This document shows, in pieces, positions 1 to 64,000 of a DNA stretch of 64,000 bases. The DNA lies in contig JAQBQZ010000007.1 in assembly GCA_028286725.1 (NCBI GenBank), forward strand, positions 7,262 to 71,261. Direction: 5' to 3'. The position numbers and the translations under genes are program-made. Source of the DNA: Candidatus Tayloriibacteriota bacterium (lineage in GTDB: Bacteria; Patescibacteriota; Minisyncoccia; Phycocordibacterales; CAIRYW01). The number at the start of each line of letters is the position of its first letter. Within the stretch, counting starts at the first letter, position 1. The notes under the pieces were generated by a model, which was given only the letters and a program-made list of their open reading frames with translations, did not search any database and was not told the origin of the DNA.

Positions 1-1
1 T

Positions 2-190
2 GGATTTGATGTATTAAAGGATCATAGAAATAGATTGGATGCTGATGCTTTACACTGGATGGCTGGTTTTTGGTTTGAAGCGGCGAGTAAACCGATATGG
101 CCAGGTGGTCCAGAAAAACTTCGAAACATACAGCTGCGAGCTGGAATAACAGCGCTTAAACTTTCAAAAGAAATTGAAGAAAATAAATAA
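2..190 (+). CDS. 3' end of an unidentified protein (partial, runs off the window start)
   Basis: Open frame from the window edge to TAA at 188-190 (…GFDVLKDHRNRLDADALHWMAGFWFEAASKPIWPGGPEKL…). No family recognised. Confidence 0.3.
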   Translation, partial: GFDVLKDHRNRLDADALHWMAGFWFEAASKPIWPGGPEKLRNIQLRAGITALKLSKEIEENK

Positions 191-198
191 TTCTATTC

Positions 199-546
199 AT
201 GAATGATGCAATCAACACTGTAGAAAAGTATTTCGAGCTATCAAATCAGGCTAATTTAGTGGAAATTGGTAAGATGTTTTCTGCAGATTCAATTTATAAT
301 TCCTCACGCACAGGTTTGCATCATGGAGCTCAACAGATCATGAAGATGATGACTAAATTTTATGCAGGATTTGATGAATTAAAATGGATTATAAACAGCA
401 TAAAAGAAACTCAATCTAATATTATTGAAGTAGATTTTACATTTAATGGACTAACCAAAGAAGGTTTAGCAGTAGTGAATACAGGTACAGAATATTTTGT
501 AGTACACGACGAGGTGCTTAAAAGTGTTGAGGTGAAAAGCAGATAG
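199..546 (+). CDS. NTF2-like / SnoaL-like small protein (hypothetical)
   Basis: 115-aa ORF with an ATG start. Its size and alternating hydrophobic pattern fit an NTF2/SnoaL fold. Weak call. Confidence 0.4.
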   Translation: MNDAINTVEKYFELSNQANLVEIGKMFSADSIYNSSRTGLHHGAQQIMKMMTKFYAGFDELKWIINSIKETQSNIIEVDFTFNGLTKEGLAVVNTGTEYFVVHDEVLKSVEVKSR

Positions 547-548
547 TT

Positions 549-1406
549 TTATTGTCCACTCTGAACTCTGATCCATTCCGTAAGATATTCAATCCCTTTT
601 CCTAGTGCATTACCGATTACATCAAAAAGATCTCGGAGCGGTGCTACATGTTCATATCCAAACCAGGCAATGTAGACAATAAGTACGAGCCAAGCCATGC
701 CAATGATACTTTGGGTTAATTCATAGAAAGCAGATTTGTTTTGATTCATGTGCCATCGTTTTTGCCACTGCCGTCGCTCTTGCTTCATTTGTTTTTTCCA
801 ATGCTTTGATTGGTCACTGTTTTTGAAATGTTCATATCCTGTACGAGCACGCTGCATCAAGTCTTGAGCAGTAGTACGAATAGCACCCCATGCTTCTTCT
901 TTTTCTTCGGGAGTGTCAGCTTTTGGTACGAGCATCCACATCACAAAGTAGACTGCGATCCATGCGCCATGAGTAAGTACTGTAAGAGCAATAAAAACAA
1001 TTCGTACAAGTGTCACATCGATTTCAAAATATGCGGCAAGGCCACTGCATACTCCAAAGATCACGCCAGAGTCGGGAAGAAGATAAAGCTTCTTGTGTCG
1101 TTTTGACTCAGTACTATCTTCTGATTTTTTGTTAGAAGTTGCATCACTTGCCTCCGCTTCTACTGGCCCCATGTCTTTGATGATCTTTTCGATCTCTGAG
1201 GTCAAAATGACATTTTTTGTAGAGCTCAAATATGCATCGCATTTTTCTGCGATCGCGATATTGAAGTCTTTAATAATTTCTTCTTTGTCGGGATTACTTT
1301 CAAGTTTTATTGAAGCATTGTCGAGATAGACTTTAAGAAGATTGTATCCAGATTCTTCGACTGAATATGATCTGCCTCCGAGATTGATTGTGATTACTTT
1401 GTTCAT
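549..1406 (-). CDS. PspC-domain membrane protein
   Basis: Internal segment LLPDSGVIFGVCSGLAAYFEIDVTLVRIVFIALT matches the PspC domain consensus. Followed by TM helices. Its stop overlaps the PadR start (ATGA). Confidence 0.7.
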   Translation of the reverse strand: MNKVITINLGGRSYSVEESGYNLLKVYLDNASIKLESNPDKEEIIKDFNIAIAEKCDAYLSSTKNVILTSEIEKIIKDMGPVEAEASDATSNKKSEDSTESKRHKKLYLLPDSGVIFGVCSGLAAYFEIDVTLVRIVFIALTVLTHGAWIAVYFVMWMLVPKADTPEEKEEAWGAIRTTAQDLMQRARTGYEHFKNSDQSKHWKKQMKQERRQWQKRWHMNQNKSAFYELTQSIIGMAWLVLIVYIAWFGYEHVAPLRDLFDVIGNALGKGIEYLTEWIRVQSGQ

Positions 1407-1765
1407 ATGTTTTTGATTATAGTGTTAATTTTTTGCCAATACTCTTCTGTTTCTTTTAATTCCGCTTTTCCTTTTTTGGTGAGACTGTAGTATTTGCGAG
1501 GCGGACCCACTTCAGATTCTTTCCATTCGTAGTCCAGAAATCCATCACGGCGCATACGACTGAGGAGGGGATAGAGTGTTCCTTCTTGGGTGGCGAAGTC
1601 CGTTTGATTGATCTCTTTTAAGATATCAGCTACATAAAGTGCACGAGCATCGATCATCTTCAAAAGAATGAACTCGAGGAGTCCTTTTCGTATTGCACCA
1701 AATTTTTCGTTGTTGTGATCCATATTGTTTAAATCTTTAGGTACCTTGTTGTATAAAGGTATCAT
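1403..1765 (-). CDS. PadR-family transcriptional regulator
   Basis: 120 aa. Carries the winged-helix PadR signature …GTLYPLLSRMRRDGFLDYEW…RKYYSLTKKGK. Divergently arranged from the ABC exporter pair. Confidence 0.85.
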   Translation of the reverse strand: MIPLYNKVPKDLNNMDHNNEKFGAIRKGLLEFILLKMIDARALYVADILKEINQTDFATQEGTLYPLLSRMRRDGFLDYEWKESEVGPPRKYYSLTKKGKAELKETEEYWQKINTIIKNI

Positions 1766-1916
1766 ATCGTAAAATGGTGTGAAGTGTCAAGAGTTAAATT
1801 TTTTTTGAGAATATATTTTAATGTCATAACTACTCAGAAAAACCGTCTTTACTTATAATGGTAGTCTTTAGTTAATTGGAGTAAAATGTACTCTCTACAG
1901 ATTCAATAATATAAAT

Positions 1917-3653
1917 ATGACAAAATTACTTAAATACTTAAAACCTTATACTTGGCCTATCATTTTTTTGCTTGTCCTTACAATAGGACAAGTGGTAGCG
2001 AATCTCTCCTTGCCTGACTATACAGCGCATATTATTAATGAAGGAATAGTTGGTGGGAATTCGAATGCGATCTATCACTACGGGCTCATCATGCTCCTTA
2101 TTGCACTTGGCGGAGGAATCCTTACTGTCGGTGCTGGATATTTCTCAGCACGAGTTGGTACTGGATTTGCCAAGGATATTCGTGATGGAGTGTTTGAAAA
2201 AATCGAAGGATTCTCTCTTGTTGAATTTAATAAATTTTCTACAGCATCTCTCATCACTCGAAGTACGAATGACATCCAGCAGATTCAAATGGTAGTTATC
2301 ATGCTTCTTCGTCTTGCACTCATGGCTCCTTTTATGGGAGTCATTGCTATTATAAAAGCATACGGCATCGCGCCTTCAATGACTTGGATCATGGCTGTGG
2401 CGGTAGTTACGCTCATTGTCATTATTGCCATCATATTTAGTATTGCACTTCCTCGATTTAAAAAGCTTCAGAAATTGGTGGATAGATTGAACCTTGTAAC
2501 TCGAGAAATCCTCACGGGGCTACGAGTGATCCGCGCATATGGCAAAGAAAAATATGAAGAGAATAAATTCAGAGATTCAAACAAGGAATTGACCGATGTG
2601 AATCTTTTTGTAAACAGACTTATGACGATCTTGCAGCCTGTGATGATGCTCATTATGAGTATTACATCGATTGCGATCGTATGGCTCGGCGCACATCAGA
2701 TCGATATGGGTAATATTCAGATCGGAGATATGCTCGCATTTATGCAGTATGCAATGCAGGCTATATTTGCATTCCTTATGATCTCAATCATTTTTATTAT
2801 GGTGCCTCGTGCCGCTGTATCTGCTGAGCGAATTGCTGAAGTGCTCGAATCAGAGCAGGTGATCCGTGATCCAAAAGATCCTGTCAAAGTTTCAAGACTT
2901 GGTGGTAGAGTTGAATTCAAAAATGTTTCCTTTTCATATGCGGGAGCTGAAGAGCCTGTTCTTCATGATATCTCTTTTGCTGCGGTGCCTGGGGAAACGA
3001 CTGCGATAGTTGGAAGTACTGGAAGCGGCAAATCAACAGTGATTAATCTTATCCCTCGATTTTATGATGTGACAGAAGGAGAGATTCTTGTTGATGGCAC
3101 GGACGTTCGAAAGATGACTCAGAATGATCTACGTAGCCGTATTGGCTATGTATCGCAAAAGGCACTCTTGTTTTCAGGTACAGTAAAAGAAAATATTACC
3201 TATGGAAGCCATGATGCGACGGATAGTGATGTAGAACATGCAGCTCTTGTGGCTCAAGCATCTGATTTTGTGGAAGGTCTAGATGGCAAATTAGAAAGCC
3301 ATATCGCTCAAGCCGGAGCGAATATTTCAGGTGGACAGAAGCAGCGACTTGCTATTGCTCGCGCGCTCGCAAAGAAACCCGAAATTTATATTTTTGATGA
3401 TAGTTTTTCTGCGCTTGATTTCAAGACTGATGCGGCACTTCGAATGGCTCTCGAGTCAGAAACAAAAGGCAAGACTGTGATCATTGTTGCGCAGCGAATT
3501 AGTACTATTATAAATGCAGAAAAGATCATTGTGCTTGAGTCTGGAAAGATCGTGGGAATTGGTACTCATGCAGAGTTGATGAAGAGTTCTCCTGTGTATC
3601 AAGAGATTGCATCGTCGCAGCTTTCTCAAAAGGAGCTTGCGGGAATAAAATAG
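1917..3653 (+). CDS. ABC transporter permease/ATP-binding protein (type I exporter half, MdlA/YheI-like)
   Basis: 578 aa. N-terminal 6-TM domain. Walker A GSTGSGKST, ABC signature ISGGQKQRLAIARAL, Walker B IYIFDDSFSALD. Confidence 0.9.
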   Translation: MTKLLKYLKPYTWPIIFLLVLTIGQVVANLSLPDYTAHIINEGIVGGNSNAIYHYGLIMLLIALGGGILTVGAGYFSARVGTGFAKDIRDGVFEKIEGFSLVEFNKFSTASLITRSTNDIQQIQMVVIMLLRLALMAPFMGVIAIIKAYGIAPSMTWIMAVAVVTLIVIIAIIFSIALPRFKKLQKLVDRLNLVTREILTGLRVIRAYGKEKYEENKFRDSNKELTDVNLFVNRLMTILQPVMMLIMSITSIAIVWLGAHQIDMGNIQIGDMLAFMQYAMQAIFAFLMISIIFIMVPRAAVSAERIAEVLESEQVIRDPKDPVKVSRLGGRVEFKNVSFSYAGAEEPVLHDISFAAVPGETTAIVGSTGSGKSTVINLIPRFYDVTEGEILVDGTDVRKMTQNDLRSRIGYVSQKALLFSGTVKENITYGSHDATDSDVEHAALVAQASDFVEGLDGKLESHIAQAGANISGGQKQRLAIARALAKKPEIYIFDDSFSALDFKTDAALRMALESETKGKTVIIVAQRISTIINAEKIIVLESGKIVGIGTHAELMKSSPVYQEIASSQLSQKELAGIK

Positions 3654-3672
3654 AAATAACAAAACAAACATT

Positions 3673-5547
3673 ATGGATAAAGATAATACAAAAAAGAAAG
3701 ACAACTCAACACCGCCAGCGCAACATGGTTTTGGTCGTGGAGGACCTATGGCTGGAATGGGTATGCCAGTACAAAAGCCGAAGAACTTTAAGGCGACAAT
3801 GCTAACGCTACTTCGATATTTGAAACCTTTTCGGCTGTCGATCGTGACTGTTTTGATCTTTGCTATTTTGAGTACAATATTTACGATTGTCAGTCCAAAG
3901 ATGCTCGGCGATGTGACGAATGATGTTGTTCAAGGGTTTATGAGTAAACAAATGGGCGGACCTGGTATTGATTATGGAGCAATCTGGAGCATTATCGAAC
4001 TCCTTGTTGGGCTTTATATTTTGAGTGCAATCTTTAGTTATATTCAAGGATGGATCATGTCTGGCGTATCTCAGCAGGTGACATTTAATTTAAGAAAAAA
4101 TATTTCAGAAAAGATAAACACTCTTCCTTTAAGTTATTTTGACAGTCGAACTCATGGAGAAGTGCTGAGTCGCGTCACAAACGATGTGGATACGGTGAGC
4201 CAGACATTGAACCAAAGTTTGACTCAGATCGTGACCGCAGTGACATCGCTTGTGGGAATTCTCATCATGATGCTTACGATCAGCTGGCAGATGACTTTGC
4301 TTGCGATCATTGTATTGCCTATAAGTTTTGGGCTCATTGGACTTGTTGTTGGAAGATCTCAAAAATATTTTATGACTCAGCAGGAATCTTTGGGCAAAAT
4401 AAACGGACACGTTGAAGAAATGTTTTCGGGACATACCGTGATGAAAGCGTTTAATGGTGAAGAAAAATCAATCAATACTTTTAAAAATATTAATAGTGAG
4501 CTTTATGATAGCGCATGGAAGTCACAGTTTTTCTCAGGACTTTTGATGCCGATCATGACATTTGTTGGAAACTTGGGATATGTTGGTGTGGCGGTTTTGG
4601 GAGGATGGCTTGCGATACAAGGCAAAATAAAGATCGGAGACATTCAGGCATTTATTCAATATATGAATCAGTTTACTCAGCCGATCACTCAAACTGCAAA
4701 CATTGCTAATGTGTTGCAGTCGACAGCTGCCGCTGCTGAACGAGTGTTTGAATTTCTTGGAGAAGAAAATGAGATCAAAGAAATTACGAATCCAGTCGTA
4801 TTGAAAGAAGTGAAAGGGGGAGTAGAATTTGAAAATATTGTGTTTGGGTATTCTCCAGAGAAGACTATTATTCATGGATTTACTGCAAGCATTAAGCCGG
4901 GGCAAAAAGTGGCGCTGGTAGGGCCTACTGGAGCTGGAAAGACTACGATGGTGAATCTCTTGATGCGATTTTATGATGTAAACAGTGGAGCCATAAAGAT
5001 CGATGGAGTTGATATTAGAGATTTGAGACGGGAGGATCTTCGTGCCCTTTTTGGAATGGTACTTCAGGATAGCTGGCTTTTTACAGGTACGATCGAAGAA
5101 AATATTGCATATGCAAAAGTGAATGCGACTCATGATGATGTGGTTCATGCTGCAGAAGCGGCTCATGCTGATCACTTTATTCGTGCACTTCCTGGTGGAT
5201 ATGGAATGAAACTCAATGAAGAAGCGGATAATATTTCTCAAGGTGAAAAACAGCTTTTGACTATTGCTCGAGCGATGCTCGCTGATACACCGATGCTCAT
5301 ACTTGATGAAGCGACAAGTTCTGTTGATACTCGAACAGAAACCTTGATCCAAAAAGCGATGGAGAAACTCATGCATGGACGAACAAGTTTCGTTATTGCC
5401 CATAGGCTCTCTACGATCAAAAATGCCGATCTTATACTTGTGATGCGAGATGGAAATATTGTTGAGCAGGGTAATCACGAAGCGCTCCTATCGCAAAATG
5501 GCTTCTACGCATCGCTTTATAACAGTCAGTTTGCAAACGAGAATTAG
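3673..5547 (+). CDS. ABC transporter permease/ATP-binding protein (type I exporter half, MdlB/YheH-like)
   Basis: 624 aa. Gly/Met-rich N-terminal extension, then a TMD. Walker A GPTGAGKTT, signature ISQGEKQLLTIARAM, Walker B LILDEATSSVD. Forms a heterodimeric pair with the upstream gene. Confidence 0.9.
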   Translation: MDKDNTKKKDNSTPPAQHGFGRGGPMAGMGMPVQKPKNFKATMLTLLRYLKPFRLSIVTVLIFAILSTIFTIVSPKMLGDVTNDVVQGFMSKQMGGPGIDYGAIWSIIELLVGLYILSAIFSYIQGWIMSGVSQQVTFNLRKNISEKINTLPLSYFDSRTHGEVLSRVTNDVDTVSQTLNQSLTQIVTAVTSLVGILIMMLTISWQMTLLAIIVLPISFGLIGLVVGRSQKYFMTQQESLGKINGHVEEMFSGHTVMKAFNGEEKSINTFKNINSELYDSAWKSQFFSGLLMPIMTFVGNLGYVGVAVLGGWLAIQGKIKIGDIQAFIQYMNQFTQPITQTANIANVLQSTAAAAERVFEFLGEENEIKEITNPVVLKEVKGGVEFENIVFGYSPEKTIIHGFTASIKPGQKVALVGPTGAGKTTMVNLLMRFYDVNSGAIKIDGVDIRDLRREDLRALFGMVLQDSWLFTGTIEENIAYAKVNATHDDVVHAAEAAHADHFIRALPGGYGMKLNEEADNISQGEKQLLTIARAMLADTPMLILDEATSSVDTRTETLIQKAMEKLMHGRTSFVIAHRLSTIKNADLILVMRDGNIVEQGNHEALLSQNGFYASLYNSQFANEN

Positions 5548-5550
5548 ACG

Positions 5551-5901
5551 ATGAAAATTAAAAGTGATTTTAGTGCGCGAGTTCTTCGAATAGCTTTGTC
5601 TATCCCTTTTGGAAAAATAATGACCTATGGCATGATCGCGCGAGCTGCAGGAGGTGGCGGACAAGCATCAAGAAGTGTGACTTCAATACTTGGTAAAGCT
5701 TATTTGAAAGATGAAAAGAATATTCCTTTTCATCGCATTGTGTATGCTGGAGGCAAAGTATGGCTTGATGAAAAACACGGACAGTCTCGCAAGAAATTAT
5801 ATAAAAAAGAAGGAATCATTTTGAATGATAAAGGCAAGATAACCAATTTTGAAGATGTGTTGTACGAACTATATTTGCCAAAATATCACGAAGAGCGTTA
5901 A
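5551..5901 (+). CDS. MGMT-family DNA-binding domain protein, alkyltransferase-like (ATL) with the nucleophile replaced
   Basis: 116 aa. The pattern IPFGKIMTYGMIARAAGG…ASRSV…NIPFHRIV aligns with the C-terminal domain of O6-alkylguanine alkyltransferases (PCHRV motif). The catalytic Cys is replaced by Phe (PFHRI). Confidence 0.6.
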   Translation: MKIKSDFSARVLRIALSIPFGKIMTYGMIARAAGGGGQASRSVTSILGKAYLKDEKNIPFHRIVYAGGKVWLDEKHGQSRKKLYKKEGIILNDKGKITNFEDVLYELYLPKYHEER

Positions 5902-5922
5902 AAACAGAATTTAAATATAATT

Positions 5923-6213
5923 ATGAAATCTACAACTTGGAAAACAGTCAAAAAGTTTGAGGACATTCCAAACATCGGGCCTGCAATGGTCAAGGATTTT
6001 AAATTGCTCGGTCTCAACGATCCAATGGATTTAAAAGGCAAGGATCCGTATCAGCTTTATTTAAAGATTTGTAAGATCACAAAGTCTCGTCATGATCAGT
6101 GTGTCCTAGATACTTATATGGCAGCGGTAGATTTTATGAATGGAGCATCTCCAAAATTTTGGTGGAAATATACTCTACTTAGAAAGGAAAAATATCCTGA
6201 TTTAAGCAATTAG
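5923..6213 (+). CDS. helix-hairpin-helix domain small protein (PF11731-like)
   Basis: 96 aa. …FEDIPNIGPAMVKDFKLLGLNDPMDLKGKDP… matches the HhH 'pathogenicity locus' domain pattern. Confidence 0.5.
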   Translation: MKSTTWKTVKKFEDIPNIGPAMVKDFKLLGLNDPMDLKGKDPYQLYLKICKITKSRHDQCVLDTYMAAVDFMNGASPKFWWKYTLLRKEKYPDLSN

Positions 6214-6219
6214 AATTTG

Positions 6220-6759
6220 CTATTTCTCTTTACTTTCTTTTCTATCTTCTTTTTCCACTTCTTGCTCTGTTTTTTCGGATGTCCAACCAATCGCATTTGT
6301 AATGAGTTGGATCATCGTGGCCCCTCCTGATAGTGCGAGGATAAGAATGAGTATCCAAAGATCAGGGAAAAGAAAGTGAAAGAATGTAATAAAAGTGGCA
6401 GTCCAAATACTTGTACACCAGGGGCATCCGAGAAGATCATGAACGACTCGTCTTATACCATAGTTTGTTGCTGATTTTTGTATAATAATATTATTTTTTT
6501 TGACCTCGATACTTTTTATATCAACAAATAGATCTCGGAAGAATTGCATTGATTTGTCATAAACGAAGAATTCTGTAAGCCTGAGCGTTGCAAATAAAAG
6601 CAAGAAGAAATCAAAAACACTAATTCCACGCGGGAATCCTCTCTGATTTTTGAGATATACTATAAGCAAGGTTGCTGTCAAAATATAGGCAACAATAGAT
6701 GTCACAAAATTCATAAGATCTTGATTTTCTTTCCGGAATCGGATTTTTAAGTAGGTCAT
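6220..6759 (-). CDS. DUF1360-family membrane protein
   Basis: 179 aa, 3-4 TM helices. Conserved LLGCPWCTSIWTA motif typical of DUF1360. Confidence 0.5.
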   Translation of the reverse strand: MTYLKIRFRKENQDLMNFVTSIVAYILTATLLIVYLKNQRGFPRGISVFDFFLLLFATLRLTEFFVYDKSMQFFRDLFVDIKSIEVKKNNIIIQKSATNYGIRRVVHDLLGCPWCTSIWTATFITFFHFLFPDLWILILILALSGGATMIQLITNAIGWTSEKTEQEVEKEDRKESKEK

Positions 6760-6841
6760 ATACTATATGACGTGAGCTTAATTCAAAGCTTACAAATACT
6801 ATTGTCATAGGAATATAACGGATTCGTCACCTTAATTACAT

Positions 6842-8035
6842 ATGAAATCGATAAATAACATAGAAGATAACTTACAAAAAAGCGATCCTTTGGCTGCCAA
6901 GCTTCGTCCTCGAAGCCTAAAGGCCTATATCGGACAATCACATCTTGTGGGCCAGGGTAAACCTCTTGCAGAAGCTATCGAAAAAAAACATATTTTTTCT
7001 TTTATCCTTTGGGGTCCACCCGGAGTTGGGAAGACAACACTTGCTAGGATTTATGCAGAAGCAGTAGATGCTAAATTCTACGAGCTTTCTGCGGTGTCAG
7101 CAGGCAAGGATGATATAAGAAAGATTGTCGAAGAGGGAAAAGGTGAACTCAATTTTGATCCAAGAAAAAAGATTTTGTTTTTGGATGAGATTCATAGATT
7201 CAACAAAGCGCAGCAGGATTTTCTTTTACCCTTTGTTGAGTCGGGTGTGCTTACTCTAATCGGAGCCACTACAGAAAATCCGAGCTTCGAAGTTATTTCT
7301 CCTCTTCTTTCGCGAACCCGCGTGTTTGTTCTGAATGAATTAACAAACGATGAAATGGAAGAAATCATTGATGGGGCAGTAAAATTCTCCAAGACAAAGA
7401 TCGATCAGAAATCAAAGCAATGGCTTGTCGCCATGGCAAACGGTGATGCAAGACAAGTGCTTTCTGTCATTGATGCAACATTAAGTTTGTATGGAAAGAT
7501 TACAGAAAATAATCTGAAAGAAGCAGTCCAATCCAAATTCCTTCGTTATGATAAAAAGGGAGAAGAGCATTACAATACTATTTCTGCATTCATTAAAAGC
7601 ATGAGGGCAAGCCAGCCTGATGCTGCGCTTTATTATTTGGCTCGAATGATTGACGCAGGAGAGGATCCAAAATTCATCGCAAGAAGAATGGTGATCTTTG
7701 CGAGCGAAGATATAGGATTGGCACAGTCAACGGCGCTCGTCGTGACAAATGAAGTATTTAGAGCTGTCGAAACAATCGGACTTCCTGAATGTGCTATTAA
7801 TCTTGCTCACGGAGTAACCTATCTATCTCTCGCAAAAAAGGATCGACGAAGTAATGATGCTTATTTTGAGGCACTTCAAGATGTCAAAAAATATGGCAAT
7901 CTGCCTGTGCCCATGATGATACGAAATGCGCCTACTAAACTTATGAAAGATCTTGGGTATCATAAAGGCTATGAAAAATATACAAAAGAAGATCTTTTGC
8001 CTTCTAAACTTAAGAATAGGAAATATCTAATCTAA
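6842..8035 (+). CDS. rarA: replication-associated recombination protein A (AAA+ ATPase RarA/MgsA)
   Basis: 397 aa. Walker [14 protein letters not shown], Walker [11 protein letters not shown], and the C-terminal MgsA helical-lid motif [26 protein letters not shown]. Confidence 0.9.
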
Positions 8036-8112
8036 GAGGGTTTGTCATAACCTGTGATGAAGCTCGTCTCCAATCTTACAGTATAGAATTATTAGTTTTT
8101 TATTCAAATTTT

Positions 8113-8628
8113 ATGCCAAATACAAAATCAAAACAAAAAGATCTGTCAGCCCTACTTGTTACTAAACTATCTGTTCTTCTGGATATCGAGGAACAGCTTA
8201 TAAAGGCTCTGCCAAAGCTTGCTAAGGCGGCAACTGACAAAGAGCTGAAAGATGGATTCACAACACATCTTGATGAAACTAAAGGTCATGTCAAAAGGCT
8301 GGAGCGGGCATTCACACTTCTCAACACTAAGCCTGAAAGGGGGATGAAATCCGCTGGTATCAGAGGAATTATTGAAGATGGGGGATGGGTGATCAAAAAT
8401 GTAAAACCAAAAGAAGCACTCGATACGAATCTCATTGCTGCTGCATCTTATGCAGAACATTACGAAATGGCAGGATATATGGCAGCTTTGATCTGGGCTG
8501 AAGAATTAGGATTGTCTGAAGTGGCAGAACTTCTCGAAGCAAATCTTAAAGAAGAGGTTGCCGCGGATGAAAAGCTTGCAAAACTCGGTACAGAAAAGAT
8601 CAATGTAAAAAGTTTGAATATGGAATAA
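8113..8628 (+). CDS. ferritin-like DUF892 (YciE/YciF family) protein
   Basis: 171 aa. Pattern LLDIEEQLIKALPKLAKAA…LKDGFTTHLDETKGHVKRLERAF fits the DUF892 ferritin-like family. Confidence 0.65.
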   Translation: MPNTKSKQKDLSALLVTKLSVLLDIEEQLIKALPKLAKAATDKELKDGFTTHLDETKGHVKRLERAFTLLNTKPERGMKSAGIRGIIEDGGWVIKNVKPKEALDTNLIAAASYAEHYEMAGYMAALIWAEELGLSEVAELLEANLKEEVAADEKLAKLGTEKINVKSLNME

Positions 8629-8680
8629 TAAGAAAATTAATAAATATCTCACCAATCTATGGCGGGGTGTTTATTAATTA

Positions 8681-9622
8681 TTACTTTTTTTGATAGGCTC
8701 TGACGTAGTCAATCTCTAAATATGCAGGCCAAATGTTTGTTGCGTCAGGGGTACCGGGCCAGCTACCTTCGCCGCCTACTGCAAGATTTACTAATATGTA
8801 AAACGGCTTATCTGCGTCCGCATTATGCGGACAATTTGCATATGGTTGTCCATCAAAATAATAAGTGATCGATTCTGGTTCCCAGTCAACGCCATAAGTA
8901 TGGAAGTCTGCTGTTACATCTGTACCGGTGTCGTGCCATGCTCCGCAGATACTGTTATTTGGATTAAAATGTGATGCATAATGGATCATTGCTTCACCAC
9001 CTTCTCCATTTACAGAATTTGTATCACCAAATGCTTCCATTGCATCGATCTCTGGCGGCCAGCTTGTATCAACAGGGAGGAGCCAGAATGCTGGCCAAAG
9101 GCCTTTTCCTTTTGGGAGTTTTGCTCTTATTTCAAAGTATCCATACTGCTGTGAAAAATAATGCTGCGTTGTGATCATTCCTGAAGTGTATTTGGCCCAC
9201 GGACCAATTCCAGACTGTATTACTGTGTCTGATGGTGTTGCTTCAATACGGAGTACTCCATCTGAAATTGAAAAAGGAAATTTGCTTGTGGTCGGTAGAT
9301 TGGGGGAAGTATGTTCATTAAAGTATTTTATAAATGTCCGGTCGATGTAAATCTGCGCTTCGTTATTCGATGCTGTAGTGCGTGTGCAGTTGTAATACAG
9401 GGTTTGCCAAACACCAGCCCCATCTGTACCACAAGTTTCGTCTCCATTTGGATCTAGGTATTGTTTGAAGGTGTCAAAATCATCGTTGAAAGTGAGCTGC
9501 ATTCCACTTATAAGTTGTTCTTGTGGTGTAAGTGGGATATCGTTTTTTGTTTCATTTGACATAAGTACTATAACAATAAGACAAACGATTGTTCCCAGGA
9601 TAGCTTTAGAGCTTAATTTCAT
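8681..9622 (-). CDS. glycoside hydrolase family 16 (laminarinase / beta-glucanase), membrane-anchored
   Basis: GH16 catalytic motif E-x-D-x-x-E is present as EIDAMEAFGD. Also carries GLWPAFWLLP and the beta-jelly-roll pattern. The ATG at 9622 (MKLSSKAILGTIVCLIVIVLMS) gives a signal-anchor helix. The longer ORF, to 9706, would overlap the upstream gene by 100 bp. Confidence 0.85.
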   Translation of the reverse strand: MKLSSKAILGTIVCLIVIVLMSNETKNDIPLTPQEQLISGMQLTFNDDFDTFKQYLDPNGDETCGTDGAGVWQTLYYNCTRTTASNNEAQIYIDRTFIKYFNEHTSPNLPTTSKFPFSISDGVLRIEATPSDTVIQSGIGPWAKYTSGMITTQHYFSQQYGYFEIRAKLPKGKGLWPAFWLLPVDTSWPPEIDAMEAFGDTNSVNGEGGEAMIHYASHFNPNNSICGAWHDTGTDVTADFHTYGVDWEPESITYYFDGQPYANCPHNADADKPFYILVNLAVGGEGSWPGTPDATNIWPAYLEIDYVRAYQKK

Positions 9623-9977
9623 AGTTAAAGAGTGATCGATTTCGAGAATCGTTTCGTCCATTTCGTCGTGGTGGAGCAGGTGTTGGTCTACGATTTTCGT
9701 GCTCATCAGTTGATGAAGAAATGTTTTGTTGTGCAGGAGGATTAAAATCTGTGTTTTGATTTTGTGCTGGAGATGCTGGCGGATTTTGTGGTATTACCGT
9801 TGGGGAAGTTGCGGGGGCTATAAAATGCCTAATCTTGGTTGTTGTGGTTTGAGGCGCGGTCTTTGTTTTAGGCTGAAGTGATGCTAGCCTATCGTATTCG
9901 ACATCTAGCATCCATCCAAATGCAACGCAAAGCAACAAAACAAAAATTGTATATTCTATTTTATATTTGTATTTCAT
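9606..9977 (-). CDS. small N-terminally anchored Pro/Thr/Gln-rich protein (hypothetical)
   Basis: 123 aa. One TM helix (YTIFVLLLCVAFGWM) followed by a low-complexity PT/Q-rich tail. Its start overlaps the GT2 stop (ATGA at 9974-9977) and its stop sits 17 nt inside the GH16 start. Both overlaps suggest translational coupling. Confidence 0.45.
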   Translation of the reverse strand: MKYKYKIEYTIFVLLLCVAFGWMLDVEYDRLASLQPKTKTAPQTTTTKIRHFIAPATSPTVIPQNPPASPAQNQNTDFNPPAQQNISSSTDEHENRRPTPAPPRRNGRNDSRNRSLFNYEIKL

Positions 9978-11632
9978 ATATGTATTGGGAATATAACAAT
10001 GGCTCCAATCACTACGGCTAAGAGTACAATATATGGCCCTACCGTTTTAGCTTGCCAAAATACGAAGCCTTTTCGCGTGAGTTTTCCATCTCTAATCTCC
10101 TCTCTTTTTCCTTTTCTAACAACATAATAGAATTCAAGAAGTATCACAATGATAGAGAGAAGGTTGAAACCGATCCAATATAGTATAAGAAGGAAGTTCG
10201 GGTTCAAGAGAGTGCTTCCAGCTTTCTTTACCGAAAGCGCAATAAGAACAATATAGATGAACAAGTAGCATGCAGCGAATATTGTTACATGAACGAATTC
10301 TCCTGAGACGCTCACTTTTTTACTATTGGTAACTTTCCATCCAACAGAGCTTTTGAACATTGTCGTGAGCATCGCGTGGTAATAAGCGTAACTGTGTGCG
10401 CTTCGGGCAACAAAGTTTCCAATTCGTGGCTCGCTAATTCTATAGAGAGGCAAAACAATCGCAGAAAAAAGCATTGTAGGAATAAACGGTAATGCACTAA
10501 AGATACTTATGCTTCCTGGATAATAAAAGATAATGATGAATCCTTGAAAAGAGAGAAGTATAGCGAGAGGGTAACTCAAGTAATACATGAATCCAGAAAT
10601 AAAACACATCTTCTGTCCGAATGTAAGCTTTGAAGTCCAGAAACTTCTGTCGAACATAAGTAACAGTGTTCCAGAACACCATCTTTGCTGCTGATGAAAG
10701 TATTGATGGATGTTGTCGGGACAAATACCTACTGCGAGAATAATTGGCAGATATCGAACTTTCCAATCCTTAAGCATTAATTTAAAACCTGTATACATGT
10801 CTTCACTGTGTTCAATCTGTGCTGCTCCGCCAATTTCAGCAAGGGCTGCACGTCGATAAAGGGCATTCGAACCACAACAAATCGGAGCTCCCAGACTGTC
10901 TCGCGCTACTTGAATTGATCGGTAGAAATCTTCTTGAATGTGAGATGCTCCATATTCAAGCGGGCTTCGGCGGTGCACTTTTTCGCTCGTATCAAAGAAT
11001 TGTGGAGTCTGAATGATCGCTGTATTTTCATCCTGCATATAAGGTACGAGCTCTTTTATAAAATCTGGATGCGGCGCAAAATCAGCATCAAAAATTACAA
11101 TAAATTCTCCATTTGATCGCTCAAATCCGTACTTCAAATTACCCGCCTTTTTCATCTCGCCTTTATTTGGACGAGAGAGATATTCAAAATCAAATTTCTT
11201 GGCGAGATCAGAATATTCGCTACCTCCTTTGTCATCCAGAATATACACCTTCTTGTTTTTGTACGGTATATCCTCCACAGCTTTGCAAGTATTTTCAAGC
11301 ACCTTGACGCTCTCTCCGCAGATAGGAAGGAATATATCAACTGACGGCTCCTCTTTGATGTTTTGCCAATAATTTTCTATGAGGGCAGTATGTTTTTTGA
11401 GATTGAGCCTTTTGTAAAATATATTAATAGCGTAACTGTTTACATAATACAGAGTAAAAAAGATAACAATAGGAAGGAAAAACCAAGTATAAAATGGGCC
11501 TGATTCCATAAAGAGCCAATAGCCATAAACCACAGGAATCCAGCAAAGGATTCCGAGACCGTAAATAGCTCGCACAAGCCAAGTTGGTGTCTTGTTTATA
11601 TAGAGATACTTATTGATGTCTTTAGGATTCAT
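9974..11632 (-). CDS. processive family-2 glycosyltransferase, cellulose-synthase-like beta-glucan synthase
   Basis: 552 aa. TM helices flank a GT-A domain with DDKGG, FDADF, CCGSNALYRR, a TED-like motif (HSEDMYTGF) and QQQRW (QxxRW). This is the cellulose/curdlan synthase architecture. Confidence 0.85.
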   Translation of the reverse strand: MNPKDINKYLYINKTPTWLVRAIYGLGILCWIPVVYGYWLFMESGPFYTWFFLPIVIFFTLYYVNSYAINIFYKRLNLKKHTALIENYWQNIKEEPSVDIFLPICGESVKVLENTCKAVEDIPYKNKKVYILDDKGGSEYSDLAKKFDFEYLSRPNKGEMKKAGNLKYGFERSNGEFIVIFDADFAPHPDFIKELVPYMQDENTAIIQTPQFFDTSEKVHRRSPLEYGASHIQEDFYRSIQVARDSLGAPICCGSNALYRRAALAEIGGAAQIEHSEDMYTGFKLMLKDWKVRYLPIILAVGICPDNIHQYFHQQQRWCSGTLLLMFDRSFWTSKLTFGQKMCFISGFMYYLSYPLAILLSFQGFIIIFYYPGSISIFSALPFIPTMLFSAIVLPLYRISEPRIGNFVARSAHSYAYYHAMLTTMFKSSVGWKVTNSKKVSVSGEFVHVTIFAACYLFIYIVLIALSVKKAGSTLLNPNFLLILYWIGFNLLSIIVILLEFYYVVRKGKREEIRDGKLTRKGFVFWQAKTVGPYIVLLAVVIGAIVIFPIHI

Positions 11633-11770
11633 AAATTAGTATTTGTTATTGATATTTATGCCTGTTTCATTGTTATGTATAAAATGACGCTTTAGATTTC
11701 CTTTTATGACTAAAAGTCATTAATATCAAGTTTGGAATAAATATGCATCTTACCCGTCATCAATCTATAT

Positions 11771-13042
11771 ATGAAATATTTTAAACAAGCAAAAATCGAG
11801 GACCAAGATTTCAAAGGATATAAGAATCTTGTTCCAAAGCAATATGAAGAGGTAATAAAATTATCAGAGAATTTTTCAAAACCAAAGATTATTCATATTA
11901 ATACTGCGTTTGGCTCTGGAGGTGTTGCTGAGATCCTCAAGTGTCTTGTGCCTCTTGAAAGATCTTTAGGTCTTGAATCAGAATGGCTTATTATGCAGGG
12001 GACACCCGAATTCTTTAATGTGACAAAAAAGATACACAATCTTCTCCAAGGAAAAGAAGGATCTTTGAGCGAAGATGAAAAACAAACCTATCTTTCTTAT
12101 ACAAAGAAAGCTTCTGAAGAGTTGATGAAGTATCTTGATAAGTCATCTGGCGAACAGATCGTTATTCTTCATGATCCGCAGCCATTACCTATGATTATGG
12201 AAATTCCTGATACTATTCCTGTAATTTCGCGATTGCATATTGATATTACAAATGAGAATAAAGAGCTTGGTCAATTACTCAAACCATTTACTGATCGGGC
12301 AAAGAAAATAATTGTGAGCGACAAGAAATTTATTGCAGATTGGATTCAAGCCGACAAAGTTTTGATTAGTTTGCCTGCAACAGATCCGTTCAATGAGAAG
12401 AATAAGTTAATATCCAAAGAAGATGCTTCGGTGATCTTAAAAAAGATCGGCATAGATACAGAGAGGCCGCTTGTAAGCCAGATCTCACGATTTGATCCGT
12501 GGAAGGATCCAGAAGGTGTTATTGAGGCTTATCTTGCTGCGCGGAAGAAAATCAAAGGCTTACAGCTCGTGCTCGCAGGACTTATTGTTGCTGAAGATGA
12601 TCCTGAGGCGCAAGGCATTTATGATGAACTAAAAGATAAATATGGTGATGATCATGATATACATCTCTATGGTGAGAAAACTCCTCCTGGAGGAATTGAG
12701 AATGAAGAGTTTATTAATGCGCTCCAGACAGGCTCTGATGTTGTGGTTCAGAAATCACTTCGCGAGGGATTTGGTCTTACGGTGACTGAGGCGCTTTGGA
12801 AAGGGCAGCCAGTCATTGGTGGAAATGTGGGCGGTATCAAAAAACAGATAGTTGATGGTGAGAATGGTTTTTTGGTTTCATCGCCTGAAGAATGTGCAGA
12901 GCGGATCGTGGAGCTTATCTCTAAGCTAGAAGAGAAAGAGAGAATGGGAAAAAATGCCAAAGAGACCGTGAAAAATGAATTCCTTATGTCGCGTCTTATC
13001 TTGGATCATTTCAAGGTATATGATGAACTTTTAAAAAAGTAG
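11771..13042 (+). CDS. treT: trehalose synthase (TreT)-like GT4 glycosyltransferase
   Basis: 423 aa. The N-terminal IHINTAFGSGGVAEILKCLVPLERSLGLESEWLIMQGTPEFFNVTKKIHNLLQG matches the TreT family as I recall it. The C-terminal GT4 motif is SLREGFGLTVTEALWKGQPVIGGNVGGI…VDGENGFLV. Confidence 0.65.
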   Translation: MKYFKQAKIEDQDFKGYKNLVPKQYEEVIKLSENFSKPKIIHINTAFGSGGVAEILKCLVPLERSLGLESEWLIMQGTPEFFNVTKKIHNLLQGKEGSLSEDEKQTYLSYTKKASEELMKYLDKSSGEQIVILHDPQPLPMIMEIPDTIPVISRLHIDITNENKELGQLLKPFTDRAKKIIVSDKKFIADWIQADKVLISLPATDPFNEKNKLISKEDASVILKKIGIDTERPLVSQISRFDPWKDPEGVIEAYLAARKKIKGLQLVLAGLIVAEDDPEAQGIYDELKDKYGDDHDIHLYGEKTPPGGIENEEFINALQTGSDVVVQKSLREGFGLTVTEALWKGQPVIGGNVGGIKKQIVDGENGFLVSSPEECAERIVELISKLEEKERMGKNAKETVKNEFLMSRLILDHFKVYDELLKK

Positions 13043-13117
13043 ATGGCTGAAAAGCTAGACGTTTTTAATTCATGTTATAATTAGTTACACGTTTAATTAT
13101 AATTTAACTATATATTT

Positions 13118-13567
13118 ATGATCGCTATTATTTTACTTTCGCTTCTCGGTGCCGTTATTGCTGCAGTTGTCGGTACTTTTTGGTACTCAAATTCGACACC
13201 GATGGGTAAGATTCAGATGAAAACTCTAGGTTGTGACAATTTAACTCCAGCAGAACTCAAGAAAAGAATGGAAGATGCCAAACCTATGATGGGGAAGATG
13301 TACGCGGCGCAGATTCTTCTTTCTTTTCTTACTTCATTTGCTGTAAGTCTTATTGTTGTCATGGGAGTCAGAAATGGGCTCACATTTGGCATGGCTTTAG
13401 GATTTATTCTCATGAACTGGCTTTGCTTTATTGTGCCAACAATTGGATCTGGGATACTTTGGAGTAATACAGATAAAAGCATTCGATGGCCTAGATTTTT
13501 TTCTGAAATAGGTGCAAATCTTTTGACTATTTTACTTGTTGCGATTATTGCCAGTTTCTTTATTTAG
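13118..13567 (+). CDS. DUF1761-family membrane protein
   Basis: 149 aa, 4 TM helices. N-terminal pattern GAVIAAVVGTFWYS. Paralog of the ORF at 22791-23195. Confidence 0.45.
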   Translation: MIAIILLSLLGAVIAAVVGTFWYSNSTPMGKIQMKTLGCDNLTPAELKKRMEDAKPMMGKMYAAQILLSFLTSFAVSLIVVMGVRNGLTFGMALGFILMNWLCFIVPTIGSGILWSNTDKSIRWPRFFSEIGANLLTILLVAIIASFFI

Positions 13568-13570
13568 TTT

Positions 13571-14368
13571 GTGACAGGAATAAAATCAAATTTTAAATTC
13601 CTTGCGGCCGAACTCCTCTTTTTTGTCATAAAAGAGCTTCGGTCGCTTGTTTTTGCGCTCTCTTTTATTTTTCTTTTGTTTATTTCGAACTACGTATCAA
13701 TCTCAGGATTATATAGGTATGATTTTTTGTTTATTGGCGCGATCATCATTCAGGTTCTACTTCTTGTTTTTAAGCTTGAGACCAAAGATGAGGCGAAAAC
13801 AATATTTCTCTTTCATATAATCGGACTTTGCCTTGAAATATTTAAAACGAGCCCGAGTGTTGGTTCGTGGTCATATCCTGAGATGGGATATCTCAAGGTT
13901 TTTAATGTGCCGCTCTATAGCGGATTTATGTATGCAGCAGTTGGAAGCTATATCGCATATGCATGGAAAATGTTTAATCTTCGTCTCAGTAATCCTCCTT
14001 CGTACAGACAAAGTATTGCTGTCTGTTTTTTGATTTATCTTAATTTTTTTACCAACCACTATATTCCAGATATGAGATTGGCTCTTTTTGTCTTGATATT
14101 TATTATTTACCGAAAGACATTGGTATACTTCACTATTCGAGTGGGAGAATACAAGATGCCGATCGTTTTAAGTTTTTTTCTGATTGGGTTTTTTGTTTGG
14201 ATAGCAGAGAATCTCGCAACGTACCTCGGTGCTTGGAAGTACCCAGGCCAGATTCACGAATGGCATGTTGTAGGGCTTAACAAGATCACCTCATGGTTTC
14301 TCTTGGTGATCATTTGCTTTATCGTTGTTGCATACCTCAAACACTTTAAAGAAAAGATGAAAAAGTAG
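13571..14368 (+). CDS. DUF817-family integral membrane protein
   Basis: 265 aa, polytopic. Segment YPEMGYLKVFNVPLYSGFMYAAVGSYIAYAW resembles the conserved DUF817 core. Confidence 0.45.
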   Translation: MTGIKSNFKFLAAELLFFVIKELRSLVFALSFIFLLFISNYVSISGLYRYDFLFIGAIIIQVLLLVFKLETKDEAKTIFLFHIIGLCLEIFKTSPSVGSWSYPEMGYLKVFNVPLYSGFMYAAVGSYIAYAWKMFNLRLSNPPSYRQSIAVCFLIYLNFFTNHYIPDMRLALFVLIFIIYRKTLVYFTIRVGEYKMPIVLSFFLIGFFVWIAENLATYLGAWKYPGQIHEWHVVGLNKITSWFLLVIICFIVVAYLKHFKEKMKK

Positions 14369-14425
14369 ATTTTGTCTTAGTGTTCAAACTTACCTTGATC
14401 TGCTAGACTAATGCTAGAACCTAAC

Positions 14426-14607
14426 TCAAAATTAACCGCATATTAAAACATCTCAAAAACATGCTTGAATATCTAAAGTCAAAAATTTCAGTAAAAAATA
14501 AAGTTTCGTCAGTCAACATAACACAGTTATGCCTCCCTCCTCATCCTTCATTTTTTCCTTCGAAATTTTTGACTTTATATTATTCATTAATTTTAAGATA
14601 GGTTCTA
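14426..14607. repeat. intergenic repeat family, copy A (~180 bp)
   Basis: About 93% identical to 29422-29603 and ~75% identical to 50019-50130. Core sequence ATGCTTGAATATCTAAAGTCAAAAATTTCAGTAAAAAATAAAGTTTCGTCAGTCAACATAACACAGTTATGCCTCCCTCCTCATCCTTCATTTTTTCCTTCGAAATTTTTGAC. Contains a 12-bp stem (14478-14489 with 14562-14573). Confidence 0.8.
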
Positions 14608-15230
14608 TGAACAAATCAAGACTGGAGGCTTTTAGTGACGGAGTGTTTTCAATTGTTATGACCCTTCTTATATTTAATGTGAAGGTACCAGTACTGACAA
14701 AACCTTTTACAAATACTGATCTGTGGCTCTCGCTTGGAGCAGTGTGGCCGATTCTTTTTATCTATTTCCTTACATTCTTTGTATTGTCATTCTTCTGGAT
14801 CAATCATCATGTGCTTTTTGAGTCATTTGCAAAATCTATCGATCACAAGCTGACCGTTTTAAACCTTATTTATCTTATGTTTTTGGTGCTTGTGCCATTT
14901 ACGGCGAGTCTTTGGGGCGCATATGATTCTTATCAGCCAGCCGTCATATTGTATGGTTTTAATATTTTCATTATTGTTTTATGTTCAATGTGGATGGGGT
15001 CATACATTCTAAAAACTCCTGAGATCTCGCATGATGATATTACCGATCGAATGATCAAGAGGGGACAGTTTCGTTCAAGACTTACTCTTGTTTCTTATGC
15101 GATTGGGATCATTCTTTCCTTTGTCCATCCAGTTCTTGCTGGGCTTTTTTATCTGCTTCCTGTGGTATTTAATATTACTCCTGGCTCACTTAATTTTCTC
15201 GAAAAGAAATTGGGGTTTAAAATTGAATAA
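14607..15230 (+). CDS. TMEM175/DUF1211-family potassium channel
   Basis: MNKSRLEAFSDGVFSIVMTLLIF is the hallmark RxxxFSDGV motif. The six TM helices appear as two similar three-helix halves. Start moved from the annotated ATG at 14529 to the ATG at 14607 because the upstream 78 nt belong to the repeat element. Confidence 0.7.
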   Translation: MNKSRLEAFSDGVFSIVMTLLIFNVKVPVLTKPFTNTDLWLSLGAVWPILFIYFLTFFVLSFFWINHHVLFESFAKSIDHKLTVLNLIYLMFLVLVPFTASLWGAYDSYQPAVILYGFNIFIIVLCSMWMGSYILKTPEISHDDITDRMIKRGQFRSRLTLVSYAIGIILSFVHPVLAGLFYLLPVVFNITPGSLNFLEKKLGFKIE

Positions 15231-15277
15231 TATTGTCTTTACATAATCTTTACAGTACTTTGTGTTAGTATTGCGGT

Positions 15278-15949
15278 ATGCGTATTTTAGTTATTGAAGA
15301 CAATCAAAAGTTAGCCGAATCGCTTGTACGAGGGTTTACCCAAGAGGGGTATGCTGCTGACTTTGTATTAAATGGGGAAGAAGGTGAAAAGCGTATAATG
15401 ATATCTGAAAAAGATTACGATATGGTTATTTTAGATATTTCACTACCAGGAAAAAATGGGATCGAAATCTGCCGATCATTTCGGAGTCAGGGTATTATGA
15501 TTCCGATTATCATGCTCACAGCTCGAGATACGGTCAAGGATAAGATGCTTGGTCTTGATAGCGGTGCTGATGATTATGTTATAAAACCATTTTCACTTGG
15601 TGAATTACTTTCACGCGTCAGAGCATTATCGAGACGTCCGAGGAATTCACTTCCTCCTATTATTGAAGTGGGTGATCTCATTTTGAATCCTGCAAATCAA
15701 GAAGTCTTTCGAGGAAAAAAGAAAATTGAATTAACCCTAAAAGAATTTCGAATATTGGAATTTTTTATGACAAAACCAAATGAGGTGGTGACACGGCAAC
15801 AGATTACTGATCATTTATGGGATTTTGATTTTAATCCATTTAGTCGTGCTATGGATGTGCATATTAACAATTTGCGTAATAAAATTGGCAATAAAAATGA
15901 AACAAAGCTTGAAACGGTGCGAGGAGTGGGCTATCTCCTTAAAGCATAA
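15278..15949 (+). CDS. OmpR/PhoB-family response regulator
   Basis: 223 aa. Receiver domain (DMVILDISLPGKNG, phospho-acceptor Asp) followed by a winged-helix domain (…LTLKEFRILEFFMTKPNEVVTRQQI…VHINNLRNKI). Confidence 0.9.
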   Translation: MRILVIEDNQKLAESLVRGFTQEGYAADFVLNGEEGEKRIMISEKDYDMVILDISLPGKNGIEICRSFRSQGIMIPIIMLTARDTVKDKMLGLDSGADDYVIKPFSLGELLSRVRALSRRPRNSLPPIIEVGDLILNPANQEVFRGKKKIELTLKEFRILEFFMTKPNEVVTRQQITDHLWDFDFNPFSRAMDVHINNLRNKIGNKNETKLETVRGVGYLLKA

Positions 15950-16898
15950 TGTATTTCTGTGGGCAAGACTGAAACTTACTTTCTTGTACGTTCTTATTAT
16001 CGCTTTTATTCTTATTGGTTTTAGCTTAGCGCTCTACACAAACATCAGCAAGAATCTTATTGATATTGGGGAGGAAACTTTTGCTGGGCCTGAGGCACAT
16101 CAGCACTTTCTTCACGAGACACTTGAGGCGACGCAAGATGAGATACTTGCTATAGATCTTATTGTACTTATTGTTTCTGCAGGACTCGGTTTCTTGCTTG
16201 CTGGGTATACTCTGAGACCAATTCAGCGATCAGTAGAAGCTCAAAGAATGTTTTCTGAAAATGCATCTCATGAGTTGCGTACGCCTCTTGCGGTCATGAA
16301 AAATGAGATAGAAGTGCTTTTACATGATCCAAATCCAGATAAAGAAAGAATCGTTCAAACTTTAAAAAGTTCGGTTGAGGAGATTGATCATATGACACGA
16401 ATGGCTGAAGATCTGCTTCTCTTGGCAAGAGCTGATAATAAAAAAGAGCTCTTCCTTACAAGAGTGGATGCTGGAGCGATAGTGAAACAAGTGATAAATA
16501 GTCTCAAATCAATCGCATCTTTAAAAGAGATTTCGCTTCACCATACTCTTAAGGATGAATTTTATATAGAAGGAAATAATGATGCGCTTCGAAGAGTTTT
16601 TATCAATATTTTGAAAAATTCGATTGATCACACATCAAAAGGCGGAACTATTACGGTTGAAGGCGATTATGAAAACGGTAAGTGCTTATTGAGTTTCATT
16701 GATACAGGTTCTGGTATTAATGAGAAAGATTTGCCTCATGTCTTTGAGAGATTTTATAAAGGAGCTGGCACATCAGGAACAGGACTCGGACTTTCGATTG
16801 TTAAAGAACTTGTTCAAAAACAAAACGGGGAAGTCGTGATTCAAAGTGAAAAAAATAAAGGAACGAAAGTGATTCTTCGATTTCCACACAGAGCATAA
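15897..16898 (+). CDS. sensor histidine kinase
   Basis: Two TM helices. H-box SHELRTPL, then N, G1 (DTGSGI) and G2 (GTGLGLSIV) boxes. Starts at the ATG at 15897 and overlaps the regulator gene by 53 nt. Confidence 0.85.
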   Translation: MKQSLKRCEEWAISLKHNVFLWARLKLTFLYVLIIAFILIGFSLALYTNISKNLIDIGEETFAGPEAHQHFLHETLEATQDEILAIDLIVLIVSAGLGFLLAGYTLRPIQRSVEAQRMFSENASHELRTPLAVMKNEIEVLLHDPNPDKERIVQTLKSSVEEIDHMTRMAEDLLLLARADNKKELFLTRVDAGAIVKQVINSLKSIASLKEISLHHTLKDEFYIEGNNDALRRVFINILKNSIDHTSKGGTITVEGDYENGKCLLSFIDTGSGINEKDLPHVFERFYKGAGTSGTGLGLSIVKELVQKQNGEVVIQSEKNKGTKVILRFPHRA

Positions 16899-16989
16899 TT
16901 CTTTACAAAATCTTTACATTATCTTTTGTATGATTATAATGCATCAAACTTTATTTGGTGCATAATTATTTATTATAACTACATATTGT

Positions 16990-17277
16990 ATGGATATTCA
17001 CATTGATAAAAAAATAGCGGGACTCATGATCGGATCGCTTCTTGTTGGCGGAGTGCTCGGGGGCGGTATAGGTTTTGCGGCAGGACATGATGGAGAGAGG
17101 GGTCATGGAGGTGAGAGAGGAGGATATGAAATGAATGGTCAGGATCGAGGAGGGGTGTCTGACAATCAAGCAGATGGAGAAATAAAAGATGATAATGGCG
17201 GAGCTCCAAACCAAGATGAAAAAGACAATTCAGCGTCATCAACTATTACAAAAGTTCTGGCTCCTGCTACTAAATAA
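16990..17277 (+). CDS. small membrane-anchored Gly/Asp-rich protein (hypothetical)
   Basis: 95 aa. TM helix (IAGLMIGSLLVGGVLGGGIGFAAG) followed by an acidic Gly-rich tail. No family recognised. Confidence 0.3.
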   Translation: MDIHIDKKIAGLMIGSLLVGGVLGGGIGFAAGHDGERGHGGERGGYEMNGQDRGGVSDNQADGEIKDDNGGAPNQDEKDNSASSTITKVLAPATK

Positions 17278-17287
17278 CCTATTATCT

Positions 17288-18523
17288 ATGGCCGTATTCA
17301 CCGAGCTGTCTCAGACAAATAGCAAGAAGCGAAAAATGGAGTTTCTTTCAAAGGTGCCTGAAGTTACCGCTTTTTTCTGGATTATCAAAGTGCTTTGTAC
17401 GACAGTTGGTGAAACGGCTGCAGATTTTTTGAATATCAATTTAAACTTTGGACTTACGGGCACATCGGTTGTGACTGGGGTATTTCTTGTTTTCGCTCTT
17501 GTGGTTCAATTTAAAGCAAAAAAATATATTCCAAGCATATATTGGGTTACAGTTGCGTTAGTTAGTATATTTGGAACATTGGTTACAGATAATATGACTG
17601 ACAAGCTTGGTATTCCGCTTGAGGTAAGCACGATTGTTTTTTCTTTGCTTCTTTCGCTCACGTTTTTGGCATGGTATCTCAAAGAAAAAACCCTCTCCGT
17701 CCATTCAATTTTTACAAATCAAAGAGAAGGATTTTATTGGCTTACGATCCTTTTTACTTTTGCCCTCGGTACTGCCTCTGGTGATTTGATGGCAGAAGGT
17801 TTAGGGCTTGGATATCTAGTTACGGGCGAGATCATTCTTTCTCTTATAATAATATTTTCTATTTTGTGGAAGCTCGGTCTTAATTCTATTTTGGCTTTTT
17901 GGCTTATTTATATTATGACTCGTCCACTTGGAGCCTCAATTGGGGATTTTCTAACTCAGACACCAGAGCATGGAGGGCTTGAGCTCGGTGCAACGCTTAC
18001 AAGCCTCATTTTTGTGGTTGGAATTATTTTTATTGTTACTTATCTTTCGATAACAAAAAGAGACGTTATCAAAAACCAGAATGGAAATAATCTTGAGATA
18101 GAGAAAAAAGAAAAAGGGGGTTTGTGGCAAACGATTGTTGTAGTATCTTTTCTTATTGTTATGGGTTTGTCTGGATACTATACACAGCAATCAACACTTC
18201 AAAGTGAAGTCGCGCCATCTACGGGTTCTGTTCCCGGCACTAATATCGTATCCTCATTAGGAGATCTGTCAGTATTTAAAATTATTACACAAGATACGCT
18301 TGATAAATTAAATGCTGGGGGCCAGTCCGGCGCTACGACTCGTATTGATGATCTTGAATATGAATGGGACAATGCGCAATCTCGATTAAAGTCAAAAGAT
18401 AAAATAGGATGGACTTTGGTTGATGGAAAGATTGATATTGTACTTCGAGAGTTGCGATCGACCAATCCAAATATTGATCATGAGAAAACGGCACTCAAGA
18501 CTTTGCTTTTAGCACTTAACTAA
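17288..18523 (+). CDS. polytopic membrane protein with triplicated G-x-[TS]-x-GD motifs (COG4705-like) and a soluble C-terminal domain
   Basis: Start set at the ATG at 17288 (MAVFTELSQ…). Three internal repeats TTVGETAADFL / GTASGDLMAEGL / GASIGDFLT, each followed by paired TM helices. About 140 aa of soluble tail. Confidence 0.45.
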   Translation: MAVFTELSQTNSKKRKMEFLSKVPEVTAFFWIIKVLCTTVGETAADFLNINLNFGLTGTSVVTGVFLVFALVVQFKAKKYIPSIYWVTVALVSIFGTLVTDNMTDKLGIPLEVSTIVFSLLLSLTFLAWYLKEKTLSVHSIFTNQREGFYWLTILFTFALGTASGDLMAEGLGLGYLVTGEIILSLIIIFSILWKLGLNSILAFWLIYIMTRPLGASIGDFLTQTPEHGGLELGATLTSLIFVVGIIFIVTYLSITKRDVIKNQNGNNLEIEKKEKGGLWQTIVVVSFLIVMGLSGYYTQQSTLQSEVAPSTGSVPGTNIVSSLGDLSVFKIITQDTLDKLNAGGQSGATTRIDDLEYEWDNAQSRLKSKDKIGWTLVDGKIDIVLRELRSTNPNIDHEKTALKTLLLALN

Positions 18524-18534
18524 TTTTACTGCAA

Positions 18535-19077
18535 ATGTATACACTAAACCTCTCACTATTCTATTTCTTTTTTGATCTCTCGGGGCATAGTCTCTGGTCT
18601 GATGATGTGATAATTTTGTTTGCAGAATACTTGCCATATCTTATTGTTCTTGGTGTCGTCATTGCCGTGTATCATTTTTGGAGACTTGGTCAAAAGAATA
18701 TTGCTTATGGATATATGCTTGCAATAATTTCTGGAGGTGTAGCACGTGGTGTCGCAAGTATTATTCGTCTTTTCTATCATCATCCGCGGCCGCCTCAAGC
18801 GCTTCATATTACATCGCTTTTTCCAGAAACATCGTATTCATTTCCGTCAGGACATGCCATATTTTTCTTTGCGCTTGCAACTAGCGTTTATTTTATAAAT
18901 AAAGGGTGGGGCAAAATACTGTTTGCGCTTTCAATTCTTATTGGTCTAGCTCGCATTGCTGCTGGTGTTCATTGGCCGTTTGATATAATAGGAGGTGCGG
19001 TCCTTGGTGTTATTATTTCGATAATCATTCAAAAAATTTGGAAAAGATATGAAGGCTTTAACTCAAAACATTTTTAA
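18535..19077 (+). CDS. PAP2-family phosphatase (undecaprenyl-diphosphatase / lipid phosphatase type)
   Basis: 180 aa. PAP2 motifs KxxxxxxRP (HHPRPPQ), PSGH (FPSGHAIFFF) and SRxxxxxHxxxD (ARIAAGVHWPFDIIGG). Confidence 0.8.
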   Translation: MYTLNLSLFYFFFDLSGHSLWSDDVIILFAEYLPYLIVLGVVIAVYHFWRLGQKNIAYGYMLAIISGGVARGVASIIRLFYHHPRPPQALHITSLFPETSYSFPSGHAIFFFALATSVYFINKGWGKILFALSILIGLARIAAGVHWPFDIIGGAVLGVIISIIIQKIWKRYEGFNSKHF

Positions 19078-19702
19078 AAAATACAAAAGAGTTGCATCTC
19101 TGCCTGGGTTTCATTTTTCAATACTTGGAGCAGTACTTTTTCTTGGAGTCAGTCTTTGCATAAATTTTTATGCCGGAATCTATGCCACAGTTTCTGCGAA
19201 CAATCCTGTGACAGATATTATTTTGAGTAATATTCCAGTTTATAATGTTGATGCTATCTTTGTGTACGGAGCTATACTTTTATGCGTCTCGATCTTTTTT
19301 CTTTGCATTATTAATCCAGAGAAGATTCCGTTTACCGTAAAGACAATCGCTCTGTTTGTAATTGTCCGTTCACTCTTCATCATACTCACTCATATTGGTC
19401 CATATCCAAACCATACAGATTTAACACTCAAACTCATCAATGATTTCAGTTTTGACGGCGATCTCTTTTTCTCAGGCCATACCGGCTTACCTTTTCTTAT
19501 TGCTCTCATTTATTGGGACAATAAGTTCCTAAGGAGGATCTATATTATGGCTTCAATATTTTTTGCTATCGTGGTTTTGCTTGGACATATTCACTATTCG
19601 ATAGATGTATTCGCTGCGTTTTTTATTACAGAAGGAACTTACAGACTTTCTGAAAAGTTATTTAAGAAATCTTATTTGCTTTCACGATCGACGTATTTTT
19701 AA
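19049..19702 (+). CDS. PAP2-superfamily membrane protein (divergent paralog)
   Basis: 217 aa. FSGHTGLPF and GHIHYSIDVFAAFF correspond to the PAP2 C2 and C3 motifs. Overlaps the upstream PAP2 gene by 29 nt. Confidence 0.55.
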   Translation: MKALTQNIFKKYKRVASLPGFHFSILGAVLFLGVSLCINFYAGIYATVSANNPVTDIILSNIPVYNVDAIFVYGAILLCVSIFFLCIINPEKIPFTVKTIALFVIVRSLFIILTHIGPYPNHTDLTLKLINDFSFDGDLFFSGHTGLPFLIALIYWDNKFLRRIYIMASIFFAIVVLLGHIHYSIDVFAAFFITEGTYRLSEKLFKKSYLLSRSTYF

Positions 19703-19731
19703 TTTTTTATATTTGAGAAATATAAAACTTG

Positions 19732-21405
19732 TTATTTGGTCTCGCCATGAACATATTTATCGCCTCGCATCCACGAAGCGACGGCACCAACAAGAAAGAG
19801 AATAAGTGAGAATGTAAACACTATTTTAAGTCCGTGCATAAAAGGTTCTGAGATCAGATCTGGGAAAAATGATGAGCCAATAATTTCATTTCTATTTTCT
19901 TCTGGAAGTGCGGCTAGTGTATCTGTAGGAATGAGTTTGCTCATTGGATTGTAGCCGAGGAATGCGGCAAAGAGACTTGATACGGGTGGGGCACTCGCGA
20001 TCTGTATTGCGACTGTCTGGGACACTCCTTCTTTTATAAGCGCCTCGGACATCGACTTTGGAAGTGATGATGCGAGACCTGCAATCATGAGGCTAAAAAA
20101 TATTCCAATTGAAAGCACTTGGCCCACATTCATGGTTGTTGCTCGCATTCCAGATGCCTGACCTCTATCGCTTGCCGGCACGGAGTTCATGGTCCCTGTG
20201 GTGTTTGGGGAAGAAAATAATCCTACACCGATACCATTTAAAAGAAGAAGCAATGCAAAATTTAAGTACACAAAGTTTGCAGGTAGCGTCATAAGAAGTG
20301 CGAAACTTATCGCTCCAATGATCATTCCGCCTGTGGCAAAATATCTTGCACCATATTTGTCCGAAAGATATCCAGAGAGCGGTCCAACTAAAAGAAAACC
20401 AAGAGTGAGGGGGAGCATATAAATACCTGCCCAAAGTGGCGTGCTCTCAAAAGAATAATTATGAAGAGGAAGCCAGATTCCTTGAAGCCAAATAATGAGC
20501 ATAAACTGTAGTCCGCCTCTCCCGATCGATGAGAGAAGGTTGGCAATATTTCCTGCAGCGAATGCTTTGATCTTAAAAAGTTCGAGATTAAGCATTGGTG
20601 CTTTGATTTTCTTTTCAATAAAAGCAAACAGTACAAGCAAAAGAATTCCCCCGATAATTTCAGATAATACTTTTGGCGAAGTCCATCCCATAAGATGATT
20701 TCCGTACGGTTGAATACCGTAAGTGATGCCAACAAGAATCAAAATTAATCCTAACGCAAATGTAACATTGCCCCACCAGTCGATCTTGATATTTCTTTTT
20801 TCGTTAACTTCATGAAGTTTGAGATATGCCCACGCAGTACCGAAAATTCCAATCGGCACATTGATCCAAAATATGAGTCGCCAATTCCAGTCAGCAAGAA
20901 TTCCACCGAGTATGAGGCCAATGAACTGTCCTGCAAGCCCTGCGATAGTATTGATACCAAGTGCAAGTCCACGTTGTTCGGTAGGGAATGCGTCAACTAA
21001 AATTGCGGTAGAGTTCGCCATAAGAAGTGCTCCTCCTACACCTTGAAATATCCGCATAAGAATAAGATAAAGCGCCGCGCTTTCTCCTTGTCCAGGGGTC
21101 AGACTAAGTGCAATGGAAGCAAGCGTGAATATTAGGAATCCAAGATTGTACATTTTCACTCGTCCAAAAATATCACCCAATCGTCCAAGTGATACTACGA
21201 GTACACTGATGCAGACGAGGTATCCAAGGAGTGTCCAGAGAAGAAAGCTGATATTGCCTGGAAGAAGAGGGTCGAGATTGATACCTCGAAAGATTGCAGG
21301 AAGACTGATGATGACGATTGAACCGTCGAGAGCCGCCATAAAAATGCCCAATGTGGTATTGGAAAGCGCAGTCCATTTGTATCTATTTTTGGCCTTTTGA
21401 TCCAT
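19732..21405 (-). CDS. MFS transporter, DHA2 (14-TMS drug:H+ antiporter) family
   Basis: 557 aa. 14 predicted TM helices. MFS motif A-like GRLGDIFGR and the overall EmrB/QacA-type arrangement. Confidence 0.85.
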   Translation of the reverse strand: MDQKAKNRYKWTALSNTTLGIFMAALDGSIVIISLPAIFRGINLDPLLPGNISFLLWTLLGYLVCISVLVVSLGRLGDIFGRVKMYNLGFLIFTLASIALSLTPGQGESAALYLILMRIFQGVGGALLMANSTAILVDAFPTEQRGLALGINTIAGLAGQFIGLILGGILADWNWRLIFWINVPIGIFGTAWAYLKLHEVNEKRNIKIDWWGNVTFALGLILILVGITYGIQPYGNHLMGWTSPKVLSEIIGGILLLVLFAFIEKKIKAPMLNLELFKIKAFAAGNIANLLSSIGRGGLQFMLIIWLQGIWLPLHNYSFESTPLWAGIYMLPLTLGFLLVGPLSGYLSDKYGARYFATGGMIIGAISFALLMTLPANFVYLNFALLLLLNGIGVGLFSSPNTTGTMNSVPASDRGQASGMRATTMNVGQVLSIGIFFSLMIAGLASSLPKSMSEALIKEGVSQTVAIQIASAPPVSSLFAAFLGYNPMSKLIPTDTLAALPEENRNEIIGSSFFPDLISEPFMHGLKIVFTFSLILFLVGAVASWMRGDKYVHGETK

Positions 21406-21496
21406 GTGAATAGTATATCAAGCCGTTTATTTGCCTCAAGTTCTTTTACGGACCTCGTGATATGATAGGTGCAATAAAATAAATTAAGAGAAATCC

Positions 21497-21853
21497 ATGA
21501 ACTCCTATAAAGATATCAATACATACATAAAAACTTTTCCAAATGATATTCAGATCATTTTAAAGAAGATGAGAGAAGTGATAAAGAAAGCTGCACCAAA
21601 AGCGACGGAGACCATAAGTTATGGTATTCCAACGTTTGATTTCAACGGGCATCACTTGGTACATTTTGCCGCATACAAAACACATATCGGATTCTATCCA
21701 ACTTCTTCTGGTGTTGCCGCATTCAAAAAAGAGATCTTGAAATATGATTTTTCTAAGGGAACAATTCAGTTTCCGATAAATGGTCCTATACCGTTTACAT
21801 TGATTACAAAGATTGTTAAGTTTCGAGTCAAAGAAAATAAGGTACTAAAATAG
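21497..21853 (+). CDS. DUF1801 (YdhG-like) domain protein
   Basis: 118 aa. …ETISYGIPTFDFNGHHLVHFAAYKTHIGFYP… matches DUF1801. Confidence 0.6.
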   Translation: MNSYKDINTYIKTFPNDIQIILKKMREVIKKAAPKATETISYGIPTFDFNGHHLVHFAAYKTHIGFYPTSSGVAAFKKEILKYDFSKGTIQFPINGPIPFTLITKIVKFRVKENKVLK

Positions 21854-21912
21854 AATGGTTCCACTTTTCTATTTTTCTGTTAATATATTCATATATTAGA
21901 TAACTTGTTTAT

Positions 21913-22275
21913 ATGAAATCACATAAAATTGCGTATTGGATTACAACGTCACTTATCTTCCTTATGGAAGGAGTCCTCGTGGCTCTTACGGGCTGGAGCC
22001 AGATGTCTATCGATGGCATCACAGGGCTTGGCTATCCGCTTTATTTCGTCTCACTTCTTGCTAGCTTTAAGATCCTTGGATCAATCGTTCTTATGTTCCC
22101 GCAGTTCCCAAGAAATATGAAAGAGTGGGCGTATGCTGGATTTGGAATCGATTTTATTTCTGCATTCGTTAGTATTTGGGCAGTAGCAGGATTTGGCTCA
22201 ATGCTCATTCTTCCTGTTGTAGCCATGGTTCTCCTTGCTATCTCATACAATTCATATCACAAACTAAATTCCTAA
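21913..22275 (+). CDS. DoxX-family membrane protein
   Basis: 120 aa, 4 TM helices. LMEGVLVALTGWSQ…ASFKILGSIVLMFP pattern. Confidence 0.5.
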   Translation: MKSHKIAYWITTSLIFLMEGVLVALTGWSQMSIDGITGLGYPLYFVSLLASFKILGSIVLMFPQFPRNMKEWAYAGFGIDFISAFVSIWAVAGFGSMLILPVVAMVLLAISYNSYHKLNS

Positions 22276-22327
22276 TTATCATTTGCTCCGCATGACAATG
22301 TTATGCGGAGCTTTAATTTTTTAAACT

Positions 22328-22771
22328 ATGATCAAACTCAATCCGTATTTAAATTTTCTAGGCAAAACCGAAGAAGCCTTTAACTTTTATAAATCAGTGT
22401 TTGGTGGAGAATTTGCAATGATCCAGAAATTCAAAGATACTCCTCAGTTTGAAGGGAAAGAGAAAATCCCTGAGGCAGATATGGAGAAGATAATGCATAT
22501 AGCACTTCCTATTGGCGGCGAAGTATTAATGGGTACGGATGCACTCGAATCAGCGGGGCACACTCTCACATTTGGCAACAATATAAGTCTCACGATAAGT
22601 GTCGATTCAAAAGAGGAGGCAGATCGAATATTTAATGGACTTCTCGAACAAGGAAAGGTTGCAATGCCTATGTCAGATACATTCTGGGGCGCATATTTTG
22701 GAATGGTGGATGATAACTTTGGTGTGAAATGGATGGTGAGTTTCGATGCCAAATATGCAGACAAAAAATAA
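22328..22771 (+). CDS. VOC-family protein (PhnB / glyoxalase-like)
   Basis: 147 aa. LNPYLNFLGKTEEAFNFYKSVFGGEF…MHIALPIGGEVLMGTD…FWGAYFGMVDDNFGVKWMV is the PhnB-type VOC fold. Confidence 0.8.
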   Translation: MIKLNPYLNFLGKTEEAFNFYKSVFGGEFAMIQKFKDTPQFEGKEKIPEADMEKIMHIALPIGGEVLMGTDALESAGHTLTFGNNISLTISVDSKEEADRIFNGLLEQGKVAMPMSDTFWGAYFGMVDDNFGVKWMVSFDAKYADKK

Positions 22772-22790
22772 TCTGTAATAAACAAAATAT

Positions 22791-23195
22791 ATGAACTATA
22801 CATACATAATCATTGCAACACTTGCTCAGTTTGTGCTCGGCGCTTTGTGGTATTCACCGCTCATGTTTGGAAAGTGGTGGATGCAAATCATGGGAGCAGA
22901 AAATCGTACTAAAGAAGAAATGCAAAAAATGCAGAAAGAAATGGTGCCATTTTATCTCCTTCAAATATTTCTCACTTTTGTTTTTACTTGCGCGCTTACG
23001 ATAATGCTGATCCTTATGCCGTTTAATCCATATACCTCAGCGCTTGTGCTTCTCATTGGATTTATTATCCCAACCCAGATAGGAGGAGTTATTTGGGGCA
23101 ACACTCCAAAAAGATTGTTGGCAAAACAGCTTTTCGTGATGGTATCGTATCAGTTTTTTGGAATTATTCTCGCGACATTTATTCTCGCATATTAA
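22791..23195 (+). CDS. DUF1761-family membrane protein (paralog of 13118-13567)
   Basis: 134 aa. N-terminal pattern IIATLAQFVLGALWYSPLMFGKWW. Confidence 0.5.
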   Translation: MNYTYIIIATLAQFVLGALWYSPLMFGKWWMQIMGAENRTKEEMQKMQKEMVPFYLLQIFLTFVFTCALTIMLILMPFNPYTSALVLLIGFIIPTQIGGVIWGNTPKRLLAKQLFVMVSYQFFGIILATFILAY

Positions 23196-23200
23196 AACAA

Positions 23201-23584
23201 ATGGAAAATACAATTTCCTATTTTGAGATTCAATCATCAAATCCTTTGCAATCTGTGGAGTTCTATAAAAAAGTCTTCGGATGGAATTTTGTGAAAGAAG
23301 AATTGATGCCGATCGAGTATTATCGAATGACAGAAACTTCTGGAATAATGGGTGCAATTCTCAAAAGACCTGCCCAAGTGCCAGCTCCAGAACAAGGAAC
23401 AAATGCATTCACTTGTTCAATCAAGGTTAAGAACTTTGACGATACACAAAAGACAATAATAGAAAATGGAGGCGCTGTGGCATTACCAAAGTTTGCTGTC
23501 CCAGGAAGATGCTGGCAAGGGTATTTTCTGGACAATGATCACAATGTCTTTGGAATTTTTGAACCGGATGAAAATGCTCGCTAA
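23201..23584 (+). CDS. VOC-family protein (glyoxalase / bleomycin-resistance fold)
   Basis: Start set at the ATG at 23201 (MENTISYFEIQSSNPLQSVEFYKKVFGWNF…GIFEPD). The longer annotated ORF would overlap the upstream gene. Confidence 0.75.
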   Translation: MENTISYFEIQSSNPLQSVEFYKKVFGWNFVKEELMPIEYYRMTETSGIMGAILKRPAQVPAPEQGTNAFTCSIKVKNFDDTQKTIIENGGAVALPKFAVPGRCWQGYFLDNDHNVFGIFEPDENAR

Positions 23585-23623
23585 AGCAAGATTTCTTTTT
23601 AGATAGACTCTTGATATACTATT

Positions 23624-24328
23624 TTGATGTTGAAATATCGAATCGAAATAGTTGTGAGTTTGTGTGTGTTGTTTGCACTTGGAATGGGCTATTCGCTCTA
23701 TACTAAGTTGTCGACATCTGCGCCAGATAATCAAATCCAAAATAAAACGGTGGAGAATTATGACGCAGCATCAACAACACCAGTATCAGAAACAACTGCA
23801 ACAGACGATAATTCAAAAACATTAACCAATAACACAAAAAAGGAAATGGAAAAAAAGACAGCAACAATGCACACAAATAAGGGAGATATCGAAATCGAAT
23901 TTTTTGACACGCTTACTCCAAATACAGTGGCAAACTTTGTAAAGCTCGCAAAGACTGGGTTTTATGACGGAGTCAAATTTCATCGAGTGATCAAAGGATT
24001 TATGATACAGGGCGGGGATCCTCTTTCAAAAGATGATACACAAAAATCAAGCTGGGGTACAGGAGGTCCGGGATACAAGTTTGACGATGAGCTTTCTCCT
24101 GAAAACAGCAATGTTACAGGCACTATTGCAATGGCAAATTCAGGACCTGATACAAACGGAAGTCAATTCTTCATCAATGTAAAAGATAATAATTTCTTGG
24201 ACACAAAACATACGGTGTTTGGCAAAGTAACAAAAGGTATGGATGTAGTAACTGCTATCGAAAATACTCCAGTAGATGGGTCAGACAAGCCAATCGACGC
24301 CATTATCATTCAAAGCATTAGTTTCTAA
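23624..24328 (+). CDS. ppiB: cyclophilin-type peptidyl-prolyl cis-trans isomerase, membrane-anchored
   Basis: N-terminal TM helix plus a low-complexity linker. Cyclophilin core HTNKGDIEIEFFD…FHRVIKGFMIQGGDP…GTIAMANSGPDTNGSQFFIN…KHTVFGKV. Confidence 0.9.
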   Translation: MMLKYRIEIVVSLCVLFALGMGYSLYTKLSTSAPDNQIQNKTVENYDAASTTPVSETTATDDNSKTLTNNTKKEMEKKTATMHTNKGDIEIEFFDTLTPNTVANFVKLAKTGFYDGVKFHRVIKGFMIQGGDPLSKDDTQKSSWGTGGPGYKFDDELSPENSNVTGTIAMANSGPDTNGSQFFINVKDNNFLDTKHTVFGKVTKGMDVVTAIENTPVDGSDKPIDAIIIQSISF

Positions 24329-24349
24329 CTAATATAATTTAGCACTCAG

Positions 24350-24397
24350 AAAATGCACCGAAATTGACTCTGTCAATTTCGGTGCATTTTCTTTCTG
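24350..24397 (+). terminator. Rho-independent terminator
   Basis: Perfect 18-bp stem AAAATGCACCGAAATTGA / TCAATTTCGGTGCATTTT with loop CTCTG, followed by CTTTCTG. Confidence 0.7.
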
Positions 24398-24432
24398 TCA
24401 TCATATTCTTATCAAACCGTCCTCTATAACAT

Positions 24433-25521
24433 ATGAAATACAATATTTTTTTGGCGGCAGTTTTTGCGCTCAGTATTATTATGTCTTCAAATGTAACATC
24501 GGCAGCCACTGCAACAACAACTCGATACGGCAGGACTTATTATTCTAATCAGTTTTACAATAATGATGGATCTGGTGAGGCAAGCACTACGCGCCAAGCG
24601 CGAATAAGACAATATCGCGGACAATCAAGCGATCTTCAAAACAAAATAAGCGCTCTTGGAACTACTGCAAATCAGATCGTAACCATGCCGGTACTTTTTG
24701 GTGTAAGTATAAATGACCTGACGCCAAATTTCGGTGATCCTCGATCAGGTGGGCGAACACATGAAGGTGAAGATATTATGGCAGTTTTGGGTACTCCGAT
24801 AGTAACACCCACAGATGCAGTTGTGATCCGTACAGGAGTAGGTGAAACAGAAGGTAATTACGTATACACCGCAAACCCTGGAGGAGAAACTTTTGTCTAT
24901 ATGCATCTTAATACTATTGGTGAGGGTGTAGTATCTGGACTTGTCTTAAAGCGAGGAGATTTGATCGGCTATGTCGGCAACACGGGTAATGCTGCAGGAG
25001 GGCCCGCACATCTACATTTTGAAATTCATAATAGTTCTGGCACACCGGTGGATCCGTTTCCTAGACTGTCTGGTGAAATTTCACTTCAGGACAAAATAAT
25101 ATATCTAACAAAAATTCTTGGACAGACAACTGATGCAAATACGCTGTCCAAATTCTTGGTATTAAATTTTAGAAACACTTTTTTATCTGCAAGAAGTGCA
25201 GGTCTTGTATTGCCTCAGTCTATTATTGACGCACTTGGTCCCATAAACACAAATCCAGGAATAGGAACTGGTGGTGGATTATCACTTTCAAGAGATCTAT
25301 ATCTAGGTATCACAGGAGACGATGTCTATGCGCTTCAGGTGTGGCTTAACCACAATGGATTTGTGGTATCGCAAAACGGGGCAGGATCTCTCGGTAACGA
25401 GACGAGATATTTTGGCTCTGCTACACAAGCAGCAGTCATAAGATTTCAAATTGCACATAATATAACACCTGTTGCAGGCTATGTAGGCAGCATTACTCGG
25501 GGAGTATTGGCTGGACTATAA
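24433..25521 (+). CDS. M23-family (LytM) peptidase with C-terminal peptidoglycan-binding domain
   Basis: Signal peptide. LytM motifs HEGEDIMAVLGTPIV and GNTGNAAGGPAHLHFEIH. C-terminal PG_binding_1-like domain GDDVYALQVWLNHNGF…FGSATQAAVIRFQ. Confidence 0.85.
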   Translation: MKYNIFLAAVFALSIIMSSNVTSAATATTTRYGRTYYSNQFYNNDGSGEASTTRQARIRQYRGQSSDLQNKISALGTTANQIVTMPVLFGVSINDLTPNFGDPRSGGRTHEGEDIMAVLGTPIVTPTDAVVIRTGVGETEGNYVYTANPGGETFVYMHLNTIGEGVVSGLVLKRGDLIGYVGNTGNAAGGPAHLHFEIHNSSGTPVDPFPRLSGEISLQDKIIYLTKILGQTTDANTLSKFLVLNFRNTFLSARSAGLVLPQSIIDALGPINTNPGIGTGGGLSLSRDLYLGITGDDVYALQVWLNHNGFVVSQNGAGSLGNETRYFGSATQAAVIRFQIAHNITPVAGYVGSITRGVLAGL

Positions 25522-25530
25522 TACATAATT

Positions 25531-25558
25531 GATGCATTGAAAAGTGCATCTTTTTTGT
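25531..25558 (+). terminator. possible Rho-independent terminator
   Basis: GATGCA-ttgaaaag-TGCATC followed by TTTTTTGTG. The stem is short (6 bp). Confidence 0.4.
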
Positions 25559-25582
25559 GAAAAATATCGTATACTATTTTAG

Positions 25583-25972
25583 ATGCAAACATTATTTCAA
25601 AAATTAGAAGCATATTCATCGAGTGTTCTTCGAATTGGAATGTCCCTGGTTATACTCTGGTTTAGTACTGAGCAATTTCTGCACACGCTTGATTGGACTG
25701 CTTATGTACCAGATTCTGCCGTATCTATAACTGGATTTACTGCAACAACACTTGTGTATTTCAACGCATCGTTCGAACTTGTGTTTGGAGTACTTCTTCT
25801 TTTTGGAATATTGACAAGAATCTCAGCGCTTCTATTAGCTCTTCATCTTTTTGATATCATGTTTATTGTTGGATATGGAGAAATAGGAGTTCGGGATTTT
25901 GGGCTTGCCGTTGCAACGTTTGTTGTGTTTATGAAAGGGAGCGACATGCTTTGTTTATCAAAAAAATATTAA
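25583..25972 (+). CDS. DoxX-like small membrane protein
   Basis: 129 aa, 4 TM helices. LRIGMSLVILWFSTEQF pattern. Confidence 0.45.
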   Translation: MQTLFQKLEAYSSSVLRIGMSLVILWFSTEQFLHTLDWTAYVPDSAVSITGFTATTLVYFNASFELVFGVLLLFGILTRISALLLALHLFDIMFIVGYGEIGVRDFGLAVATFVVFMKGSDMLCLSKKY

Positions 25973-25993
25973 TATTAAAATAATTTATATAAA

Positions 25994-26503
25994 ATGAATT
26001 CTCAAAATACATCAAAAAAAATCTTTGGAATCGTTATCGCAATAATTGTTCTTGCAGTCTTAGTATATGCAGTCTTCTTTTCTGACAAAGATGACAATAT
26101 GGCAAATGATCTGACTGACACTACGTCACAAGGAAATACTCAAGATGCAGCACTTCCAGTAGAAACAACTCCTGTAGATACAACCAAAAAACCTGGAACG
26201 GTGAGTATGTATAAAGATGGTACATATTCTGCAACAGGAAGTTACCGATCTCCAGGTGGAGCAGATACTCTAGGTGTTACTCTCACGCTCTCAAATGATG
26301 TTGTCACAGATGTGACAGTTGCAAAAGGTGCAGGGGACAATACATCATCAAGATTTCAAGATAAATTTATTTCAGGCTACAAAGCACTCGTTGTTGGTAA
26401 AAATATCGCAGATATAAAACTTTCAAAAGTTTCGGGCTCATCACTCACTCCAATTGGATTTAACGATGCGGTTGCTCAAATTCAGGCGCAGGCGAAAGCA
26501 TAA
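25994..26503 (+). CDS. membrane-anchored FMN-binding domain protein (flavinylation substrate)
   Basis: N-terminal TM helix. YKDGTYSATGSYRSPGGADTLGVTLTLSNDVVTDVTV… fits the FMN_bind domain, including the Ser/Thr flavinylation context. Immediately followed by apbE. Confidence 0.6.
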   Translation: MNSQNTSKKIFGIVIAIIVLAVLVYAVFFSDKDDNMANDLTDTTSQGNTQDAALPVETTPVDTTKKPGTVSMYKDGTYSATGSYRSPGGADTLGVTLTLSNDVVTDVTVAKGAGDNTSSRFQDKFISGYKALVVGKNIADIKLSKVSGSSLTPIGFNDAVAQIQAQAKA

Positions 26504-26514
26504 TTCTCTCTACA

Positions 26515-27381
26515 ATGCCTCAGTTTAATTTTGATGCGATCGGCACAAAATGGCAGATAGATATTTTTGAATATCTAGATCGTGAAACTGAAGCTAATAT
26601 TTTGATAAAAATAAATAGCCGAATTGAAGAATTCGACAAAGCTTACTCACGCTTCCTTCCTTCCTCGCTCATAACTGCAATGTCCAAAAAAGCTGGTGTG
26701 TATGTTGTGCCTGAAGATGCTCAAGAACTCTTGAAAATTTATTTTGATCTCTATCAAAAGACTAATGGATTATTTACTCCTCTTGTGGGTAATCTGCTTT
26801 CAGATGCTGGCTATGACGCAGAGTATTCACTCAAGCAAAAAAATGAATTAAAAGCTCCTTTAAAATGGGAAGAGGTTATGGAGTATGATCATCCGAATCT
26901 CACAATTAAAATACCATCGATACTAGACTTTGGCGCAGGCGGCAAAGGGTATCTCATTGATATTATAGGCAAACTTCTCGAAGAAAATAATATTACAAAA
27001 TACTGTATTGATGGAAGCGGGGATATGCTATGCAAAAATAGTGAGGCTATCAGAGTCGGACTTGAAAATCCGTTTGACCTTGATCAAGTGATTGGTACTC
27101 TAGATCTTCAAAACAAAAGCATTTGCGGCTCTGCAGGCACTCGCCGCAAGTGGGGAGAATTCACACATATCATAGATCCAATGACACTCAAATCTCCAAC
27201 AGATGTTGTGGCTGTGTGGGTTGTTGCCGATACTGCACTTATTGCGGATTGTATCGCAACTTGTTTATTCTTTGTTCACCCTGAATCTTTATTGAATTCG
27301 TATCAATTTGAATATGTGATAATAAAAAATGATAAATCTATTTTAAGATCAGTAAATTTTGCAGGACAAATTTTCGCGTAG
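26515..27381 (+). CDS. apbE: FAD:protein FMN transferase (ApbE family), short form without a signal peptide
   Basis: 288 aa. FNFDAIGTKWQIDIF (mature ApbE N-terminus) and ILDFGAGGKGYLIDI (the ApbE GxGKGY motif). No lipoprotein or signal peptide visible. Confidence 0.75.
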   Translation: MPQFNFDAIGTKWQIDIFEYLDRETEANILIKINSRIEEFDKAYSRFLPSSLITAMSKKAGVYVVPEDAQELLKIYFDLYQKTNGLFTPLVGNLLSDAGYDAEYSLKQKNELKAPLKWEEVMEYDHPNLTIKIPSILDFGAGGKGYLIDIIGKLLEENNITKYCIDGSGDMLCKNSEAIRVGLENPFDLDQVIGTLDLQNKSICGSAGTRRKWGEFTHIIDPMTLKSPTDVVAVWVVADTALIADCIATCLFFVHPESLLNSYQFEYVIIKNDKSILRSVNFAGQIFA

Positions 27382-27423
27382 TGTTTGATGTTTTTTAATA
27401 GCTATTGAGGTATAATATTTGTA

Positions 27424-29247
27424 ATGAATCCTGAAGATCCTAACAAAGTAGTCTATTTTGCTGAAACAGATGCGCGTAATCGCAAACTTCGTTTTGGTAT
27501 CAAAATAAAAGACCGATCTCGACATACCTACGTCATCGGTAAGACGGGAATGGGTAAATCAACTCTTCTTGAAAATCTTGCTGTCCAGGATATTCAAGAT
27601 GGACGAGGTCTCGCATTTCTCGATCCTCACGGCAAGACTGCGGACCTTCTGCTTGAATATGTTCCAGAAGAAAGAATGAAGGATGTGCTTTATTTTGCAC
27701 CTTTTGATCTCGACAATCCTATCTCATTCAATGTGCTCGAAGACGTGGGTGCAGACAAAAGACACTTGGTTGCCAACGGTCTCATGTCTGCTTTCAAAAA
27801 GATCTGGGTGGATGCATGGAGCGCCCGAATGGAATATATTTTAAATAATATTTTGCTTGCTCTTCTTGAATATCCAGACTCAACACTCATTGGTGTTAAC
27901 AGAATTTTGGCAGACGAAGACTATCGTAAAAAAGTGATCGAACATATTACTGATCCATCAGTGCGTTCTTTCTGGGTGGATGAGTTTGCAAAGTACGGAC
28001 CAAAATATATGCAGGAAGCAGGAGCCTCAATTCAAAACAAGATTGGTCAGTTTATTTCGAATCCTCTTATTCGAAACATTATCGGCCAGCCAAAATCAAC
28101 TTTTGATATTCGAGAAATGATGGATAACAAAAAGATTATTATCATGAACCTTTCAAAAGGTCTTGTAGGTGAAGCGAATGCCAACCTCTTGGGTGCGATG
28201 CTCATTACCAAGATCTATCTTGCTGCCATGAGTCGTGCGGATAAAAGAGAAGCAGAACTCGCAGAGCTTCCGAACTTCTATCTTTATGTAGATGAGTTTC
28301 AGAACTTTGCTAACGAATCGTTTGCAGATATTCTTTCTGAAGCGCGAAAATATAAACTGAACCTTACTGTTGCACATCAGTATATCGAGCAAATGACAGA
28401 AGAAGTGCGAGCTGCAGTGTTTGGAAACGTGGGAACAATGATCACTTTTCGAGTAGGCGCTTTTGATGCGGAATTTTTAGAAAAAGAATATGGACCGTTC
28501 TTTACGGCACAAGATCTAGTATCGCTCGGATTTGCTCAGATTTATTTAAAACTGATGATCGATGGTGTATCTTCAAGGCCGTTTTCTGCCATAACACTTG
28601 CACCTCTTGCAAAACCTGATCACAATCTTCGGGAAAAAATAATAGAATTATCTCGACAGACTTTCGCTCGTCGGCGAGTCGATGTTGAAAATGAGATCAA
28701 GGCTTGGCATGAAGAAGCTCAGGTTTCTACTTATGGGAATAACAATCGTAGCGGAGGTAATGGAGAGAGGTCTGCAAAAAGATCAGATCATGGAAACGGA
28801 AATGCAAGACCAAGTCCTATTGATCAAGCTCTTGCAGCAGTATTAGGTAAAGCACCAGCACCAAAGCCAGTACAACAAATATCACAATCAAATCCACAGT
28901 CAAATACTAGTGAGCAAAAAAGAGATCCTGCATATGATAGAGAACGAGATCTTCGTAAGGCGGTATCCTTAAGCTATTTGAGACAGACGAATCAAAAACC
29001 AAAGGAGAAAAAGCTTCCTTCAGAGGAGCATCTTGCGGATCTTCGAAGTGCACTGGCTGCTGTTGTGTCATCAGAGGCTCTTCCAGAAGCTCCAAAGGCT
29101 GAGCCTTCTCCGAGACCAATTCATCATGCATCACCAGTTCAAGAAAAAGCTCCAGAAAGAAAAGAGCCTACAAACCCTGAAGTAAAACAAGAAGAAAAAA
29201 GAGAGGTGCCTGAGGATATTTTGAAAAGAATTCTTGAAATTCAATAA
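27424..29247 (+). CDS. VirD4/TraG/TraD-like type IV coupling-protein-family P-loop ATPase, with a long disordered C-terminal tail
   Basis: 607 aa. Walker A GKTGMGKST, Walker B FYLYVDEFQNF, then NLTVAHQY (the TraG/VirD4 ATQS-like motif). No TM segment. The last ~170 aa are P/A/K/E/S/Q-rich low complexity. Confidence 0.55.
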   Translation: MNPEDPNKVVYFAETDARNRKLRFGIKIKDRSRHTYVIGKTGMGKSTLLENLAVQDIQDGRGLAFLDPHGKTADLLLEYVPEERMKDVLYFAPFDLDNPISFNVLEDVGADKRHLVANGLMSAFKKIWVDAWSARMEYILNNILLALLEYPDSTLIGVNRILADEDYRKKVIEHITDPSVRSFWVDEFAKYGPKYMQEAGASIQNKIGQFISNPLIRNIIGQPKSTFDIREMMDNKKIIIMNLSKGLVGEANANLLGAMLITKIYLAAMSRADKREAELAELPNFYLYVDEFQNFANESFADILSEARKYKLNLTVAHQYIEQMTEEVRAAVFGNVGTMITFRVGAFDAEFLEKEYGPFFTAQDLVSLGFAQIYLKLMIDGVSSRPFSAITLAPLAKPDHNLREKIIELSRQTFARRRVDVENEIKAWHEEAQVSTYGNNNRSGGNGERSAKRSDHGNGNARPSPIDQALAAVLGKAPAPKPVQQISQSNPQSNTSEQKRDPAYDRERDLRKAVSLSYLRQTNQKPKEKKLPSEEHLADLRSALAAVVSSEALPEAPKAEPSPRPIHHASPVQEKAPERKEPTNPEVKQEEKREVPEDILKRILEIQ

Positions 29248-29379
29248 ATGTTACCACTTCTCATTCTTATAATTATTATTGGAGCCGTTGGTGCGGTGGC
29301 ATTTTTGAATATCAATAAAGGTACTAAAATAGAGGACAAAAACGATGCTGATGAATACGAAATTAGTGAAATTCATTAA
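29248..29379 (+). CDS. 43-aa single-TM peptide (hypothetical)
   Basis: The ATG overlaps the upstream stop (TAAATG). MLPLLILIIIIGAVGAVAFL… followed by an acidic tail. Below the cutoff of the provided ORF track. Confidence 0.3.
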   Translation: MLPLLILIIIIGAVGAVAFLNINKGTKIEDKNDADEYEISEIH

Positions 29380-29421
29380 TTTCAAATTAGATCATTTTGT
29401 GGCATAATCAGTAGAATCTAT

Positions 29422-29603
29422 CTCAAAATTAACCGCATAAGTAATTATAAACCAATGCTTGAATATCTAAAGTCCAAAATTTCGGTAAAAAATGAAGTTT
29501 CGTCAGTCAACATAACACAGTTATGTCTCCTTCCTCATCCTTCATTTTTTCCTGCGAAATTTTGGTCTTTATCTTATTCATTAATTTTGAGATAGATTCT
29601 AAA
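29422..29603. repeat. intergenic repeat family, copy B
   Basis: About 93% identical to copy A over ~150 bp. Stem 29472-29484 with 29555-29567 carries a compensatory A-U to C-G change relative to copy A. Confidence 0.8.
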
Positions 29604-30827
29604 ATGCAACATAAGAAGCGAATACTTATATTTTCCCTTGTATATTACCCAAATTTTATAGGTGGTGCAGAAGTTGCAATCAAGGAAATTACTGATCGAC
29701 TAGGGCACGCCCAAGGGACTTTTGATACACAAAACTCCAGTGGGCAAGCTTTTGAGTTTGATATGGTAACACTTCATCTTGATTCACATCTCCCAAAGGT
29801 AGAGCGAATTGGCAACGTCACAATTCACCGTGTTGGTTGGACAAGTGATGAAAATGTGTCCGCAGATTCACTTCCAAAATCACTCCATTTAAATAAATAT
29901 GCGATGCTCCTAACAGCATTTTGGGAGGCGATGAGACTCCAGCATAAACACAAATACGATATTATTTGGAGTATGATGGCAACGTACAATTCCTTTGCGG
30001 CGCTCTTTTTCAAACTTTTGAATCCAAAAGTAAAATTCCTTCTGACACTTCAAGAAGGGGATCCAATTCCATTCATCAAACGCCGTGCACGACCTCTCTG
30101 GCCTCTTTTTAAGATGATATTTACTCGCGCAGACACTATTCAAGCTATTTCAAAATATCTTGCTGACTTCGGAATTGAAATGGGGGCGAAGTGTCCTGTG
30201 GTTGTGGTACCAAATGCGGTTGATATAAAACACTTTACACAAGAATATTCTGTCGAAGAGATAAATGAGATCAAAAAAAAGCTGAACAAAAAAGAAGGAG
30301 ACATATTTTTGATTACCACATCACGTCTTGTGACCAAAAACGCAGTAGAGGATATTGTTAAGGCAATGCCGTTACTTCCAGAAAATATCAAGCTCGTTAT
30401 TGCAGGAAGAGGATATTTGGAAGATTCAATCCGTAAGCTTTCGGTAATGCTTGGGGTAGAGAATCGAATTCAATTTTTGGGCTGGCTCACACACACTGAT
30501 ATGCCAAAGTATCTTAAAGCCTCAGATATATTCATTCGTGTACCGATTTCAGAAGGATTCGGTAATTCATTTGTTGAGGCGATGGCATGTGGACTTCCTT
30601 GTGTTACAACTCCTGTGGGTGGAATCTTGGATTTTCTTCGAGACCGTGAGACGGGAATATTTGCAGAAGTTCGTAATCCTGAAAGTGTAGCAAAAGCAGT
30701 GACGGAACTCGTCCGTAATCCAGAACTTGTGTCCCGGATAAAACGACAGTCTTTTGAAATGGTCAAAGAAAAATATGATTGGCCAATGATTGCAGATGAA
30801 ATGAAGAAGGTGTTTTTAAATATATAA
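29604..30827 (+). CDS. GT4-family glycosyltransferase
   Basis: Start set at the ATG at 29604, after the repeat element. GT4 C-terminal motif ISEGFGNSFVEAMACGLPCVTTPVGG…ETG. Confidence 0.85.
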   Translation: MQHKKRILIFSLVYYPNFIGGAEVAIKEITDRLGHAQGTFDTQNSSGQAFEFDMVTLHLDSHLPKVERIGNVTIHRVGWTSDENVSADSLPKSLHLNKYAMLLTAFWEAMRLQHKHKYDIIWSMMATYNSFAALFFKLLNPKVKFLLTLQEGDPIPFIKRRARPLWPLFKMIFTRADTIQAISKYLADFGIEMGAKCPVVVVPNAVDIKHFTQEYSVEEINEIKKKLNKKEGDIFLITTSRLVTKNAVEDIVKAMPLLPENIKLVIAGRGYLEDSIRKLSVMLGVENRIQFLGWLTHTDMPKYLKASDIFIRVPISEGFGNSFVEAMACGLPCVTTPVGGILDFLRDRETGIFAEVRNPESVAKAVTELVRNPELVSRIKRQSFEMVKEKYDWPMIADEMKKVFLNI

Positions 30828-30831
30828 ATAA

Positions 30832-31557
30832 ATGGATAATCACTCAGGAAAAATAAATTTTGATTTAAAGGAACGGGCAGAGGGGTCTATTAATGCTGCT
30901 AAGAACATTATTCTTGCCTCAATACCAGAAAATGAGATTGTTACAATCTGCGTAAAAGGGAGCTATGCGCAAGATGCTTTACAGGAAAAAAGTGATGTAG
31001 ATTTGGTATTAATTCTTAAAAACAATTCATCATTTCAAAAAGCATACTCATTAAGTGATCAGGGGAAGGAATTTGTTCCTCCTTTTTCAATTTCTGTATA
31101 TACCCAAGAGGAATTGAAAAGCGGCAAAGTTATAGAAAATCGATCAAGAGCACCATGGTCAATCAGTCGATTCAACAAAAATATTTCTGACATGCCGATT
31201 ATTTATGGGCAAATACCTGAGGGAGAATTTTTTATGAGAACAGATGAAAGGGATCTTTCAATTGATATCAGTACCGTGAAAGAAAAAGTTGTCCCTGAAT
31301 ACAGGTTAGGTAAATTGAGTTTTTATGAACTGTTAAAATGGGTGACCAGGCTTACGGAGTCAGAGCAAAGATTAAAAGGCTTTAGATCCTATCTATGGAA
31401 GAGAAATGCACTAAATACAAATGATCCAGGTCACATCATTCATGAGGCTTTACGACTGAGGGTATTGAGTGATGTTTCTGAAGAAGATAAAAAAAGTTTT
31501 TTGATAAGATTTGAGGAATATATTACACTACTTGAACAAGATATAAAAAATGAATAA
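30832..31557 (+). CDS. nucleotidyltransferase-domain protein (Pol-beta superfamily, KNTase/Lnu-like architecture)
   Basis: 241 aa. GSYAQDALQEKSDVDLVLIL is the GS-x(9-13)-DxD NTase signature. A helical C-terminal domain of ~140 aa follows. Confidence 0.5.
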   Translation: MDNHSGKINFDLKERAEGSINAAKNIILASIPENEIVTICVKGSYAQDALQEKSDVDLVLILKNNSSFQKAYSLSDQGKEFVPPFSISVYTQEELKSGKVIENRSRAPWSISRFNKNISDMPIIYGQIPEGEFFMRTDERDLSIDISTVKEKVVPEYRLGKLSFYELLKWVTRLTESEQRLKGFRSYLWKRNALNTNDPGHIIHEALRLRVLSDVSEEDKKSFLIRFEEYITLLEQDIKNE

Positions 31558-32893
31558 TTACAAAGAATATTTCAAAGATAAAAAAATCACTCAACTTGGA
31601 CTTGGACTTCTTGGTCGTGGGCTTGGGGACGCGATATTCCTTGCTGAATGCGGAGCAGAGCTTATTGTAACGGATCTCAAAACTGAAGAAGAGCTTAAGA
31701 CTTCAGTAGAAAAATTAAAAGGATATCCTAACATTACTCTTCATCTCGGGGGACATAATCTTGAAGATTTTAAAGCCCGAGATTTTATTTTAAAAGGAGC
31801 CGGGGTGCCGCTTGATTCAATATATATAGAAGAGGCTCGAAAGAATAATATTCCAATCGAAATGGATTCATCGCTCTTTTGCAAGCTTCTTCCAAAAGAA
31901 GTTATCACGATCGGTGTCACTGGCACTCGTGGCAAATCTACTGTGACACATCTCATTAATCATATTTTGAAAGGTGTTGGTAAAAAAACAATTCTCGGGG
32001 GGAATGTCCGTGATATGGCGACACTTCCTTTAATCAAAGATATTCAGCAAGGGGTCCGACCCCTTGCTGAGATTGTTGTGCTCGAACTCGATAGTTGGCA
32101 GCTTCAGGGATTTGGAGATGCAAAGATATCTCCTCGTATCGCAATCTTCACTGCATTTATGCATGACCACACCAACTACTACAAATCTACCCCAGAAATG
32201 TCTGGTCACGAGAGATATTTTGCCGACAAGTCAAATATTTATCTATATCAAAAAAGAGGGGATACTTTAGTTGCTGGAGAAACTATTTCGAATGTTATTG
32301 CTTCAAAACCTCATGGAGATGGAGAATTGACCATTGCACGTAGATCAGATGTTTCAGTAGATTGGAAACCAAAAATAATTGGAGAACATAATGTTTCAAA
32401 TATTGCTTGCGCGATTGAAGCTTGTAAGGCAATAGGGATTAGTATTGAAGATATCAAAAAAGGAGTAGAAAGTTTTCTAGGGGTAGAAGGGCGACTTCAG
32501 TTTGTAAAAGAAATAAATGGGGTGAAAATTTATAATGATAACAATGCTACAACTCCTGAAGCGACAATTGCTGCATTAAAATCTTTAGATACTAACATTG
32601 TATTGATTTGCGGTGGGTCAGATAAAGGTTTGGAATTAAATGGGCTTGTAGAGGAAATAAATAAAACCTGTAAATCTATTATTCTTTTGCCTGGATCTGG
32701 AAGTGATAAACTCACAATATTATCTACCAAAGTTCAAAACTTATCTGAGGCAGTTACTGAGGCTGTTAAAGTGGCAAAGTTTGGCGATACGATTCTCTTC
32801 AGTCCTGCATTTGCTTCATTTGGACTCTTCAAAAACGAATACGAAAGAAATGACGAATTTATGAAAATAATAAATGAAATAAAAAATGATTGA
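31550..32893 (+). CDS. murD: UDP-N-acetylmuramoylalanine--D-glutamate ligase
   Basis: 447 aa. N-terminal Rossmann pattern LGLGLLGRGLGDA, Mur ligase P-loop GVTGTRGKSTVTHL, and the C-terminal LFSPAFASFGLFKNEYERNDEFMK typical of MurD. Confidence 0.85.
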   Translation: MNNYKEYFKDKKITQLGLGLLGRGLGDAIFLAECGAELIVTDLKTEEELKTSVEKLKGYPNITLHLGGHNLEDFKARDFILKGAGVPLDSIYIEEARKNNIPIEMDSSLFCKLLPKEVITIGVTGTRGKSTVTHLINHILKGVGKKTILGGNVRDMATLPLIKDIQQGVRPLAEIVVLELDSWQLQGFGDAKISPRIAIFTAFMHDHTNYYKSTPEMSGHERYFADKSNIYLYQKRGDTLVAGETISNVIASKPHGDGELTIARRSDVSVDWKPKIIGEHNVSNIACAIEACKAIGISIEDIKKGVESFLGVEGRLQFVKEINGVKIYNDNNATTPEATIAALKSLDTNIVLICGGSDKGLELNGLVEEINKTCKSIILLPGSGSDKLTILSTKVQNLSEAVTEAVKVAKFGDTILFSPAFASFGLFKNEYERNDEFMKIINEIKND

Positions 32894-33428
32894 AATAATA
32901 ATTGGAACATCGAGACCTGGAGCATACTCAAGAAAAGTGGGGACAATGGTTTTTGAAATATATAAAGCGTTAGGGATTGAAGTGGGACTTATTGATCTTA
33001 AAGATGTGCCGCTTGAAGCATTCTCGGGAGATTCTATAAATGCACGACCTCTCCCAATTCAAAGTTTTGCAGACCGAATCCTTAAGGCGGATGGAGTTCA
33101 TTTTGTTACTCCTGAATATAACGGAGGAGTTCCAGGAGTCTTGAAATTCTTTATTGATCTTTTGCCATTTCCAGAAGCATTTCAAAATAGATGCTTCGCT
33201 ATTACATCTGTCTCTGCTGGAATGTGGGCAGGTATTCGTGCAGCAGGACATCTCGAAGATGTTGTTACTTACAAAGAAGGGATTATTTTTAATCAAAAAG
33301 TAATGATTGGTGGCGTCGTAAGTCTCTTTGATGAAAAAGATAATTTCACGGGAGAAAAAGAAAAGGAAAGACTTGAAAAACAGATCAAAGGATTTGGGGA
33401 GTTTGTGAAGAAAATAAGGTCCATTTAA
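32886..33428 (+). CDS. NADPH-dependent FMN reductase-family flavoprotein
   Basis: 180 aa. IIIGTSRPGAYSRKV…HFVTPEYNGGVPGVLKFFIDLL matches the SsuE/ArsH-type FMN reductase fold. Confidence 0.7.
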   Translation: MIEIIIGTSRPGAYSRKVGTMVFEIYKALGIEVGLIDLKDVPLEAFSGDSINARPLPIQSFADRILKADGVHFVTPEYNGGVPGVLKFFIDLLPFPEAFQNRCFAITSVSAGMWAGIRAAGHLEDVVTYKEGIIFNQKVMIGGVVSLFDEKDNFTGEKEKERLEKQIKGFGEFVKKIRSI

Positions 33429-33457
33429 GTCATTTTTTGTGGTATTATATTACTCAA

Positions 33458-34768
33458 ATGGATATAAGTAATATAAAAAAGGTTTACTTTCTCGGCATTG
33501 GGGGTATTGGAATGTCGGCTCTTGCTTTGCTTTTTATGCATGAAGGAAAAGATGTCTCTGGAAGTGATACGGGGTTTTCTAATCGTGACGGACTTGTGAA
33601 AGCAAGTGTTCCAACATTTGAAGGTTATCACGAATCTCATATCACACCGGACATCGATGCGGTGGTCTACACGCTCGCGACTCCAGAAGATAATATTGAA
33701 CTTATAAAAGCGCGAAAACTTGGACTTCCGGTTCTAAGCTATGCAGCAATGCTTGGCGAAGTTTCAAAGAGTAAGAAAACAATCGCCATCTGTGGAACTC
33801 ATGGGAAAACAACGACAACCGCAATGATTGCACATATGATGATCAAGCTGGGGCTTTCACCATCGGTAATAGTTGGTTCTCTTATGAAATACGAACATGA
33901 CGGAGTGGTGGAAAAAACAAACTTTATTCCAGGTACAAGCGAATATCTTGTTGCAGAATCTTGTGAGTACAAAAAATCTTTTTTGAATATCAATCCATCT
34001 GTTGTGTGTATTACAAATATCGATGCTGATCATCTCGACTTCTACGGAAATATTGAAAACATCATTGCATCGTTTAAAGAATTTATAGCAAAGCTGCCTC
34101 CAGATGGAGTGGTGATTGTGGATATGCTCGATCAAAATTCGATGAAAGCTGTTGAGGGTTGTAACAGAAAGGTGATTGATTCACGAGCATTCTTGGATAT
34201 GAGTCTAGGACTCAAAGTGCCTGGCCTTCATAACAAACAGAATGCTTCTGTGGCACTCGCTGTTTCTTCATACTTAGCTCTCAAACTAGATGACGCCAAA
34301 GAGGCTTTAAGGAGCTTTGGAGGTACTTGGAGACGATTTGAACACAAAGGTGCAACTAAGACTGGCGCACTCGTCTATGATGACTATGCGCATCATCCGC
34401 ACGAGATAATGGCGACCTTAAATGGAGCTCGAGAAGCTTTTCCTGATAAGAAGCTAACTGTTATTTTCGAACCACATCTTTATTCAAGAACAAAAGAACA
34501 TTTTGACGAATTTTCTGAAGTTCTCGCAAAATACGATACTGTATATTTGACTGATATATATGCTGCGAGAGAAAAATTTGACGGAAGTATTTCAAGCGGT
34601 CTCATGATTGAAACGATCAAGAAAAATAATCAAAATGCCTTTTATATCCCAGAATTCAAAGATATTGCAGAAAAAATAAATGAAACGACAAATCAAAACG
34701 ATGTTGTAATTACAATGGGGGCGGGAACAATAGGTGAACTCGCCGATCTGCTTGTTCACAATTCTTAA
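33458..34768 (+). CDS. murC: UDP-N-acetylmuramate--L-alanine ligase
   Basis: N-terminal FLGIGGIGMSALAL, P-loop GTHGKTTTTAMIAHM, C-terminal ITMGAGTIGEL. Start set at the ATG at 33458. Confidence 0.9.
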   Translation: MDISNIKKVYFLGIGGIGMSALALLFMHEGKDVSGSDTGFSNRDGLVKASVPTFEGYHESHITPDIDAVVYTLATPEDNIELIKARKLGLPVLSYAAMLGEVSKSKKTIAICGTHGKTTTTAMIAHMMIKLGLSPSVIVGSLMKYEHDGVVEKTNFIPGTSEYLVAESCEYKKSFLNINPSVVCITNIDADHLDFYGNIENIIASFKEFIAKLPPDGVVIVDMLDQNSMKAVEGCNRKVIDSRAFLDMSLGLKVPGLHNKQNASVALAVSSYLALKLDDAKEALRSFGGTWRRFEHKGATKTGALVYDDYAHHPHEIMATLNGAREAFPDKKLTVIFEPHLYSRTKEHFDEFSEVLAKYDTVYLTDIYAAREKFDGSISSGLMIETIKKNNQNAFYIPEFKDIAEKINETTNQNDVVITMGAGTIGELADLLVHNS

Positions 34769-34778
34769 TTTCTAATAA

Positions 34779-35789
34779 ATGACCAAAAGCACAAATATTA
34801 AACATATCTTGATCGCTACTGGTATCTATCCTCCTCAAATCGGAGGTCCTGCTGAATATACAAAAAATATTGAAGAAGTGTGGAAGAATGAAGCTTACAA
34901 AGTAACTGTCAAATATTTTTCTTTCGAACACAAGCTTCCATCAGGACTTCGGCATATTTATTTTTTGATCAAGTCTTTTTATGCGGTAATGCGAGCGGAT
35001 TTCATTCTTGTTCTCGATACATTTAGTGTTGCGTTGCCTATAATGATCGCCTGCAAAATTTTAAACAAAAAATATATTGTTCGAACAGGTGGAGATTTTC
35101 TGTGGGAATCATTCGTTGAAAGAACAAGGAAAAAAGTTCTTTTCAAAGATTTCTACAATACTGAAACGAATAATTTTACTTCCAAAGAATATTTTATTTT
35201 CAAGGTAACAAAAAAAATACTTCTTAACGCTGATAAAATAATCTTTAGTACTGCTTGGCAAAGAGACATATGGCAGAATCCATATAACATCGATATTTCG
35301 AAGACTAAAATCGTCGAGAATTTTTATGGTGAGCATTCTTTGAATAATGCATTTGAATCAAAAACATTTATCGGCGCAACACGAAATCTTGTCTGGAAAA
35401 ATACTGACACTTTAAAATCTATCTTTGAAGATAAACAAATCGCAGAGACTGGTGTAAAGCTCGATCTTGATACTTCAAGTCATGAGGACTTTATAGCTCG
35501 CATACAGGCTTCGTATGCTGTTATATTGGTGTCGCTCGGAGATATAAGTCCAAATATGATAATGGATGCAATAAGACTAAATAAGCCATTTATTGTAACA
35601 AAGGAGATTGGTATCTATGCCCGGATACGCGATATTGGGATATTCGTAGATCCATTAAATAAGAAGGATATAAAAGAAAAAATATTATGGCTTCTGGAGG
35701 AGCAAAATTATAATGAGCAAATAGAGAAGATTCAGAATTTTACTTTCCGGCATTCATGGCAATTGTTAGCTAATGAGATTTTAAATTAG
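34779..35789 (+). CDS. putative glycosyltransferase (GT-B, GT4-like)
   Basis: 336 aa. N-terminal ILIATGIYPPQIGGPAEY is typical of GT4 N-terminal domains. The C-terminal motif is degenerate. Confidence 0.45.
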   Translation: MTKSTNIKHILIATGIYPPQIGGPAEYTKNIEEVWKNEAYKVTVKYFSFEHKLPSGLRHIYFLIKSFYAVMRADFILVLDTFSVALPIMIACKILNKKYIVRTGGDFLWESFVERTRKKVLFKDFYNTETNNFTSKEYFIFKVTKKILLNADKIIFSTAWQRDIWQNPYNIDISKTKIVENFYGEHSLNNAFESKTFIGATRNLVWKNTDTLKSIFEDKQIAETGVKLDLDTSSHEDFIARIQASYAVILVSLGDISPNMIMDAIRLNKPFIVTKEIGIYARIRDIGIFVDPLNKKDIKEKILWLLEEQNYNEQIEKIQNFTFRHSWQLLANEILN

Positions 35790-36878
35790 ATGACAAAAAT
35801 AATAATGATTTCAAGAGACGTGAAAGCGCTTGATACATCGAGTGCGGTTTTCGAGCGTCTCAAAGAATACTCTAATCTTTTTGATGAACTGCTTGTTGTG
35901 GTGATGGGGCACAAATCAAACGGCAAATTTTATAGTAGAGATAAACTGACAATCTATAATGCAACAAGTCATTTTAAAATATTTTCTTTTTTTAAAGCTT
36001 TCCTACAGGCTCGTAAACTTGCTCAAAAAAACAAAGGAACTGAAGCTTGGATCACTTCCCAAGATCCATTTGAAAGCGGACTGTTGGCGTACTTTGTTTC
36101 AAAATTAAGCAATATTAAACTCCAGCTTCAATTTCACACCGACTGCTTTAATATTCTTTATATAAAACATAGTCTCAAAAATTATTTCCAGACACTCATT
36201 GCTCGATTCTTGCTCATAAGAGCGGACAACATTCGAGTTGTATCAGAGCGAATCAAAAGTTCGATTCTTTCAATGAACAATAAGCTGGCATCACGAATTT
36301 CTGTTTTACCTGTATGGACTGATATTGAAAAGATACAAACGAAACCTGTAGATACGCGATATGACTTAAAGAAAAAGTTCCCTGAGTTCAGCAAAATAAT
36401 ACTTATTGTGGCACGTCTTGAGAGTGAGAAGAATCTTGACCTTTCACTCCTTTCATTCAAAAAAGCTCTTCGATTCGATGAAAAGCTCGGGCTCGTGATT
36501 GCAGGAAATGGACGAAAAGAGAAGTGGCTTAAAAGCCTTGTTAAATCTTTAAATATTGAAACTAATGTGAAATTTCTAGGTTGGGCGCCAGATGTCGCCT
36601 CGCTTTTCAAAACTTCGGATCTGCTTCTTGTTACTTCATTTTATGAAGGCTACGGACTTAATATGGTTGAGGCTGTTGCTTCAGGATGTGCTGTGGTAGC
36701 AACTCAAGTAGGTGTAGCAGAGAATGTGGAGGCAACTCTCGTACCTTACGATGCGGGGAAAATTGCGGTCGCTATTATTGATGTTTTAAAAGAAAATACA
36801 AAACCAAAAATTAATGCTCGATTCATTATCTCAAAACAAGAATATTTAAATCAATTCAAGAATACATTTAAAATATGA
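35790..36878 (+). CDS. GT4-family glycosyltransferase
   Basis: C-terminal VTSFYEGYGLNMVEAVASGCAVVATQVG. ATGA overlap with the downstream gene. Confidence 0.8.
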   Translation: MTKIIMISRDVKALDTSSAVFERLKEYSNLFDELLVVVMGHKSNGKFYSRDKLTIYNATSHFKIFSFFKAFLQARKLAQKNKGTEAWITSQDPFESGLLAYFVSKLSNIKLQLQFHTDCFNILYIKHSLKNYFQTLIARFLLIRADNIRVVSERIKSSILSMNNKLASRISVLPVWTDIEKIQTKPVDTRYDLKKKFPEFSKIILIVARLESEKNLDLSLLSFKKALRFDEKLGLVIAGNGRKEKWLKSLVKSLNIETNVKFLGWAPDVASLFKTSDLLLVTSFYEGYGLNMVEAVASGCAVVATQVGVAENVEATLVPYDAGKIAVAIIDVLKENTKPKINARFIISKQEYLNQFKNTFKI

Positions 36879-37909
36879 AACTTCTTATCATTACACAATC
36901 AATAGACAAGAAAAATACCGTACTCGGTTTTTTCCATTCATGGGTAGAGGAGTTTGCGAAGCGATTCGAAAAAATAACGGTCATCTGTCTTGAAAAAGGG
37001 GAATATGATTTGCCTCAGAATGTTAAAGTGTTGTCTTTAGGTAAAGAGATGGGCGAGTCAAAAATGAGGTATGTTTTGAATTTTTATAATTATATTTGGA
37101 ATGAAAGGAAGAATTACGATACTGTATTTGTTCATATGAATCAGGAATACGTACTCCTCGGTTCTCTTCTGTGGAAATTGCTGGGGAAGAAGGTGACAAT
37201 GTGGCGGAATCATCATTCAGGTAATTTTTTGACAGATGTTGCCTGTCTTCTTTGTGACAAGATATTTTGTACTTCAAAATTCTCTTATACTGCAAAGTTT
37301 AAACAAACAGTTTTGATGCCTGTCGGAATTGATACCGATTATTTCAAGTTTGATGATAATGCCAAAAGGACCCCAAGATCTATTTTGTTTTTGGGACGAA
37401 TTGCTCCCATCAAAAAACCAGACGTACTTATCGAAGCTTTAAGACTTTTGAAAACGAAAGGAGTTCCGTTCAAAGCTTCTTTGTATGGAGACGCGCTTTC
37501 AAAAGATATGGATTATTATAATAGTTTAAAAAAGAGAGTAGGTGATTATGGTCTTAATGAATTTGTTTCATTCCATAAAGGAATTCCAAATACAGAGACT
37601 GCGCTTGTATATAGCAAACATGACGTATTTGTAAATCTTTCATCAAGCGGAATGTTTGATAAGACAATATTTGAGGCAATGGCATGTGGATGTGTTGTGC
37701 TTTGTACAAACAAGAATCTTCGGGATATTCTGCCAAAAAGCCAAATTGTAGATTTAAACCCAGAGAGGATTGCAGAGAGTATTCTTACTGTATATAATTT
37801 TTCTCCAGACAACAGATCAGAGACAGGGCGAATACAGGAAGGGCTCGTGAGAAAAAATAGTTTGAGAGAATTGGCGCAAAAACTTCAAAGTGAAATAACT
37901 TCAAAATAA
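36875..37909 (+). CDS. GT4-family glycosyltransferase
   Basis: SSSGMFDKTIFEAMACGCVVLCT motif. Confidence 0.7.
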   Translation: MKLLIITQSIDKKNTVLGFFHSWVEEFAKRFEKITVICLEKGEYDLPQNVKVLSLGKEMGESKMRYVLNFYNYIWNERKNYDTVFVHMNQEYVLLGSLLWKLLGKKVTMWRNHHSGNFLTDVACLLCDKIFCTSKFSYTAKFKQTVLMPVGIDTDYFKFDDNAKRTPRSILFLGRIAPIKKPDVLIEALRLLKTKGVPFKASLYGDALSKDMDYYNSLKKRVGDYGLNEFVSFHKGIPNTETALVYSKHDVFVNLSSSGMFDKTIFEAMACGCVVLCTNKNLRDILPKSQIVDLNPERIAESILTVYNFSPDNRSETGRIQEGLVRKNSLRELAQKLQSEITSK

Positions 37910-39048
37910 TGAAAAAATCTCTATATCTTATATTTCATGGTAGATTTCCAAGCGAAAAAGCGGCATCGCTTTTTGCTGCTAAAAGCGCTGAGGCATTTGC
38001 TGCAATTGATCTAGATACAACGCTTTTGGTACCGCGCCGCCTGGGAAGATCTTCGGAAACTGCAGCAAAGTATTACCAGATAAAAAACAATTTTAAGACT
38101 GCGTACATACCGGTTCTCGATCTTATGGCATTTCCATTGTTTAAAAAGCTTACTTTTTTTATAAGTTTTTTCTCGTTTGCTCTTTGTAGTGCTATGTATC
38201 TTTTGTTTCGAGCATCCAAAGAGGCAATTATTTTCTCAAATGAATCACTTCCTTTGTACACAGCAAGTCTTTTCTTTAAGAACACTTTTTTTGAAATGCA
38301 TGATTTTCCAGAGAGCAAATATTCTTTTTTCAAAAACTTTTTCAGACGTATTCGATGGATACTTTCTCATAACAAATGGAAAAAAGAAAAGTTGCTGAAA
38401 ACGTTTGATATACCAGAATCTAAAGTAATCCTCTTACCAAACACGGTAGAGGTCAAAGATTTTGATATTGATATAAGTAAAAAAGATGCTCGAGAGAAAC
38501 TCTCGCTTCCTCTTGATCAATCTATTGCAGTATATACAGGGCATCTGTATGGATGGAAAGGGGTAGATACACTCGCAGAAGCTGCGCTCTTATTACCTCA
38601 GGTGCTTGTGGTATTTGTAGGCGGTACACCAGTTGATGTTCTAAATTTTAGAAAAAAATATAAGGATATTAGAAATGTAAAGATTGTAGGACATAGACCT
38701 CATACTGAGATTCCGTTATGGCAGAAAGCTAGTGATGTGCTTGTATTACCTAATACTGCAAAAGAGGACATTTCAAAATACTACACTTCACCGATGAAGC
38801 TCTTTGAATATATGGCAAGCAAAAGACCTATTGTTGCTTCGCGGATTCCTTCGGTTGCTGAAATTGTTGATGATAGAACAGCAATGCTTGTCACTCCTGA
38901 TAATACGGAAGAGCTTGCTTACGGAATAAATGCGATCCTTAAGGATGCTGTTATTTCTTCAAAACTAGTTGATGCAGCATTTGCAAGGGTTAAAGATAAC
39001 ACTTGGGATAATCGAGCGCGAAAGATTGTGGAGTTTTTGGAAAAATAG
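37909..39048 (+). CDS. GT4-family glycosyltransferase
   Basis: YTSPMKLFEYMASKRPIVASRIP motif. Stop/start overlap with the upstream gene. Confidence 0.7.
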   Translation: MKKSLYLIFHGRFPSEKAASLFAAKSAEAFAAIDLDTTLLVPRRLGRSSETAAKYYQIKNNFKTAYIPVLDLMAFPLFKKLTFFISFFSFALCSAMYLLFRASKEAIIFSNESLPLYTASLFFKNTFFEMHDFPESKYSFFKNFFRRIRWILSHNKWKKEKLLKTFDIPESKVILLPNTVEVKDFDIDISKKDAREKLSLPLDQSIAVYTGHLYGWKGVDTLAEAALLLPQVLVVFVGGTPVDVLNFRKKYKDIRNVKIVGHRPHTEIPLWQKASDVLVLPNTAKEDISKYYTSPMKLFEYMASKRPIVASRIPSVAEIVDDRTAMLVTPDNTEELAYGINAILKDAVISSKLVDAAFARVKDNTWDNRARKIVEFLEK

Positions 39049-39058
39049 AAAAGTGATA

Positions 39059-39982
39059 TTAATAGTGTACCCAAGTGCAATATTTGTTTTCAAAAAAACC
39101 AACTTTACTTTTATAGTATTCCCAGTCCATTCCATCTTTTTTGGCGATGACGTGAGGGATATTGCCTAGATATGCTGCGAAATCGCCGAATGTGCTATCT
39201 GAACCTATTACGACATCGCACTTCGATAATACAAATAGATCCTCCACCATGTTCATGTGAGTAAGTGCTGTCGACAATCCTTCAAAGAGAGATTCATCTA
39301 CTTTGCCGTCTGATGCGATAACGAGACAGACTTCATCTTTGTTTATATTATATGTTTCGAGATATTCTTGGATAGTACCACTCATTTCTTTAGGTGATAT
39401 GTAATAGGCGCCCCCTTTCCAAGTTTTGTAATCGCCTTGTCTGATATGCACGCCGATCATTATTTTATGTTTTGCGCGTAGGGTATTGCAAAAACTATCT
39501 ACTTTTTCTTTTATGTGGGCTTGTGGAGCAAAATAATCACTGATGTATTTATGATGTTTTGCAATTCCTAGGCTATTTCGAAATATCCACCCATCAAGAT
39601 AGAGAGTTTCTTTTCCTTGTAATTCTCTTAAGTGTTCGTCTGATGTTGGAGGAAGATAAAATGTCCTTTCGTTATCCATAACGCGTACGAGCGACTTCTT
39701 CTTGAGATTCATTACTGACCGCGAGAAAATATCATAAATTTTTCGCCACATTCTTTTTTTGAATGCATTCTTGCGCGTAATGTCGTTTTTGAAACGATTG
39801 AAGAACATATGTTCGATCAACCAAGAGTGTTTTGGCAGATTAAAATATGTCGCGTATTCAAAGAACGCCCAGTTTTCAAGCGGTATGTTTTTTTCCTTTG
39901 TATATGCCAGGATACTCGCATAATTCCAAAGCTGATTTGCGAGTTCGCCGCCACTTGATTTGATGATGACTATTTTTTTCAT
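39059..39982 (-). CDS. GT11-like (alpha-1,2-fucosyltransferase-like) glycosyltransferase, divergent
   Basis: SSGGELANQLWNYA (GGxGNQxFxYA-like motif I) and GVHIRQGDY (motif II, HxRRGDY). Confidence 0.5.
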   Translation of the reverse strand: MKKIVIIKSSGGELANQLWNYASILAYTKEKNIPLENWAFFEYATYFNLPKHSWLIEHMFFNRFKNDITRKNAFKKRMWRKIYDIFSRSVMNLKKKSLVRVMDNERTFYLPPTSDEHLRELQGKETLYLDGWIFRNSLGIAKHHKYISDYFAPQAHIKEKVDSFCNTLRAKHKIMIGVHIRQGDYKTWKGGAYYISPKEMSGTIQEYLETYNINKDEVCLVIASDGKVDESLFEGLSTALTHMNMVEDLFVLSKCDVVIGSDSTFGDFAAYLGNIPHVIAKKDGMDWEYYKSKVGFFENKYCTWVHY

Positions 39983-40762
39983 TTAATCTTTTTTTGATGC
40001 GAGATAATTTACAGCAAAAGGGAATTCTTCTGTTTGAGACGGTTTTTTGATCTCCTCCAAACCATCCTGAAGAATGCGATATATCTTATAGTATGGATTC
40101 AGTAAATCAAATACATCAGCAAATCGATAGCCAGCTTTGAATGATGCTCCTGAATGTTCAAATTGAATAAAATTAATATTGCCTTTTGATATATAGTTTA
40201 TCGCGCCTTTCAAGATATCCATTTCCGATCCTTCAACATCTAATTTGAGGAGATCGATAACACCTATCTTTTCAGTTATGCAAAAATCATCAAGCGTATA
40301 TACTTGGATGTCTGCAGATTTTGCAAATGTATTACGGTCATTGTTGGAGAGTTCATATAAACTATCTACGCCAGATACTCCTTCTGATGAATAAAGAGGT
40401 GACATGCCTGTTTTTACACCAAGTGCGGCGGGGATTATCTTTACGTTTTTATTTTCTTGAAATTGCTTTACGAGCTCCTTTTTTGCTTTATCCGCAGGTT
40501 CAAAAGCATATATTTTTGCATCCGGATTTGCTTCTAAAACCGTCTCAGAATATTCACCGCCTTGTGCTCCCACATCAAAGACTACGGAATCTTTTTTTGA
40601 TTTTGAGAGTACGTATTTAATTGCCCACATTTCTCCTGATGTTCTTATCGATCTTCCTCCTCCAACAAGATTCAAGCCTGCCAGCGAAATTCCAAGCAGT
40701 CTATGAAAAAACCTTTGGTAGCGCTTTTTTCCGTATAAATTTTGAAATATTGCCTTTACCAT
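39983..40762 (-). CDS. FkbM-family methyltransferase
   Basis: VVFDVGAQGGEYSE…AFEP…LKLDVEGSEMDIL matches FkbM SAM-dependent methyltransferases. Confidence 0.75.
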   Translation of the reverse strand: MVKAIFQNLYGKKRYQRFFHRLLGISLAGLNLVGGGRSIRTSGEMWAIKYVLSKSKKDSVVFDVGAQGGEYSETVLEANPDAKIYAFEPADKAKKELVKQFQENKNVKIIPAALGVKTGMSPLYSSEGVSGVDSLYELSNNDRNTFAKSADIQVYTLDDFCITEKIGVIDLLKLDVEGSEMDILKGAINYISKGNINFIQFEHSGASFKAGYRFADVFDLLNPYYKIYRILQDGLEEIKKPSQTEEFPFAVNYLASKKD

Positions 40763-41550
40763 AAGTGATTTAGTTTATTTTTTATCCAATAAAACAATTT
40801 GACCGAGAATTCCAGGAGCGATCCTTTTGGCGGCATGATTTTTGCCTGTTCTGCTCGATATTTTTTTCCTCCACCTTCATTGCTTAAACTGTTTTCTAAT
40901 CGGCGAAAACGAGCTACTGGAATATTGATCGAATAAAGCTTTGTATACTTGGCAAACTCTATCCAAAGCCAATAATCACCGGCGAGCCGAAGAGAGGAAT
41001 TTATTGGTCCTACTTTCTCCCACAAGCTTCGTCTCCAGAAGACGGTTTCCTGTTCGATAACTGGTGCATAGCGGCCATATACACCTCGTTTGATCAAGCT
41101 CTGATAGTATTTAAAAGATCGGCCTCTTTTTTTGATCTCGCCATTTTCATCAGTAACAATATTCATTCCTTTGATCCACAACACTTCGGGGGATTTCGAA
41201 AGGTAATTTTCTATTACTTTTAAAGCACCAGGAAGGTATGTGTCGTCAGAATTAAGCCAAGCGAATATTTCTCCTGTTGCTTTCTCGAATCCTTTATTGA
41301 TCGCATCGTACATTCCATTATCTCGCTCAGAAAATAACCTCATATCAAAGGAATTGCATTTGAATATTTTTTGACCTGATTTTAATTTTGAAATGTATTC
41401 ATTTGCGATGTGTACGGTATTGTCTGTCGATCCGCCGTCCTGAACGATGAGTTCAATATCAAATTCACCCTCCTGGATTAAAAGACTCTCTATAGTTTCT
41501 TTGATATATTTTTCACCGTTATAAACAGGGGTGATAATGCTAAATTTCAT
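40756..41550 (-). CDS. GT2-family glycosyltransferase
   Basis: Start at the ATG at 41550 (MKFSIITPVYNGEKYIKETIESLLIQ…DGGSTDNT), five nt after the upstream stop. Confidence 0.8.
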   Translation of the reverse strand: MKFSIITPVYNGEKYIKETIESLLIQEGEFDIELIVQDGGSTDNTVHIANEYISKLKSGQKIFKCNSFDMRLFSERDNGMYDAINKGFEKATGEIFAWLNSDDTYLPGALKVIENYLSKSPEVLWIKGMNIVTDENGEIKKRGRSFKYYQSLIKRGVYGRYAPVIEQETVFWRRSLWEKVGPINSSLRLAGDYWLWIEFAKYTKLYSINIPVARFRRLENSLSNEGGGKKYRAEQAKIMPPKGSLLEFSVKLFYWIKNKLNHLW

Positions 41551-42415
41551 TTGATTGCTTAATGAATTTTGAAATATCTTTTTTGTAATTATCATTTTGA
41601 ATATCCATTCGCCAGAGATAAATTGGAACAAAGATAGTGTAGCTTTGTTTAAAGGTTTCCGCAATTTCAAAGTTAAAATCCCGATCGACTCCTCGTCCTG
41701 TAAATGATGGCCACACTCGTTCTGGCAATGGTCTGAATTTGATCTTGTCGGTCAAGCTTTTTTTGAGCAAGGGGCAATTGGCGCTTCCTGGGTATGGTGA
41801 AAGATTGCCAAAGAAGAGTTTGTTTACTATTCGTGCAGTCTTAATCTCAAATGGAATATACTTCCCAAAAAATGGAAATAATTTATAAAATATCCCTTTT
41901 GCTTTACGGGCCTGCCTATAGATCTCATCTGGAGTCAGTATTTTTATATCTGTTTCTTTTACAAATCTCTCATAATCAAATTCTCTGTTCTCTAAATCTT
42001 CACTAAATTGCTGCCAATCAACACAAATATGATCCGCTTTGTAAAGATTTAATAGCTTGAACTCTATTTCAATTCTATTTTTAAATGACACATCATCCCC
42101 ATCTTGAAATGTGATGAGTTCGCCTTTAGCTTTCAAAAGTCCGTGATTTCGAGCGAGATACCCTGCATTTATATTCCTTCCTTTTTTGTTGATTCGAGGA
42201 AACGGATCACTCATGTCGAGAAGGGTGTATATAATTCGGCTGTCTTTGAGAACCAAACCTTCGGCTATTTGTTTTGTATTATCTGTACTTCCATCATCAA
42301 CGACGATGATCTCAAGGTTTTTGTAGGTTTGATTGCAAATACTCTCTATTGCAGCACGAATAGTTTTTGCATTATTATGGGTCGGTATGATGACTGATAT
42401 GAGAGGATTTGTCAT
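41540..42415 (-). CDS. GT2-family glycosyltransferase
   Basis: ISVIIPTHNNAKTIRAAIESICNQTYKNLEIIVVDDGSTDNT followed by a DxD region. Confidence 0.85.
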   Translation of the reverse strand: MTNPLISVIIPTHNNAKTIRAAIESICNQTYKNLEIIVVDDGSTDNTKQIAEGLVLKDSRIIYTLLDMSDPFPRINKKGRNINAGYLARNHGLLKAKGELITFQDGDDVSFKNRIEIEFKLLNLYKADHICVDWQQFSEDLENREFDYERFVKETDIKILTPDEIYRQARKAKGIFYKLFPFFGKYIPFEIKTARIVNKLFFGNLSPYPGSANCPLLKKSLTDKIKFRPLPERVWPSFTGRGVDRDFNFEIAETFKQSYTIFVPIYLWRMDIQNDNYKKDISKFIKQSNEI

Positions 42416-43545
42416 TGTACAATTGCGTCAAAGTATTCTTTGAGTGCGGTAGCGAATTGTTTTTGTCCGTAGGTATCCGTTGTTTTTGTGTACACTTTTT
42501 TTGACATATCCTCTAGTGTAATAGGTGTTAGTTTCCTTGTCCATTTCAAAGCTTCTTCAATATCTTTGATAAAACTTTTTTGAAGAATGTATCCCTTGTT
42601 TCCTATTGTAACGCCAGTTTCTTTACTTATGATCGGGATAAGTCCGGTGCTCATCGCAACAAGAACAGCGCCTGATTGCCCTTCTGAGCAAGATGGATAA
42701 ATAATAAATCCGCACTTGGTATGGATCTCTTTAAACTTTTCGCTCTCGATATCAACTCGTCCATGGTAGATAATATTTGGAGTTTCAAAAAGTTCTTTAC
42801 GGTAGAAAGAAACAAAATCCTTTTCTGCTTTTACGGGTCCGCATATATGGAGCAGAAGATCTGGGTGAGAGCGAAATATTTCAAGCAAAAGATCGAGTCC
42901 TTTGTGTACAGCTCCTCCGCCAGAAAGCCATAGAAAATGATGTTGTGCCTCATTCCAGTCTCGCTTTGGTAGATAAAATATCGCAGGAAGGGATTGGGGA
43001 AGTAAGGTTATTTTGTTGCTTTCTGGAAATGTATTTACAGTGTGCTCGTTTCCAAATCCAAAAACAAAATCTGCAATCTCAAAATTTTTTGATTCTGGGA
43101 GGCCTCGCTGCGGCTTAAGATACTCGCCGTTTCTTTGTTTGAAAGCGCTTAGGCGAAGAAATTCTGCGGTGTTATTGAACTTCCAGTATGAGGTCGTAGC
43201 GTGGTGAATTGTGACCGCTTCTTTGAGGTATGGTTTGAATCTCTCTAAATTATGTCCGATATCGAGTACGTAGCTGTATTTCTTCTTTGGTATAAATGCA
43301 GAATTTCTCGCATCAATTACTTGAACGATATATCCCTTATTCAAAAAATACTCAACAATTGTTTTACATTCAAAATAATTACTATGGCGAGTTGATAGTT
43401 TTTCGTGGGGCAAAAGCAGGAAGGGTTCAAGGATGTAAGAGATCAGTACTCGACCACGAGGTTTTACTCCTTGAGGATGAAGAGTAATCGATCCGAAAAG
43501 TCTTTTTGATATTTTTCTCCAATACGCTGTAATTGTATTTTTCAT
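42412..43545 (-). CDS. GT4-family glycosyltransferase
   Basis: 377 aa. YPSCSEGQSGAVLVAMSTGLIPIISKETG (an E-x7-E-like GT4 motif). Confidence 0.6.
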   Translation of the reverse strand: MKNTITAYWRKISKRLFGSITLHPQGVKPRGRVLISYILEPFLLLPHEKLSTRHSNYFECKTIVEYFLNKGYIVQVIDARNSAFIPKKKYSYVLDIGHNLERFKPYLKEAVTIHHATTSYWKFNNTAEFLRLSAFKQRNGEYLKPQRGLPESKNFEIADFVFGFGNEHTVNTFPESNKITLLPQSLPAIFYLPKRDWNEAQHHFLWLSGGGAVHKGLDLLLEIFRSHPDLLLHICGPVKAEKDFVSFYRKELFETPNIIYHGRVDIESEKFKEIHTKCGFIIYPSCSEGQSGAVLVAMSTGLIPIISKETGVTIGNKGYILQKSFIKDIEEALKWTRKLTPITLEDMSKKVYTKTTDTYGQKQFATALKEYFDAIVQ

Positions 43546-43553
43546 TTTGTATA

Positions 43554-45326
43554 TTATTCAATATCTGCTTTATGTGTTTCAAACCAGATCGCAAGGCACA
43601 GAATAAGCCACACCCTGTAAGCAAGCTTTTCTTCTCCATTATAATAGCAATGAGTAAGATGTTGAGTTTCTTTTTGGCTTATATATGAAAATATTTGATG
43701 CTCTTTGTTTTTAGAGAGCGCCACAAGAAAAGTTTTTATTTCACTTAAATGAAGCCATGTTTTTACAGGTGCTCCAAAGCCTTGTTTGCGACGGTAGACG
43801 AAGTCCGGATCCATCTCTTCGGTGAGAATATCTTTTAGTATTATTTTGCCATTATTGTTCTTACCATCTAATTTGTAGGAAGCTGGGAGAGAATAGACAT
43901 ATTCTGCAAGCTTTGTATCAAGAAATGGGGATCTCACTTCAAGCGAATTTGCCATGCTTGTACGATCTATTTTGGTCAAAAGCTGTCCTGGAAGATAAAC
44001 GAGAATATCCCAAAGATTCATTTTGTCTTCTGAGTTAAGTCCTGAATCTCTTACTTCTTCTGGTACGAATATTGGTTTTGCATTATAGGCGAGCAGCTCA
44101 CTTCTTTCTTTCTGGCTAAATATTTCTATGAGCTTTAAGTGGTCTTTAAATGGATCTGAAAACAAACGAGCGGTGATCCGTTTAAAAAAGGGGAGCTGCA
44201 AGTGCTTCCAGTACCATCCATATCCCAAAAAGAATTCATCGGCTCCATCACCCGTGAGTGCAACTTTGACCGACTTGTGCGCGAGATTCGATATGAGGTA
44301 TTGAGATACATCAGAAGAATCTCCATGAGGTTCGTCTAAGTATTCAAAAGTTTTACGAAGTTCAGAAAGGAGTGAATCATTAACAGAAAGCGTGTGATGG
44401 TCTGATCTTATTTTTTCTGAAACTTTGAGGGCATAGGGTAATTCATTGATTGTATCTCCATAAGAAAGGGAAAAGGTTTTGAGTGGTTTTGAAAGTATAC
44501 GCGATGCATAGATGCTAACAAGGGATGAATCGACGCCTCCCGAAAGAAGCGAGCCAACCTCAACATCCGATGAAAGCATTCGTGTGGTCACCGCATCTTT
44601 GAAAAGCGTTTTGATTTTTTGTTTTGCTTCGTCATATGTGTCGGTATTTTGGGCTTTGATGAGATGCCAGTACTTTTCTCTCCGAATTCCATTTTCATCT
44701 ACAATTGCAAAATGGGCGGGTGGAATAGTCTTAATGTTTGAATATATAGTCATGTGCGGCGGTACGTACATAAGCGACAGATATGCATCAAGGGCCTCTT
44801 TGTTTATGACACCTTTGAATCCAAGCGCATGGAGCGCCTTGATCTCTGATGCAAAATAAAAATTATCGTCTTTGTCTTTCGTGTAGTAGAGAGGTTTTTT
44901 GCCGAACCTGTCACGAGCGACAAATAATCTATTTTTAGTTTTATCATAGATTACAAATGCAAACATTCCATCGAGTTCTTTTACACAGTCTTTGTCATAT
45001 GCAATATAGGCTTGAAGTATTACTTCAGTATCAGAGTGTGTTTTGAAGATTGCGCCAGATTTCTGCAGTTTTTCTCGGAGGATTTTGTAGTTGTAAATCT
45101 CACCATTAAAGACAATCGTGTATGCTCCATCACTAGTTGTCATAGGCTGTCCACCGGAAGAGAGATCGATGATAGAAAGGCGAGTGTGCCCCAAAAGAAC
45201 ATTATCGATTTGCATATGTTTGGATGCATCAGGGCCTCGAAGCGCGAGCGCTTCGAGGCCTGCTTTTATATCGATCGAATTCAATGCTTCTTTGTTTGTT
45301 GTCTTAATAGCAATTATTCCACACAT
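43554..45326 (-). CDS. asnB: asparagine synthetase B-family glutamine amidotransferase
   Basis: Start at MCGIIAI (N-terminal nucleophile Cys2). PP-loop SGGVDSS. Full two-domain AsnB architecture. Confidence 0.85.
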   Translation of the reverse strand: MCGIIAIKTTNKEALNSIDIKAGLEALALRGPDASKHMQIDNVLLGHTRLSIIDLSSGGQPMTTSDGAYTIVFNGEIYNYKILREKLQKSGAIFKTHSDTEVILQAYIAYDKDCVKELDGMFAFVIYDKTKNRLFVARDRFGKKPLYYTKDKDDNFYFASEIKALHALGFKGVINKEALDAYLSLMYVPPHMTIYSNIKTIPPAHFAIVDENGIRREKYWHLIKAQNTDTYDEAKQKIKTLFKDAVTTRMLSSDVEVGSLLSGGVDSSLVSIYASRILSKPLKTFSLSYGDTINELPYALKVSEKIRSDHHTLSVNDSLLSELRKTFEYLDEPHGDSSDVSQYLISNLAHKSVKVALTGDGADEFFLGYGWYWKHLQLPFFKRITARLFSDPFKDHLKLIEIFSQKERSELLAYNAKPIFVPEEVRDSGLNSEDKMNLWDILVYLPGQLLTKIDRTSMANSLEVRSPFLDTKLAEYVYSLPASYKLDGKNNNGKIILKDILTEEMDPDFVYRRKQGFGAPVKTWLHLSEIKTFLVALSKNKEHQIFSYISQKETQHLTHCYYNGEEKLAYRVWLILCLAIWFETHKADIE

Positions 45327-45362
45327 AAAAGAAATTATAACGTTAAAATGCGTTTGCTCCAA

Positions 45363-46226
45363 CTATACTCGCTTCCATTCTGGAGGAGTCAGATCGTCAG
45401 TATTCCAGCCTTTGTTGAACCATTTTTTGGGTGCGTAGACGAGTTTGTTTTTGTTGTTTGATAGCCAGGCTGCCCACCAGCTAAAGGTGCTGTTTGCGAT
45501 GATGAAATGTTTGGCATGGCTCATTGCGACAAGCTCTTCGTGAGGAGTGGCTGTTGGAACATCAACATATTCACATGGAAAAGGAATTTTGAAATGTTCT
45601 TTTGCCCAAGCTATCTCATCTGAAAAAATAAAAAAATATGCATGAGGAATTTTTTTTGAAATTTCGTTTATAGAGTATTCATAATATTCGCGCGATGTCA
45701 GCCCGTGATGCTTTGTGGTACCTGGATTATTTGCATAATCACCCCGGCGAATATGGATTACGACAGATTCTGTAGCATTCATTTTTGAGATGTAGGGCGT
45801 GTATGGCTTTTGGATTTCGTCTTTAAGAATGAGTTCTTTTCGGAGTATGTCGTGGATATCTTCAAAATATTTGTATGATTGCCACCAGCCATCAAAATAT
45901 GAGTCTTTGCGATTCTTCATATACTCATCCAAAAAATGAAAAGTATATTCTTCGATGTATTTTTGAGAATTTGCAAAAAGAGGATTATAGATTCTGCCTA
46001 TTATACCTTTTTGTTTTTTGAAAATTTTAAAGCGGGCACATTCTTCTTTGGATGCTTTAGGTAGAATTGTATTGAAATATCCGAGGCCATATGTGAGATA
46101 TGTATGCGTCTTAAAAAAATCAAAATCATATTTAACTTCGGTGTCGTTTCGTATGCCATAGGCACGCGCAAATGCGTATTCGAAGAGCTGATTTCCGAGT
46201 CCACCCTGAAGCTTTAATATATGCAT
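45363..46226 (-). CDS. GT11-family glycosyltransferase (alpha-1,2-fucosyltransferase type)
   Basis: LKLQGGLGNQLFEYAFARAY (motif I) and HIRRGDY (motif II). Confidence 0.85.
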   Translation of the reverse strand: MHILKLQGGLGNQLFEYAFARAYGIRNDTEVKYDFDFFKTHTYLTYGLGYFNTILPKASKEECARFKIFKKQKGIIGRIYNPLFANSQKYIEEYTFHFLDEYMKNRKDSYFDGWWQSYKYFEDIHDILRKELILKDEIQKPYTPYISKMNATESVVIHIRRGDYANNPGTTKHHGLTSREYYEYSINEISKKIPHAYFFIFSDEIAWAKEHFKIPFPCEYVDVPTATPHEELVAMSHAKHFIIANSTFSWWAAWLSNNKNKLVYAPKKWFNKGWNTDDLTPPEWKRV

Positions 46227-46228
46227 CT

Positions 46229-47476
46229 TTATTTTGAATTTCTAATAAGAATTCCAAGGGTAATGAAATCAATACATTCAGAGGCAAGAAGGGCAATCAC
46301 GGCTCCTTCGATTCCGTACATTGGTACCAAGGCTATTGCAAGAATTATTCGAGTCATAGTAGGGAATACCGTAACAATATAAGTTTCTTTTATTTTTTGA
46401 TGGGCGGTGATCGCGGCGGTCAAAAGTTTTCGAGGCGAAGACAGGAGGGTCAGCGATGCGATCTGTGAAAGACCGACTGCATCTGTGTAAAGTGGAAATA
46501 AGTATTTAAATATTAAAGGAGCGCTCAAAATATAGAGAATAATAATAGGCACTGCAACAAAATACATTTGTCGGACACGAAAGAAAACATGGCTCTTCAC
46601 CTCGCTAAAATCTTTTTGTGCAAATTTTGGAATGGCAATTGTACTCTGGTTTTCAATCAAATTTTTGAGTTCTCGGACAGGCGCTATTGCATAAGTATAT
46701 ATCGCTACTGGCGCTGCGCCGACAAATTTCCACAAGAGCAAATCATCAATCTGTTCTGATAGATATCCGAACATGCTTAATATTCCGCTGTGAAATGCAT
46801 ATTTTTTTGCAAACGGCTCTTTTTCATTTGCTCCAATTTGAGCAATATTTTTCTTCATTTTGTGGTAAAGGAAGCTGCCCAAAATGAGATTCGTTATAAT
46901 GCTTGTGATAACTACGATGATCGCTGATCTGGAGGTGATCGCTGTAATAATAAGTGCGATCGTAATAAATGGCGTTCGCATAAGATTGAATCGAGACATA
47001 AATGCAAAGTCTCCCTTTGCATTAAAGTATGATTTTGCCACACTGTTTCTTATAGAAATAGGGAGAGTGATTGCTGCCACTAAAAAACAGATGCCGAGGT
47101 CTATATTGTTATGGAGGATATAATAGATAGATACAATTCCAAGTGAAAGTCCGCCAAGCAAGGACCATGGATAAATAGTTTTGAGTCCTTCATAAATAAC
47201 CCCGTCGTTGCCTCTTGAGATGCTTTTGCTTATGCCTGAGCCAAGCGCTGTGGTCTGCGCCATACTGAAGAATCCGATGAAGGCAAGCGCGAAAGTATAA
47301 AGTCCATAATCTTCTTTAGTCAGAATGTTTGCATAGACGATTGAGAGGATGAGTCCGTTTAGGACACTTGATGCTCGGCCAATATTAATCCAAAGATTGC
47401 TCCGCACAAAATACACCATGTCCGTTTTAGTGTACTTTTCCGTCCATTTTAAAAATCCAATAATTTTATCTTTCAT
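46229..47476 (-). CDS. wzx: Wzx-type polysaccharide flippase (MOP superfamily)
   Basis: About 12 TM helices in the polysaccharide-biosynthesis-protein pattern. Start chosen at the ATG at 47476 (MKDKIIGF…), overlapping the fcl stop by 11 nt. Other in-frame ATGs are possible. Confidence 0.7.
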   Translation of the reverse strand: MKDKIIGFLKWTEKYTKTDMVYFVRSNLWINIGRASSVLNGLILSIVYANILTKEDYGLYTFALAFIGFFSMAQTTALGSGISKSISRGNDGVIYEGLKTIYPWSLLGGLSLGIVSIYYILHNNIDLGICFLVAAITLPISIRNSVAKSYFNAKGDFAFMSRFNLMRTPFITIALIITAITSRSAIIVVITSIITNLILGSFLYHKMKKNIAQIGANEKEPFAKKYAFHSGILSMFGYLSEQIDDLLLWKFVGAAPVAIYTYAIAPVRELKNLIENQSTIAIPKFAQKDFSEVKSHVFFRVRQMYFVAVPIIILYILSAPLIFKYLFPLYTDAVGLSQIASLTLLSSPRKLLTAAITAHQKIKETYIVTVFPTMTRIILAIALVPMYGIEGAVIALLASECIDFITLGILIRNSK

Positions 47477-48410
47477 TAAGTTCTTTGTAATGTGTTTTGT
47501 AGAACTCGTAAGCATTTTTGAGTCCTTTTTCAAATGATGTTTTTGGCTTCCATCCAAGTGCTTTGATCTTTTGCACATCCAAAAGCTTTCGCGGAGTGCC
47601 GTTTGGTTTTGTAGTATCCCATAGAATCTTCCCTTTAAATCCTGTCATTTCTTTCATCTTTTGTGCGAGAGATTTAATTGACATATCAACACCTGATCCA
47701 AGGTTTATGATCCCTGGGCCATTGAATTTGTTCATGAGAAATACGAATCCTTCCGCAGCATCATCAATATAGAGAAATTCTCGCTTTGGCGTACCATCCC
47801 CAAATAGAGTGATCTCTTTTTTATTATTTAAAATTGCATCATGGAATTTGCGGATAAGCGAAGGAATAACATGGCTTGTGACAGGATCAAAGTTATCAAA
47901 TGGTCCATAAAGATTGGTAGGCATTACTGCTATAAAATTCGTTCCATATTGCTTGTTGTATGCATCGCACATCTTGATACCTGCGATCTTTGCTATTGCA
48001 TATGCGTCATTTGTTTCTTCTAAGGCGCTCGTCATGAGATATTCTTCTTTGATCGGCTGCTTTGCAAATTTTGGATAGATGCATGAACTGCCGAGAAAAA
48101 GAAGTTTCTTGACTTCTGCTTTGTACGCGCTATGTATGACTACGTTTTGGATCTTCAGGTTATCAAAAATAAAATCTGCAGGATTATTTTTGTTTGCTAT
48201 TATTCCACCGACTTTTGCTGCAGCAAGAAATACATACTCGGGCTTTTCTTTGTTAAAATAGGCGAGAGTCGCTTTTTCATCCATAAGATCAACTTCTTTA
48301 TGAGTAGGGGCGAGGACATTGGTATAGCCTTTTCTTTTGAGTTCACGGATAATAGCGCTTCCAACAAGTCCGCTTCCTCCAGCGACAAATATTTTTGAAT
48401 CTTTTTTCAT
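47466..48410 (-). CDS. fcl: GDP-L-fucose synthase (GDP-4-keto-6-deoxy-D-mannose 3,5-epimerase/4-reductase)
   Basis: 314 aa SDR. KIFVAGGSGLVGSAI, catalytic YxxxK (YAIAK), and typical Fcl length and pattern. Confidence 0.9.
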   Translation of the reverse strand: MKKDSKIFVAGGSGLVGSAIIRELKRKGYTNVLAPTHKEVDLMDEKATLAYFNKEKPEYVFLAAAKVGGIIANKNNPADFIFDNLKIQNVVIHSAYKAEVKKLLFLGSSCIYPKFAKQPIKEEYLMTSALEETNDAYAIAKIAGIKMCDAYNKQYGTNFIAVMPTNLYGPFDNFDPVTSHVIPSLIRKFHDAILNNKKEITLFGDGTPKREFLYIDDAAEGFVFLMNKFNGPGIINLGSGVDMSIKSLAQKMKEMTGFKGKILWDTTKPNGTPRKLLDVQKIKALGWKPKTSFEKGLKNAYEFYKTHYKELNER

Positions 48411-48413
48411 TGG

Positions 48414-49466
48414 TTATTGTGTTTTAACTTTAAGTTCTTGTTCTGCGAGCTTCATATCAGAATCGATCATTATTTTGACCAAGTCTTCGAATTTTGTCTT
48501 TGGTTCCCATCCAAGCTTTTCTTTAGCTTTTGCCGGATCACCAATAAGGAGATCAACTTCTGCTGGTCTAAAATATGCAGGATCAATCTCGAGGATTGTT
48601 TTTTGTGTTTTTGTATCAATTGCTTTTTCTTCAACACCCTGACCTTGCCATTCGATATTCATATCAAGATGCTTCGCAGCAATATTTACGAACTCTCGGA
48701 CTGAATGAGTTTCGTTTGTTGCAAGAAGGAAGTCATCGGGCATTTCTGCTTGAAGCATAAGCCACGCGCCTTCCATGTAATCTTTTGCAAATCCCCAGTC
48801 TCTTTTTGAATCAATATTTCCAAGGAAAAGCGTTTCTTGAAGTCCTAGCTTGATTCTCGTCAGTGCTCGCGTAATCTTTCGTGTTACGAAAGTCTCGCCT
48901 CGCCGAGGAGATTCGTGGTTGAATAGAATTCCGTTAACAGCAAACATGTTATAGCTCTCACGATAGTTTTTTGTGATCCAGTACGCGTAGACCTTTGCGC
49001 ATCCATAGGGAGATCGCGGGTAAAACGGAGTAGTTTCCTTTTGAGGAATCTCTTGGACAAGTCCAAACATTTCTGATGATGATGCTTGATAGAACTTGAT
49101 CTTTTTTTTACTTTCTCTAATCGCATCAAGAATACGGAGCGTACCCAAGCCGTCAATATCAGACGTGTATTCTGGCATATCAAAACTTACCTTTACGTGG
49201 CTTTGAGCGCCTAGATTGTAGACTTCGTCAGGCTGGATCTTCTCGATAAGACGAGAAATGTTGCTAGAGTCGGAGAGGTCGCCATAATGCAAGAAAAATT
49301 TCACATCTTTGCTGTGTCTGTCTTGATAAATATGATTGATACGCTCAGTATTGAATGATGACGATCTGCGAACAATGCCATGTACCTCATATCCCTTTTC
49401 AAGTAATATATCCGCAAGATATGACCCGTCTTGGCCGGTAATTCCTGTTATCAAAGCTTTTTTCAT
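48414..49466 (-). CDS. gmd: GDP-mannose 4,6-dehydratase
   Basis: [43 protein letters not shown] is the canonical Gmd N-terminus. Catalytic YxxxK region [10 protein letters not shown]. Confidence 0.9.
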
Positions 49467-49543
49467 AAGCCAAAGTCTAGCATCCTTTTGTTAAATTATC
49501 TAGAAGATTTTGAGATAAGTTAAGGCTTATATATAATAGATAA

Positions 49544-49996
49544 ATGAAAAAAAAAGGAGTTGAAAAAGTGGTGGCGGTAAGCGGGGGATTTGATCCGATC
49601 CATATTGGGCATATTCGAATGTTCGAAGAGGCGAGAAGACTTGGAGATAAGCTTGTAGTGATCTTGAACAATGATAACTGGCTCCAGAAGAAGAAAGGAT
49701 ATGTCTTTATGGATGAAAAAGAGAGAAAAGAGATATTGTTGTCGCTTCGATCGGTTGATGAGGTGGTTATTACGAAACATAAAAAAAATACAACCGACAT
49801 GAGTGTTTGTGATGCATTAAGAGCAGTAAAGCCTGATATTTTTGCAAACGGAGGTGATAGGACAAAGAAAAATATTCCAGAGATACCGGTCTGTAAAGAG
49901 ATTGGCTCTAAAATGGTCTTTTCTGTTGGAAAAGGTGGAAAAGTGCAGTCGAGCTCCTGGCTCGTCAACAAAAGTGTGAACCTAAGACAAAAATAA
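49544..49996 (+). CDS. cytidylyltransferase-like nucleotidyltransferase (HldC / RfaE-domain-II-like sugar-phosphate nucleotidyltransferase)
   Basis: 150 aa. VVAVSGGFDPIHIGHIRMFEEARRLGDKLVVIL carries the HxGH motif. C-terminal part resembles RfaE domain II. Confidence 0.7.
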   Translation: MKKKGVEKVVAVSGGFDPIHIGHIRMFEEARRLGDKLVVILNNDNWLQKKKGYVFMDEKERKEILLSLRSVDEVVITKHKKNTTDMSVCDALRAVKPDIFANGGDRTKKNIPEIPVCKEIGSKMVFSVGKGGKVQSSSWLVNKSVNLRQK

Positions 49997-50018
49997 TCGC
50001 TAAATAAATACCTAAAAT

Positions 50019-50130
50019 AGCTTGAACCCTCATAATCCAAAATTTTGGTAAAAAACCAAGTTTCGTCGGTCGCCATACCACAGGTATGCCTCCCTCCTCA
50101 TCCTTTGTTTTTTCCTTCATAATTTTGAAT
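50019..50130. repeat. intergenic repeat family, copy C (shorter and more divergent)
   Basis: GCTTGAACCCTCATAATCCAAAATTTTGGTAAAAAACCAAGTTTCGTCGGTCGCCATACCACAGGTATGCCTCCCTCCTCATCCTTTGTTTTTTCCTTC aligns with copies A and B at ~75% identity. Confidence 0.65.
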
Positions 50131-50225
50131 TATGAGGTGTCCATTATTTTTGACTTAGGTTCAAAAAGTAGTAGTATTTAGACCTACATTAATTATTAAT
50201 TTACTAGCTGTTTATATATTAAAGA

Positions 50226-52586
50226 ATGAATAATTTTATTTTAAAAACGATCAAGATCCTGCTTTGCGCGCTACCTCTCGTTTCGATTGTGGTAGCTGAT
50301 TCGATGTTCTTTCCATTTATTACTGGCAAGGCATTTTTGTTCCGTGTTGCTATTGAGCTCATTACTTGTCTTTATATTGCTCTTGCATTTGCCGATCCTC
50401 GCTTTCGACCAAAGAACAACAAGCTTCTTGTGGCTTTTGGGACTTTTGTAGGAATCATTTTTGTTGCTGATATTTTTGCTGTGGATGCCTCAAAAGCCTT
50501 CTTTAGTAATTTTGAAAGAATGGAAGGGTTCGTACTCTTGGCGCACCTTTTTGCATATTTTCTGGTTCTCATAAATGTCTTCAAAGAAAAGAAAGATTGG
50601 ATAATGATGATTGGATCAAATGTTGCCGTTTCTGTATTTATGACATTCTTTGCATACTTGCAGTTCTTTGGCGGAGCTGTCATCAACCAAGGAGGTGTGC
50701 GACTTGATGGAACACTCGGCAACTCTGCATATATGGCGACATATATGCTCTTCAATATTTTCTTCTTGATCTACCTATGGTTCTCAAATGGCAACAAAGT
50801 TAAAGGGATTAGCGATATTATTATCGGAGGTTCATCACTATATATAGTCTATTATCTCTATGAACTTTCTAAAAAAGGTCTTGATTATAGCCTTGCTGGA
50901 GGAGTTATATTGGCAATTGTGCTCCTTGCGCTGCTTAAAGCGTGCTGGTTTAGGTTTGGAGATACATTCAAAAAATTTGATCACCTTTATGCACTATCGG
51001 TCTATAGTATTTTGATCATTGCTCAAATAATCATTCTTTATTACACGGCAACTCGTGGAGCAATATTGGGACTCATCGGAGGACTTTTGCTCACTGCAAT
51101 AATAATCGCAATCACCGAAAAAGAGCATAGGCATATAAAAAATGTATCAATCGCTGTTATTGCGATTCTCTTTGTTGTTGTTTTTGGATTTATACTTATT
51201 AAAAACACTTCGTTTGTAAAGAACAGTCCGGTACTTACTCGGTTTGCTTCTATCTCTATTGATGACACAAAGACTCAGGCTCGATCAATCATCTGGCCTA
51301 TGGCTATTGATGCATTCAAAGAAAAGCCGGTGCTAGGATGGGGACAAGATAACTTTATAATTGCATTTGCAGAGTACTATAGACCAGAAATGATTCGTCA
51401 CGAGCCGTGGTTTGACCGAACACATAATGCATTCCTTGATTGGCTGATAGCTGGGGGAATATTAGGATATATTGGATACCTATCGCTGTATGTTTTTGCA
51501 CTTCGAGGACTTTGGAAAAGTGCAATGTTTACGAAAAGAGAGAAAGCTGTTTTGATCGGTTTGTTTTCTGCATATGCATTCCAAAATCTTTTCATCTTCG
51601 ACAACCTCATAAGCTATATGTTGTTTATTCTTCTTCTTGGACTCTCAAATCTTGATGTTAGTACAGAGGAGAGCAAGAAAAATGTTTCTGAAGAGATTGG
51701 TGCGCCGCTACTTGCATCTGTTGTTGTGATATTCGTGATCATTCTTTTGCTTGTAAATTATCGACCATATGAGCAGAATATTACCCTCTCTCAAGGCATC
51801 GGCCAGCAACAAGAAGGTGTAACAAAAAATCTTTCTCTATTAAAACAAGCGCTCTCATATGGTCCAACGGGAGAATTCGAGACAACAGAGCAAATGGATC
51901 GAATTGCTATGGATGTACTCGGCTCAGCTCAAGTAGCAGATCAAGACAAAAATGATTTTGGTCTCGCAACACTCGATGCTCTTAAGGCAGAAGTTGCGAA
52001 GCATCCTAAAGATGTAAGAACTTATATCAATCTTGGTTCATTTGAAGCGGATGTTGGAATGTCTGATGATGCAATTCCTGTTCTTGAACAGGCGAAAGTG
52101 CTTTCTCCAAAAAAGCAGCAAATCTATTTTTCTTTGGCTAAAGCGTATTTCTTGAAGGGGGACAAAGAAAAGGATCAATCATATACAGACAAGGCTCTGG
52201 AAACTCTTAAGTATGCATATGATCTTGCTCCAGGATTCGATGCGCCAAAATTGATCTATGCGCAGTCTCTTGCTGTCACAGGACACATTGCAGAGGGTGT
52301 TGCAATTGCAAAGACAATGGATAATCCAGGGGACTTTACTACTCCCGCAGTCGTGAAGATAATGGTAGAAAACGGACATGCAGACGATGCTGTCTCGGTG
52401 CTTGAAATTGCTATAAAAGCCGATCCTACAAACAAGTCCCTTTATACACTTGTTTCAGATATTTATACATTTAAGAAGGATAAGGCAAAGGCGATTGAGT
52501 GGCTCAAGGCTCTTGAGGTGGCTTTACCGAGCGCAACTGATGAAGCTGAGCAGGATATCGTAAAAGTGAACGCAGCCTTGAAGTAA
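50226..52586 (+). CDS. O-antigen ligase/polymerase (Wzy_C) family membrane protein with C-terminal TPR-like domain
   Basis: 786 aa. About 12 TM helices. A large loop between helices with the RGAILGLIGGLLL pattern typical of the Wzy_C/WaaL/PglL family. Roughly 280 aa of C-terminal soluble alpha-helical repeats. Confidence 0.7.
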   Translation: MNNFILKTIKILLCALPLVSIVVADSMFFPFITGKAFLFRVAIELITCLYIALAFADPRFRPKNNKLLVAFGTFVGIIFVADIFAVDASKAFFSNFERMEGFVLLAHLFAYFLVLINVFKEKKDWIMMIGSNVAVSVFMTFFAYLQFFGGAVINQGGVRLDGTLGNSAYMATYMLFNIFFLIYLWFSNGNKVKGISDIIIGGSSLYIVYYLYELSKKGLDYSLAGGVILAIVLLALLKACWFRFGDTFKKFDHLYALSVYSILIIAQIIILYYTATRGAILGLIGGLLLTAIIIAITEKEHRHIKNVSIAVIAILFVVVFGFILIKNTSFVKNSPVLTRFASISIDDTKTQARSIIWPMAIDAFKEKPVLGWGQDNFIIAFAEYYRPEMIRHEPWFDRTHNAFLDWLIAGGILGYIGYLSLYVFALRGLWKSAMFTKREKAVLIGLFSAYAFQNLFIFDNLISYMLFILLLGLSNLDVSTEESKKNVSEEIGAPLLASVVVIFVIILLLVNYRPYEQNITLSQGIGQQQEGVTKNLSLLKQALSYGPTGEFETTEQMDRIAMDVLGSAQVADQDKNDFGLATLDALKAEVAKHPKDVRTYINLGSFEADVGMSDDAIPVLEQAKVLSPKKQQIYFSLAKAYFLKGDKEKDQSYTDKALETLKYAYDLAPGFDAPKLIYAQSLAVTGHIAEGVAIAKTMDNPGDFTTPAVVKIMVENGHADDAVSVLEIAIKADPTNKSLYTLVSDIYTFKKDKAKAIEWLKALEVALPSATDEAEQDIVKVNAALK

Positions 52587-52675
52587 CTTAAAACTTGCTT
52601 TTTTTCTCGAGGTATGGTACTATATATCTTGTGAGTCGCGGATATATATTCGAGCTCCAAATAAGCAAACATCGA

Positions 52676-52710
52676 CGAAACCACCTGAAAGGGTGGTTTT
52701 GTTTTGTCTT
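52676..52710 (+). terminator. Rho-independent terminator
   Basis: AAACCACC-TGAAAG-GGTGGTTT followed by TGTTTTG. Confidence 0.6.
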
Positions 52711-52720
52711 AATTTTTTTG

Positions 52721-52729
52721 TGATATACT
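52721..52729 (+). promoter_or_regulatory. candidate extended -10 promoter for murB
   Basis: TGaTATACT (TGn plus a TATACT hexamer), ~220 nt upstream of the murB ATG. Confidence 0.3.
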
Positions 52730-52949
52730 ACTATTAATTGTTTCAGGTGATGGCCGATGACTGCACTCACAAAGATGTTTGCTTTTGGAGCCCGCATTCA
52801 TCGGCCATCTCCCGGCGCAATTAAAAAATACTCCGCAAAACATTCTCTCCGAAGCGCGCATAAAATTCTACTGAATTTTTGCTCAGTCTCGGCTACCCGC
52901 CTGCGAAGTCTTCGGATCAAATATTTTGCTCCGCTCAAATGTTAAATTC

Positions 52950-53981
52950 ATGATGCAAGAATCAAAAATAAAAGTACAGACCAAAGTCCCTCTCAGGGGA
53001 CTTTCGACGTTTAAGATTGGGGGCGATGCATCCCACCTTTTTATGCTTGAGAATAAAAAGGATCTCAAAGATGCAGTGGCTTATGCAAAAGAGAACGATC
53101 TCCCAATCTTTGTATTGGGAGGCGGATCAAATATTCTTTTTGCTGACAGTGGTATAAGTGCGTTTGTGATCCAGGTTTTAAATAAAGGAAAGGAATATAA
53201 AAAAATAGATGACCTGCATGTATTAGTGACTGCAGAAGCGGGAGAGACTTGGGATGATTTTGTGAAATGGACAATAGAGAATCATTTTTTTGGACTTGAG
53301 AATCTCTCGTCTATTCCTGGGACTGTTGGTGCATCGCCTGTACAAAATATTGGCGCATATGGAGTAGAAGTAAAAGATCTTATAGAAAGTGTTGAAGTGT
53401 TTAATATTCAAACTTCAGAATATAAGACTCTTACAAATACAGAATGCGCATTTGGATATCGAAATAGTTTTTTCAAGACCGAAGAAGGCAAGAATTTAAT
53501 TGTAGTATCGGTGACATTTACACTTTCTCTCGTACCGAACATAAATATTTCATACAAGGATCTTTCGAATCATTTTAAAGATATAGTACCTACACCATTT
53601 GAGGTTCGTGATGCTGTGATCGAGATTCGAAAGGGGAAATTCCCAGATCTAAATATACACGGCACTGCAGGATCATTCTTTAAGAATATTATTTGTAATG
53701 AATCAGATATTGCAAAACTAAAAGCGGATTATCCTCTAATGCCCGTATATAAAGCAGGTAGCGGGTTTGTGAAAATCTCTACTGCATTCGTGCTTGATAA
53801 GGTCTGCGGGCTTAAAGGATTTCGAATTGGTAATGTGGGATTATATGAGAATCAGTCTCTCGTTGTGGTGAATTATGCTGATGCAACCTCTACAGATGTA
53901 AGAGAATTCATTTCAAAGATAAAATCTATTGTAGAACAAAAAACAGGAATCAGGATTGAAGAAGAAGTAATACTTGCATAA
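52950..53981 (+). CDS. murB: UDP-N-acetylenolpyruvoylglucosamine reductase
   Basis: KVPLRGLSTFKIGGDASHLFML…VLGGGSNILF gives the FAD-binding N-terminal domain. C-terminal MurB domain present. First ATG is at 52950; the annotated 52926 start is a TTG codon. Confidence 0.85.
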   Translation: MMQESKIKVQTKVPLRGLSTFKIGGDASHLFMLENKKDLKDAVAYAKENDLPIFVLGGGSNILFADSGISAFVIQVLNKGKEYKKIDDLHVLVTAEAGETWDDFVKWTIENHFFGLENLSSIPGTVGASPVQNIGAYGVEVKDLIESVEVFNIQTSEYKTLTNTECAFGYRNSFFKTEEGKNLIVVSVTFTLSLVPNINISYKDLSNHFKDIVPTPFEVRDAVIEIRKGKFPDLNIHGTAGSFFKNIICNESDIAKLKADYPLMPVYKAGSGFVKISTAFVLDKVCGLKGFRIGNVGLYENQSLVVVNYADATSTDVREFISKIKSIVEQKTGIRIEEEVILA

Positions 53982-53994
53982 ATATAAAATAAAT

Positions 53995-54031
53995 AAAAAA
54001 CTCCAGATATAACATCTGGAGTTTTTTATTT
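53995..54031 (+). terminator. Rho-independent terminator
   Basis: AAAAAACTCCAGAT-ataac-ATCTGGAGTTTTTT followed by ATTTT. Confidence 0.7.
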
Positions 54032-54129
54032 TAATAATTCGTGTTTTAAATTAATTAAAAAAGTATTTTATAAATAAATTTATTATTTTATTTATAAAAA
54101 TATTTTTTGAAAAAATAAAAATAAAAAAG

Positions 54130-54138
54130 TTATCCACA
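54130..54138 (+). promoter_or_regulatory. perfect consensus DnaA box inside a ~290-bp block of >80% A+T
   Basis: TTATCCACA at 54130-54138. No second perfect box was found. Confidence 0.25.
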
Positions 54139-54418
54139 ACATTTTGAAAAAAAATATTGTGTTAATAAAAAATAAGTTAGATAATTATCTCATCGCTCGA
54201 GAAATAGTTTATGGTCGTAAATTTTTTTTCGAGATTAAAGCTTTAAAAAATAATTTTTTCACTTCGTTCTTTCTCAAATTTAAATAATATTTTTTTTAAG
54301 ATGGTGCGGGGTAACAAATAACATGGCAGCAAAAAAAGTAGCAAAGAAAGGAAAGGCAAAGAAGGCAGCTCCTAAGAAAAAGGCAGCTCCAAAGAAGAAG
54401 GCTAGAATCTAGTCTCTC

Positions 54419-54450
54419 GCAAAACCGTCCGAAAGGGCGGTTTTGTTTTT
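54419..54450 (+). terminator. possible Rho-independent terminator
   Basis: AAAACCGTCC-GAAAG-GGGCGGTTTT followed by GTTTTT. Same design as the 52676 terminator. Contains one G·U pair. Confidence 0.45.
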
Positions 54451-54588
54451 ATCCGCACACTAACTCTGTCATTATTGCACTGTGTTTTTGAGGTTATTTG
54501 TATCTTTTTAAAAAGGTGTGTATTTCCATAAACCAATACTATATTTAAATAAGCAATAAAAACACGATGACAGAGTTAGTGTGCGGAT
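54449..54588. repeat. perfect 22-bp inverted repeat flanking a ~96-bp spacer
   Basis: ATCCGCACACTAACTCTGTCAT at 54449-54470 and ATGACAGAGTTAGTGTGCGGAT at 54567-54588. The stem extends further with GTGTTTTT / AAAAACAC. Confidence 0.8.
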
Positions 54589-54620
54589 GAATTTTAATTA
54601 GTAGACAAAGTAATAATATG

Positions 54621-54632
54621 TGTTAATATACT
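54621..54632 (+). promoter_or_regulatory. candidate extended -10 promoter ahead of the secA leader
   Basis: TGtTAATAT / TATACT, about 335 nt upstream of the secA ATG. Confidence 0.3.
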
Positions 54633-54966
54633 GGCTGGCCTGCACTTTCAATCAAACATTCAATCCATAAGGCCTTACTTAAACCTATGTTGTCTCATCA
54701 CTCCTCATCTCAAGAAAATCAAAATCACTCATCAGATCAAGAAGACTCGGGGCACTCACCTCATGAAGATTCGGTGACAGCAACTAGTTGGGTGTCTGCT
54801 CCTGCTACGGGAGAAGGCATAACTATTTGGCCAAGCACGTTCGAATGGACGCCTTCTGCGGGTTGATGCTTTCATTTCCTCGACTCCCTGAACTGTAATG
54901 GTTCGGGGGTCTTGTGTTATATATTGTCTTCTTAATTTTTAAAATTCTAGTTTCAGTCTCCTTTTT

Positions 54967-57447
54967 GTGTTAAAATACACCTCTATGTCAATAATCAAAA
55001 AACTGTTCGGAGATACATCAACTCGTGCTATTGCAGGTACTAATAAGATTGTCCAAAAGATCAATGATCTTGAAAAGGATATTTCACCCCTAACGGACGC
55101 TGCACTTAAGACTAAAACTCTTGAATTTAAAGAACGAATTGCAAAAGGTGAGGCTCTGGATGATTTGCTCCCAGAAGCCTTTGCGGTACTTCGAGAAGCA
55201 ACTAAACGAACTCTTAATATGCGGCACTTTGATGTGCAGCTTATTGGAGGAATCATGATCCATCAGGGCAAAATAACAGAAATGCGGACTGGAGAAGGAA
55301 AGACGCTTGTAGCGACACTTCCGCTCTATCTTAATGCGCTCGAAGGCAAAGGAGCGCACCTTGTAACAGTAAACGATTATCTCTCAAGACGAGATGCTGT
55401 GTGGATGGCGCAGATTTTTGATTTTCTCGGCCTCTCTGTTGGTGTCATCAACAGTGAAGCTTCTTATATATATGATCCTGCACACAAAGAACTAGATGAA
55501 AATCGAGATGAGGTTGCATCGTTCAAAGTAGTGCACGAATTCCTAAGACCATGTACAAGACGTGAGGCATACGCCGCAGACATTACCTATGGAACGAACA
55601 ACGAATTCGGATTTGATTATCTCCGAGATAATATTTCATATCGTGAAGAGGAGCTTCGACAGCGAGAATATAACTTTGCAATCGTGGACGAGGTGGACTC
55701 GATCCTTATTGATGAAGCACGAACTCCGCTCATTATTTCTTCTCCAACTCAGAAATCAGAAAATCTTTATGTGACATTCGCTCGAATCGCAGAACAGCTC
55801 AAAAAAGAAGAAGATTATACAACAGATGAAAAACATCGATCAATTGCACTCACTGATGCTGGTATCAACAGAGTAGAAAAAATGCTCGGAGTGGATAATA
55901 TTTATACTGACAAAGGTATCAAGTCAGTACATCATCTCGAAACTGCAGTGCGTGCTAAAGCGCTTTTCAATAAAGACAAGGAATATGTAGTCAAAGACGG
56001 TGAGATCTTAATCGTTGATGAATTTACAGGACGAATCCAGCCAGGACGACGATGGAGTGAAGGTCTGCATCAGGCTATTGAAGCTAAAGAAGGGGTGGAC
56101 ATCAAAGAAGAGAGTCGTACTTACGCGTCTATCACATTCCAAAACTATTTCAGACTCTACAAAAAACTTTCTGGAATGACAGGAACTGCCGAGACTTCAA
56201 AAGAAGAGTTTCTTAAGGTGTATAATCTTGAGACTATTGTTGTGCCAACACATCGTGGAATTCAAAGAATCGATCGAAATGATTTTATTTTCCAGAACGA
56301 ACAAGGTAAATTCAAAGCGCTTGCAAAGAAAGTTCGAGATCTTCATGTAAAAGGTCAGCCTGTACTTATTGGTACGGTATCAATCGAGAAGAACGAAATA
56401 CTTTCTGCTTATCTACATCGTGAAGGTGTGCCTCACAATCTCTTGAATGCAAAGAATCATGAAAGAGAAGGAGAGATCATTGCGGGGGCAGGAAAAAGAG
56501 GTGCAGTAACTATTGCGACAAACATGGCGGGACGAGGAGTGGATATTAAGCTCGGTGGCGTGCCATTCGACAAAGAAAAGGAGGAAGAGGTGAAAGCTCT
56601 CGGCGGACTCTTTGTGCTTGGAACTGAACGACATGAAGCAAGACGAATCGACAACCAGCTTCGAGGGCGATCAGGACGACAAGGAGATCCTGGAGAGACA
56701 CAGTTCTATGTATCACTTGAAGATGATCTTATGCGAGTATTTGCATCAGACATTATAAAGCGAATGATGGTTCGATTTGATATTGCGGAGGATGAACCGA
56801 TCGAAAACAGACTCATCAACCGATCGCTCGAAACTGCTCAGACACGAATCGAAGGATTTCATTTTGATTCACGAAAGCACACTCTCGAATTTGATGATGT
56901 GATGAACTATCAGCGAAAGATCATTTATGACAAGCGAAGAAAGGTTCTTCTTGGATCAACTGAAGAAGTGATGGGTGTTATAGAACAAATGACAGTGGGA
57001 GATGAAGACCTTGCAAAGGTGATCGAAGAGAAAAAAGAAAAGATAGGGAGAGATGTGTTTGCGAATGGCGCGCGATCTCTTAGCTTACAAACAATTGATA
57101 TGTTCTGGATGGATCACTTGGAAATGATGGATTATCTAAGGGGAAGTGTGAATCTTCGAGCGTATGGTCAGCGAGATCCTCTTGTTGAATACAAAAAAGA
57201 TGGGCTCAAATTATTTAAGGAAATGGAGAGGGCAATCGACGATATGATAATCGATACACTATCTAAGGTAGAGGCGACAATCAAACCTGTTGAAGCACCT
57301 GTAGTGATTGAGACTCGAGAGGATCTAAGTAAAGGGTCTGTGGCAAAAGACAACAAACCAATAGTTCACGACGGAAGCAAGGTGGGACGCAACGATCTTT
57401 GTCCTTGTGGAAGCGGAAAAAAGTACAAGAACTGTCACGGAAAGTAA
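54967..57447 (+). CDS. secA: preprotein translocase ATPase SecA
   Basis: 826 aa. DEAD-motor motifs MRTGEGKTLVATLP and DEVDSILIDEARTPLIIS. C-terminal zinc-finger CPCGSGKKYKNCHG. Confidence 0.95.
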   Translation: MLKYTSMSIIKKLFGDTSTRAIAGTNKIVQKINDLEKDISPLTDAALKTKTLEFKERIAKGEALDDLLPEAFAVLREATKRTLNMRHFDVQLIGGIMIHQGKITEMRTGEGKTLVATLPLYLNALEGKGAHLVTVNDYLSRRDAVWMAQIFDFLGLSVGVINSEASYIYDPAHKELDENRDEVASFKVVHEFLRPCTRREAYAADITYGTNNEFGFDYLRDNISYREEELRQREYNFAIVDEVDSILIDEARTPLIISSPTQKSENLYVTFARIAEQLKKEEDYTTDEKHRSIALTDAGINRVEKMLGVDNIYTDKGIKSVHHLETAVRAKALFNKDKEYVVKDGEILIVDEFTGRIQPGRRWSEGLHQAIEAKEGVDIKEESRTYASITFQNYFRLYKKLSGMTGTAETSKEEFLKVYNLETIVVPTHRGIQRIDRNDFIFQNEQGKFKALAKKVRDLHVKGQPVLIGTVSIEKNEILSAYLHREGVPHNLLNAKNHEREGEIIAGAGKRGAVTIATNMAGRGVDIKLGGVPFDKEKEEEVKALGGLFVLGTERHEARRIDNQLRGRSGRQGDPGETQFYVSLEDDLMRVFASDIIKRMMVRFDIAEDEPIENRLINRSLETAQTRIEGFHFDSRKHTLEFDDVMNYQRKIIYDKRRKVLLGSTEEVMGVIEQMTVGDEDLAKVIEEKKEKIGRDVFANGARSLSLQTIDMFWMDHLEMMDYLRGSVNLRAYGQRDPLVEYKKDGLKLFKEMERAIDDMIIDTLSKVEATIKPVEAPVVIETREDLSKGSVAKDNKPIVHDGSKVGRNDLCPCGSGKKYKNCHGK

Positions 57448-57467
57448 AATCTAATATATAGAATACG

Positions 57468-57516
57468 TTGCAAACAGCACGGCGCCGTAGGCGCCGTGCT
57501 GTTTGCATTATGTTTT
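57468..57516 (+). terminator. Rho-independent terminator
   Basis: Perfect 17-bp GC-rich stem GCAAACAGCACGGCGCC-gta-GGCGCCGTGCTGTTTGC followed by ATTATGTTTT. Confidence 0.75.
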
Positions 57517-57541
57517 AAGAACGGGGTATAATAATTAACAT

Positions 57542-58615
57542 ATGAAAGAAAGCAAACTTGAGATCTATATTTATTTTATTCTCCTTGGAATTACCTTATT
57601 TGTGACCTACAAGATATTTGAGCCATATCTTTTTGCGATCGTTGTGGCGCTTATATTTTCTGTTATTTTTGGTCCGCTCAACAAAAGAGTTGAAAAAAGT
57701 TTTCCAAAACACAAATCTCTTTCTGCTCTCGTAACACTCTTTATTGTATTTATTCTCGTGCTTTTACCATTCATTCTCTACGGTATTCAGCTTTCAGATG
57801 AAGTGAAAAATTTTTATGATTATGCTTTTACATCAATGCAGGGCAGTGGTGGCATAATGGCAAAGCTTACCATTGTTGCAAACAATATCATTACTACATT
57901 CTCACCTTTAGGAGTTCATTGGCCTGTGTTTGATGTGTCAGAGACTGAAAGTTATGTCTTTGCCGGGCTCTCTTGGCTTCGAGGGCATTTTGGAGATATC
58001 TTTTCAGGACTCGCAAAATTCTTTGTAGATATATTCATATTCCTTATTGCATTTTATTATTTCCTACGCGACGGATCAGCGCTTCGAAAAAGAGTTATTG
58101 ACCTTAGTCCTTTTCCCGATAATCGCGATGAAGAAATACTGGAGAAGCTTCGACTTGCGGTTCTTTCTGTTGTTCGAGGTTCAATGCTTGTAGCGCTTAC
58201 TCAGGGAATTATGACGGGCTTAGGATTTTATTTCTTTGGTATTCCTTCAGCCCTCCTTTGGGGAGGTGTAACAGTGATTGCTGCTCTTGTGCCAGGTGTT
58301 GGAACATCTCTCGTGATCGTGCCAGGGATTCTTTATCTATTCTTCACAGGAGAAAGTACTCACGCATTCGGTCTTCTTCTTTGGGGAGGTGCTTGCGTCG
58401 GACTTATTGATAATTTCCTTGGTCCAAAGCTTATCGAAAAGGGTATTAATATTCATCCACTCCTTATACTCCTTTCTGTACTTGGAGGAATCGCATACTT
58501 TGGTGTGATCGGATTTATTTTAGGGCCTATTGTACTTTCATTCCTATTTACACTTTTTGAAATCTACAAGCCTATCATTCTTAAAGAGTCGCATTCTCAT
58601 ACTCATACACGATAA
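57542..58615 (+). CDS. AI-2E-family transporter (PerM/YhhT-like, UPF0118)
   Basis: 357 aa, 7-8 TM helices. Conserved GGVTVIAALVPGVGTSLVIVPG region. Confidence 0.8.
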   Translation: MKESKLEIYIYFILLGITLFVTYKIFEPYLFAIVVALIFSVIFGPLNKRVEKSFPKHKSLSALVTLFIVFILVLLPFILYGIQLSDEVKNFYDYAFTSMQGSGGIMAKLTIVANNIITTFSPLGVHWPVFDVSETESYVFAGLSWLRGHFGDIFSGLAKFFVDIFIFLIAFYYFLRDGSALRKRVIDLSPFPDNRDEEILEKLRLAVLSVVRGSMLVALTQGIMTGLGFYFFGIPSALLWGGVTVIAALVPGVGTSLVIVPGILYLFFTGESTHAFGLLLWGGACVGLIDNFLGPKLIEKGINIHPLLILLSVLGGIAYFGVIGFILGPIVLSFLFTLFEIYKPIILKESHSHTHTR

Positions 58616-59337
58616 TGAAAGCTCTCGAAATAAAAAACCTAGTAAAGGATTTTGGTACTTTTCGCGCTGTCGACAATCTTTCTTTTTCTGTTGAAAAGGG
58701 CGGCATCACGGCATTCCTGGGTCCAAATGGAGCAGGCAAGACTACAACCATCCAGATGATCTTGGATATTATTACCCCGACTTCAGGGGATATTATTATT
58801 TTTGGTCTTGATTTCAAACATCACAAAGAAGAGATCTTGGGACGAATTAATTTCTCATCTCCTTATGTATCACTTCCTACAAACCTCACGGTCATGGAAA
58901 ACCTTCTTACTTTTGCGCGACTTTATGGCGTCAAAAATCCAAAAGCAAAAATAGAAAAGCTCGCAGAAGAATTCGAGATAAAGCATTTGCTCCCTCGAAT
59001 GACCGCATCACTTTCGACAGGACAGCTCACTCGAGTAAATCTTGCCAAAGCATTTGTGAATGATCCAGAACTTCTTCTTTTGGATGAGCCAACGGCATCC
59101 TTAGATCCTGATATAGCAGAAAAGACACTTTCAATACTTACAAAAATGCAAAAAGAGCGAGGTGTGACTGTACTTTATACTTCTCACAATATGGCTGAGA
59201 TCGAAAAGATCTGTGATAGGGTAATATTCATCAATAAGGGAGTTATCAAAGAAGAAGGAACGCCAGCGGATCTTATACAAAAATTTGGACATAAGGATAT
59301 GAATGATGTATTTATTGATTTAGCGAGAGAAGAATAA
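58615..59337 (+). CDS. ABC transporter ATP-binding protein (ABC-2 type)
   Basis: Walker A GPNGAGKTTT, signature LSTGQLTRVNLAKAF, Walker B LLLLDEPTASLD. Confidence 0.9.
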   Translation: MKALEIKNLVKDFGTFRAVDNLSFSVEKGGITAFLGPNGAGKTTTIQMILDIITPTSGDIIIFGLDFKHHKEEILGRINFSSPYVSLPTNLTVMENLLTFARLYGVKNPKAKIEKLAEEFEIKHLLPRMTASLSTGQLTRVNLAKAFVNDPELLLLDEPTASLDPDIAEKTLSILTKMQKERGVTVLYTSHNMAEIEKICDRVIFINKGVIKEEGTPADLIQKFGHKDMNDVFIDLAREE

Positions 59338-59349
59338 AAGAAAAATACT

Positions 59350-60141
59350 ATGAAAATGAATCGTATCAATGCATTAATAATGAGACATTTGTATATCTAC
59401 AAGCGAAGTATGCCTCGGCTACTTGATGTATTCTTCTGGCCTGTGATGGAGCTTTTGACTTGGGGATTCTTTAGTTTTTATCTTGGCAATACTGGTGGAA
59501 ATAATATAAATATTGCTGCAATGCTTTTGGGAGGAGTTATCTTGTGGCAGATCATTGATCGAGCCCAGAACTTTATCTCAACGTATTTTCTCGAAGATGT
59601 ATGGCACCGAAACTTCCTTAATATTTTTGTGACACCTTTGAAACTTTCTGAATTTTTCTTGGCGGGAGTTATTCTCGCGATGATTCGACTTGTAGTAATG
59701 GCATCATTCTTGCTCATCCTTTCTTACTTTTTGTATGCATTTAATATATTTGTATTAGGATTTTCACTTATTCCTTTTTTGGTCAATCTGCTTTTGTTTG
59801 GTATTACGCTCGCGCTCTTTATCAATGCGATCATTATTCGATTTGGATCTTCAGCTCAGGTGCTCGCGTTTGGGATCTCATTTCTTATTCAGCCGATCAG
59901 TGCTGCATTCTATCCAGTTTCTGCCCTCCCAGCTCCGCTTGCAACTCTTTCTGGATTTTTGCCTGTAAGCTATGTGTTTGAATCAATGCGTAAAGTTATG
60001 GCGGGAGGACCAATTGATTGGAACTCGTTTTATATTTCGCTTGGACTGAATCTTATTTATCTCATCATTATGTGGTTCTTTTTTAGTGCTATGTTTAAAA
60101 AAGTGAAGGTTATGGGAAATCTCTTAAAAGTTCAAGACTAA
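59350..60141 (+). CDS. ABC-2 family transporter permease
   Basis: 263 aa, 6 TM helices. Directly follows the ATPase gene. Confidence 0.7.
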   Translation: MKMNRINALIMRHLYIYKRSMPRLLDVFFWPVMELLTWGFFSFYLGNTGGNNINIAAMLLGGVILWQIIDRAQNFISTYFLEDVWHRNFLNIFVTPLKLSEFFLAGVILAMIRLVVMASFLLILSYFLYAFNIFVLGFSLIPFLVNLLLFGITLALFINAIIIRFGSSAQVLAFGISFLIQPISAAFYPVSALPAPLATLSGFLPVSYVFESMRKVMAGGPIDWNSFYISLGLNLIYLIIMWFFFSAMFKKVKVMGNLLKVQD

Positions 60142-60145
60142 CTAT

Positions 60146-61051
60146 ATGGCGCAAAAAACACTCGTTACACATAATGGAACATTTCATGCAGATGATGTAT
60201 TTGCTGTGGCAGCGTTTTTGATTGCGAACAATACTGATAATGATTGGCAGGTAGTAAGATCTCGTGATGAAGAAGTGATAAACAAAGCGGATGCTGCTAT
60301 TGATGTCGGTGGTATATATGATATTGCAACACTTCGTTTTGATCATCATCAGGTAGGAGGAGCCGGCATTCGTGCAAACGGAGTTCCTTATGCATCGTTC
60401 GGACTCGTATGGAATATATTTGGAGATATGATAACGATGGACAAATGGATCAAAGAAGATATCGAAAACAAGCTTGTGCTATCGATTGATGCGAATGACA
60501 ATGGAATAAAACTCTCTAAAAATAATATTGATGATGTGTATGCATACGAGATCTCAACTCTCATTGCTGATTTTAATATTACTTGGAAGGAAGAATCAGA
60601 TTCAACTGATAACGGAGACAAACTTCGATATGAGAATTTTATGTATCTTGTAGGGATTGCTACAAAGCTTATCCAGAGACTCATTACTCGAGCGCGCGAC
60701 AAATATGCAGCAAAAGAATTTGTGATCGATGCATATAACAAAGCGACCGACAAAAGAGTTGTTATTTTGGATGGATATTATCCTTGGCAGGACATTCTAC
60801 TTAATATGCCAGAGCCGCTTTTTGTGATATTTCCAAATGGAGAGAATTGGAGTTTGAAAACTGTATCAAAAGAAAAAGGAAGTTTTGAATCTCGAAAACA
60901 ATTGCCGGAAAACTGGGCCGGGCTTCGTGATGAAGAGCTGGCAAAGGTGACAGGTGTGCCAGACGCTTATTTTTGCCACAACGCGAGATTTATGGCGAAT
61001 GCTCGGTCTAAGGAAGGTGTTCTTGCGCTTGCGAAATTGGCACTAGAGTAA
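60146..61051 (+). CDS. MYG1-family (UPF0160) metal-dependent hydrolase
   Basis: LVTHNGTFHADDVFAVA (the HxxxFHADD motif) and overall MYG1 pattern. Confidence 0.75.
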   Translation: MAQKTLVTHNGTFHADDVFAVAAFLIANNTDNDWQVVRSRDEEVINKADAAIDVGGIYDIATLRFDHHQVGGAGIRANGVPYASFGLVWNIFGDMITMDKWIKEDIENKLVLSIDANDNGIKLSKNNIDDVYAYEISTLIADFNITWKEESDSTDNGDKLRYENFMYLVGIATKLIQRLITRARDKYAAKEFVIDAYNKATDKRVVILDGYYPWQDILLNMPEPLFVIFPNGENWSLKTVSKEKGSFESRKQLPENWAGLRDEELAKVTGVPDAYFCHNARFMANARSKEGVLALAKLALE

Positions 61052-61061
61052 AATATATTCC

Positions 61062-61104
61062 AAAAACCCGCTTGATGCCGTAGGCATCAAGCGGGTTTTG
61101 TGTT
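61062..61104 (+). terminator. Rho-independent terminator
   Basis: AAAACCCGCTTGATGCC-gta-GGCATCAAGCGGGTTTT followed by GTGTT. Confidence 0.75.
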
Positions 61105-61109
61105 ATACT
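61101..61109 (+). promoter_or_regulatory. candidate extended -10 promoter for obg
   Basis: TGtTATACT, 44 nt upstream of the obg ATG, directly abutting the terminator. Confidence 0.3.
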
Positions 61110-61152
61110 GCAATGGTATTTAAACTATTAACTATTTAATTTATAACTATTT

Positions 61153-62139
61153 ATGGCTTTCATTGATGAACTAACGGTTACAGCAAAAGCAGGTAAGGGT
61201 GGCGACGGAGTTGTCAGATGGAGACATGAAAAAGGAAAAGAGTTTTCTGGTCCATCAGGAGGAAACGGTGGTCGAGGTGGAGATGTGTTCATCAAAGCGG
61301 TGAGTGATCTTTCTATACTCCAAAGATATAAATCAAAGAAAAAATTCCAAGCAGAAAACGGCGAGCCGGGAGCAAAAAATAGTATGCATGGAAAAGATGG
61401 CCTCGATCTCTATATCGAATTGCCTGTAGGAACAGTAGTCAAAAATCTCGATACCGGAGAAGTCTTTTCTCTTGTAAATCGCGAAGAAACAAAAATGATC
61501 TTGAAGGGCGGACGAGGAGGGGTGGGAAATGAATTTTTCAAAAGTTCTATCAATCGTTCTCCTGAAGAATTCACACCAGGTGCAATTGGTGAAGAAGCAG
61601 AATTTTATATTGAACTTCAGATCGTTGCTGATGTTGGACTTGTAGGACTTCCAAACGCAGGTAAATCATCTCTCTTAAACGCTCTCACTCGAGCGCATGC
61701 AAAAGTGGGCGCATATGCGTTTACAACTATCGAACCAAATCTCGGAGATCTATTCGGTGTGATCTTGGCTGATATTCCAGGACTTATTGAAGGAGCGTCA
61801 GAAGGGCGAGGACTTGGACACAAATTCCTTCGTCACATCAAAAGAACTCGAACACTTCTTCACTGTATTTCTGCTGAGAACGAAGATTTCAAAGAAGTCT
61901 ATGAGACTATTCGGAAAGAATTAGGCGAGTCAGATAAAGTTCTTACAGAAAAAGAAGAAATAATCCTTATCACAAAATCAGATCTTTTGACTGGAGATGA
62001 ACTTGCAACAAAATATGAAAAGCTCGTAAAGCCAAAAGGAATCTGGGCTGGCAAAAAAGTAATGACTGTCTCTGTGTATGACGATGAATCGCTGAAGCAT
62101 CTTTCAAGTTTCCTTACTTCAACTTTCAACAAGAAATAA
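61153..62139 (+). CDS. obg: GTPase Obg (short form without C-terminal TGS domain)
   Basis: Gly-rich Obg fold (GGDGVVRWRHEKGK…GGNGGRGGDV). G domain ADVGLVGLPNAGKSSLLNAL and DIPGLIEGA. Confidence 0.9.
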   Translation: MAFIDELTVTAKAGKGGDGVVRWRHEKGKEFSGPSGGNGGRGGDVFIKAVSDLSILQRYKSKKKFQAENGEPGAKNSMHGKDGLDLYIELPVGTVVKNLDTGEVFSLVNREETKMILKGGRGGVGNEFFKSSINRSPEEFTPGAIGEEAEFYIELQIVADVGLVGLPNAGKSSLLNALTRAHAKVGAYAFTTIEPNLGDLFGVILADIPGLIEGASEGRGLGHKFLRHIKRTRTLLHCISAENEDFKEVYETIRKELGESDKVLTEKEEIILITKSDLLTGDELATKYEKLVKPKGIWAGKKVMTVSVYDDESLKHLSSFLTSTFNKK

Positions 62140-62151
62140 TTCAGTACAATG

Positions 62152-62195
62152 AAAAACTGCTAAAAATGCTTAGCATTTTTAGCAGTTTTTCTATA
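62152..62195 (+). terminator. Rho-independent terminator
   Basis: Perfect 18-bp stem AAAAACTGCTAAAAATGC-tta-GCATTTTTAGCAGTTTTT followed by CT. Confidence 0.7.
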
Positions 62196-62233
62196 CCTTT
62201 TAGATTCCAACATTTAATGATAATATCTTACTT

Positions 62234-63694
62234 ATGAATAGTGAATATATACCTACAATTGGTCTCGAAATCCACGCAGAGCTCAAAACTAAGAGCAAGA
62301 TGTTTTGCCCATGTAAAAACGATCCAGAGGAGAAGAATCCTAACGTGAATGTGTGCCCAATCTGTATGGGGCATCCTGGGACACTCCCTGTGCCTAACAA
62401 AGAGGCGGTAAAGCATACGCTCAAAGTGGGTCTCGCGGTAGAGGGGACTCTCGCAGACTTTTCAGAATTTGATCGAAAGAACTATTTCTATCCAGATATT
62501 CCAAAGGGCTACCAGATCAGTCAGTATAAATACCCATTTGTTTCTGGAGGCAAGATCAAAGTCAAAATAAAAGAAAACGGAGTTGATATTACAAAAGACA
62601 TTCTGCTCACTCGAATTCATCTCGAAGAAGATACCGCAAAATCATCTCATGATACAGGTGATTATTCACTCGTTGATTACAATCGATCGTCGCTCCCACT
62701 TATGGAACTTGTAACAGAGCCTGTGATGCATTCTGGGGCAGAGGCGAGTGCTTTTGCAAAAGAATTCCAGCTTATTCTTCAATACCTCGGAGCATCTGAT
62801 GCAAACATGGAAAAAGGCGAGATGCGAGTAGAGGCGAATATTTCTGTATCAAAAGATACAAACAAACTCGGTACAAAAGTAGAGGTGAAAAATCTAAACT
62901 CTTTTCGATCCGTAGAGCGAGCATGTGTGTACGAAATCGAGCGGCATATTGGAGTGCTAGAAAATGGAGAAACAATTCAGCAAGAGACTCGAGGATTCGA
63001 TGAAAGTACAGGCAAGACTTTTTCACAGCGGAAAAAAGAGGATTCACACGACTATCGATATTTCCCAGAGCCAGATATTCCAAAGCTTTATATTTCAGAA
63101 ATCTCTGAATTTGCCGAAAAAGAACTTCGTAAAGAAATGAATGAGCTTCCACGAGCAAAACGAGAAAGATATGAAAAAGAATACGGTATTAAGACTGAGG
63201 ATATTGAATTCTATGTTGATAACAAAAACCTCTCTGAATTTTTTGAACAGACTATTCAAAATTTCTGTGATGATAAAGAGTGTGTGAAGCTCGCTTCTAA
63301 CTATATTGTTTCTGACCTTGCAGGACTCATGAAAAATAACAACATTGCAGAGCCAGGACAAGTATTTCCAAGCGCATTCGGCAAAATGATGCTCATGCTT
63401 CGTGATGGTAAACTTTCGAGCCGTGGAGCAAAAGATATTCTTGCGATTCTCTTTAAAGAAGGTGGAGATCCAGAACAGATTGCAGATGAGAAAGGTCTTA
63501 TTCAAAAGAATGACCCAGAAGCACTCAAAATAATCGTAGAAAAAGTCATGAATGAAAATCATGCGATCGTCGCCGAATATCGAGCTGGAAAAGTCGCGGT
63601 TTTGAACTCACTTGTTGGTCTTTGTATGAAAGAAAGTAAAGGTTCGGGTAACCCACAACTTTTCAAGGAAATAATGCTAAGTATCCTCGGATAA
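62234..63694 (+). CDS. gatB: aspartyl/glutamyl-tRNA(Asn/Gln) amidotransferase subunit B
   Basis: IPTIGLEIHAELKTKSKMFCPC… is the canonical GatB N-terminus. C-terminal YqeY-like domain present. Confidence 0.9.
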   Translation: MNSEYIPTIGLEIHAELKTKSKMFCPCKNDPEEKNPNVNVCPICMGHPGTLPVPNKEAVKHTLKVGLAVEGTLADFSEFDRKNYFYPDIPKGYQISQYKYPFVSGGKIKVKIKENGVDITKDILLTRIHLEEDTAKSSHDTGDYSLVDYNRSSLPLMELVTEPVMHSGAEASAFAKEFQLILQYLGASDANMEKGEMRVEANISVSKDTNKLGTKVEVKNLNSFRSVERACVYEIERHIGVLENGETIQQETRGFDESTGKTFSQRKKEDSHDYRYFPEPDIPKLYISEISEFAEKELRKEMNELPRAKRERYEKEYGIKTEDIEFYVDNKNLSEFFEQTIQNFCDDKECVKLASNYIVSDLAGLMKNNNIAEPGQVFPSAFGKMMLMLRDGKLSSRGAKDILAILFKEGGDPEQIADEKGLIQKNDPEALKIIVEKVMNENHAIVAEYRAGKVAVLNSLVGLCMKESKGSGNPQLFKEIMLSILG

Positions 63695-63710
63695 ATTCTC
63701 TTCTAAATAT

Positions 63711-63738
63711 TTGTGCCCAAACTATTTTAGGGTATAAT
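63711..63738 (+). promoter_or_regulatory. candidate sigma70-type promoter (TTGTGC-N16-TATAAT) placed 6 nt ahead of the gap ATG
   Basis: TTGTGC at 63711-63716 and TATAAT at 63733-63738. The gap ATG is at 63745. This geometry predicts a leaderless or near-leaderless mRNA. Confidence 0.3.
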
Positions 63739-63744
63739 TATTCC

Positions 63745-64000
63745 ATGTCTAAAATAAAAGTTGCCATTAATGGCGCAGGAAGAATTGGAAGAGCTTTTTA
63801 TAAAGTAGCCCTTGGTGTGCCTGACATTGAAGTAGTGGCACTCAATGACTTGGGTGATATTGATAACATTGCATATCTTATGAAGTTTGATAGTGCATAC
63901 GGCAAGAGTGGTTTTGCTATTGAAGTTGCAGCTGATAAAAAGTCGCTTACGATTGCTGGTAAGAAGGTTCAGTATTTCAGCGAAAAGGATCCTGCGAGTC
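63745..64000 (+). CDS. gap: glyceraldehyde-3-phosphate dehydrogenase, 5' part (runs off the window end)
   Basis: MSKIKVAINGAGRIGRAFYKVAL… carries the INGFGRIGR NAD-binding motif. Confidence 0.85.
   Translation, partial: MSKIKVAINGAGRIGRAFYKVALGVPDIEVVALNDLGDIDNIAYLMKFDSAYGKSGFAIEVAADKKSLTIAGKKVQYFSEKDPAS

What the first reader, a model, noticed from the sequence alone, without database searches (positions are those of the whole stretch)
8681..11632. Translationally coupled operon: cellulose-synthase-like GT2 glucan synthase, then a Pro/Thr-rich anchored protein, then a GH16 glucanase
A processive GT2 is followed, with ATGA start/stop overlap, by a 123-aa single-TM protein with a PT/Q-rich disordered tail. 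That gene overlaps the start of a membrane-anchored GH16 enzyme (catalytic motif EIDAMEAFGD). The GT2 carries all four cellulose/curdlan-synthase motifs: D,D, DxD, TED and QxxRW. GH16 enzymes act on beta-1,3 or beta-1,3-1,4 glucans. The trio therefore predicts synthesis and trimming of a curdlan-like or mixed-linkage beta-glucan. The PT-rich protein may stand in for a BcsB-like periplasmic partner. An exopolysaccharide of this kind in a reduced-genome organism could mediate attachment to a host cell.
Basis: partly seen in the sequence, partly recalled or inferred. Interest (0 to 1): 0.6.

Follow-up and report, generated by a model that had tools for sequence, protein, structure and literature searches.

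The report
CPR glucan synthase plus anchored GH16
A tiny-genome bacterium (Candidatus Taylorbacteria) carries a tightly packed three-gene operon for a cellulose-synthase-like sugar-polymer pump, a small mucin-like membrane protein and a membrane-tethered beta-1,3-glucanase-type enzyme; the pump-glucanase pair recurs in related bacteria, so it probably makes and trims an unstudied surface beta-glucan, but which glucan cannot be told from sequence.

Summary
Three minus-strand genes are packed as described: a 552-aa GT2 (9974-11632), a 123-aa single-pass protein (9606-9977, ATGA overlap) and a GH16 (8681-9622/9706). Two corrections: the 'TED' motif reads SED, and orthologues put the GH16 start at 9622, so the overlap is 17 nt, not 101.

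The window is from a Candidatus Taylorbacteria MAG (Patescibacteria). The GT2 has the BcsA fold without a PilZ domain. It belongs to a well-supported Patescibacteria clade about 22% identical to each of BcsA, BgsA and a CrdS-like protein, and 19% to NodC/PgaC. It is therefore a processive cellulose-synthase-superfamily enzyme, but phylogeny does not give the linkage.

The GH16 is laminarinase-like by sequence and fold, type-II anchored, with ExDxxE intact. Its orthologues sit beside GT2 orthologues in many Patescibacteria and have co-diverged with them. That is the best evidence that it acts on the synthase product, and it favours a glucan containing beta-1,3 links.

The small protein is a real but orphan family of seven known members. 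It is not BcsB-like. It occupies the position where other lineages have peptidoglycan-binding modules or a second synthase.

Verdict: new variant of a known kind (synthase plus cognate hydrolase), moderately interesting.

The parts
9974..11632 (-). GT2-A: PilZ-less, BcsA-fold, membrane-integrated processive glycosyltransferase (552 aa). Layout: two N-terminal TM helices, a cytoplasmic GT-A domain, interface helices with QQQRW, a gating-loop-like WKVTNSK, and C-terminal TM helices including an extra last helix at 520-547.
   Evidence: Pfam PF00535/PF13632/PF13641. NCBIfam CelA 185.5 bits, below the 699 cutoff; PgaC 57 and NodC 51. PDB phmmer hits are BcsA only, E about 1e-35; the family profile scores 190 bits to BcsA. 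AF2 pLDDT 86, pTM 0.85. Foldseek best hits are BcsA 9b8v_E and 4p00_A. Motif positions. 100% identical to NCBI 'hypothetical protein JWP09_362 [Candidatus Taylorbacteria bacterium]'.
9606..9977 (-). Small type-II (N-in, C-out, inferred) single-pass membrane protein of 123 aa. Conserved N-terminus MKYKYKIEYT + TM helix + [KR]IxHxIAPA, then a fast-evolving S/T/P/Q/N-rich tail ending in a basic tip.
   Evidence: ORF. No Pfam or NCBIfam hit. Orthologues in L001, L087, L088 (uncalled there) and L089, plus P0243 and P0244. Only 4 cluster representatives in 1.84 billion proteins. Hydropathy and composition.
8681..9622 (-). Type-II membrane-anchored GH16 of 313 aa from the ATG at 9622 (the longest ORF runs to 9706; NCBI starts at 9661). 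Laminarinase-like beta-jelly roll with the beta-bulge catalytic motif E191-I-D193-A-M-E196.
   Evidence: PF00722 8e-24 and PF03935 31.1 bits. NCBIfam EglC 191 bits, below the 700 cutoff. PDB hits are laminarinases 3atg, 4dfs and 3azx at E about 1e-30. AF2 pLDDT 94.8. Foldseek best hits 3azx, 4dfs, 2hyk, 7wwc and 4crq with TMt 0.75-0.82. Start codon inferred from orthologue alignment.
9974..9977 (-). ATGA stop/start overlap between GT2-A and the small ORF (translational coupling signature).
   Evidence: Sequence read. The same overlap, or a 1-2 nt gap, occurs in L001, L087, L088 and L089.
9606..9622 (-). 17-nt overlap between the 3' end of the small ORF and the preferred GH16 start.
8650..8664 (-). 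Weak terminator-like hairpin 17 nt after the GH16 stop; a possible operon end.
   Evidence: This is a consensus match only: 4 such sites were found in the region against 2.5 expected by chance.
11633..11770 (.). 138-bp divergent intergenic region between the operon and a TreT-like trehalose synthase gene; presumed promoter region. No sigma-70 consensus was detected here.

Best explanation
This is a three-gene, translationally coupled envelope operon of a Candidatus Taylorbacteria (Patescibacteria) cell.

Step 1 (fold and motifs shown; activity inferred). GT2-A is a single-subunit, BcsA-type synthase. Its cytoplasmic GT-A domain, with D133/D134, D182-x-D184, E277-D278 and Q314xxRW318, adds a sugar from a UDP-sugar to the non-reducing end of a growing beta-glycan. 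The most likely donor is UDP-glucose. The chain is pushed through the enzyme's own transmembrane channel. There is no PilZ domain, so c-di-GMP gating as in BcsA is not expected. An extra C-terminal helix probably places the C-terminus outside the cell.

Step 2 (location inferred from the anchor; specificity inferred from family). The GH16 is tethered to the outer face of the same membrane by an N-terminal signal anchor. It cleaves, sizes, releases or re-ligates the emerging chain. It is of the laminarinase (endo-beta-1,3 / beta-1,3(4)) type and has co-inherited with the synthase. The polymer therefore most likely contains beta-1,3 linkages, i.e. it is curdlan-like or mixed-linkage.

Step 3 (inferred, weakest). 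The small protein is a membrane-anchored, wall-spanning mucin-like stalk with a basic tip. It sits where related genomes carry peptidoglycan-binding modules or a second synthase. It probably tethers or organises the synthase or the polymer at the cell wall, and is not part of catalysis.
For: - Gene packing and its conservation in five contigs.
- BcsA-like sequence, profile and fold.
- Family-invariant catalytic motifs.
- Clear separation from NodC/PgaC.
- The GH16 is closest to characterised laminarinases in sequence and structure, with catalytic residues invariant.
- GH16 orthologues lie within a few kb of GT2-A orthologues in 9 of the 35 Patescibacteria-type loci from the genome scan. All 9 are among the GT2-A relatives 43-57% identical to the query.
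- Two of three extra GH16-anchored look-ups also had the synthase next door.
- At least 31 contig lengths are shared between the two independent homologue lists (my count from the tables).
- Pairwise identities of GT2-A and GH16 correlate across 13 loci: r=0.55, Mantel p about 0.002.
- PG_binding_1 is fused to the C-terminus of many GT2-A homologues or encoded just downstream. This places that end, and the system, at the wall.
- Precedent from established knowledge: synthase-dependent polysaccharide operons usually carry a hydrolase for their own product, e.g. BcsZ with BcsA (a GH8 gene is seen next to bcsA). GH16 ExoK/ExsH process nascent succinoglycan (PMC4916376).
Against: - No biochemical data exist for any member of the GT2-A clade.
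- The enzyme is about 22% identical to BcsA, BgsA and the CrdS-like protein alike and clusters with none of them.
- Published modelling of a related enzyme concluded that structure cannot tell cellulose synthesis from mixed-linkage synthesis (PMC10374906).
- GH16 substrate class is inferred from family resemblance. NCBIfam's best model (EglC) and all other equivalog models are far below their cutoffs.
- About three quarters of the Patescibacteria GT2-A loci have no GH16 within 10 kb. One GH16 orthologue sits alone.
- No UDP-glucose supply gene was identified in the window.
- The role of the small protein is argued only from position and composition.
Confidence: 0.5

Rival explanations
1. GT2-A makes plain cellulose (beta-1,4-glucan). 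The GH16 is not a processing enzyme for it but a scavenging or attack enzyme for foreign beta-1,3-glucans, such as fungal or algal walls or laminarin. Its position next to the synthase would then reflect shared surface expression, not shared substrate.
For: The best-scoring characterised relatives of GT2-A are all cellulose synthases, by NCBIfam, PDB sequence and fold search. JGI pipelines name the homologues 'cellulose synthase (UDP-forming)'. Most GT2-A loci lack a GH16.
Against: GH16 and GT2-A co-localise in many lineages, in different orientations, and co-diverge. A cellulose operon would be expected to carry a GH8, GH5 or GH6 endoglucanase, and none is present. A membrane-tethered enzyme is poorly placed to forage on insoluble foreign walls. 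GT2-A lies outside the BcsA clade, which has 100% bootstrap support for BcsA itself.
Confidence: 0.2
2. The GH16 works mainly as a transglycosylase. It would cut the nascent glucan and graft it onto another wall polymer (peptidoglycan or another glycan) or onto other glucan chains. This would resemble fungal Crh (GH16) chitin-glucan cross-linkers or the type-II membrane GH16 proteins Kre6/Skn1 of beta-1,6-glucan assembly. The glucan would then be a covalent wall component rather than a released exopolysaccharide.
For: The GH16 has type-II membrane topology like Kre6/Skn1. PF03935 SKN1_KRE6_Sbg1 is matched at 31.1 bits against a cutoff of 30, and more strongly in orthologues. PG_binding_1 is recurrently fused to or adjacent to the synthase. 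From established knowledge, GH16 is a retaining family in which transglycosylases have evolved several times.
Against: The closest structures are hydrolytic laminarinases. The PF03935 match covers only a short stretch around the conserved core (residues 172-210). No acceptor-site features were examined. Hydrolase and transglycosylase cannot be told apart from sequence here.
Confidence: 0.15
3. GT2-A polymerises a sugar other than glucose (a chitin-, PNAG-, hyaluronan- or mannan-like polymer), and the GH16 acts on something else.
For: The fold search also returns hyaluronan and chitin synthases with probability 1.00. Donor specificity was not tested.
Against: CelA scores 185 bits against PgaC 57 and NodC 51. 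Identity is 22% to the glucan synthases and 19% to NodC/PgaC, and NodC+PgaC fall outside in 87% of bootstraps. BcsA ranks first in every search. No deacetylase or UDP-GlcA gene is in the operon.
Confidence: 0.07
4. The 123-aa ORF is a decayed remnant, either of the second synthase GT2-B or of a PG-binding linker protein, or it is not a functional gene at all. The functional unit would then be only GT2-A plus GH16.
For: It sits exactly where GT2-B or PG_binding_1 proteins sit in related loci. The tail evolves fast: 43% identity against 80% for GT2-A. The family is tiny. One gene caller missed it in L088.
Against: The ORF is intact at 107-127 codons in seven members despite a 38% GC background. 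Its N-terminal 56 residues are conserved, the tail composition is conserved, the basic C-terminus is conserved, and the start overlaps the GT2 stop in every case. A profile of GT2-B N-termini matches it at only 4.4 bits, i.e. hydrophobic-helix level.
Confidence: 0.1

Closest known systems
Bacterial cellulose synthase BcsA (with BcsB, BcsZ)
   Same: Same fold and motif set: GT-A domain, D/DxD/xED/QxxRW, an FFCGS-like CCGS, a gating-loop-like motif, and an integral TM channel. BcsA is the best hit in every sequence and structure search. The operon logic of a synthase plus a cognate extracytoplasmic glycoside hydrolase is also shared.
   Different: No PilZ domain and no BcsB homologue. Two rather than four N-terminal TM helices, and an extra C-terminal helix. 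Only about 22% identity, in a separate clade. The partner hydrolase is GH16, not GH8. The score is far below the NCBIfam CelA cutoff.
Curdlan synthase CrdS (crdASC) and mixed-linkage glucan synthase BgsA (bgsBA) of Rhizobiaceae
   Same: PilZ-less BcsA-like synthases of about 650 aa that make beta-1,3 or beta-1,3-1,4 glucans. These are the products the GH16 neighbour would predict.
   Different: GT2-A is about 22% identical to BgsA (pSymB, L098), to a BgsA-like protein (pAtC58, L093) and to a CrdS-like protein in a crdASC-like arrangement (pAspH13-3a, L092). Those three group with BcsA (92% bootstrap), not with GT2-A. No CrdA/CrdC-like or BgsB/HlyD-like partner is present. The L092 protein is called CrdS-like from gene order and size only (PMC10819609), not from an authenticated sequence.
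GH16 laminarinases (e.g. Thermotoga maritima 3azx, Nocardiopsis 2hyk, Cellulosimicrobium 3atg), the laminarinase-type group of GH16
   Same: ExDxxE beta-bulge catalytic motif, a WPAFWLL motif and the jelly-roll fold. 28-30% identity, TM-scores 0.75-0.82 normalised to the target, E about 1e-20 to 1e-30.
   Different: The enzyme is membrane-anchored (type II). It has an additional conserved, cysteine-containing N-terminal region of about 100 residues that the PDB sequence matches do not cover. It is genomically tied to a synthase rather than to a catabolic locus. CAZy subfamily was not assigned because dbCAN was not available.
Rhizobial EPS-processing GH16 glycanases ExoK/ExsH/EglC
   Same: The next-closest sequence tier outside Patescibacteria consists of GH16 proteins with RTX repeats or DUF5648, at 35-48% identity. 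EglC is the best NCBIfam model, at 191 bits over residues 67-339. Functionally these are GH16 enzymes that cut a polysaccharide made by the same cell (PMC4916376).
   Different: Below the equivalog cutoff (191 against 700). The rhizobial enzymes are secreted or periplasmic, not type-II anchored. They act on a Wzx/Wzy-type heteropolysaccharide, not on a synthase-dependent homopolymer.
Fungal Kre6/Skn1 (type-II membrane GH16 proteins of beta-1,6-glucan assembly)
   Same: Type-II membrane anchor plus a GH16 domain. PF03935 is matched at threshold, and matched without a weak or faint mark in two orthologues.
   Different: The match is short and borderline. There is no long cytoplasmic N-terminal tail. 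The overall best matches are bacterial laminarinases.

Membership tests
Cellulose-synthase superfamily of membrane-integrated processive GT2 synthases (BcsA/CesA/CrdS/BgsA/HAS/Chs type) | GT-A domain with D, DxD, (T/S)ED and QxxRW motifs | tested here: met
   DDKG at 133, DAD at 182, SED at 276, QQQRW at 314. These residues are invariant across 16 family members.
Cellulose-synthase superfamily of membrane-integrated processive GT2 synthases (BcsA/CesA/CrdS/BgsA/HAS/Chs type) | GT domain embedded between TM helices that form a translocation channel (BcsA-like fold) | tested here: met
   AF2 pLDDT 86, pTM 0.85. Foldseek top hits are BcsA (E 1.8e-21, TMq 0.57-0.65), followed by CesA, HAS, CslF6 and Chs.
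BcsA proper (UDP-forming cellulose synthase catalytic subunit, TIGR03030/NF008558) | Score at or above the curated equivalog cutoff | tested here: not met
   185.5 bits against a cutoff of 699.1, and 138.7 against 992.
BcsA proper (UDP-forming cellulose synthase catalytic subunit, TIGR03030/NF008558) | C-terminal PilZ domain (c-di-GMP control) | tested here: not met
   No PilZ in Pfam. The alignment to BcsA stops before its PilZ domain. The protein ends in a TM helix.
BcsA proper (UDP-forming cellulose synthase catalytic subunit, TIGR03030/NF008558) | BcsB partner encoded alongside | tested here: not met
   phmmer with an E. coli plasmid BcsB fragment against all ORFs of the window and of four sister loci gave no hit at E<=10.
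BcsA proper (UDP-forming cellulose synthase catalytic subunit, TIGR03030/NF008558) | Phylogenetic placement inside the BcsA clade | tested here: not met
   NJ tree on 490 columns with 300 bootstraps. The BcsA pair has 100% support and BcsA+Bgs/Crd 92%. GT2-A falls in a separate clade with 96% support.
Curdlan synthase CrdS / mixed-linkage synthase BgsA | Phylogenetic placement with CrdS or BgsA | tested here: not met
   The Bgs/Crd-like group has 93% support and excludes GT2-A, at about 22% identity. Caveat: the CrdS reference is a crdASC-like plasmid copy, not the authenticated ATCC 31749 protein.
Curdlan synthase CrdS / mixed-linkage synthase BgsA | Partner genes crdA/crdC or bgsB (HlyD-type adaptor) | tested here: not met
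   No hit at E<=10 in the window or in the sister loci.
Curdlan synthase CrdS / mixed-linkage synthase BgsA | Product is a beta-1,3 or beta-1,3-1,4 glucan | not testable with these tools
   This needs linkage analysis of the product. Only indirect support is available, from the laminarinase-type GH16 neighbour.
Glycoside hydrolase family 16, laminarinase type | GH16 domain above the Pfam gathering score, with a beta-jelly-roll fold | tested here: met
   PF00722 84.4 bits against 22. AF2 pLDDT 94.8. Foldseek hits to laminarinases at E about 1e-20 to 1e-21.
Glycoside hydrolase family 16, laminarinase type | Catalytic ExDxxE (beta-bulge) motif intact | tested here: met
   E191-I-D193-A-M-E196. 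All three acidic residues are invariant in 28 homologues.
Glycoside hydrolase family 16, laminarinase type | Closer to beta-1,3-glucanases than to lichenase, agarase, carrageenase or porphyranase subfamilies | tested here: met
   By PDB sequence, laminarinases score 1e-30 to 1e-14, lichenases 1e-8 to 1e-4, and carrageenase/agarase 1e-5 to 1e-4. Fold ranks 1-24 are all laminarinases or beta-1,3(4)-glucanases.
Glycoside hydrolase family 16, laminarinase type | Formal CAZy subfamily assignment and measured endo-beta-1,3-glucanase activity | not testable with these tools
   dbCAN and CAZy subfamily HMMs are not available here, and no enzymology is possible.
Kre6/Skn1 family (PF03935) | Full-length match to the family model | tested here: inconclusive
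   31.1 bits against a cutoff of 30, but only residues 172-210 align and no stretch passes on its own. The precomputed listings show PF03935 without a weak or faint mark for the L087 and L088 orthologues.
   No Pfam or NCBIfam hit. No phmmer hit with BcsB. The protein is 123 aa, of which 90 are low-complexity tail.

The most novel reading that the evidence does not exclude
Many Patescibacteria (CPR) would build a previously unrecognised beta-1,3-containing glucan layer on or in their cell wall. The dedicated module would consist of a PilZ-less BcsA-fold synthase (GT2-A), usually a second very divergent synthase (GT2-B), a membrane-tethered GH16 that cuts or grafts the chain, and peptidoglycan-binding domains fused to or encoded beside the synthase. 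The window would show a stripped-down Taylorbacteria version, in which GT2-B and the PG-binding domain are replaced by an orphan mucin-like stalk protein. Such a polymer could be the glue or shield at the episymbiont-host interface.
Probability: 0.3. Interest if true: 0.65.

Novelty: new variant of a known kind. Interest (0 to 1): 0.42.

Why it matters
Little is known about what covers the surface of CPR/Patescibacteria cells, which live attached to or dependent on other microbes and have very small genomes. A conserved, compact synthase-plus-glucanase module gives a concrete, testable candidate for a surface or wall polysaccharide in this group. The genes are short, single-subunit and free of c-di-GMP control, so they are practical targets for heterologous expression. 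They would also add an uncharacterised clade to the cellulose-synthase superfamily, in which the rules that set beta-1,3 versus beta-1,4 linkage are still unknown. If the product turns out to be ordinary cellulose, the finding is routine.

Tried and rejected
1. Small ORF as a remnant of the GT2-B N-terminus. By eye the two sequences share AFGxW...E[FY]D-like residues. A profile of ten GT2-B N-termini scored only 4.4 and -0.1 bits against the two small proteins, which is hydrophobic-helix level. Rejected as unsupported.

2. Streptomyces relatives as the CslA-GlxA system. The 34-39% identical Streptomyces homologues have no glyoxal-oxidase/GlxA neighbour. A glucose/sorbosone dehydrogenase and unannotated ORFs flank them instead. 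That characterised system therefore cannot be used to transfer function.

3. Word-index search with the conserved 66-residue N-terminus of the small protein found no candidates. The exhaustive HMMER search then found 4 representatives.

4. Literature searches on Patescibacteria + cellulose synthase, CPR + GH16, curdlan synthase + GH16 + operon, and Patescibacteria + exopolysaccharide found no description of this module.

5. Rfam found no RNA element anywhere in the window. The promoter scan gave fewer sigma-70-like sites than chance and none in the upstream intergenic region.

6. TreT-like trehalose synthase as part of the system. It is divergently adjacent in the window but is not next to the operon in the 80%-identical relative. 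It is treated as a neighbour only.

7. The AFDB fold library was unavailable. An authenticated CrdS, Tts/Gtf-2, RiGT2 and Streptomyces CslA could not be obtained for the tree.

Full report
**1. What is there**

Three ORFs lie head-to-tail on the minus strand:
- a 552-aa protein at 9974-11632
- a 123-aa protein at 9606-9977
- a GH16 protein whose longest ORF is 8681-9706

The sequence read shows ...CAT ATA TGA with ATG AAA TAC in the +1 register.

The next gene upstream (11771-13042, plus strand) is divergent and encodes a TreT-like GT4. The next gene downstream (8113-8628, plus strand) is convergent and encodes a DUF892 protein. The three genes therefore form a self-contained unit. A weak hairpin followed by a T-run sits 17 nt after the last stop. 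There is no convincing terminator between the genes. That scan is only a consensus match: it found fewer promoter-like sites than chance and none in the upstream intergenic region.

**2. Source**

The 552-aa protein is 100% identical to 'hypothetical protein JWP09_362 [Candidatus Taylorbacteria bacterium]' on a 186,706-bp contig. The GH16 is annotated there as 'glycoside hydrolase family 16', 326 aa. Window GC is 35-42% throughout, with no compositional island at the locus. The 'reduced-genome organism' guess is right: this is a Patescibacteria/CPR genome.

**3. The GT2**

- Pfam gives GT2 families only.
- NCBIfam ranks the cellulose synthase model CelA first, at 185.5 bits. That is far below its 699 cutoff. 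PgaC scores 57 and NodC 51.
- The only PDB sequences matched by phmmer are BcsA proteins, at about 1e-35. A profile of 16 family members scores 190 bits to BcsA and reaches plant CesA and CslF6 only weakly.
- The AlphaFold model is confident (pLDDT 86, pTM 0.85).
- The best structural matches are BcsA from E. coli and Cereibacter, then plant CesA, hyaluronan synthase, CslF6 and chitin synthases.

Motifs: DDKG at 133, DAD at 182, SED at 276 (not TED), QQQRW at 314, CCGS at 252 (BcsA has FFCGS), and WKVTNSK at 432 where BcsA has its FxVTxK gating loop. The catalytic positions are invariant in the family alignment.

There is no PilZ domain. The model shows two N-terminal TM helices, the GT domain, interface helices, and a C-terminal bundle that ends in an extra helix at 520-547. 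Many homologues continue after that helix into a PG_binding_1 domain, and that domain must be outside the membrane. I therefore infer that the C-terminus is extracytoplasmic. This is an inference from the model and the fusions, not a measurement.

**4.

I collected reference proteins from annotated plasmid records:
- E. coli and Kozakia BcsA
- S. meliloti pSymB BgsA, which sits next to its adaptor-subunit gene and a diguanylate cyclase gene
- a BgsA-like/HlyD pair on pAtC58
- a 655-aa synthase on pAspH13-3a, in a three-gene, 4.9-kb co-directional cluster that matches the published description of crdASC (PMC10819609)
- NodC and PgaC

The tree was neighbour-joining on 490 well-occupied columns with 300 bootstraps. 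Bootstrap support:

| Grouping | Support |
|---|---|
| Patescibacteria GT2-A clade | 96% |
| GT2-A clade plus uncharacterised actinobacterial, cyanobacterial, spirochaetal and Bacteroidetes homologues | 87% |
| BcsA + BgsA/CrdS-like | 92% |

The window protein is 21-23% identical to every one of BcsA, BgsA, BgsA-like and CrdS-like. It is 19-20% identical to NodC/PgaC and 32-37% identical to the uncharacterised non-CPR homologues.

True chitin and hyaluronan synthase sequences were not in the tree; in the fold search they ranked below BcsA and plant CesA. The protein has the full architecture of a membrane-integrated processive synthase. But it is not a CrdS, a BgsA or a BcsA. Linkage cannot be read from this tree. 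This agrees with a published conclusion for a related Gram-positive enzyme, that models cannot separate cellulose synthesis from mixed-linkage synthesis (PMC10374906). The Streptomyces relatives are not the characterised CslA-GlxA system.

**5. The GH16**

- PF00722 is matched at 8e-24.
- The best PDB sequence matches are endo-beta-1,3-glucanases/laminarinases (3atg, 4dfs, 3azx, 2hyk, 2vy0), at 1e-27 to 1e-30.
- Lichenases, carrageenases and agarases score many orders of magnitude weaker.
- The AlphaFold model is very confident (pLDDT 94.8). Its top 24 structural neighbours are all laminarinases or beta-1,3(4)-glucanases.
- The catalytic motif EIDAME is the beta-bulge ExDxxE form, and its three acidic residues are invariant in 28 homologues.

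The second refutation test (an agarase or carrageenase subfamily) is therefore also not met.

Outside Patescibacteria, the nearest sequences are proteobacterial GH16 proteins with RTX repeats. The best NCBIfam model is EglC, at 191 bits, below its cutoff. This is the ExoK/ExsH/EglC group of rhizobial glycanases, which cut the cell's own exopolysaccharide (PMC4916376).

Start codon. The orthologues in L001, L088 and L089 all begin MK + hydrophobic helix. This aligns with the ATG at 9622 in the window. That start gives a 313-aa type-II anchored enzyme and a 17-nt overlap with the small ORF.

**6. The small protein**

It has no family match. It is nevertheless real.
- The 80%-identical relative has a 127-aa orthologue.
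- Three contigs with 73-75% identical GT2 have orthologues of 107-117 aa. One of these was missed by the gene caller.
- An exhaustive HMMER search of 1.84 billion representatives found just four clusters, adding two more members.

All members begin MKY[KR]... at an ATGA overlap with, or 1-2 nt after, the synthase stop. They share:
- a TM helix (LLxC.G.GW)
- an [IV]xHLIAPA-like motif
- a variable S/T/P-rich tail (54% P+T+S+Q+N in the window protein)
- a basic C-terminal tip

The lysine-rich N-terminus suggests an N-in, C-out orientation, so the tail would lie outside.

It shows no similarity to BcsB, CrdA/CrdC-like or BgsB proteins. I tested whether it is a decayed N-terminus of the second synthase found in other lineages, and the result was negative.

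**7.

A scan of one genome per species returned 80 loci. I called ORFs in all of them and searched with the three window proteins.

In the Patescibacteria whose GT2-A is 43-57% identical, the usual module has three parts:
- GT2-A.
- A second, very divergent cellulose-synthase-like protein that I call GT2-B. It is about 19% identical to GT2-A, has QQMRW, and gives a weak PF03552 match. It is translationally coupled to GT2-A.
- A GH16 orthologue, usually convergent.

This module is seen in L005-L010, L012, L016, L021, L028 and L099.

GT2-A is often fused to PG_binding_1. Alternatively it is followed by a small secreted protein made of a signal peptide, a G/S/T-rich linker and PG_binding_1, and then by a CAP-domain protein.

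GH16 orthologues were found within 10 kb of GT2-A in 9 of the 35 Patescibacteria-type loci of the scan. None was found in the actinobacterial, cyanobacterial or spirochaetal loci.

Approaching from the GH16 side gives the same picture. At least 31 contig lengths are shared between the top GH16 and top GT2 homologue lists (my count from the tables). Two of three further large-contig GH16 orthologues sit directly beside the synthase or synthases. Across 13 non-redundant loci, pairwise identities of GT2-A and GH16 are correlated: r=0.55, Mantel p about 0.002.

The window's subclade is the exception. It has no GT2-B and no PG_binding_1, its GH16 is co-directional, and the orphan stalk protein lies in between.

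**8. How it most likely works**

Shown:
- the gene packing
- fold and motifs of a BcsA-type synthase
- fold and catalytic residues of a laminarinase-type GH16
- membrane anchors on both accessory proteins
- conserved and co-diverging linkage of synthase and GH16

Inferred:
- The synthase uses UDP-glucose and extrudes a beta-glucan through its own channel.
- The tethered GH16 acts on that chain by trimming, release or grafting.
- The chain therefore contains beta-1,3 bonds.
- The stalk protein organises or tethers the system at the wall, functionally replacing the PG-binding modules of other lineages.
- No PilZ domain is present, so regulation differs from BcsA.

I put about 0.5 on this whole chain. 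Individual confidences are higher for 'processive beta-glycan synthase' (about 0.8) and for 'GH16 acts on its product' (about 0.6).

**9. Rivals**

- Plain cellulose with an unrelated scavenging GH16 (0.2).
- GH16 acting mainly as a wall-grafting transglycosylase, in the manner of Crh or Kre6/Skn1 (0.15). This is compatible with the main model.
- A polymer that is not a glucan (0.07).
- A non-functional small ORF (0.1).

**10. Novelty and score**

No paper in the searchable library describes this module. The GT2 is deposited as 'hypothetical protein'.

Conceptually it is a synthase-dependent polysaccharide operon with its cognate hydrolase, which is a well-known kind. The new elements are:
- the uncharacterised GT2-A clade
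- the GH16 partner in place of GH8/GH6
- the peptidoglycan-binding fusions and the second synthase in relatives
- the orphan stalk protein

I rate it a new variant of a known kind, interest 0.42. It would rise to about 0.65 if a CPR-wide beta-1,3-containing wall or surface glucan were demonstrated.

Noticed in passing
L003 4373-6004; L006 4343-6004; L009 11844-13505; L021 8394-10004; L099 8385-10034 (not in the window): Most Patescibacteria relatives carry a second, very divergent cellulose-synthase-like GT2 ('GT2-B': about 540-590 aa, QQMRW, DxDF, AEDMLTG, weak PF03552 plant-CesA match). It is translationally coupled to the GT2-A orthologue and is only about 19% identical to it. This two-synthase arrangement is uncharacterised. 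It is absent from the 64-kb window.
   Followed up: partly
P0014, P0019, P0023, P0080 (C-termini); L005 7712-8233; L014 2207-2677; L019 2013-2570; L022 4784-5194; L029 11645-12172: Many GT2-A homologues are fused at the C-terminus to a PG_binding_1 (PF01471) domain. Others are followed by a small protein made of a signal peptide, a G/S/T-rich linker and PG_binding_1, and then by a CAP/SCP-domain protein. This suggests the synthase is physically coupled to peptidoglycan.
   Followed up: partly
window 11771-13042 (+): TreT-like trehalose synthase (PF21269 1e-37; NF041139 329 bits, below the 775 cutoff), divergently adjacent to the operon. It is another NDP-glucose-using enzyme, but it is not next to the operon in the 80%-identical relative.
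   Followed up: partly
window 29523-39048 (+): A run of GT4 glycosyltransferases (29523-30827, 35790-36878, 36875-37909) interleaved with two Mur-ligase paralogues (31550-32893, 33437-34768) and a nucleotidyltransferase (30832-31557). This is an unusual mix of wall-precursor ligases and glycosyltransferases.
   Followed up: no
window 24433-25521 (+): M23 peptidase with a C-terminal PG_binding_1 domain. This is the same wall-binding domain that is fused to GT2-A in other Patescibacteria.
   Followed up: no
window 27424-29247 (+): A 607-aa protein with weak VirD4/TrwB-type coupling-protein and HerA-like ATPase matches (E about 1e-6 to 1e-7).
   Followed up: no
window 15278-16898 (+): A two-component pair: an OmpR-type response regulator at 15278-15949, and a histidine kinase whose longest ORF (from a TTG at 15825) overlaps it by 125 nt. 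The true kinase start is probably further downstream. Identification is from the translations only, not from a domain search.
   Followed up: no
L044-L056, L049, L060, L064, L091 (not in the window): The nearest non-CPR relatives of GT2-A (32-39% identity) form an uncharacterised clade in Streptomyces and other Actinomycetota, Spirochaetota, Bacteroidetes and filamentous cyanobacteria (including a Leptolyngbya boryana plasmid). The Streptomyces copies are not the CslA-GlxA locus, and none of these loci has a GH16 neighbour.
   Followed up: partly
window 8681-9706 (-): Three different start codons are in play for the GH16: 9706 (longest ORF), 9661 (the NCBI annotation, 326 aa) and 9622 (supported by orthologues). 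Only the last gives an N-terminus that begins directly with the membrane anchor.
   Followed up: yes

Follow-up and report, generated by a model that had tools for sequence, protein, structure and literature searches.

The repeat that occurs three times in the window (the whole 64,000-nucleotide stretch of a Candidatus Tayloriibacteriota contig that was analysed here) represents a MITE family that is new but of a known kind, and that has spread in Paceibacteria-type (CPR) genomes. It is very probably a non-autonomous element of ~185–195 bp bearing the terminal inverted repeats (TIRs) of 0.82–0.85-kb insertion sequences of the IS5 family with features of the IS427 group. Five of the six features by which MITEs are recognised were found: short length without an ORF, TIRs, a target-site duplication, dispersed copies, and TIRs shared with a transposase-encoding element. 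A MITE-like mobile repeat had been one of three options offered in a first-pass annotation of this DNA, and it is the one supported by the TIRs, the dispersal of the copies, the empty insertion sites and the ends of the transposase-encoding insertion sequences. Patescibacteria (CPR) genomes are of ~1 Mb and are usually called poor in mobile DNA. The present MITE family has multiplied within several CPR lineages; in the literature that was searched, MITEs of CPR or Patescibacteria are nowhere described, and Rfam has no match to this family.

Copies in the window and in other Patescibacteria genomes

Both blastn and a covariance-model search found three copies in the window, all on the plus strand, and no fourth (Table 1), bearing out the three-copy repeat of the first-pass annotation. 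The positions given there covered only parts of the elements; in particular, the third copy (C), which had been described as a short one of 112 bp (50019–50130), proved to be full-length. Copies A and C were both recovered at full length with the covariance model R1, at 176.7 and 164.9 bits respectively. The identities claimed earlier (~93% for A and B, ~75% for A and C) are broadly similar to the measured values, which are a little lower overall: A and B share 85.9% over the 182-bp span first annotated and 90.7% over the last 150 bp, and A and C share 78.8% over the span first assigned to C and 71.5% over the full length. Each of the three forms an imperfect palindrome over nearly its full length, with 21-bp TIRs and TA at its boundaries. 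Copy B is the best-preserved copy in the window, and copy C is, by its divergence, an older one. Exact-protein look-ups with the proteins of the window matched only one Logan contig, which comes from the same strain and breaks within copy A, as assemblies are expected to do at repeats; the element is to this extent an assembly hazard.

The search of related CPR genomes that had been proposed earlier was fruitful. A scan of one genome per species, with a pattern made from the two most conserved blocks, returned 48 loci, among which nhmmer and the covariance model identified 33 further full-length copies of 177–196 bp in ~20 Patescibacteria MAGs; the carriers are Taylorbacteria, Zambryskibacteria, Paceibacterota and several MAGs labelled 'Saccharibacteria'. 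All other loci matched the pattern by chance, in unrelated bacteria. As regards carriage by phages, there was no phage match, and the single pattern match in a viral contig, having no match to the covariance model, was dismissed as chance. Other MAGs hold at least 5, 4, 3 and 2 copies at differing flanks, and the likeness is 81% among copies within a genome as against 65% between genomes, which, with the 2–5 copies per genome, argues for amplification within lineages. One locus with the 'Saccharibacteria' label (L038) is identical to a Paceibacterota locus (L024), and another (L006) is collinear with a Zambryskibacteria locus (L005), so that we treat these labels on several TPA MAGs as unreliable; for this reason we make no claim of spread across CPR classes.

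Table 1. Positions in the window of the three copies, of the parts of copy A and of the neighbouring features
Feature	Coordinates	Strand	Remarks
Copy A of the element	14415–14607	+	193 bp, with the flanking TA at 14415–14416 and 14606–14607 counted in; blastn, covariance model, empty-site reconstruction
Copy B of the element	29412–29601	+	190 bp; perfect 21-bp TIR, 50/51 Watson-Crick pairs
Copy C of the element	49976–50164	+	~189 bp; flanking dinucleotides degenerate (GT...AA)
Left TIR of copy A, TAGAACCTAACTCAAAATTAA	14415–14435	+	matches the TIR of IS5-family insertion sequences
Right TIR of copy A	14587–14607	+	19/21 complementary to left TIR; last A is the A of ATG 14607–14609
5' arm of inner 16-bp inverted repeat	14474–14489	+	helix 3; pairs with 14562–14577
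3' arm of inner 16-bp inverted repeat	14562–14577	+	helix 3; pairs with 14474–14489
Conserved asymmetric core, 5' block GTTTCGTCAGTC	14503–14514	+	unpaired in the fold
Apical hairpin CATAAC-ACA-GTTATG	14517–14531	+	helix 5; sequence varies, pairing kept; ATG not conserved
Conserved asymmetric core, 3' block CCTCCCTCCTCATCC	14532–14546	+	pyrimidine tract
-10-like hexamer TAGACT of the TMEM175-like gene, native	14404–14409	+	now split from the ATG by copy A; putative promoter role
TMEM175-like (PF06736) gene	14607–15230	+	true length 207 aa
-10-like hexamer CATAAT of the glycosyltransferase gene, native	29403–29408	+	preceded by TGG; putative, from the geometry in the window
Glycosyltransferase (Glycos_transf_1 / Glyco_transf_4) gene	29604–30827	+	starts 2 nt past copy B
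Last six codons and stop (VNLRQK*) of upstream gene 49544–49996	49976–49996	+	from the left end of copy C
O-antigen-ligase (Wzy_C) / TPR gene	50226–52586	+	62 nt downstream of copy C; own TATATT + 5 nt + ATG kept

Element ends, target site and the proposed IS5-family partner

The ends of copy A read TAGAACCTAACTCAAAATTAA...TTAATTTTAAGATAGGTTCTA, and the two TIRs match at 19 of 21 positions in copy A, at all 21 in copy B and at 20 in copy C. TIRs are present in each of the 32 aligned copies, where they form helix 1 with 92% of the cells paired. A metagenome scan with the TIR alone (TAGAAYCYATYTCAAAAWTAA) matched at least 120 contigs. Among the matches listed, the CPR-type element was seen in just one contig (L059), and the remaining contigs hold two kinds of element, namely insertion sequences of 821–845 bp and short MITEs, with the first 18–21 bp of their termini identical to those of the CPR-type element. 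The protein encoded by the insertion sequences has 257 aa and the domains DUF4096 and DDE_Tnp_1, and scores 215 bits against NCBIfam NF033580 (IS5-family transposase; cut-off 110); its gene is a single ORF in one contig (L058) and lies in two frames in three others (L099, L062 and L166). These partner elements have an 18-bp inverted repeat and TA flanks. Members of the IS427 group of the IS5 family are of ~0.8–0.87 kb, with inverted repeats of 13–21 bp, a 2-bp direct repeat and a transposase that is often encoded by two frameshifted ORFs (PMC3281130). The partner matches this group in its size, 18-bp inverted repeat, TA flanks and frameshift, and its placement there, in preference to another small IS5 subgroup, is a putative one drawn from these features. 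At E <= 1e-40 the transposase has 4601 homologues, and its nearest annotated relatives, at ~50% identity, are IS5-family transposases of Deinococcus (ISDds9-like) and Leptospira.

The first-pass annotation had placed the repeat in no known element family, and there is indeed no Rfam match, but its termini are those of IS5-family insertion sequences with IS427-group features. No partner transposase was detected in the window or in the 8-kb CPR loci by a TIR-only HMM, clustering of neighbouring proteins or tblastn. The interiors of the MITE and of the insertion sequences have no detectable similarity, and an origin of the MITE by internal deletion of the latter is therefore without support. The TAGAAYCYATYTCAAAAWTAA TIR also bounds many other MITE families of 59–308 bp, prominent among them one of 144 bp. 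Their interiors are likewise structured (median z of -4.1 with the interior alone shuffled), so internal palindromy is general to this TIR group and not specific to CPR.

When copy A is removed and one TA is left, the flanks joined by it read GCTAGACTAATGCTATGAACAAATC, and the resulting ...GCTAGACTAATGC-TA-TGAACAAATC... aligns without a gap to ...GCTAGAATAGAGC-TA-TGAATAAAG... of its relatives. These empty sites are the orthologous TMEM175 upstream regions of L002, L003 and L004, in which TAGAAT is followed after 6–7 nt by ATG, and they come from different species (68–70% protein identity for copy A). Deletion of the L006 copy with one TA left in place similarly makes the locus collinear again with the orthologous topA upstream region of L005. 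Such reconstructions support insertion at TA with duplication of the TA, all comparisons of occupied with empty sites being between species, with the nearest relative of this MAG in the collections at 73% protein identity; no polymorphism for the presence or absence of a copy was seen within a species. A further pair, L026 and the region at 57542 of the window, occupied and empty respectively, is at 42% identity too distant for base-level inference. TA is present at the left end of 20 of the 32 copies, at the right end of 19 and at both ends of 14, and, being palindromic, may be part of the TIR itself; in copy A the second TA is needed to keep the ATG. The target in copy A, in the L006 copy and in copy B (CATAAT-CAG-[element]-AA-ATG) lay between a -10-like hexamer and an ATG 6–9 nt further on.

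In the mechanism that we propose for the MITE, an IS5-family transposase supplied in trans would recognise both ends, excise the element and paste it into a TA, which would be duplicated on insertion. The copies that survive in compact AT-rich genomes would be those at the few tolerated TA sites, either in or beside stop codons or between a -10 box and the ATG of apparently leaderless genes without Shine-Dalgarno motifs. The interior is a nested palindrome about a conserved asymmetric core; in propagating lineages its complementarity would be maintained as a feature of the DNA, and single copies would later decay through random mutation. We infer the mobilisation in trans by the IS5-family transposase, and likewise the cause of the palindrome's upkeep and any effect on neighbouring genes.

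The palindromic interior and its conserved core

The first-pass annotation had reported perfectly pairing 12-bp arms in copy A (14478–14489 and 14562–14573) around a 72-nt loop. These are present as described, but the stem is really of 16 bp and is one of five nested helices that cover the whole element. The change of an A-T pair in copy A to C-G in copy B is confirmed by the sequence, and adjoins a new T.T mismatch in copy B. Of 51 pairs, 50 are Watson-Crick in copy B, 47 in copy A and 46 in copy C, and folding z-scores lie between -5 and -10 relative to shuffles on both strands. From a MAFFT alignment of 32 copies, made without use of structure, RNAalifold recovered the full hairpin, with compensatory double changes in 36 of 53 pairs. 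When the structure was specified, 92.6% of the cells were paired and 35 of 52 pairs had changes on both sides, as against 15–20 pairs for slid structures and not one among 500 shuffles as high as 35. The single compensatory change noticed at first thus generalises strongly as more copies are aligned.

Where an RNA fold is under selection, G-U pairs should be tolerated and A-C pairs avoided on the transcribed strand. Across the alignment, 1481 cells are Watson-Crick pairs, 55 are G-U on the plus strand (26 of them in one conserved column) and 39 are A-C; without that column, G-U falls to 29 against 39 A-C. An A-C on the plus strand is what would be a G-U on the minus strand. Sorted by the strand that the host transcribes, G-U/A-C cells number 11/17 and 17/21 (Fisher p = 0.80), and mismatches of the transversion type are commoner than either. 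Covariation that is strand-symmetric and strictly Watson-Crick in this way argues for a palindrome at the level of DNA and not for a selected RNA fold, and the pairing pattern is the one to be expected if a palindrome in the DNA had later decayed at random, with which the Watson-Crick counts of copies A, B and C agree. With covariation statistics as excellent as these, the MITE can be taken for a structured regulatory RNA, which makes it a caution for structured-RNA screens; the tests of strand symmetry and of wobble on the transcribed strand are a cheap way to separate the two. We know of no need of a cut-and-paste DDE transposase for either an internal palindrome or a conserved asymmetric core. 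Arm-to-arm correction in extruded hairpins might be the cause of the palindrome, as might a requirement for it in propagating master copies.

The most conserved part is the central core, GTTTCGTCAGTC - variable hairpin - CCTCCYTCCTCATCC, for which the genome scan itself selected, so that the search pattern accounts for part of its conservation; the 5' block is also kept in the L059 copy and in the diverged copy C, where the core is intact. In the L059 copy, which was selected by its TIR, the 3' block is unaltered, and nothing but a nested hairpin insertion interrupts the 5' block. A family of 161 bp at a greater distance (L108) has a diverged 5' block, ATTTCGTCGGC. On the minus strand the core superficially resembles a hammerhead (GAUGAG...CUGACGAAAC), a candidate that was rejected: by inspection it has no C3/U4, stem I or cleavage site, and no Rfam ribozyme matched. 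With Rfam 15 at the gathering score there were 0 matches in the whole window, and at E <= 10 just chance matches to miRNA and snoRNA hairpins, so that the Rfam scan suggested in the first-pass annotation gave nothing meaningful at either threshold.

The anti-Shine-Dalgarno-like tract and the ATG that had been pointed out in the loop are both there; the tract lies in the conserved core, and the ATG belongs to the variable hairpin and is unconserved across copies. The in-frame upstream ATG at 14529 in copy A and 29523 in copy B, which had been thought to extend the downstream gene, is real as a codon but is not a true start. Among the matches listed, all 70 full-length homologues of the TMEM175-like protein are of ~207 aa and none has the extension, the 233-aa form being found just in this MAG's own call; the true start is therefore ATG 14607. 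Judged by these homologues, the 233-aa call from 14529 within the MITE is an annotation artefact, and the element is to be reckoned an annotation hazard that can produce wrong starts of this kind. That it encodes a small protein is scarcely credible, even though the minus strands of A, B and C have AGGAGG followed by ATG and similar peptides (GGAGG + ATG, MLTDET...), and, on the plus strand, the ATG of copies A and B shares the reading frame of the gene that follows, to which it would add an N-terminal extension. In other copies the ATG of the apical hairpin is replaced by different complementary sequence, with no start or with a shifted frame, and the differences between copies, A and B included, compensate in pairs and have no synonymous bias, in agreement with the original description of the repeat as non-coding and conserved at the nucleotide level.

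Neighbouring genes, rival readings and comparable repeats

Genes of the window are essentially without Shine-Dalgarno motifs, and operon-leading genes have TAnnnT 5–9 nt before the ATG; the genome seems to depend on promoters of the leaderless type. Removal of copy B gives CATAAT-CAGTAAA-ATG. The right TIR itself provides a TAnnnT, which is TAAGAT at 7 nt from the ATG in copy A and TAGATT at 5 nt in copy B. In 18 of the 33 copies from other genomes, one end lies no more than 12 nt from a start codon, and the insertions beside housekeeping start codons lie 0–5 nt upstream; the start-adjacent genes include scpA, topA, rsmH, ksgA and those for a heavy-metal P-type ATPase, a Tyr/Trp-tRNA synthetase and a Mur ligase. 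In many copies a stop codon overlaps the terminal TAG, or the 3' end of a gene runs 16–28 nt into the element, and 8 copies, with a stop and a start each within a few nt of their two ends, fill the intergenic spacer completely. One copy is 18 nt from a tRNA-Arg gene. Relative to their flanking genes the copies elsewhere lie in both directions (~12 against 18), and none of the 33 is linked to envelope genes or two-component systems.

This context bears on the two other options of the first-pass annotation. A strand-specific cis-regulatory leader RNA common to envelope genes, acting as a riboswitch, an attenuator or by sequestration of an anti-Shine-Dalgarno tract, would account for all three window copies pointing the same way ahead of membrane or glycan genes, for the conserved core and covarying helices, and for the several apical loops that read GAAA on the plus strand. 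In other genomes, however, both orientations occur beside unrelated housekeeping genes and a tRNA gene, the covariation is strand-symmetric with no wobble signature, the termini are transposon TIRs, and Rfam gave no match even at E <= 10 except chance miRNA-like hairpins. As the genome does not use Shine-Dalgarno sequences, the anti-Shine-Dalgarno tract would have nothing to sequester. Orientation and gene context largely refute the leader RNA, which we hold to be very improbable. That the element serves the adjacent OmpR-family response regulator (15278–15949) as a module of DNA binding sites has a probability close to nil: copy A is ~670 bp upstream of the regulator gene, but copies B and C and all 33 others are not beside two-component genes. 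Regulators of the OmpR/PhoB type bind tandem direct-repeat half-sites, and the 190-bp palindrome is without such half-sites.

A further reading supplements the MITE explanation without replacing it, namely that the MITE also has a role at the RNA or promoter level in keeping neighbours without Shine-Dalgarno motifs, or with leaderless transcripts, expressed. Transcribed along with its neighbours, the element would fold into a long hairpin. This may be cleaved by RNase III, a stop codon or an mRNA 5' end may be brought to the AUG, or a -10 box may be donated. The closeness of so many copies to start codons and their filling of whole stop-to-start spacers would fit such a role, as would the probably essential nature of neighbours like topA, rsmH, ksgA, scpA and the Tyr/Trp-tRNA synthetase gene, the position of copies A and B between a TAnnnT hexamer and the ATG of genes without Shine-Dalgarno motifs, and the replacement hexamers in their right TIRs. 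For the Correia elements of Neisseria it has been reported that promoters arise at the element ends and that RNase III accepts the elements as substrates (PMC2649163). Against the additional role, there is no G-U excess on the host-transcribed strand and the mismatches resemble random decay; as for promoter donation, a TAnnnT at a leaderless-type distance is found at just 8 of the 18 start-adjacent ends, and promoter-like sites are no commoner than in shuffles, the sigma-70 and terminator scans around the three window copies having done no better than these. We regard the role as unlikely. Also doubtful, and in our estimate quite unlikely, is that hairpin and core are adaptive in allowing packed CPR genomes, with leaderless genes lacking Shine-Dalgarno motifs, to survive an insertion. 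Under such an adaptation the hairpin in the transcript would be trimmed by RNase III, or a 5' end or stop would be brought to the AUG; initiation, whether leaderless or coupled, would thereby continue, and the element ends might sometimes supply a replacement -10 box. If true, the transposon would have a 'self-silencing' architecture and could serve as a natural probe of translation start in CPR bacteria. The MITE offers in any event an entry point to leaderless expression in CPR, through the question of how expression survives insertion beside start codons.

Among known systems, the MITE is nearest to the IS427-group insertion sequences and the MITEs that share their TIRs, with the same 18–21-bp ends, TA flanks, partner size and frameshifted or single ORF. 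It differs from those insertion sequences in its unrelated interior, nested palindrome and conserved asymmetric core; its hosts are ultra-small Patescibacteria genomes, and the partner was not found in the window or the 8-kb loci. BrickBuilt, MITE293 and MITE700 of Porphyromonas gingivalis and ATR of Neisseria have TIRs identical or nearly so to those of resident IS5-family elements and no transposase remnant inside (PMC4596501). From this group the CPR element is set apart by TIR sequence, by hosts and by internal architecture, BrickBuilt having a minisatellite. The Correia elements (CREE) of Neisseria are likewise intergenic mobile repeats of ~100–200 bp with TIRs and a conserved core, a likeness that is architectural only, with no obvious one in sequence. 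Like the CPR MITE, Correia elements have TA on both flanks and occur near the starts of genes, with which they are often co-transcribed. Unlike in Correia, almost the whole of the CPR element is self-complementary and not the TIRs alone, and a plausible transposase family can be named.

Repeats of the ERIC and RUP type are imperfect palindromes of 100–200 bp that lie between genes in operons in either orientation, their hairpins preserved through compensatory changes. The CPR MITE, too, is an intergenic whole-length palindrome found in either orientation with compensatory changes, but its TIRs clearly match insertion sequences, its TA duplication is backed by empty sites, and it belongs to another host clade. 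Rickettsia palindromic elements (RPE) are palindromic repeats inserted in-frame inside ORFs, to which they contribute coding sequence. There is some likeness to these in that copy C codes for the end of an upstream gene, in the overlap of several copies with gene 3' ends, and in the in-frame upstream extensions created by A and B; unlike RPE, the CPR copies lie at gene ends and in spacers, and the N-terminal extensions are absent from homologues.

Gene boundaries and translation signals around the MITE

The MITE, the palindromic non-coding element of about 190 bp, impinges on the definition of several neighboring genes. Two longest-ORF calls in the window begin at an ATG lying within the element, adding 26–27 spurious residues to the predicted products, and the public annotation of the TMEM175-like protein (233 aa) includes such an extension, its homologues being 207 aa long. 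The left end of copy C encodes the final six codons plus the stop codon (VNLRQK*) of the cytidylyltransferase-like gene upstream. A copy in another genome ends 18 nt ahead of a tRNA-Arg(TCT) gene.

In the 50 nt upstream of about 60 ORFs of the window, the Shine-Dalgarno motif is essentially absent, and many operon-leading genes possess a TATAAT-like hexamer ending 5–9 nt before the ATG. Together, these features suggest that leaderless mRNAs are widespread in this Taylorbacteria MAG.

Coordinates of the features discussed in this part
Feature	Sequence	Position	Remark
Longest-ORF calls starting in MITE	window	14529-15230; 29523-30827	
Cytidylyltransferase-like gene	window	49544-49996	copy C part 49976-49996
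tRNA-Arg(TCT) gene	L025	5530-5602	MITE copy 5320-5512
Example ORFs, SD-less/TATAAT-like upstream regions	window	27424; 57542; 25583; 19732-21405 (minus strand); 48414-49466 (minus strand)	
MITE copies with core insertion	L059; L022	2306-2528; 3362-3636	
MITE with diverged core	L108	761-921	161 bp
Perfect 22-bp hairpin	window	24347-24393	just after gene 23624-24328; AGAAAATGCACCGAAATTGAC-TCT-GTCAATTTCGGTGCATTTTCT, then TTCTTTCT

Variation in the core and the inner helix of the MITE

Two copies from other loci display an additional 30–85-bp insertion within the conserved core, indicating that this region tolerates, or attracts, nested insertions; in L059, a small, GC-rich hairpin whose loop reads CTTCGG splits GTTTCG|TCAGTC. 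The L108 element retains the same TIR with a diverged core (ATTTCGTCGGC - hairpin - TCCTCCTCAATC), suggesting that the core module predates the MITE family of the CPR genomes. At the edge of helix 3, the inner stem, columns 83 and 153 of alignment A2 place G opposite T in 26 of the 32 copies, irrespective of orientation (G.T between 14491 and 14559 in copy A of the window), thereby defining a conserved non-Watson-Crick position adjoining the internal loop.

At 31 bits, the MITE covariance model gives a weak match to the perfect hairpin of the window, owing to the likeness between the hairpin's CGAAATT..GAC arms and the inner stem. This hairpin probably acts as an intrinsic terminator, and may or may not be akin to the MITE.

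Breadth of the TIR group and host labels

A very abundant, GC-richer MITE family of 144 bp in metagenome loci (L065, L075, L076, L085, L091 and others) shares the same TIR (TAGAACCTATCTCAAAAATAAGATTAGGGTTCAGGGCAAGGCG...). Its 821–845-bp partner IS occurs on metagenomic contigs with 35–57% GC, and, judged by this compositional range, the TIR group spans many host lineages. Taxonomic labels of TPA MAGs are an unreliable guide to the host range of the MITE, as the contigs L024 (Paceibacterota, JBBAAE01) and L038 ('Candidatus Saccharibacteria', CAYGDK01) share one identical sequence over the element and its flanks despite their different labels.

Follow-up and report, generated by a model that had tools for sequence, protein, structure and literature searches.

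We found that the replaceable, strain-specific part of the locus described here covers about 15 kb (about 34779-49996) and that the frame around it, made up of a GT4 gene, murD, an FMN reductase gene and murC to the left and of Wzy_C-TPR, murB and secA to the right, is conserved in synteny among close relatives. Our data suggest, with a chance that we put slightly above even, a conserved chromosomal slot with a swappable surface-glycan cassette, whose lipid-linked glycan would be moved en bloc by Wzy_C-TPR, a Wzy_C-family protein with a TPR domain. The cassette carries the GDP-L-fucose enzymes Gmd and Fcl, some nine glycosyltransferases, of which two are GT11 enzymes (a canonical one and a divergent one), an FkbM/RfbT-like O-methyltransferase, an AsnB-type amidotransferase, Wzx and a small cytidylyltransferase (Table 1), and its identity as a true glycan-assembly locus in an LPS-less Patescibacterium is supported.

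Table 1. Features of the locus, with profile scores and identities to related loci.
Feature	Coordinates	Strand	Evidence
GT4, core gene outside the cassette	29604..30827	+	Pfam Glycos_transf_1 133 bits
Pol-beta/NTP_transf_2 nucleotidyltransferase	30832..31557	+	Pfam 28 bits
murD (UDP-MurNAc-L-Ala:D-Glu ligase)	31550..32893	+	TIGR01087 293 bits (cut-off 212); 82% identity L008
NADPH-dependent FMN reductase family	32886..33428	+	PF03358 96 bits; 91% identity L008
murC, left cassette boundary	33437..34768	+	TIGR01082 411 bits (cut-off 335); 89% identity L008
GT-B-like protein, 336 aa, first cassette gene	34779..35789	+	Glycos_transf_1 18.7 bits, E = 1.4e-3
GT4	35790-36878	+	Pfam Glycos_transf_1 107 bits
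GT4	36875-37909	+	Pfam Glycos_transf_1 63 bits
GT4	37909-39048	+	Pfam Glycos_transf_1 69 bits
GT11-like, fucosyltransferase superfamily, divergent	39059..39982	-	PF01531 29.0 bits (cut-off 23.9), C-terminal half only
FkbM-family SAM methyltransferase, RfbT-like	39983..40762	-	PF05050 67, PF05575 RfbT 31, TIGR01444 88.5 bits
Two GT2	40756-41670, 41540-42415	-	PF00535 93 and 102 bits
GT4, weak match	42412..43545	-	Glycos_transf_1 36 bits
AsnB-type glutamine-dependent amidotransferase	43554..45326	-	PF00733 261 bits + GATase_7; TIGR01536 455 bits (cut-off 267)
GT11 fucosyltransferase, canonical	45363..46226	-	PF01531 114.8 bits, full length
Wzx-type MOP flippase	46229..47578	-	Polysacc_synt_3 51 bits, Polysacc_synt 44 bits
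Fcl, GDP-L-fucose synthase-like epimerase/reductase	47466..48410	-	NF047922 446 bits (below cut-off of 500); Epimerase 213 bits
Gmd	48414..49466	-	PF16363 517 bits
Sigma-70-like promoter match, TTGAGA-16-TATAAT	49510..49537	+	11/12; best in region
Cytidylyltransferase-fold nucleotidyltransferase, 150 aa	49544..49996	+	PF01467 59.5 bits
Wzy_C-TPR, 786 aa, right cassette boundary	50226..52586	+	PF04932 81 bits + TPRs
Terminator-like hairpin + T-run, 3' of Wzy_C-TPR	52674..52703	+	
murB, conserved right flank	52926..53981	+	FAD_binding_4 + MurB_C; 83% identity L002, 78% L001
secA, downstream of murB	54967-57447		

A conserved frame around an exchangeable cassette

The 64,000-nucleotide stretch of DNA that was analysed (the window) comes from an ultra-small, LPS-less Candidatus Taylorbacteria MAG (Patescibacteria/Parcubacteria group). 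In the comparison with L008 and L002, which are one contig and were merged as one relative, nucleotide similarity breaks off right at the stop codon of murC (34768) and is found again from 50280 onwards. The flanking proteins of this relative are 82-91% identical to ours, whereas its Wzy_C-TPR is 54% identical; the minus-strand block genes have no counterpart in it, save for weak FkbM and Wzx matches (28-30%), and the plus-strand glycosyltransferase genes find 22-46% matches only. A third, different cassette is present in L001 (SecA 90%, MurB 78% and Wzy_C-TPR 70% identity), and L004-L007 hold further cassettes with NeuB, FdtA/DegT, PMT_2/GtrA and Glyphos_transf genes. The GT-B-like gene that opens the cassette is semi-conserved (76% identity in L009, 57% in L010 and just 32% in L008), and the three GT4 genes after it reach at most 46% in relatives.

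On the left, the core GT4 is syntenic in L008, L009, L010 and L011 (83, 79, 55 and 47% identity, respectively). Its start is likely at 29604 and not at the ORF start 29523, given that MQHKKRILIF begins at codon 28 and nucleotide similarity to a relative begins at 29611. The nucleotidyltransferase that follows has no homologue in any related locus compared, and in L008 the GT4 and murD abut without it; judged from this gene order it is a strain-specific insertion between the two, and it is probably unconnected with the glycan. From the core GT4 to the last plus-strand GT4, murD and murC included, neighbouring reading frames abut or overlap and so probably form one operon.

An earlier, sequence-only reading of this DNA had listed gene families that are indeed present at about the positions it gave, according to Pfam and NCBIfam profile matches. 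Its counts of two GT2 and two GT11 genes stand, as do five clear GT4 genes, but the sixth GT4 (34779-35789) falls below the Glycos_transf_1 cut-off of 26.4 bits for a GT4/GT1 match and found no match in PDB or NCBIfam. The plus-strand block, which it took for glycan genes, also holds murD, murC, the FMN reductase and the Pol-beta-type nucleotidyltransferase, none of which it mentioned. It likewise passed over the murB gene right after Wzy_C, and it did not note that the Wzy_C protein carries a TPR domain.

Cassette genes and the predicted glycan

The earlier prediction of a fucosylated glycan is well supported by Gmd, the Fcl-like enzyme and a GT11 with the HxRRxD motif, which had been named as the test of the GT11 pair: the canonical enzyme has HIRRGD at aa 158, but its divergent counterpart has the variant HIRQGD. 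Methylation and amidation, also predicted, can reasonably be expected, given that the methyltransferase is FkbM/RfbT-like, with predicted sugar O-methylation, and that the amidotransferase retains its catalytic Cys. The latter has the N-terminus MCGIIAIK, whose Met-Cys start keeps this residue, so that MCG, codon 13 of the ORF beginning at 45362, is probably the true start; its best solved relative is the hydroxyamidotransferase 7YLZ. The Wzx is 26-30% identical to the same-position flippases of relatives, and its start is probably internal, since 113 nt of the ORF overlap fcl.

The small cytidylyltransferase had been called HldC-like, an identity that the profiles do not bear out: its rfaE_dom_II score of 84 bits compares with an HldC equivalog cut-off of 181.5, and the TagD and ECT types are at least as close (TagD profile 55.7 bits; PDB matches to ECT at 8e-16, TagD at 8e-11 and HldC at 2.7e-7). 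Its substrate class may be TagD/ECT-like or HldC-like. A homologous ORF lies at the same position in L001, where an overlapping reverse-frame ORF aligns at 69%, with Pfam CTP_transf_like on it; in our window the larger minus-strand ORF 49477-50076 was rejected as a shadow ORF over the plus-strand gene. The promoter match just 5' of the cytidylyltransferase/Wzy_C-TPR unit weakly suggests a promoter, the count of promoter-like sites in the region being not above chance.

Wzy_C-TPR and its neighbourhoods

The membrane domain of Wzy_C-TPR spans aa 1-525 with 15 TM helices and its TPR domain aa ~526-786 (about 260 aa); the AlphaFold2 model has a pLDDT of 91. The membrane domain has a single significant fold match, to WaaL (7TPG; E = 3e-4, TM-score 0.56), and the positive-inside rule gives an N-in, C-out topology with the TPR domain and all conserved motifs outside. 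R277, R353, D397, R398 and H400 are invariant in the family alignment, and R277, R353 and H400 are spaced like R215, R288 and H338 of E. coli WaaL, a mapping by spacing and not by residue-level structural alignment. These three WaaL residues are also conserved in PglL (PMC3643930). Counting against the reading preferred below, Wzy_C-TPR gave no match to PglL_A (PF15864), the Pfam model specific for PglL.

Wzy_C-TPR is a large Patescibacteria family, with 2827 homologues, among the top 120 of which the named ones are all from Patescibacteria or unclassified bacteria. Across Paceibacteria it aligns full length at 31-73% identity and keeps about 55 invariant residues in the company of very different cassettes. 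Given this full-length alignment, it behaves like a conserved ligase/oligosaccharyltransferase and not like a serotype-specific Wzy.

We surveyed 86 Wzy_C-TPR loci. A secA gene is found no more than 6 kb downstream in 38 of 44 and murB no more than 3 kb away in 31 of 67, and the commonest immediate upstream neighbour is a divergent Wzx. In four loci a WbaP-type Bac_transf PGT is the immediate divergent neighbour (212-217 bits), which links the family with polyprenyl-PP-linked donors. As the sequence-only reading had stated, the window shows no priming transferase and no Wzz in the Pfam scans (PF02397, PF00953, Wzz), and no LCP family protein either; these scans covered all candidate ORFs longer than 163 aa as well as any ORF predicted to have more than one TM helix, leaving out nine of 95-163 aa, and a six-frame scan gave no PGT motifs. 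The lack of a primer is nevertheless no anomaly, given that in about 80 of the 86 related loci none was found near Wzy_C-TPR. Since WbaP-type PGTs are also widespread in Parcubacteria, it is simplest to suppose that the primer is not linked to the locus; known O-antigen loci commonly rely on an unlinked wecA.

Rival readings and known systems

In the mechanism that we prefer, an oligosaccharide of some ten sugars on a polyprenyl-phosphate carrier, fucosylated and probably methylated and amidated, would be assembled on the cytoplasmic face after priming by a phosphoglycosyltransferase whose gene would lie outside the window. Wzx would then bring it to the outer face, where the WaaL-fold Wzy_C-TPR, with an active-site loop and a TPR domain that would both face outward, would take the whole glycan off its lipid carrier and hand it en bloc to an acceptor. 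WsfB and PglL suggest, by analogy, that this is most likely a surface protein exported by Sec, such as a pilin or an S-layer protein; the cell wall or a lipid is a less likely target. It counts against this mechanism that the window yielded neither a primer nor a candidate pilin or S-layer gene, with one chance motif match only.

Wzy_C-TPR could instead be a Wzy-type polymerase, to which we give a fairly small chance. The Wzx-flipped repeat unit would be polymerised outside, on the model of teichuronic acid synthesis with TuaE, to give a capsule, EPS or secondary cell-wall polysaccharide, and another enzyme would attach the polymer to the wall or release it. Wzx and a Wzy_C-family protein are the classical pair, there are weak NCBIfam matches to TuaC, TuaG and TuaH, and TPR domains go with polysaccharide export machines. 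It also counts against en-bloc transfer that nine or ten glycosyltransferases could equally make a repeat unit for subsequent polymerisation, and that, between strains whose cassettes differ, Wzy_C-TPR has diverged more than the genes that flank it, as expected of a donor-specific polymerase that recognises a variable glycan. However, this divergence is concentrated in the TPR domain (31%) and not in the catalytic loop (71%), and genuine Wzy polymerases usually vary too much to be aligned between serotypes, whereas this family aligns full length. The gene is moreover fixed outside the variable block, as waaL or pglL would be rather than wzy, the window has neither Wzz/PCP nor an LCP ligase in the Pfam scans, and the sole structural match is WaaL, though a solved Wzy for comparison may not exist.

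A peptidoglycan-directed product, to which we would give a smaller chance still, could arise if the WaaL-fold enzyme ligated the glycan to lipid II or nascent peptidoglycan, or if cassette enzymes including AsnB modified the precursors. This would explain the probable co-transcription with murD and murC and the murB that follows Wzy_C-TPR here and in many other loci; the tight operon of three or four glycosyltransferase genes with murD and murC could, against our preferred reading, mean a wall-directed product. The TPR domain is predicted to lie outside, adjoining the wall, the WaaL-fold enzyme could do the job of an LCP ligase, a family not found in the window, and AsnB-type enzymes amidate peptidoglycan in some Gram-positives. 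On the other hand, about half of the loci lack murB at this position while secA is nearly always present, so that the mur linkage looks like inherited gene order and not functional coupling; AsnB and most of the glycosyltransferases are missing from close relatives and are therefore not core wall functions, and we know of no precedent for a WaaL-family peptidoglycan ligase. Least credible, with a very slight chance, is the proposal of the sequence-only reading of one horizontally acquired 23-kb island (29604-52586) with the missing primer as its distinctive feature. Glycan genes are dense across the interval and GC is slightly lower in the plus-strand GT4 block (0.354 vs 0.382), but GC and tetranucleotide usage are within the normal range of the window and show no sign of foreign origin. 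The left 5 kb, including murD, murC and the FMN reductase, and the right 3 kb are conserved syntenic core, the middle 15 kb alone being replaceable, and a locus that lacks a linked primer is the rule among relatives. Synteny and composition thus already contradict such an island.

An exchangeable cassette served by a transferase in the conserved frame, as we prefer to read the locus, has its closest known analogue in Gram-positive S-layer O-glycosylation. WsfB and PglL have been described as Wzy_C proteins with a C-terminal TPR domain, and in P. alvei the slg S-layer O-glycosylation locus includes genes for an Asn-synthase homologue and for a cytidylyltransferase of the tagD type (PMC2943079). 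The earlier expectation of a protein- or wall-linked product rather than LPS fits this analogue. Our locus appears to be another instance of this known type, sharing with it a Wzy_C protein with a C-terminal TPR domain, an Asn-synthase homologue and a small cytidylyltransferase, here TagD/ECT-like or HldC-like.

Gene content and the exchangeable unit

The source organism is a Candidatus Taylorbacteria MAG of the Patescibacteria/Parcubacteria group. ORF listing with Pfam and NCBIfam scans recovered nearly all of the gene families that a sequence-only reading had placed in a 23-kb glycan island at 29604-52586. That gene list had passed over murD, murC, the FMN reductase, the inserted nucleotidyltransferase, murB and the large TPR domain of the Wzy_C protein, here called Wzy_C-TPR, in which a WaaL-fold membrane domain is joined to an external TPR domain. 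The minus-strand block is transcribed in the order Gmd, Fcl-like reductase, Wzx, GT11, AsnB, GT4, GT2, GT2, FkbM/RfbT-like methyltransferase and GT11-like protein. The cytidylyltransferase and Wzy_C-TPR genes make up a third unit; a promoter-like site and a terminator-like hairpin flank it, a weak indication that the pair is bracketed by such elements. If codon 13 of its ORF is the translation start, AsnB retains the N-terminal Met-Cys for glutamine hydrolysis. Within the asnB coding sequence, towards its 5' end, is a perfect, GC-rich hairpin of 13 bp (GGGCCTCGAAGCG...CGCTTCGAGGCC).

Some candidate assignments were rejected. A 199-aa minus-strand ORF without a family match, opposite the cytidylyltransferase, is a shadow ORF; no GT28 Pfam match supports reading one of the GT-B proteins beside murC as a divergent MurG, and no MurJ Pfam match supports reading the flippase as MurJ. 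Sequence searches of the PDB with the 336-aa GT-B-like protein and with the GT11 returned no matches.

The two fucosyl-type GT11 transferases of the sequence-only reading fared differently. The full-length protein carries both features of GT11 alpha-1,2-fucosyltransferases, PF01531 above cut-off and the HxRRxD motif in its canonical form, whereas in the marginal one the second Arg of the motif is replaced. The label 'HldC-like' is not supported: the cytidylyltransferase scores 84.1 bits against TIGR02199, with an equivalog cut-off of 181.5, ECT and TagD rank above HldC in a PDB search, and no other heptose-pathway gene was found within the window. Judged by sequence, the protein is at least as similar to TagD/ECT enzymes as to HldC, and what it provides may be a CDP-activated phospho-substituent and not ADP-heptose.

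Features of the locus and its surroundings (window positions, except for the four Bac_transf genes, which are given in their own loci; identity is to the relative represented by L008 and L002)
Feature	Position	Strand	Identity	Remarks
GH16 glycoside hydrolase	8681-9706	-
Cellulose-synthase-like membrane GT2	9974-11632	-		7-TM
TreT-like GT4	11771-13042	+
Two PAP2 phosphatases	18535-19702
VirD4/TraG/HerA-like ATPase	27424-29247	+	88%
First GT4	29604-30827	+	83%	conserved frame
Pol-beta/NTP_transf_2 nucleotidyltransferase	30832-31557	+		separate small insertion
murD	31550-32893	+	82%	TIGR01087 293 bits, cut-off 212
FMN reductase	32886-33428	+	91%	Pfam/NCBIfam scans
murC	33437-34768	+	89%	TIGR01082 411 bits, cut-off 335
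336-aa protein	34779-35789	+		sub-threshold GT-B match only
Three GT4 genes	35790-39048	+
GT11-like protein, marginal	39059-39982	-		PF01531 29.0 bits, cut-off 23.9, C-terminal half only; HIRQGD
FkbM/RfbT-like methyltransferase	39983-40762	-
Two GT2 genes	41540-42415 and 40756-41670	-
GT4, weak	42412-43545	-
AsnB	43554-45326	-
Hairpin in asnB	45232-45261		
GT11, full-length	45363-46226	-		PF01531 114.8 bits; HIRRGD at aa 158
Wzx (MOP-family) flippase	46229-47578	-		Polysacc_synt_3 50.8 and Polysacc_synt 44.1 bits, both above cut-offs
Fcl-like reductase	47466-48410	-		best match NF047922, 446 bits, below equivalog cut-off 500
Gmd	48414-49466	-		PF16363 517 bits
Shadow ORF	49477-50076	-
Promoter-like site	49510-49537
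Cytidylyltransferase-fold protein, 150 aa	49544-49996	+		third unit, with Wzy_C-TPR
Wzy_C-TPR, 786 aa	50226-52586	+	54%	Pfam Wzy_C 81.2 bits, cut-off 31.7, aa 263-419
Terminator-like hairpin	52674-52703
Hairpin between Wzy_C-TPR and murB	52734-52824	+		core 52747-52811
murB	52926-53981	+	83%	followed by secA
murB-secA non-coding stretch	54041-54602
Lys/Ala-rich ORF, 29 aa	54323-54412
Second long hairpin	54437-54602
Bac_transf PGT, L062	2291-3574	-
Bac_transf PGT, L078	6290-7573	-
Bac_transf PGT, L087	2456-3724	-
Bac_transf PGT, L090	1-1274	-

The framing of these genes as a single island is contradicted by both synteny and composition. GC content is flat across the window (0.35-0.40), that of the cassette, the variable glycan genes between murC and Wzy_C-TPR, is 0.354-0.382, compared with 0.382 overall, and the tetranucleotide distances of the cassette do not exceed the window mean; neither measure marks a compositionally distinct genomic island. 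Scans for tRNAs and against Rfam detected neither an integration-site tRNA nor a known RNA.

A murC-anchored search recovered the related locus L008 (MurC 89% identical), which overlaps another, L002, exactly, so that both represent one contig. Compared with this relative, the plus-strand GT genes show only 22-46% matches and the minus-strand block has no counterparts except for weak FkbM and Wzx matches (28-30%), and nucleotide similarity runs precisely to the stop codon of murC (34768) and restarts at 50280. In a second relative (L001), with SecA 90%, MurB 78% and Wzy_C-TPR 70% identical, the cassette differs again (PMT_2, DegT and several methyltransferases); the cytidylyltransferase ORF is kept in place there (Pfam: CTP_transf_like), and the reverse-frame ORF that overlaps it can be aligned at 69%. 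At more distant loci the same slot is filled by NeuB, FdtA/DegT, Glyphos_transf, PMT_2/GtrA or deacetylase sets. The left breakpoint varies among relatives, the 336-aa gene after murC being still 76% identical in L009 and 57% in L010. From this synteny, the variable unit spans approximately 34779-49996 and the conserved frame consists of the first GT4, murD, the FMN reductase, murC and Wzy_C-TPR. The glycan locus recognised from the sequence is genuine, and it is its boundaries and emphasis that have to be moved to this unit.

The Pol-beta nucleotidyltransferase between the conserved GT4 and murD is missing from the closest relative, and in L009 about 2.1 kb of different sequence is inserted there, which makes the GT4-murD junction a second, small variable spot. 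Directly upstream of the core GT4, the VirD4/TraG/HerA-like ATPase is syntenic in five relatives (88%, 80%, 74%, 59% and 55% identical). A second, separate set of glycan genes is found upstream of the locus (8681-13042).

The Wzy_C-TPR protein and its genomic neighbourhood

The AlphaFold2 model of Wzy_C-TPR, made with 51 homologues, reached a pLDDT of 91 and a pTM of 0.88. A fold search with the full-length model retrieved TPR proteins only, for example OGT and SPY. Residues 1-530 (model pLDDT 81) gave one match at E <= 0.001, the WaaL O-antigen ligase 7TPG (E = 3.1e-4, probability 1.00, TM-score (TMt) 0.56), and a sequence search of the PDB with the membrane domain had no matches. The model has 15 TM helices, and the alternation of Lys/Arg-rich loops predicts an N-in, C-out topology. 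The predicted outer face thereby includes four conserved motifs (FFPFITGK, SNFERMEG, INQGGVRxDG and TATRG), the 326-401 loop, the motifs FDRxHN and FDN, and the whole TPR domain. R277, R353 and H400, which are invariant in the 51 homologues, lie on this face with spacings of 76 and 47 residues, compared with 73 and 50 for R215, R288 and H338 of E. coli WaaL, residues that are required in WaaL and conserved in PglL too (PMC3643930). This spacing, rather than a residue-level alignment, suggests that the two triads may be equivalent.

By its Pfam Wzy_C match above the gathering score and its WaaL-type (GT-C) membrane fold, the protein belongs with WaaL/Wzy_C (PF04932). PglL_A (PF15864), the motif that separates PglL from WaaL (PMC3643930), was not among its Pfam matches at E <= 0.01. 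In comparisons between strains, conservation is highest in the catalytic loop (71% against P0011) and lowest in the TPR domain (31%).

Among 8000 candidates scored, 2827 homologues of Wzy_C-TPR were found at E <= 1e-10; the best 120 of these, where a source is named, come from Patescibacteria, Parcubacteria, Paceibacteria or an unclassified bacterium. We surveyed the neighbourhood of the gene in 86 loci (six identified through contig look-ups, the other 80 by scanning metagenome data; 31-73% identity). With or without murB between, secA, the gene of the Sec motor, follows downstream at no more than 6 kb in 38 of the 44 loci with enough sequence; for a glycan transferase gene this is a strikingly stable adjacency, which may be either functional or inherited gene order. 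Only 31 of 67 loci have murB at a downstream distance of up to 3 kb, which weakens the idea of a functional coupling with mur genes; since the mur association is looser than that of secA, mur linkage gives no strong functional evidence. Immediately upstream, the commonest gene is that of a Wzx flippase in divergent orientation; gmd/fcl pairs are frequent neighbours as well.

Non-coding and very short elements lie downstream of Wzy_C-TPR. The hairpin preceding murB (MFE -43.3 kcal/mol, z = -6.5 against shuffles) has a 65-nt core that is 100% identical in a relative, against only about 80% nucleotide identity for the flanking genes; the hairpin had no Rfam family match and is a candidate structured RNA or murB leader. 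The murB-secA non-coding stretch, with about 85% nucleotide identity to L001 and to the relative of L008 and L002, contains a second long hairpin with sub-threshold, miRNA-precursor-like Rfam matches only, and a tiny Lys/Ala-rich ORF, MAAKKVAKKGKAKKAAPKKKAAPKKKARI.

The sequence-only reading had noted that the window lacks a priming transferase and Wzz, and this is borne out: Pfam scans of every candidate ORF above 163 aa and of every ORF predicted to have at least two TM helices (nine ORFs of 95-163 aa lay outside them) found no PF02397, PF00953 or Wzz, nor any LCP match. A six-frame scan for signature motifs of both priming families gave zero hits in the window and four true positives, Pfam-verified, in related loci. 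In four distant Parcubacteria loci (L062, L078, L087 and L090), the immediate divergent neighbour of Wzy_C-TPR is a WbaP-type phosphoglycosyltransferase (PF02397, 212-217 bits), and a search with a Parcubacteria WbaP-type enzyme showed such primers to be abundant in that group. The locus survey and this abundance tie the Wzy_C-TPR family to polyprenyl-diphosphate-linked donors and make an unlinked primer the usual state among related loci. Its absence from the window is therefore ordinary and unsurprising, and not the distinctive feature it was taken for. Patescibacteria are regarded as LPS-less, and no lpx genes were found in the window. As for acceptors, the window showed no credible class III signal motif of pilins and no S-layer gene, and no pilin gene adjoins Wzy_C-TPR.

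A proposed pathway and its rivals

We propose that a priming transferase encoded at another site would start a fucosylated oligosaccharide, probably O-methylated and amidated, on its polyprenyl phosphate carrier, that nine or ten GTs would build it up, and that Wzx would flip it to the outer face. The WaaL-fold Wzy_C-TPR would then transfer it en bloc to an acceptor that the external TPR domain may help to recognise, and is the probable last step of the pathway. The pathway type, Wzx-dependent with a lipid-linked glycan and a Wzy_C-family transferase at the end, is already known.

That Wzy_C-TPR could instead be a polymerase is a reading we keep alive, given that it diverges faster than the neighbouring genes and would complete a classical Wzx/Wzy pair. 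However, the family is conserved at full length across unrelated cassettes, the gene sits outside the variable block of a window without Wzz, and the divergence is concentrated in the TPR domain and not in the catalytic loop; the protein, the sole Wzy candidate in the window, looks more ligase-like than polymerase-like. Operon linkage with murD and murC, together with the lack of an LCP gene in the window, could point to a product directed at peptidoglycan, but this reading is weakened by the patchy adjacency of murB and by the strain-specific nature of AsnB and the GTs. We consider it rather improbable that Wzy_C-TPR is a general envelope-glycan ligase of Paceibacteria, joining strain-variable lipid-linked glycans directly to peptidoglycan/lipid II or co-translocationally to Sec substrates, even though such a role would explain the near-universal adjacency of secA and murB. 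If it were true, the protein would define a new ligase class, for wall glycopolymers or proteins, in a host regarded as LPS-less and with no LCP ligase detected nearby, and these episymbionts would have their serotype locus in the slot from murC to Wzy_C-TPR.

Significance and comparison with known systems

Patescibacteria are ultra-small, mostly uncultured bacteria that grow attached to other microorganisms. Which hosts they recognise and which phages can infect them presumably depends on their surface molecules, and their glycobiology is almost unexplored. A generic list of GT genes has here become a defined, comparable locus, of which we found no earlier account in Patescibacteria in the searchable literature. 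The fixed slot murC...Wzy_C-TPR-murB-secA holds non-homologous glycan cassettes in near-identical backgrounds among closely related Taylorbacteria. A well-modelled WaaL-fold/TPR enzyme that faces outward and is conserved across Paceibacteria anchors this slot. The slot offers a practical marker to type surface-glycan diversity in metagenomes, and Wzy_C-TPR (H400, R277, R353 and the TPR domain) a single target for heterologous glyco-engineering assays.

O-antigen and capsule serotype loci (E. coli galF-gnd, pneumococcal dexB-aliA) likewise have conserved flanks around cassettes that are non-homologous in close strains, with Wzx inside the cassette, and in wecA-dependent O-antigen loci the primer is unlinked, as is probably the case for the Taylorbacteria locus. 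Here, though, the cassette holds no Wzy or Wzz, murC on one side and a WaaL-like gene with secA on the other form the flanks, and the host is an ultra-small Patescibacterium. WaaL (7TPG) shares the Wzy_C domain, is the sole significant structural match of the membrane domain, has an Arg, Arg and His whose spacing resembles that of the invariant residues on the predicted outer face of Wzy_C-TPR, and is also encoded outside the variable glycan genes. In contrast to WaaL, Wzy_C-TPR has 15 TM helices instead of 12 and an extra 260-aa extracytoplasmic TPR domain, shares only about 13% sequence identity with it, and resides in a host regarded as lacking a lipid A-core acceptor. The Gram-negative PglL/PilO enzymes are also of the Wzy_C family, move Und-PP-linked oligosaccharides en bloc to exported proteins with relaxed donor specificity and variable glycan loci, and a C-terminal TPR motif has been reported for PglL, but Wzy_C-TPR has no PglL_A match and no adjacent pilin gene, and its host is a monoderm.

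By analogy, the closest described system appears to be the S-layer protein O-glycosylation (slg) loci of Gram-positive bacteria, such as those with WsfB of Paenibacillus alvei and WsaB of Geobacillus stearothermophilus (PMC2943079). Those loci encode their own WbaP-type primer (WsfP/WsaP), and a known S-layer protein is encoded nearby or is their target; the window showed neither a primer nor an S-layer gene, and no low-GC signature marks the present locus. WsfB is a predicted O-oligosaccharyltransferase with Wzy_C and a C-terminal TPR, and the P. alvei locus includes wsfA, an asparagine-synthase homologue, as well as a cytidylyltransferase gene of tagD type (PMC2943079). Wzy_C-TPR has this same combination in a monoderm host regarded as LPS-less, a likeness of shared Pfam domains by description (PMC2943079) and not of directly compared sequences. 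The resemblance extends to the asparagine-synthase homologue, the tagD-type cytidylyltransferase, several GTs, methyltransferase activity and nucleotide-sugar genes, and to the tight packing of strain-specific central genes.
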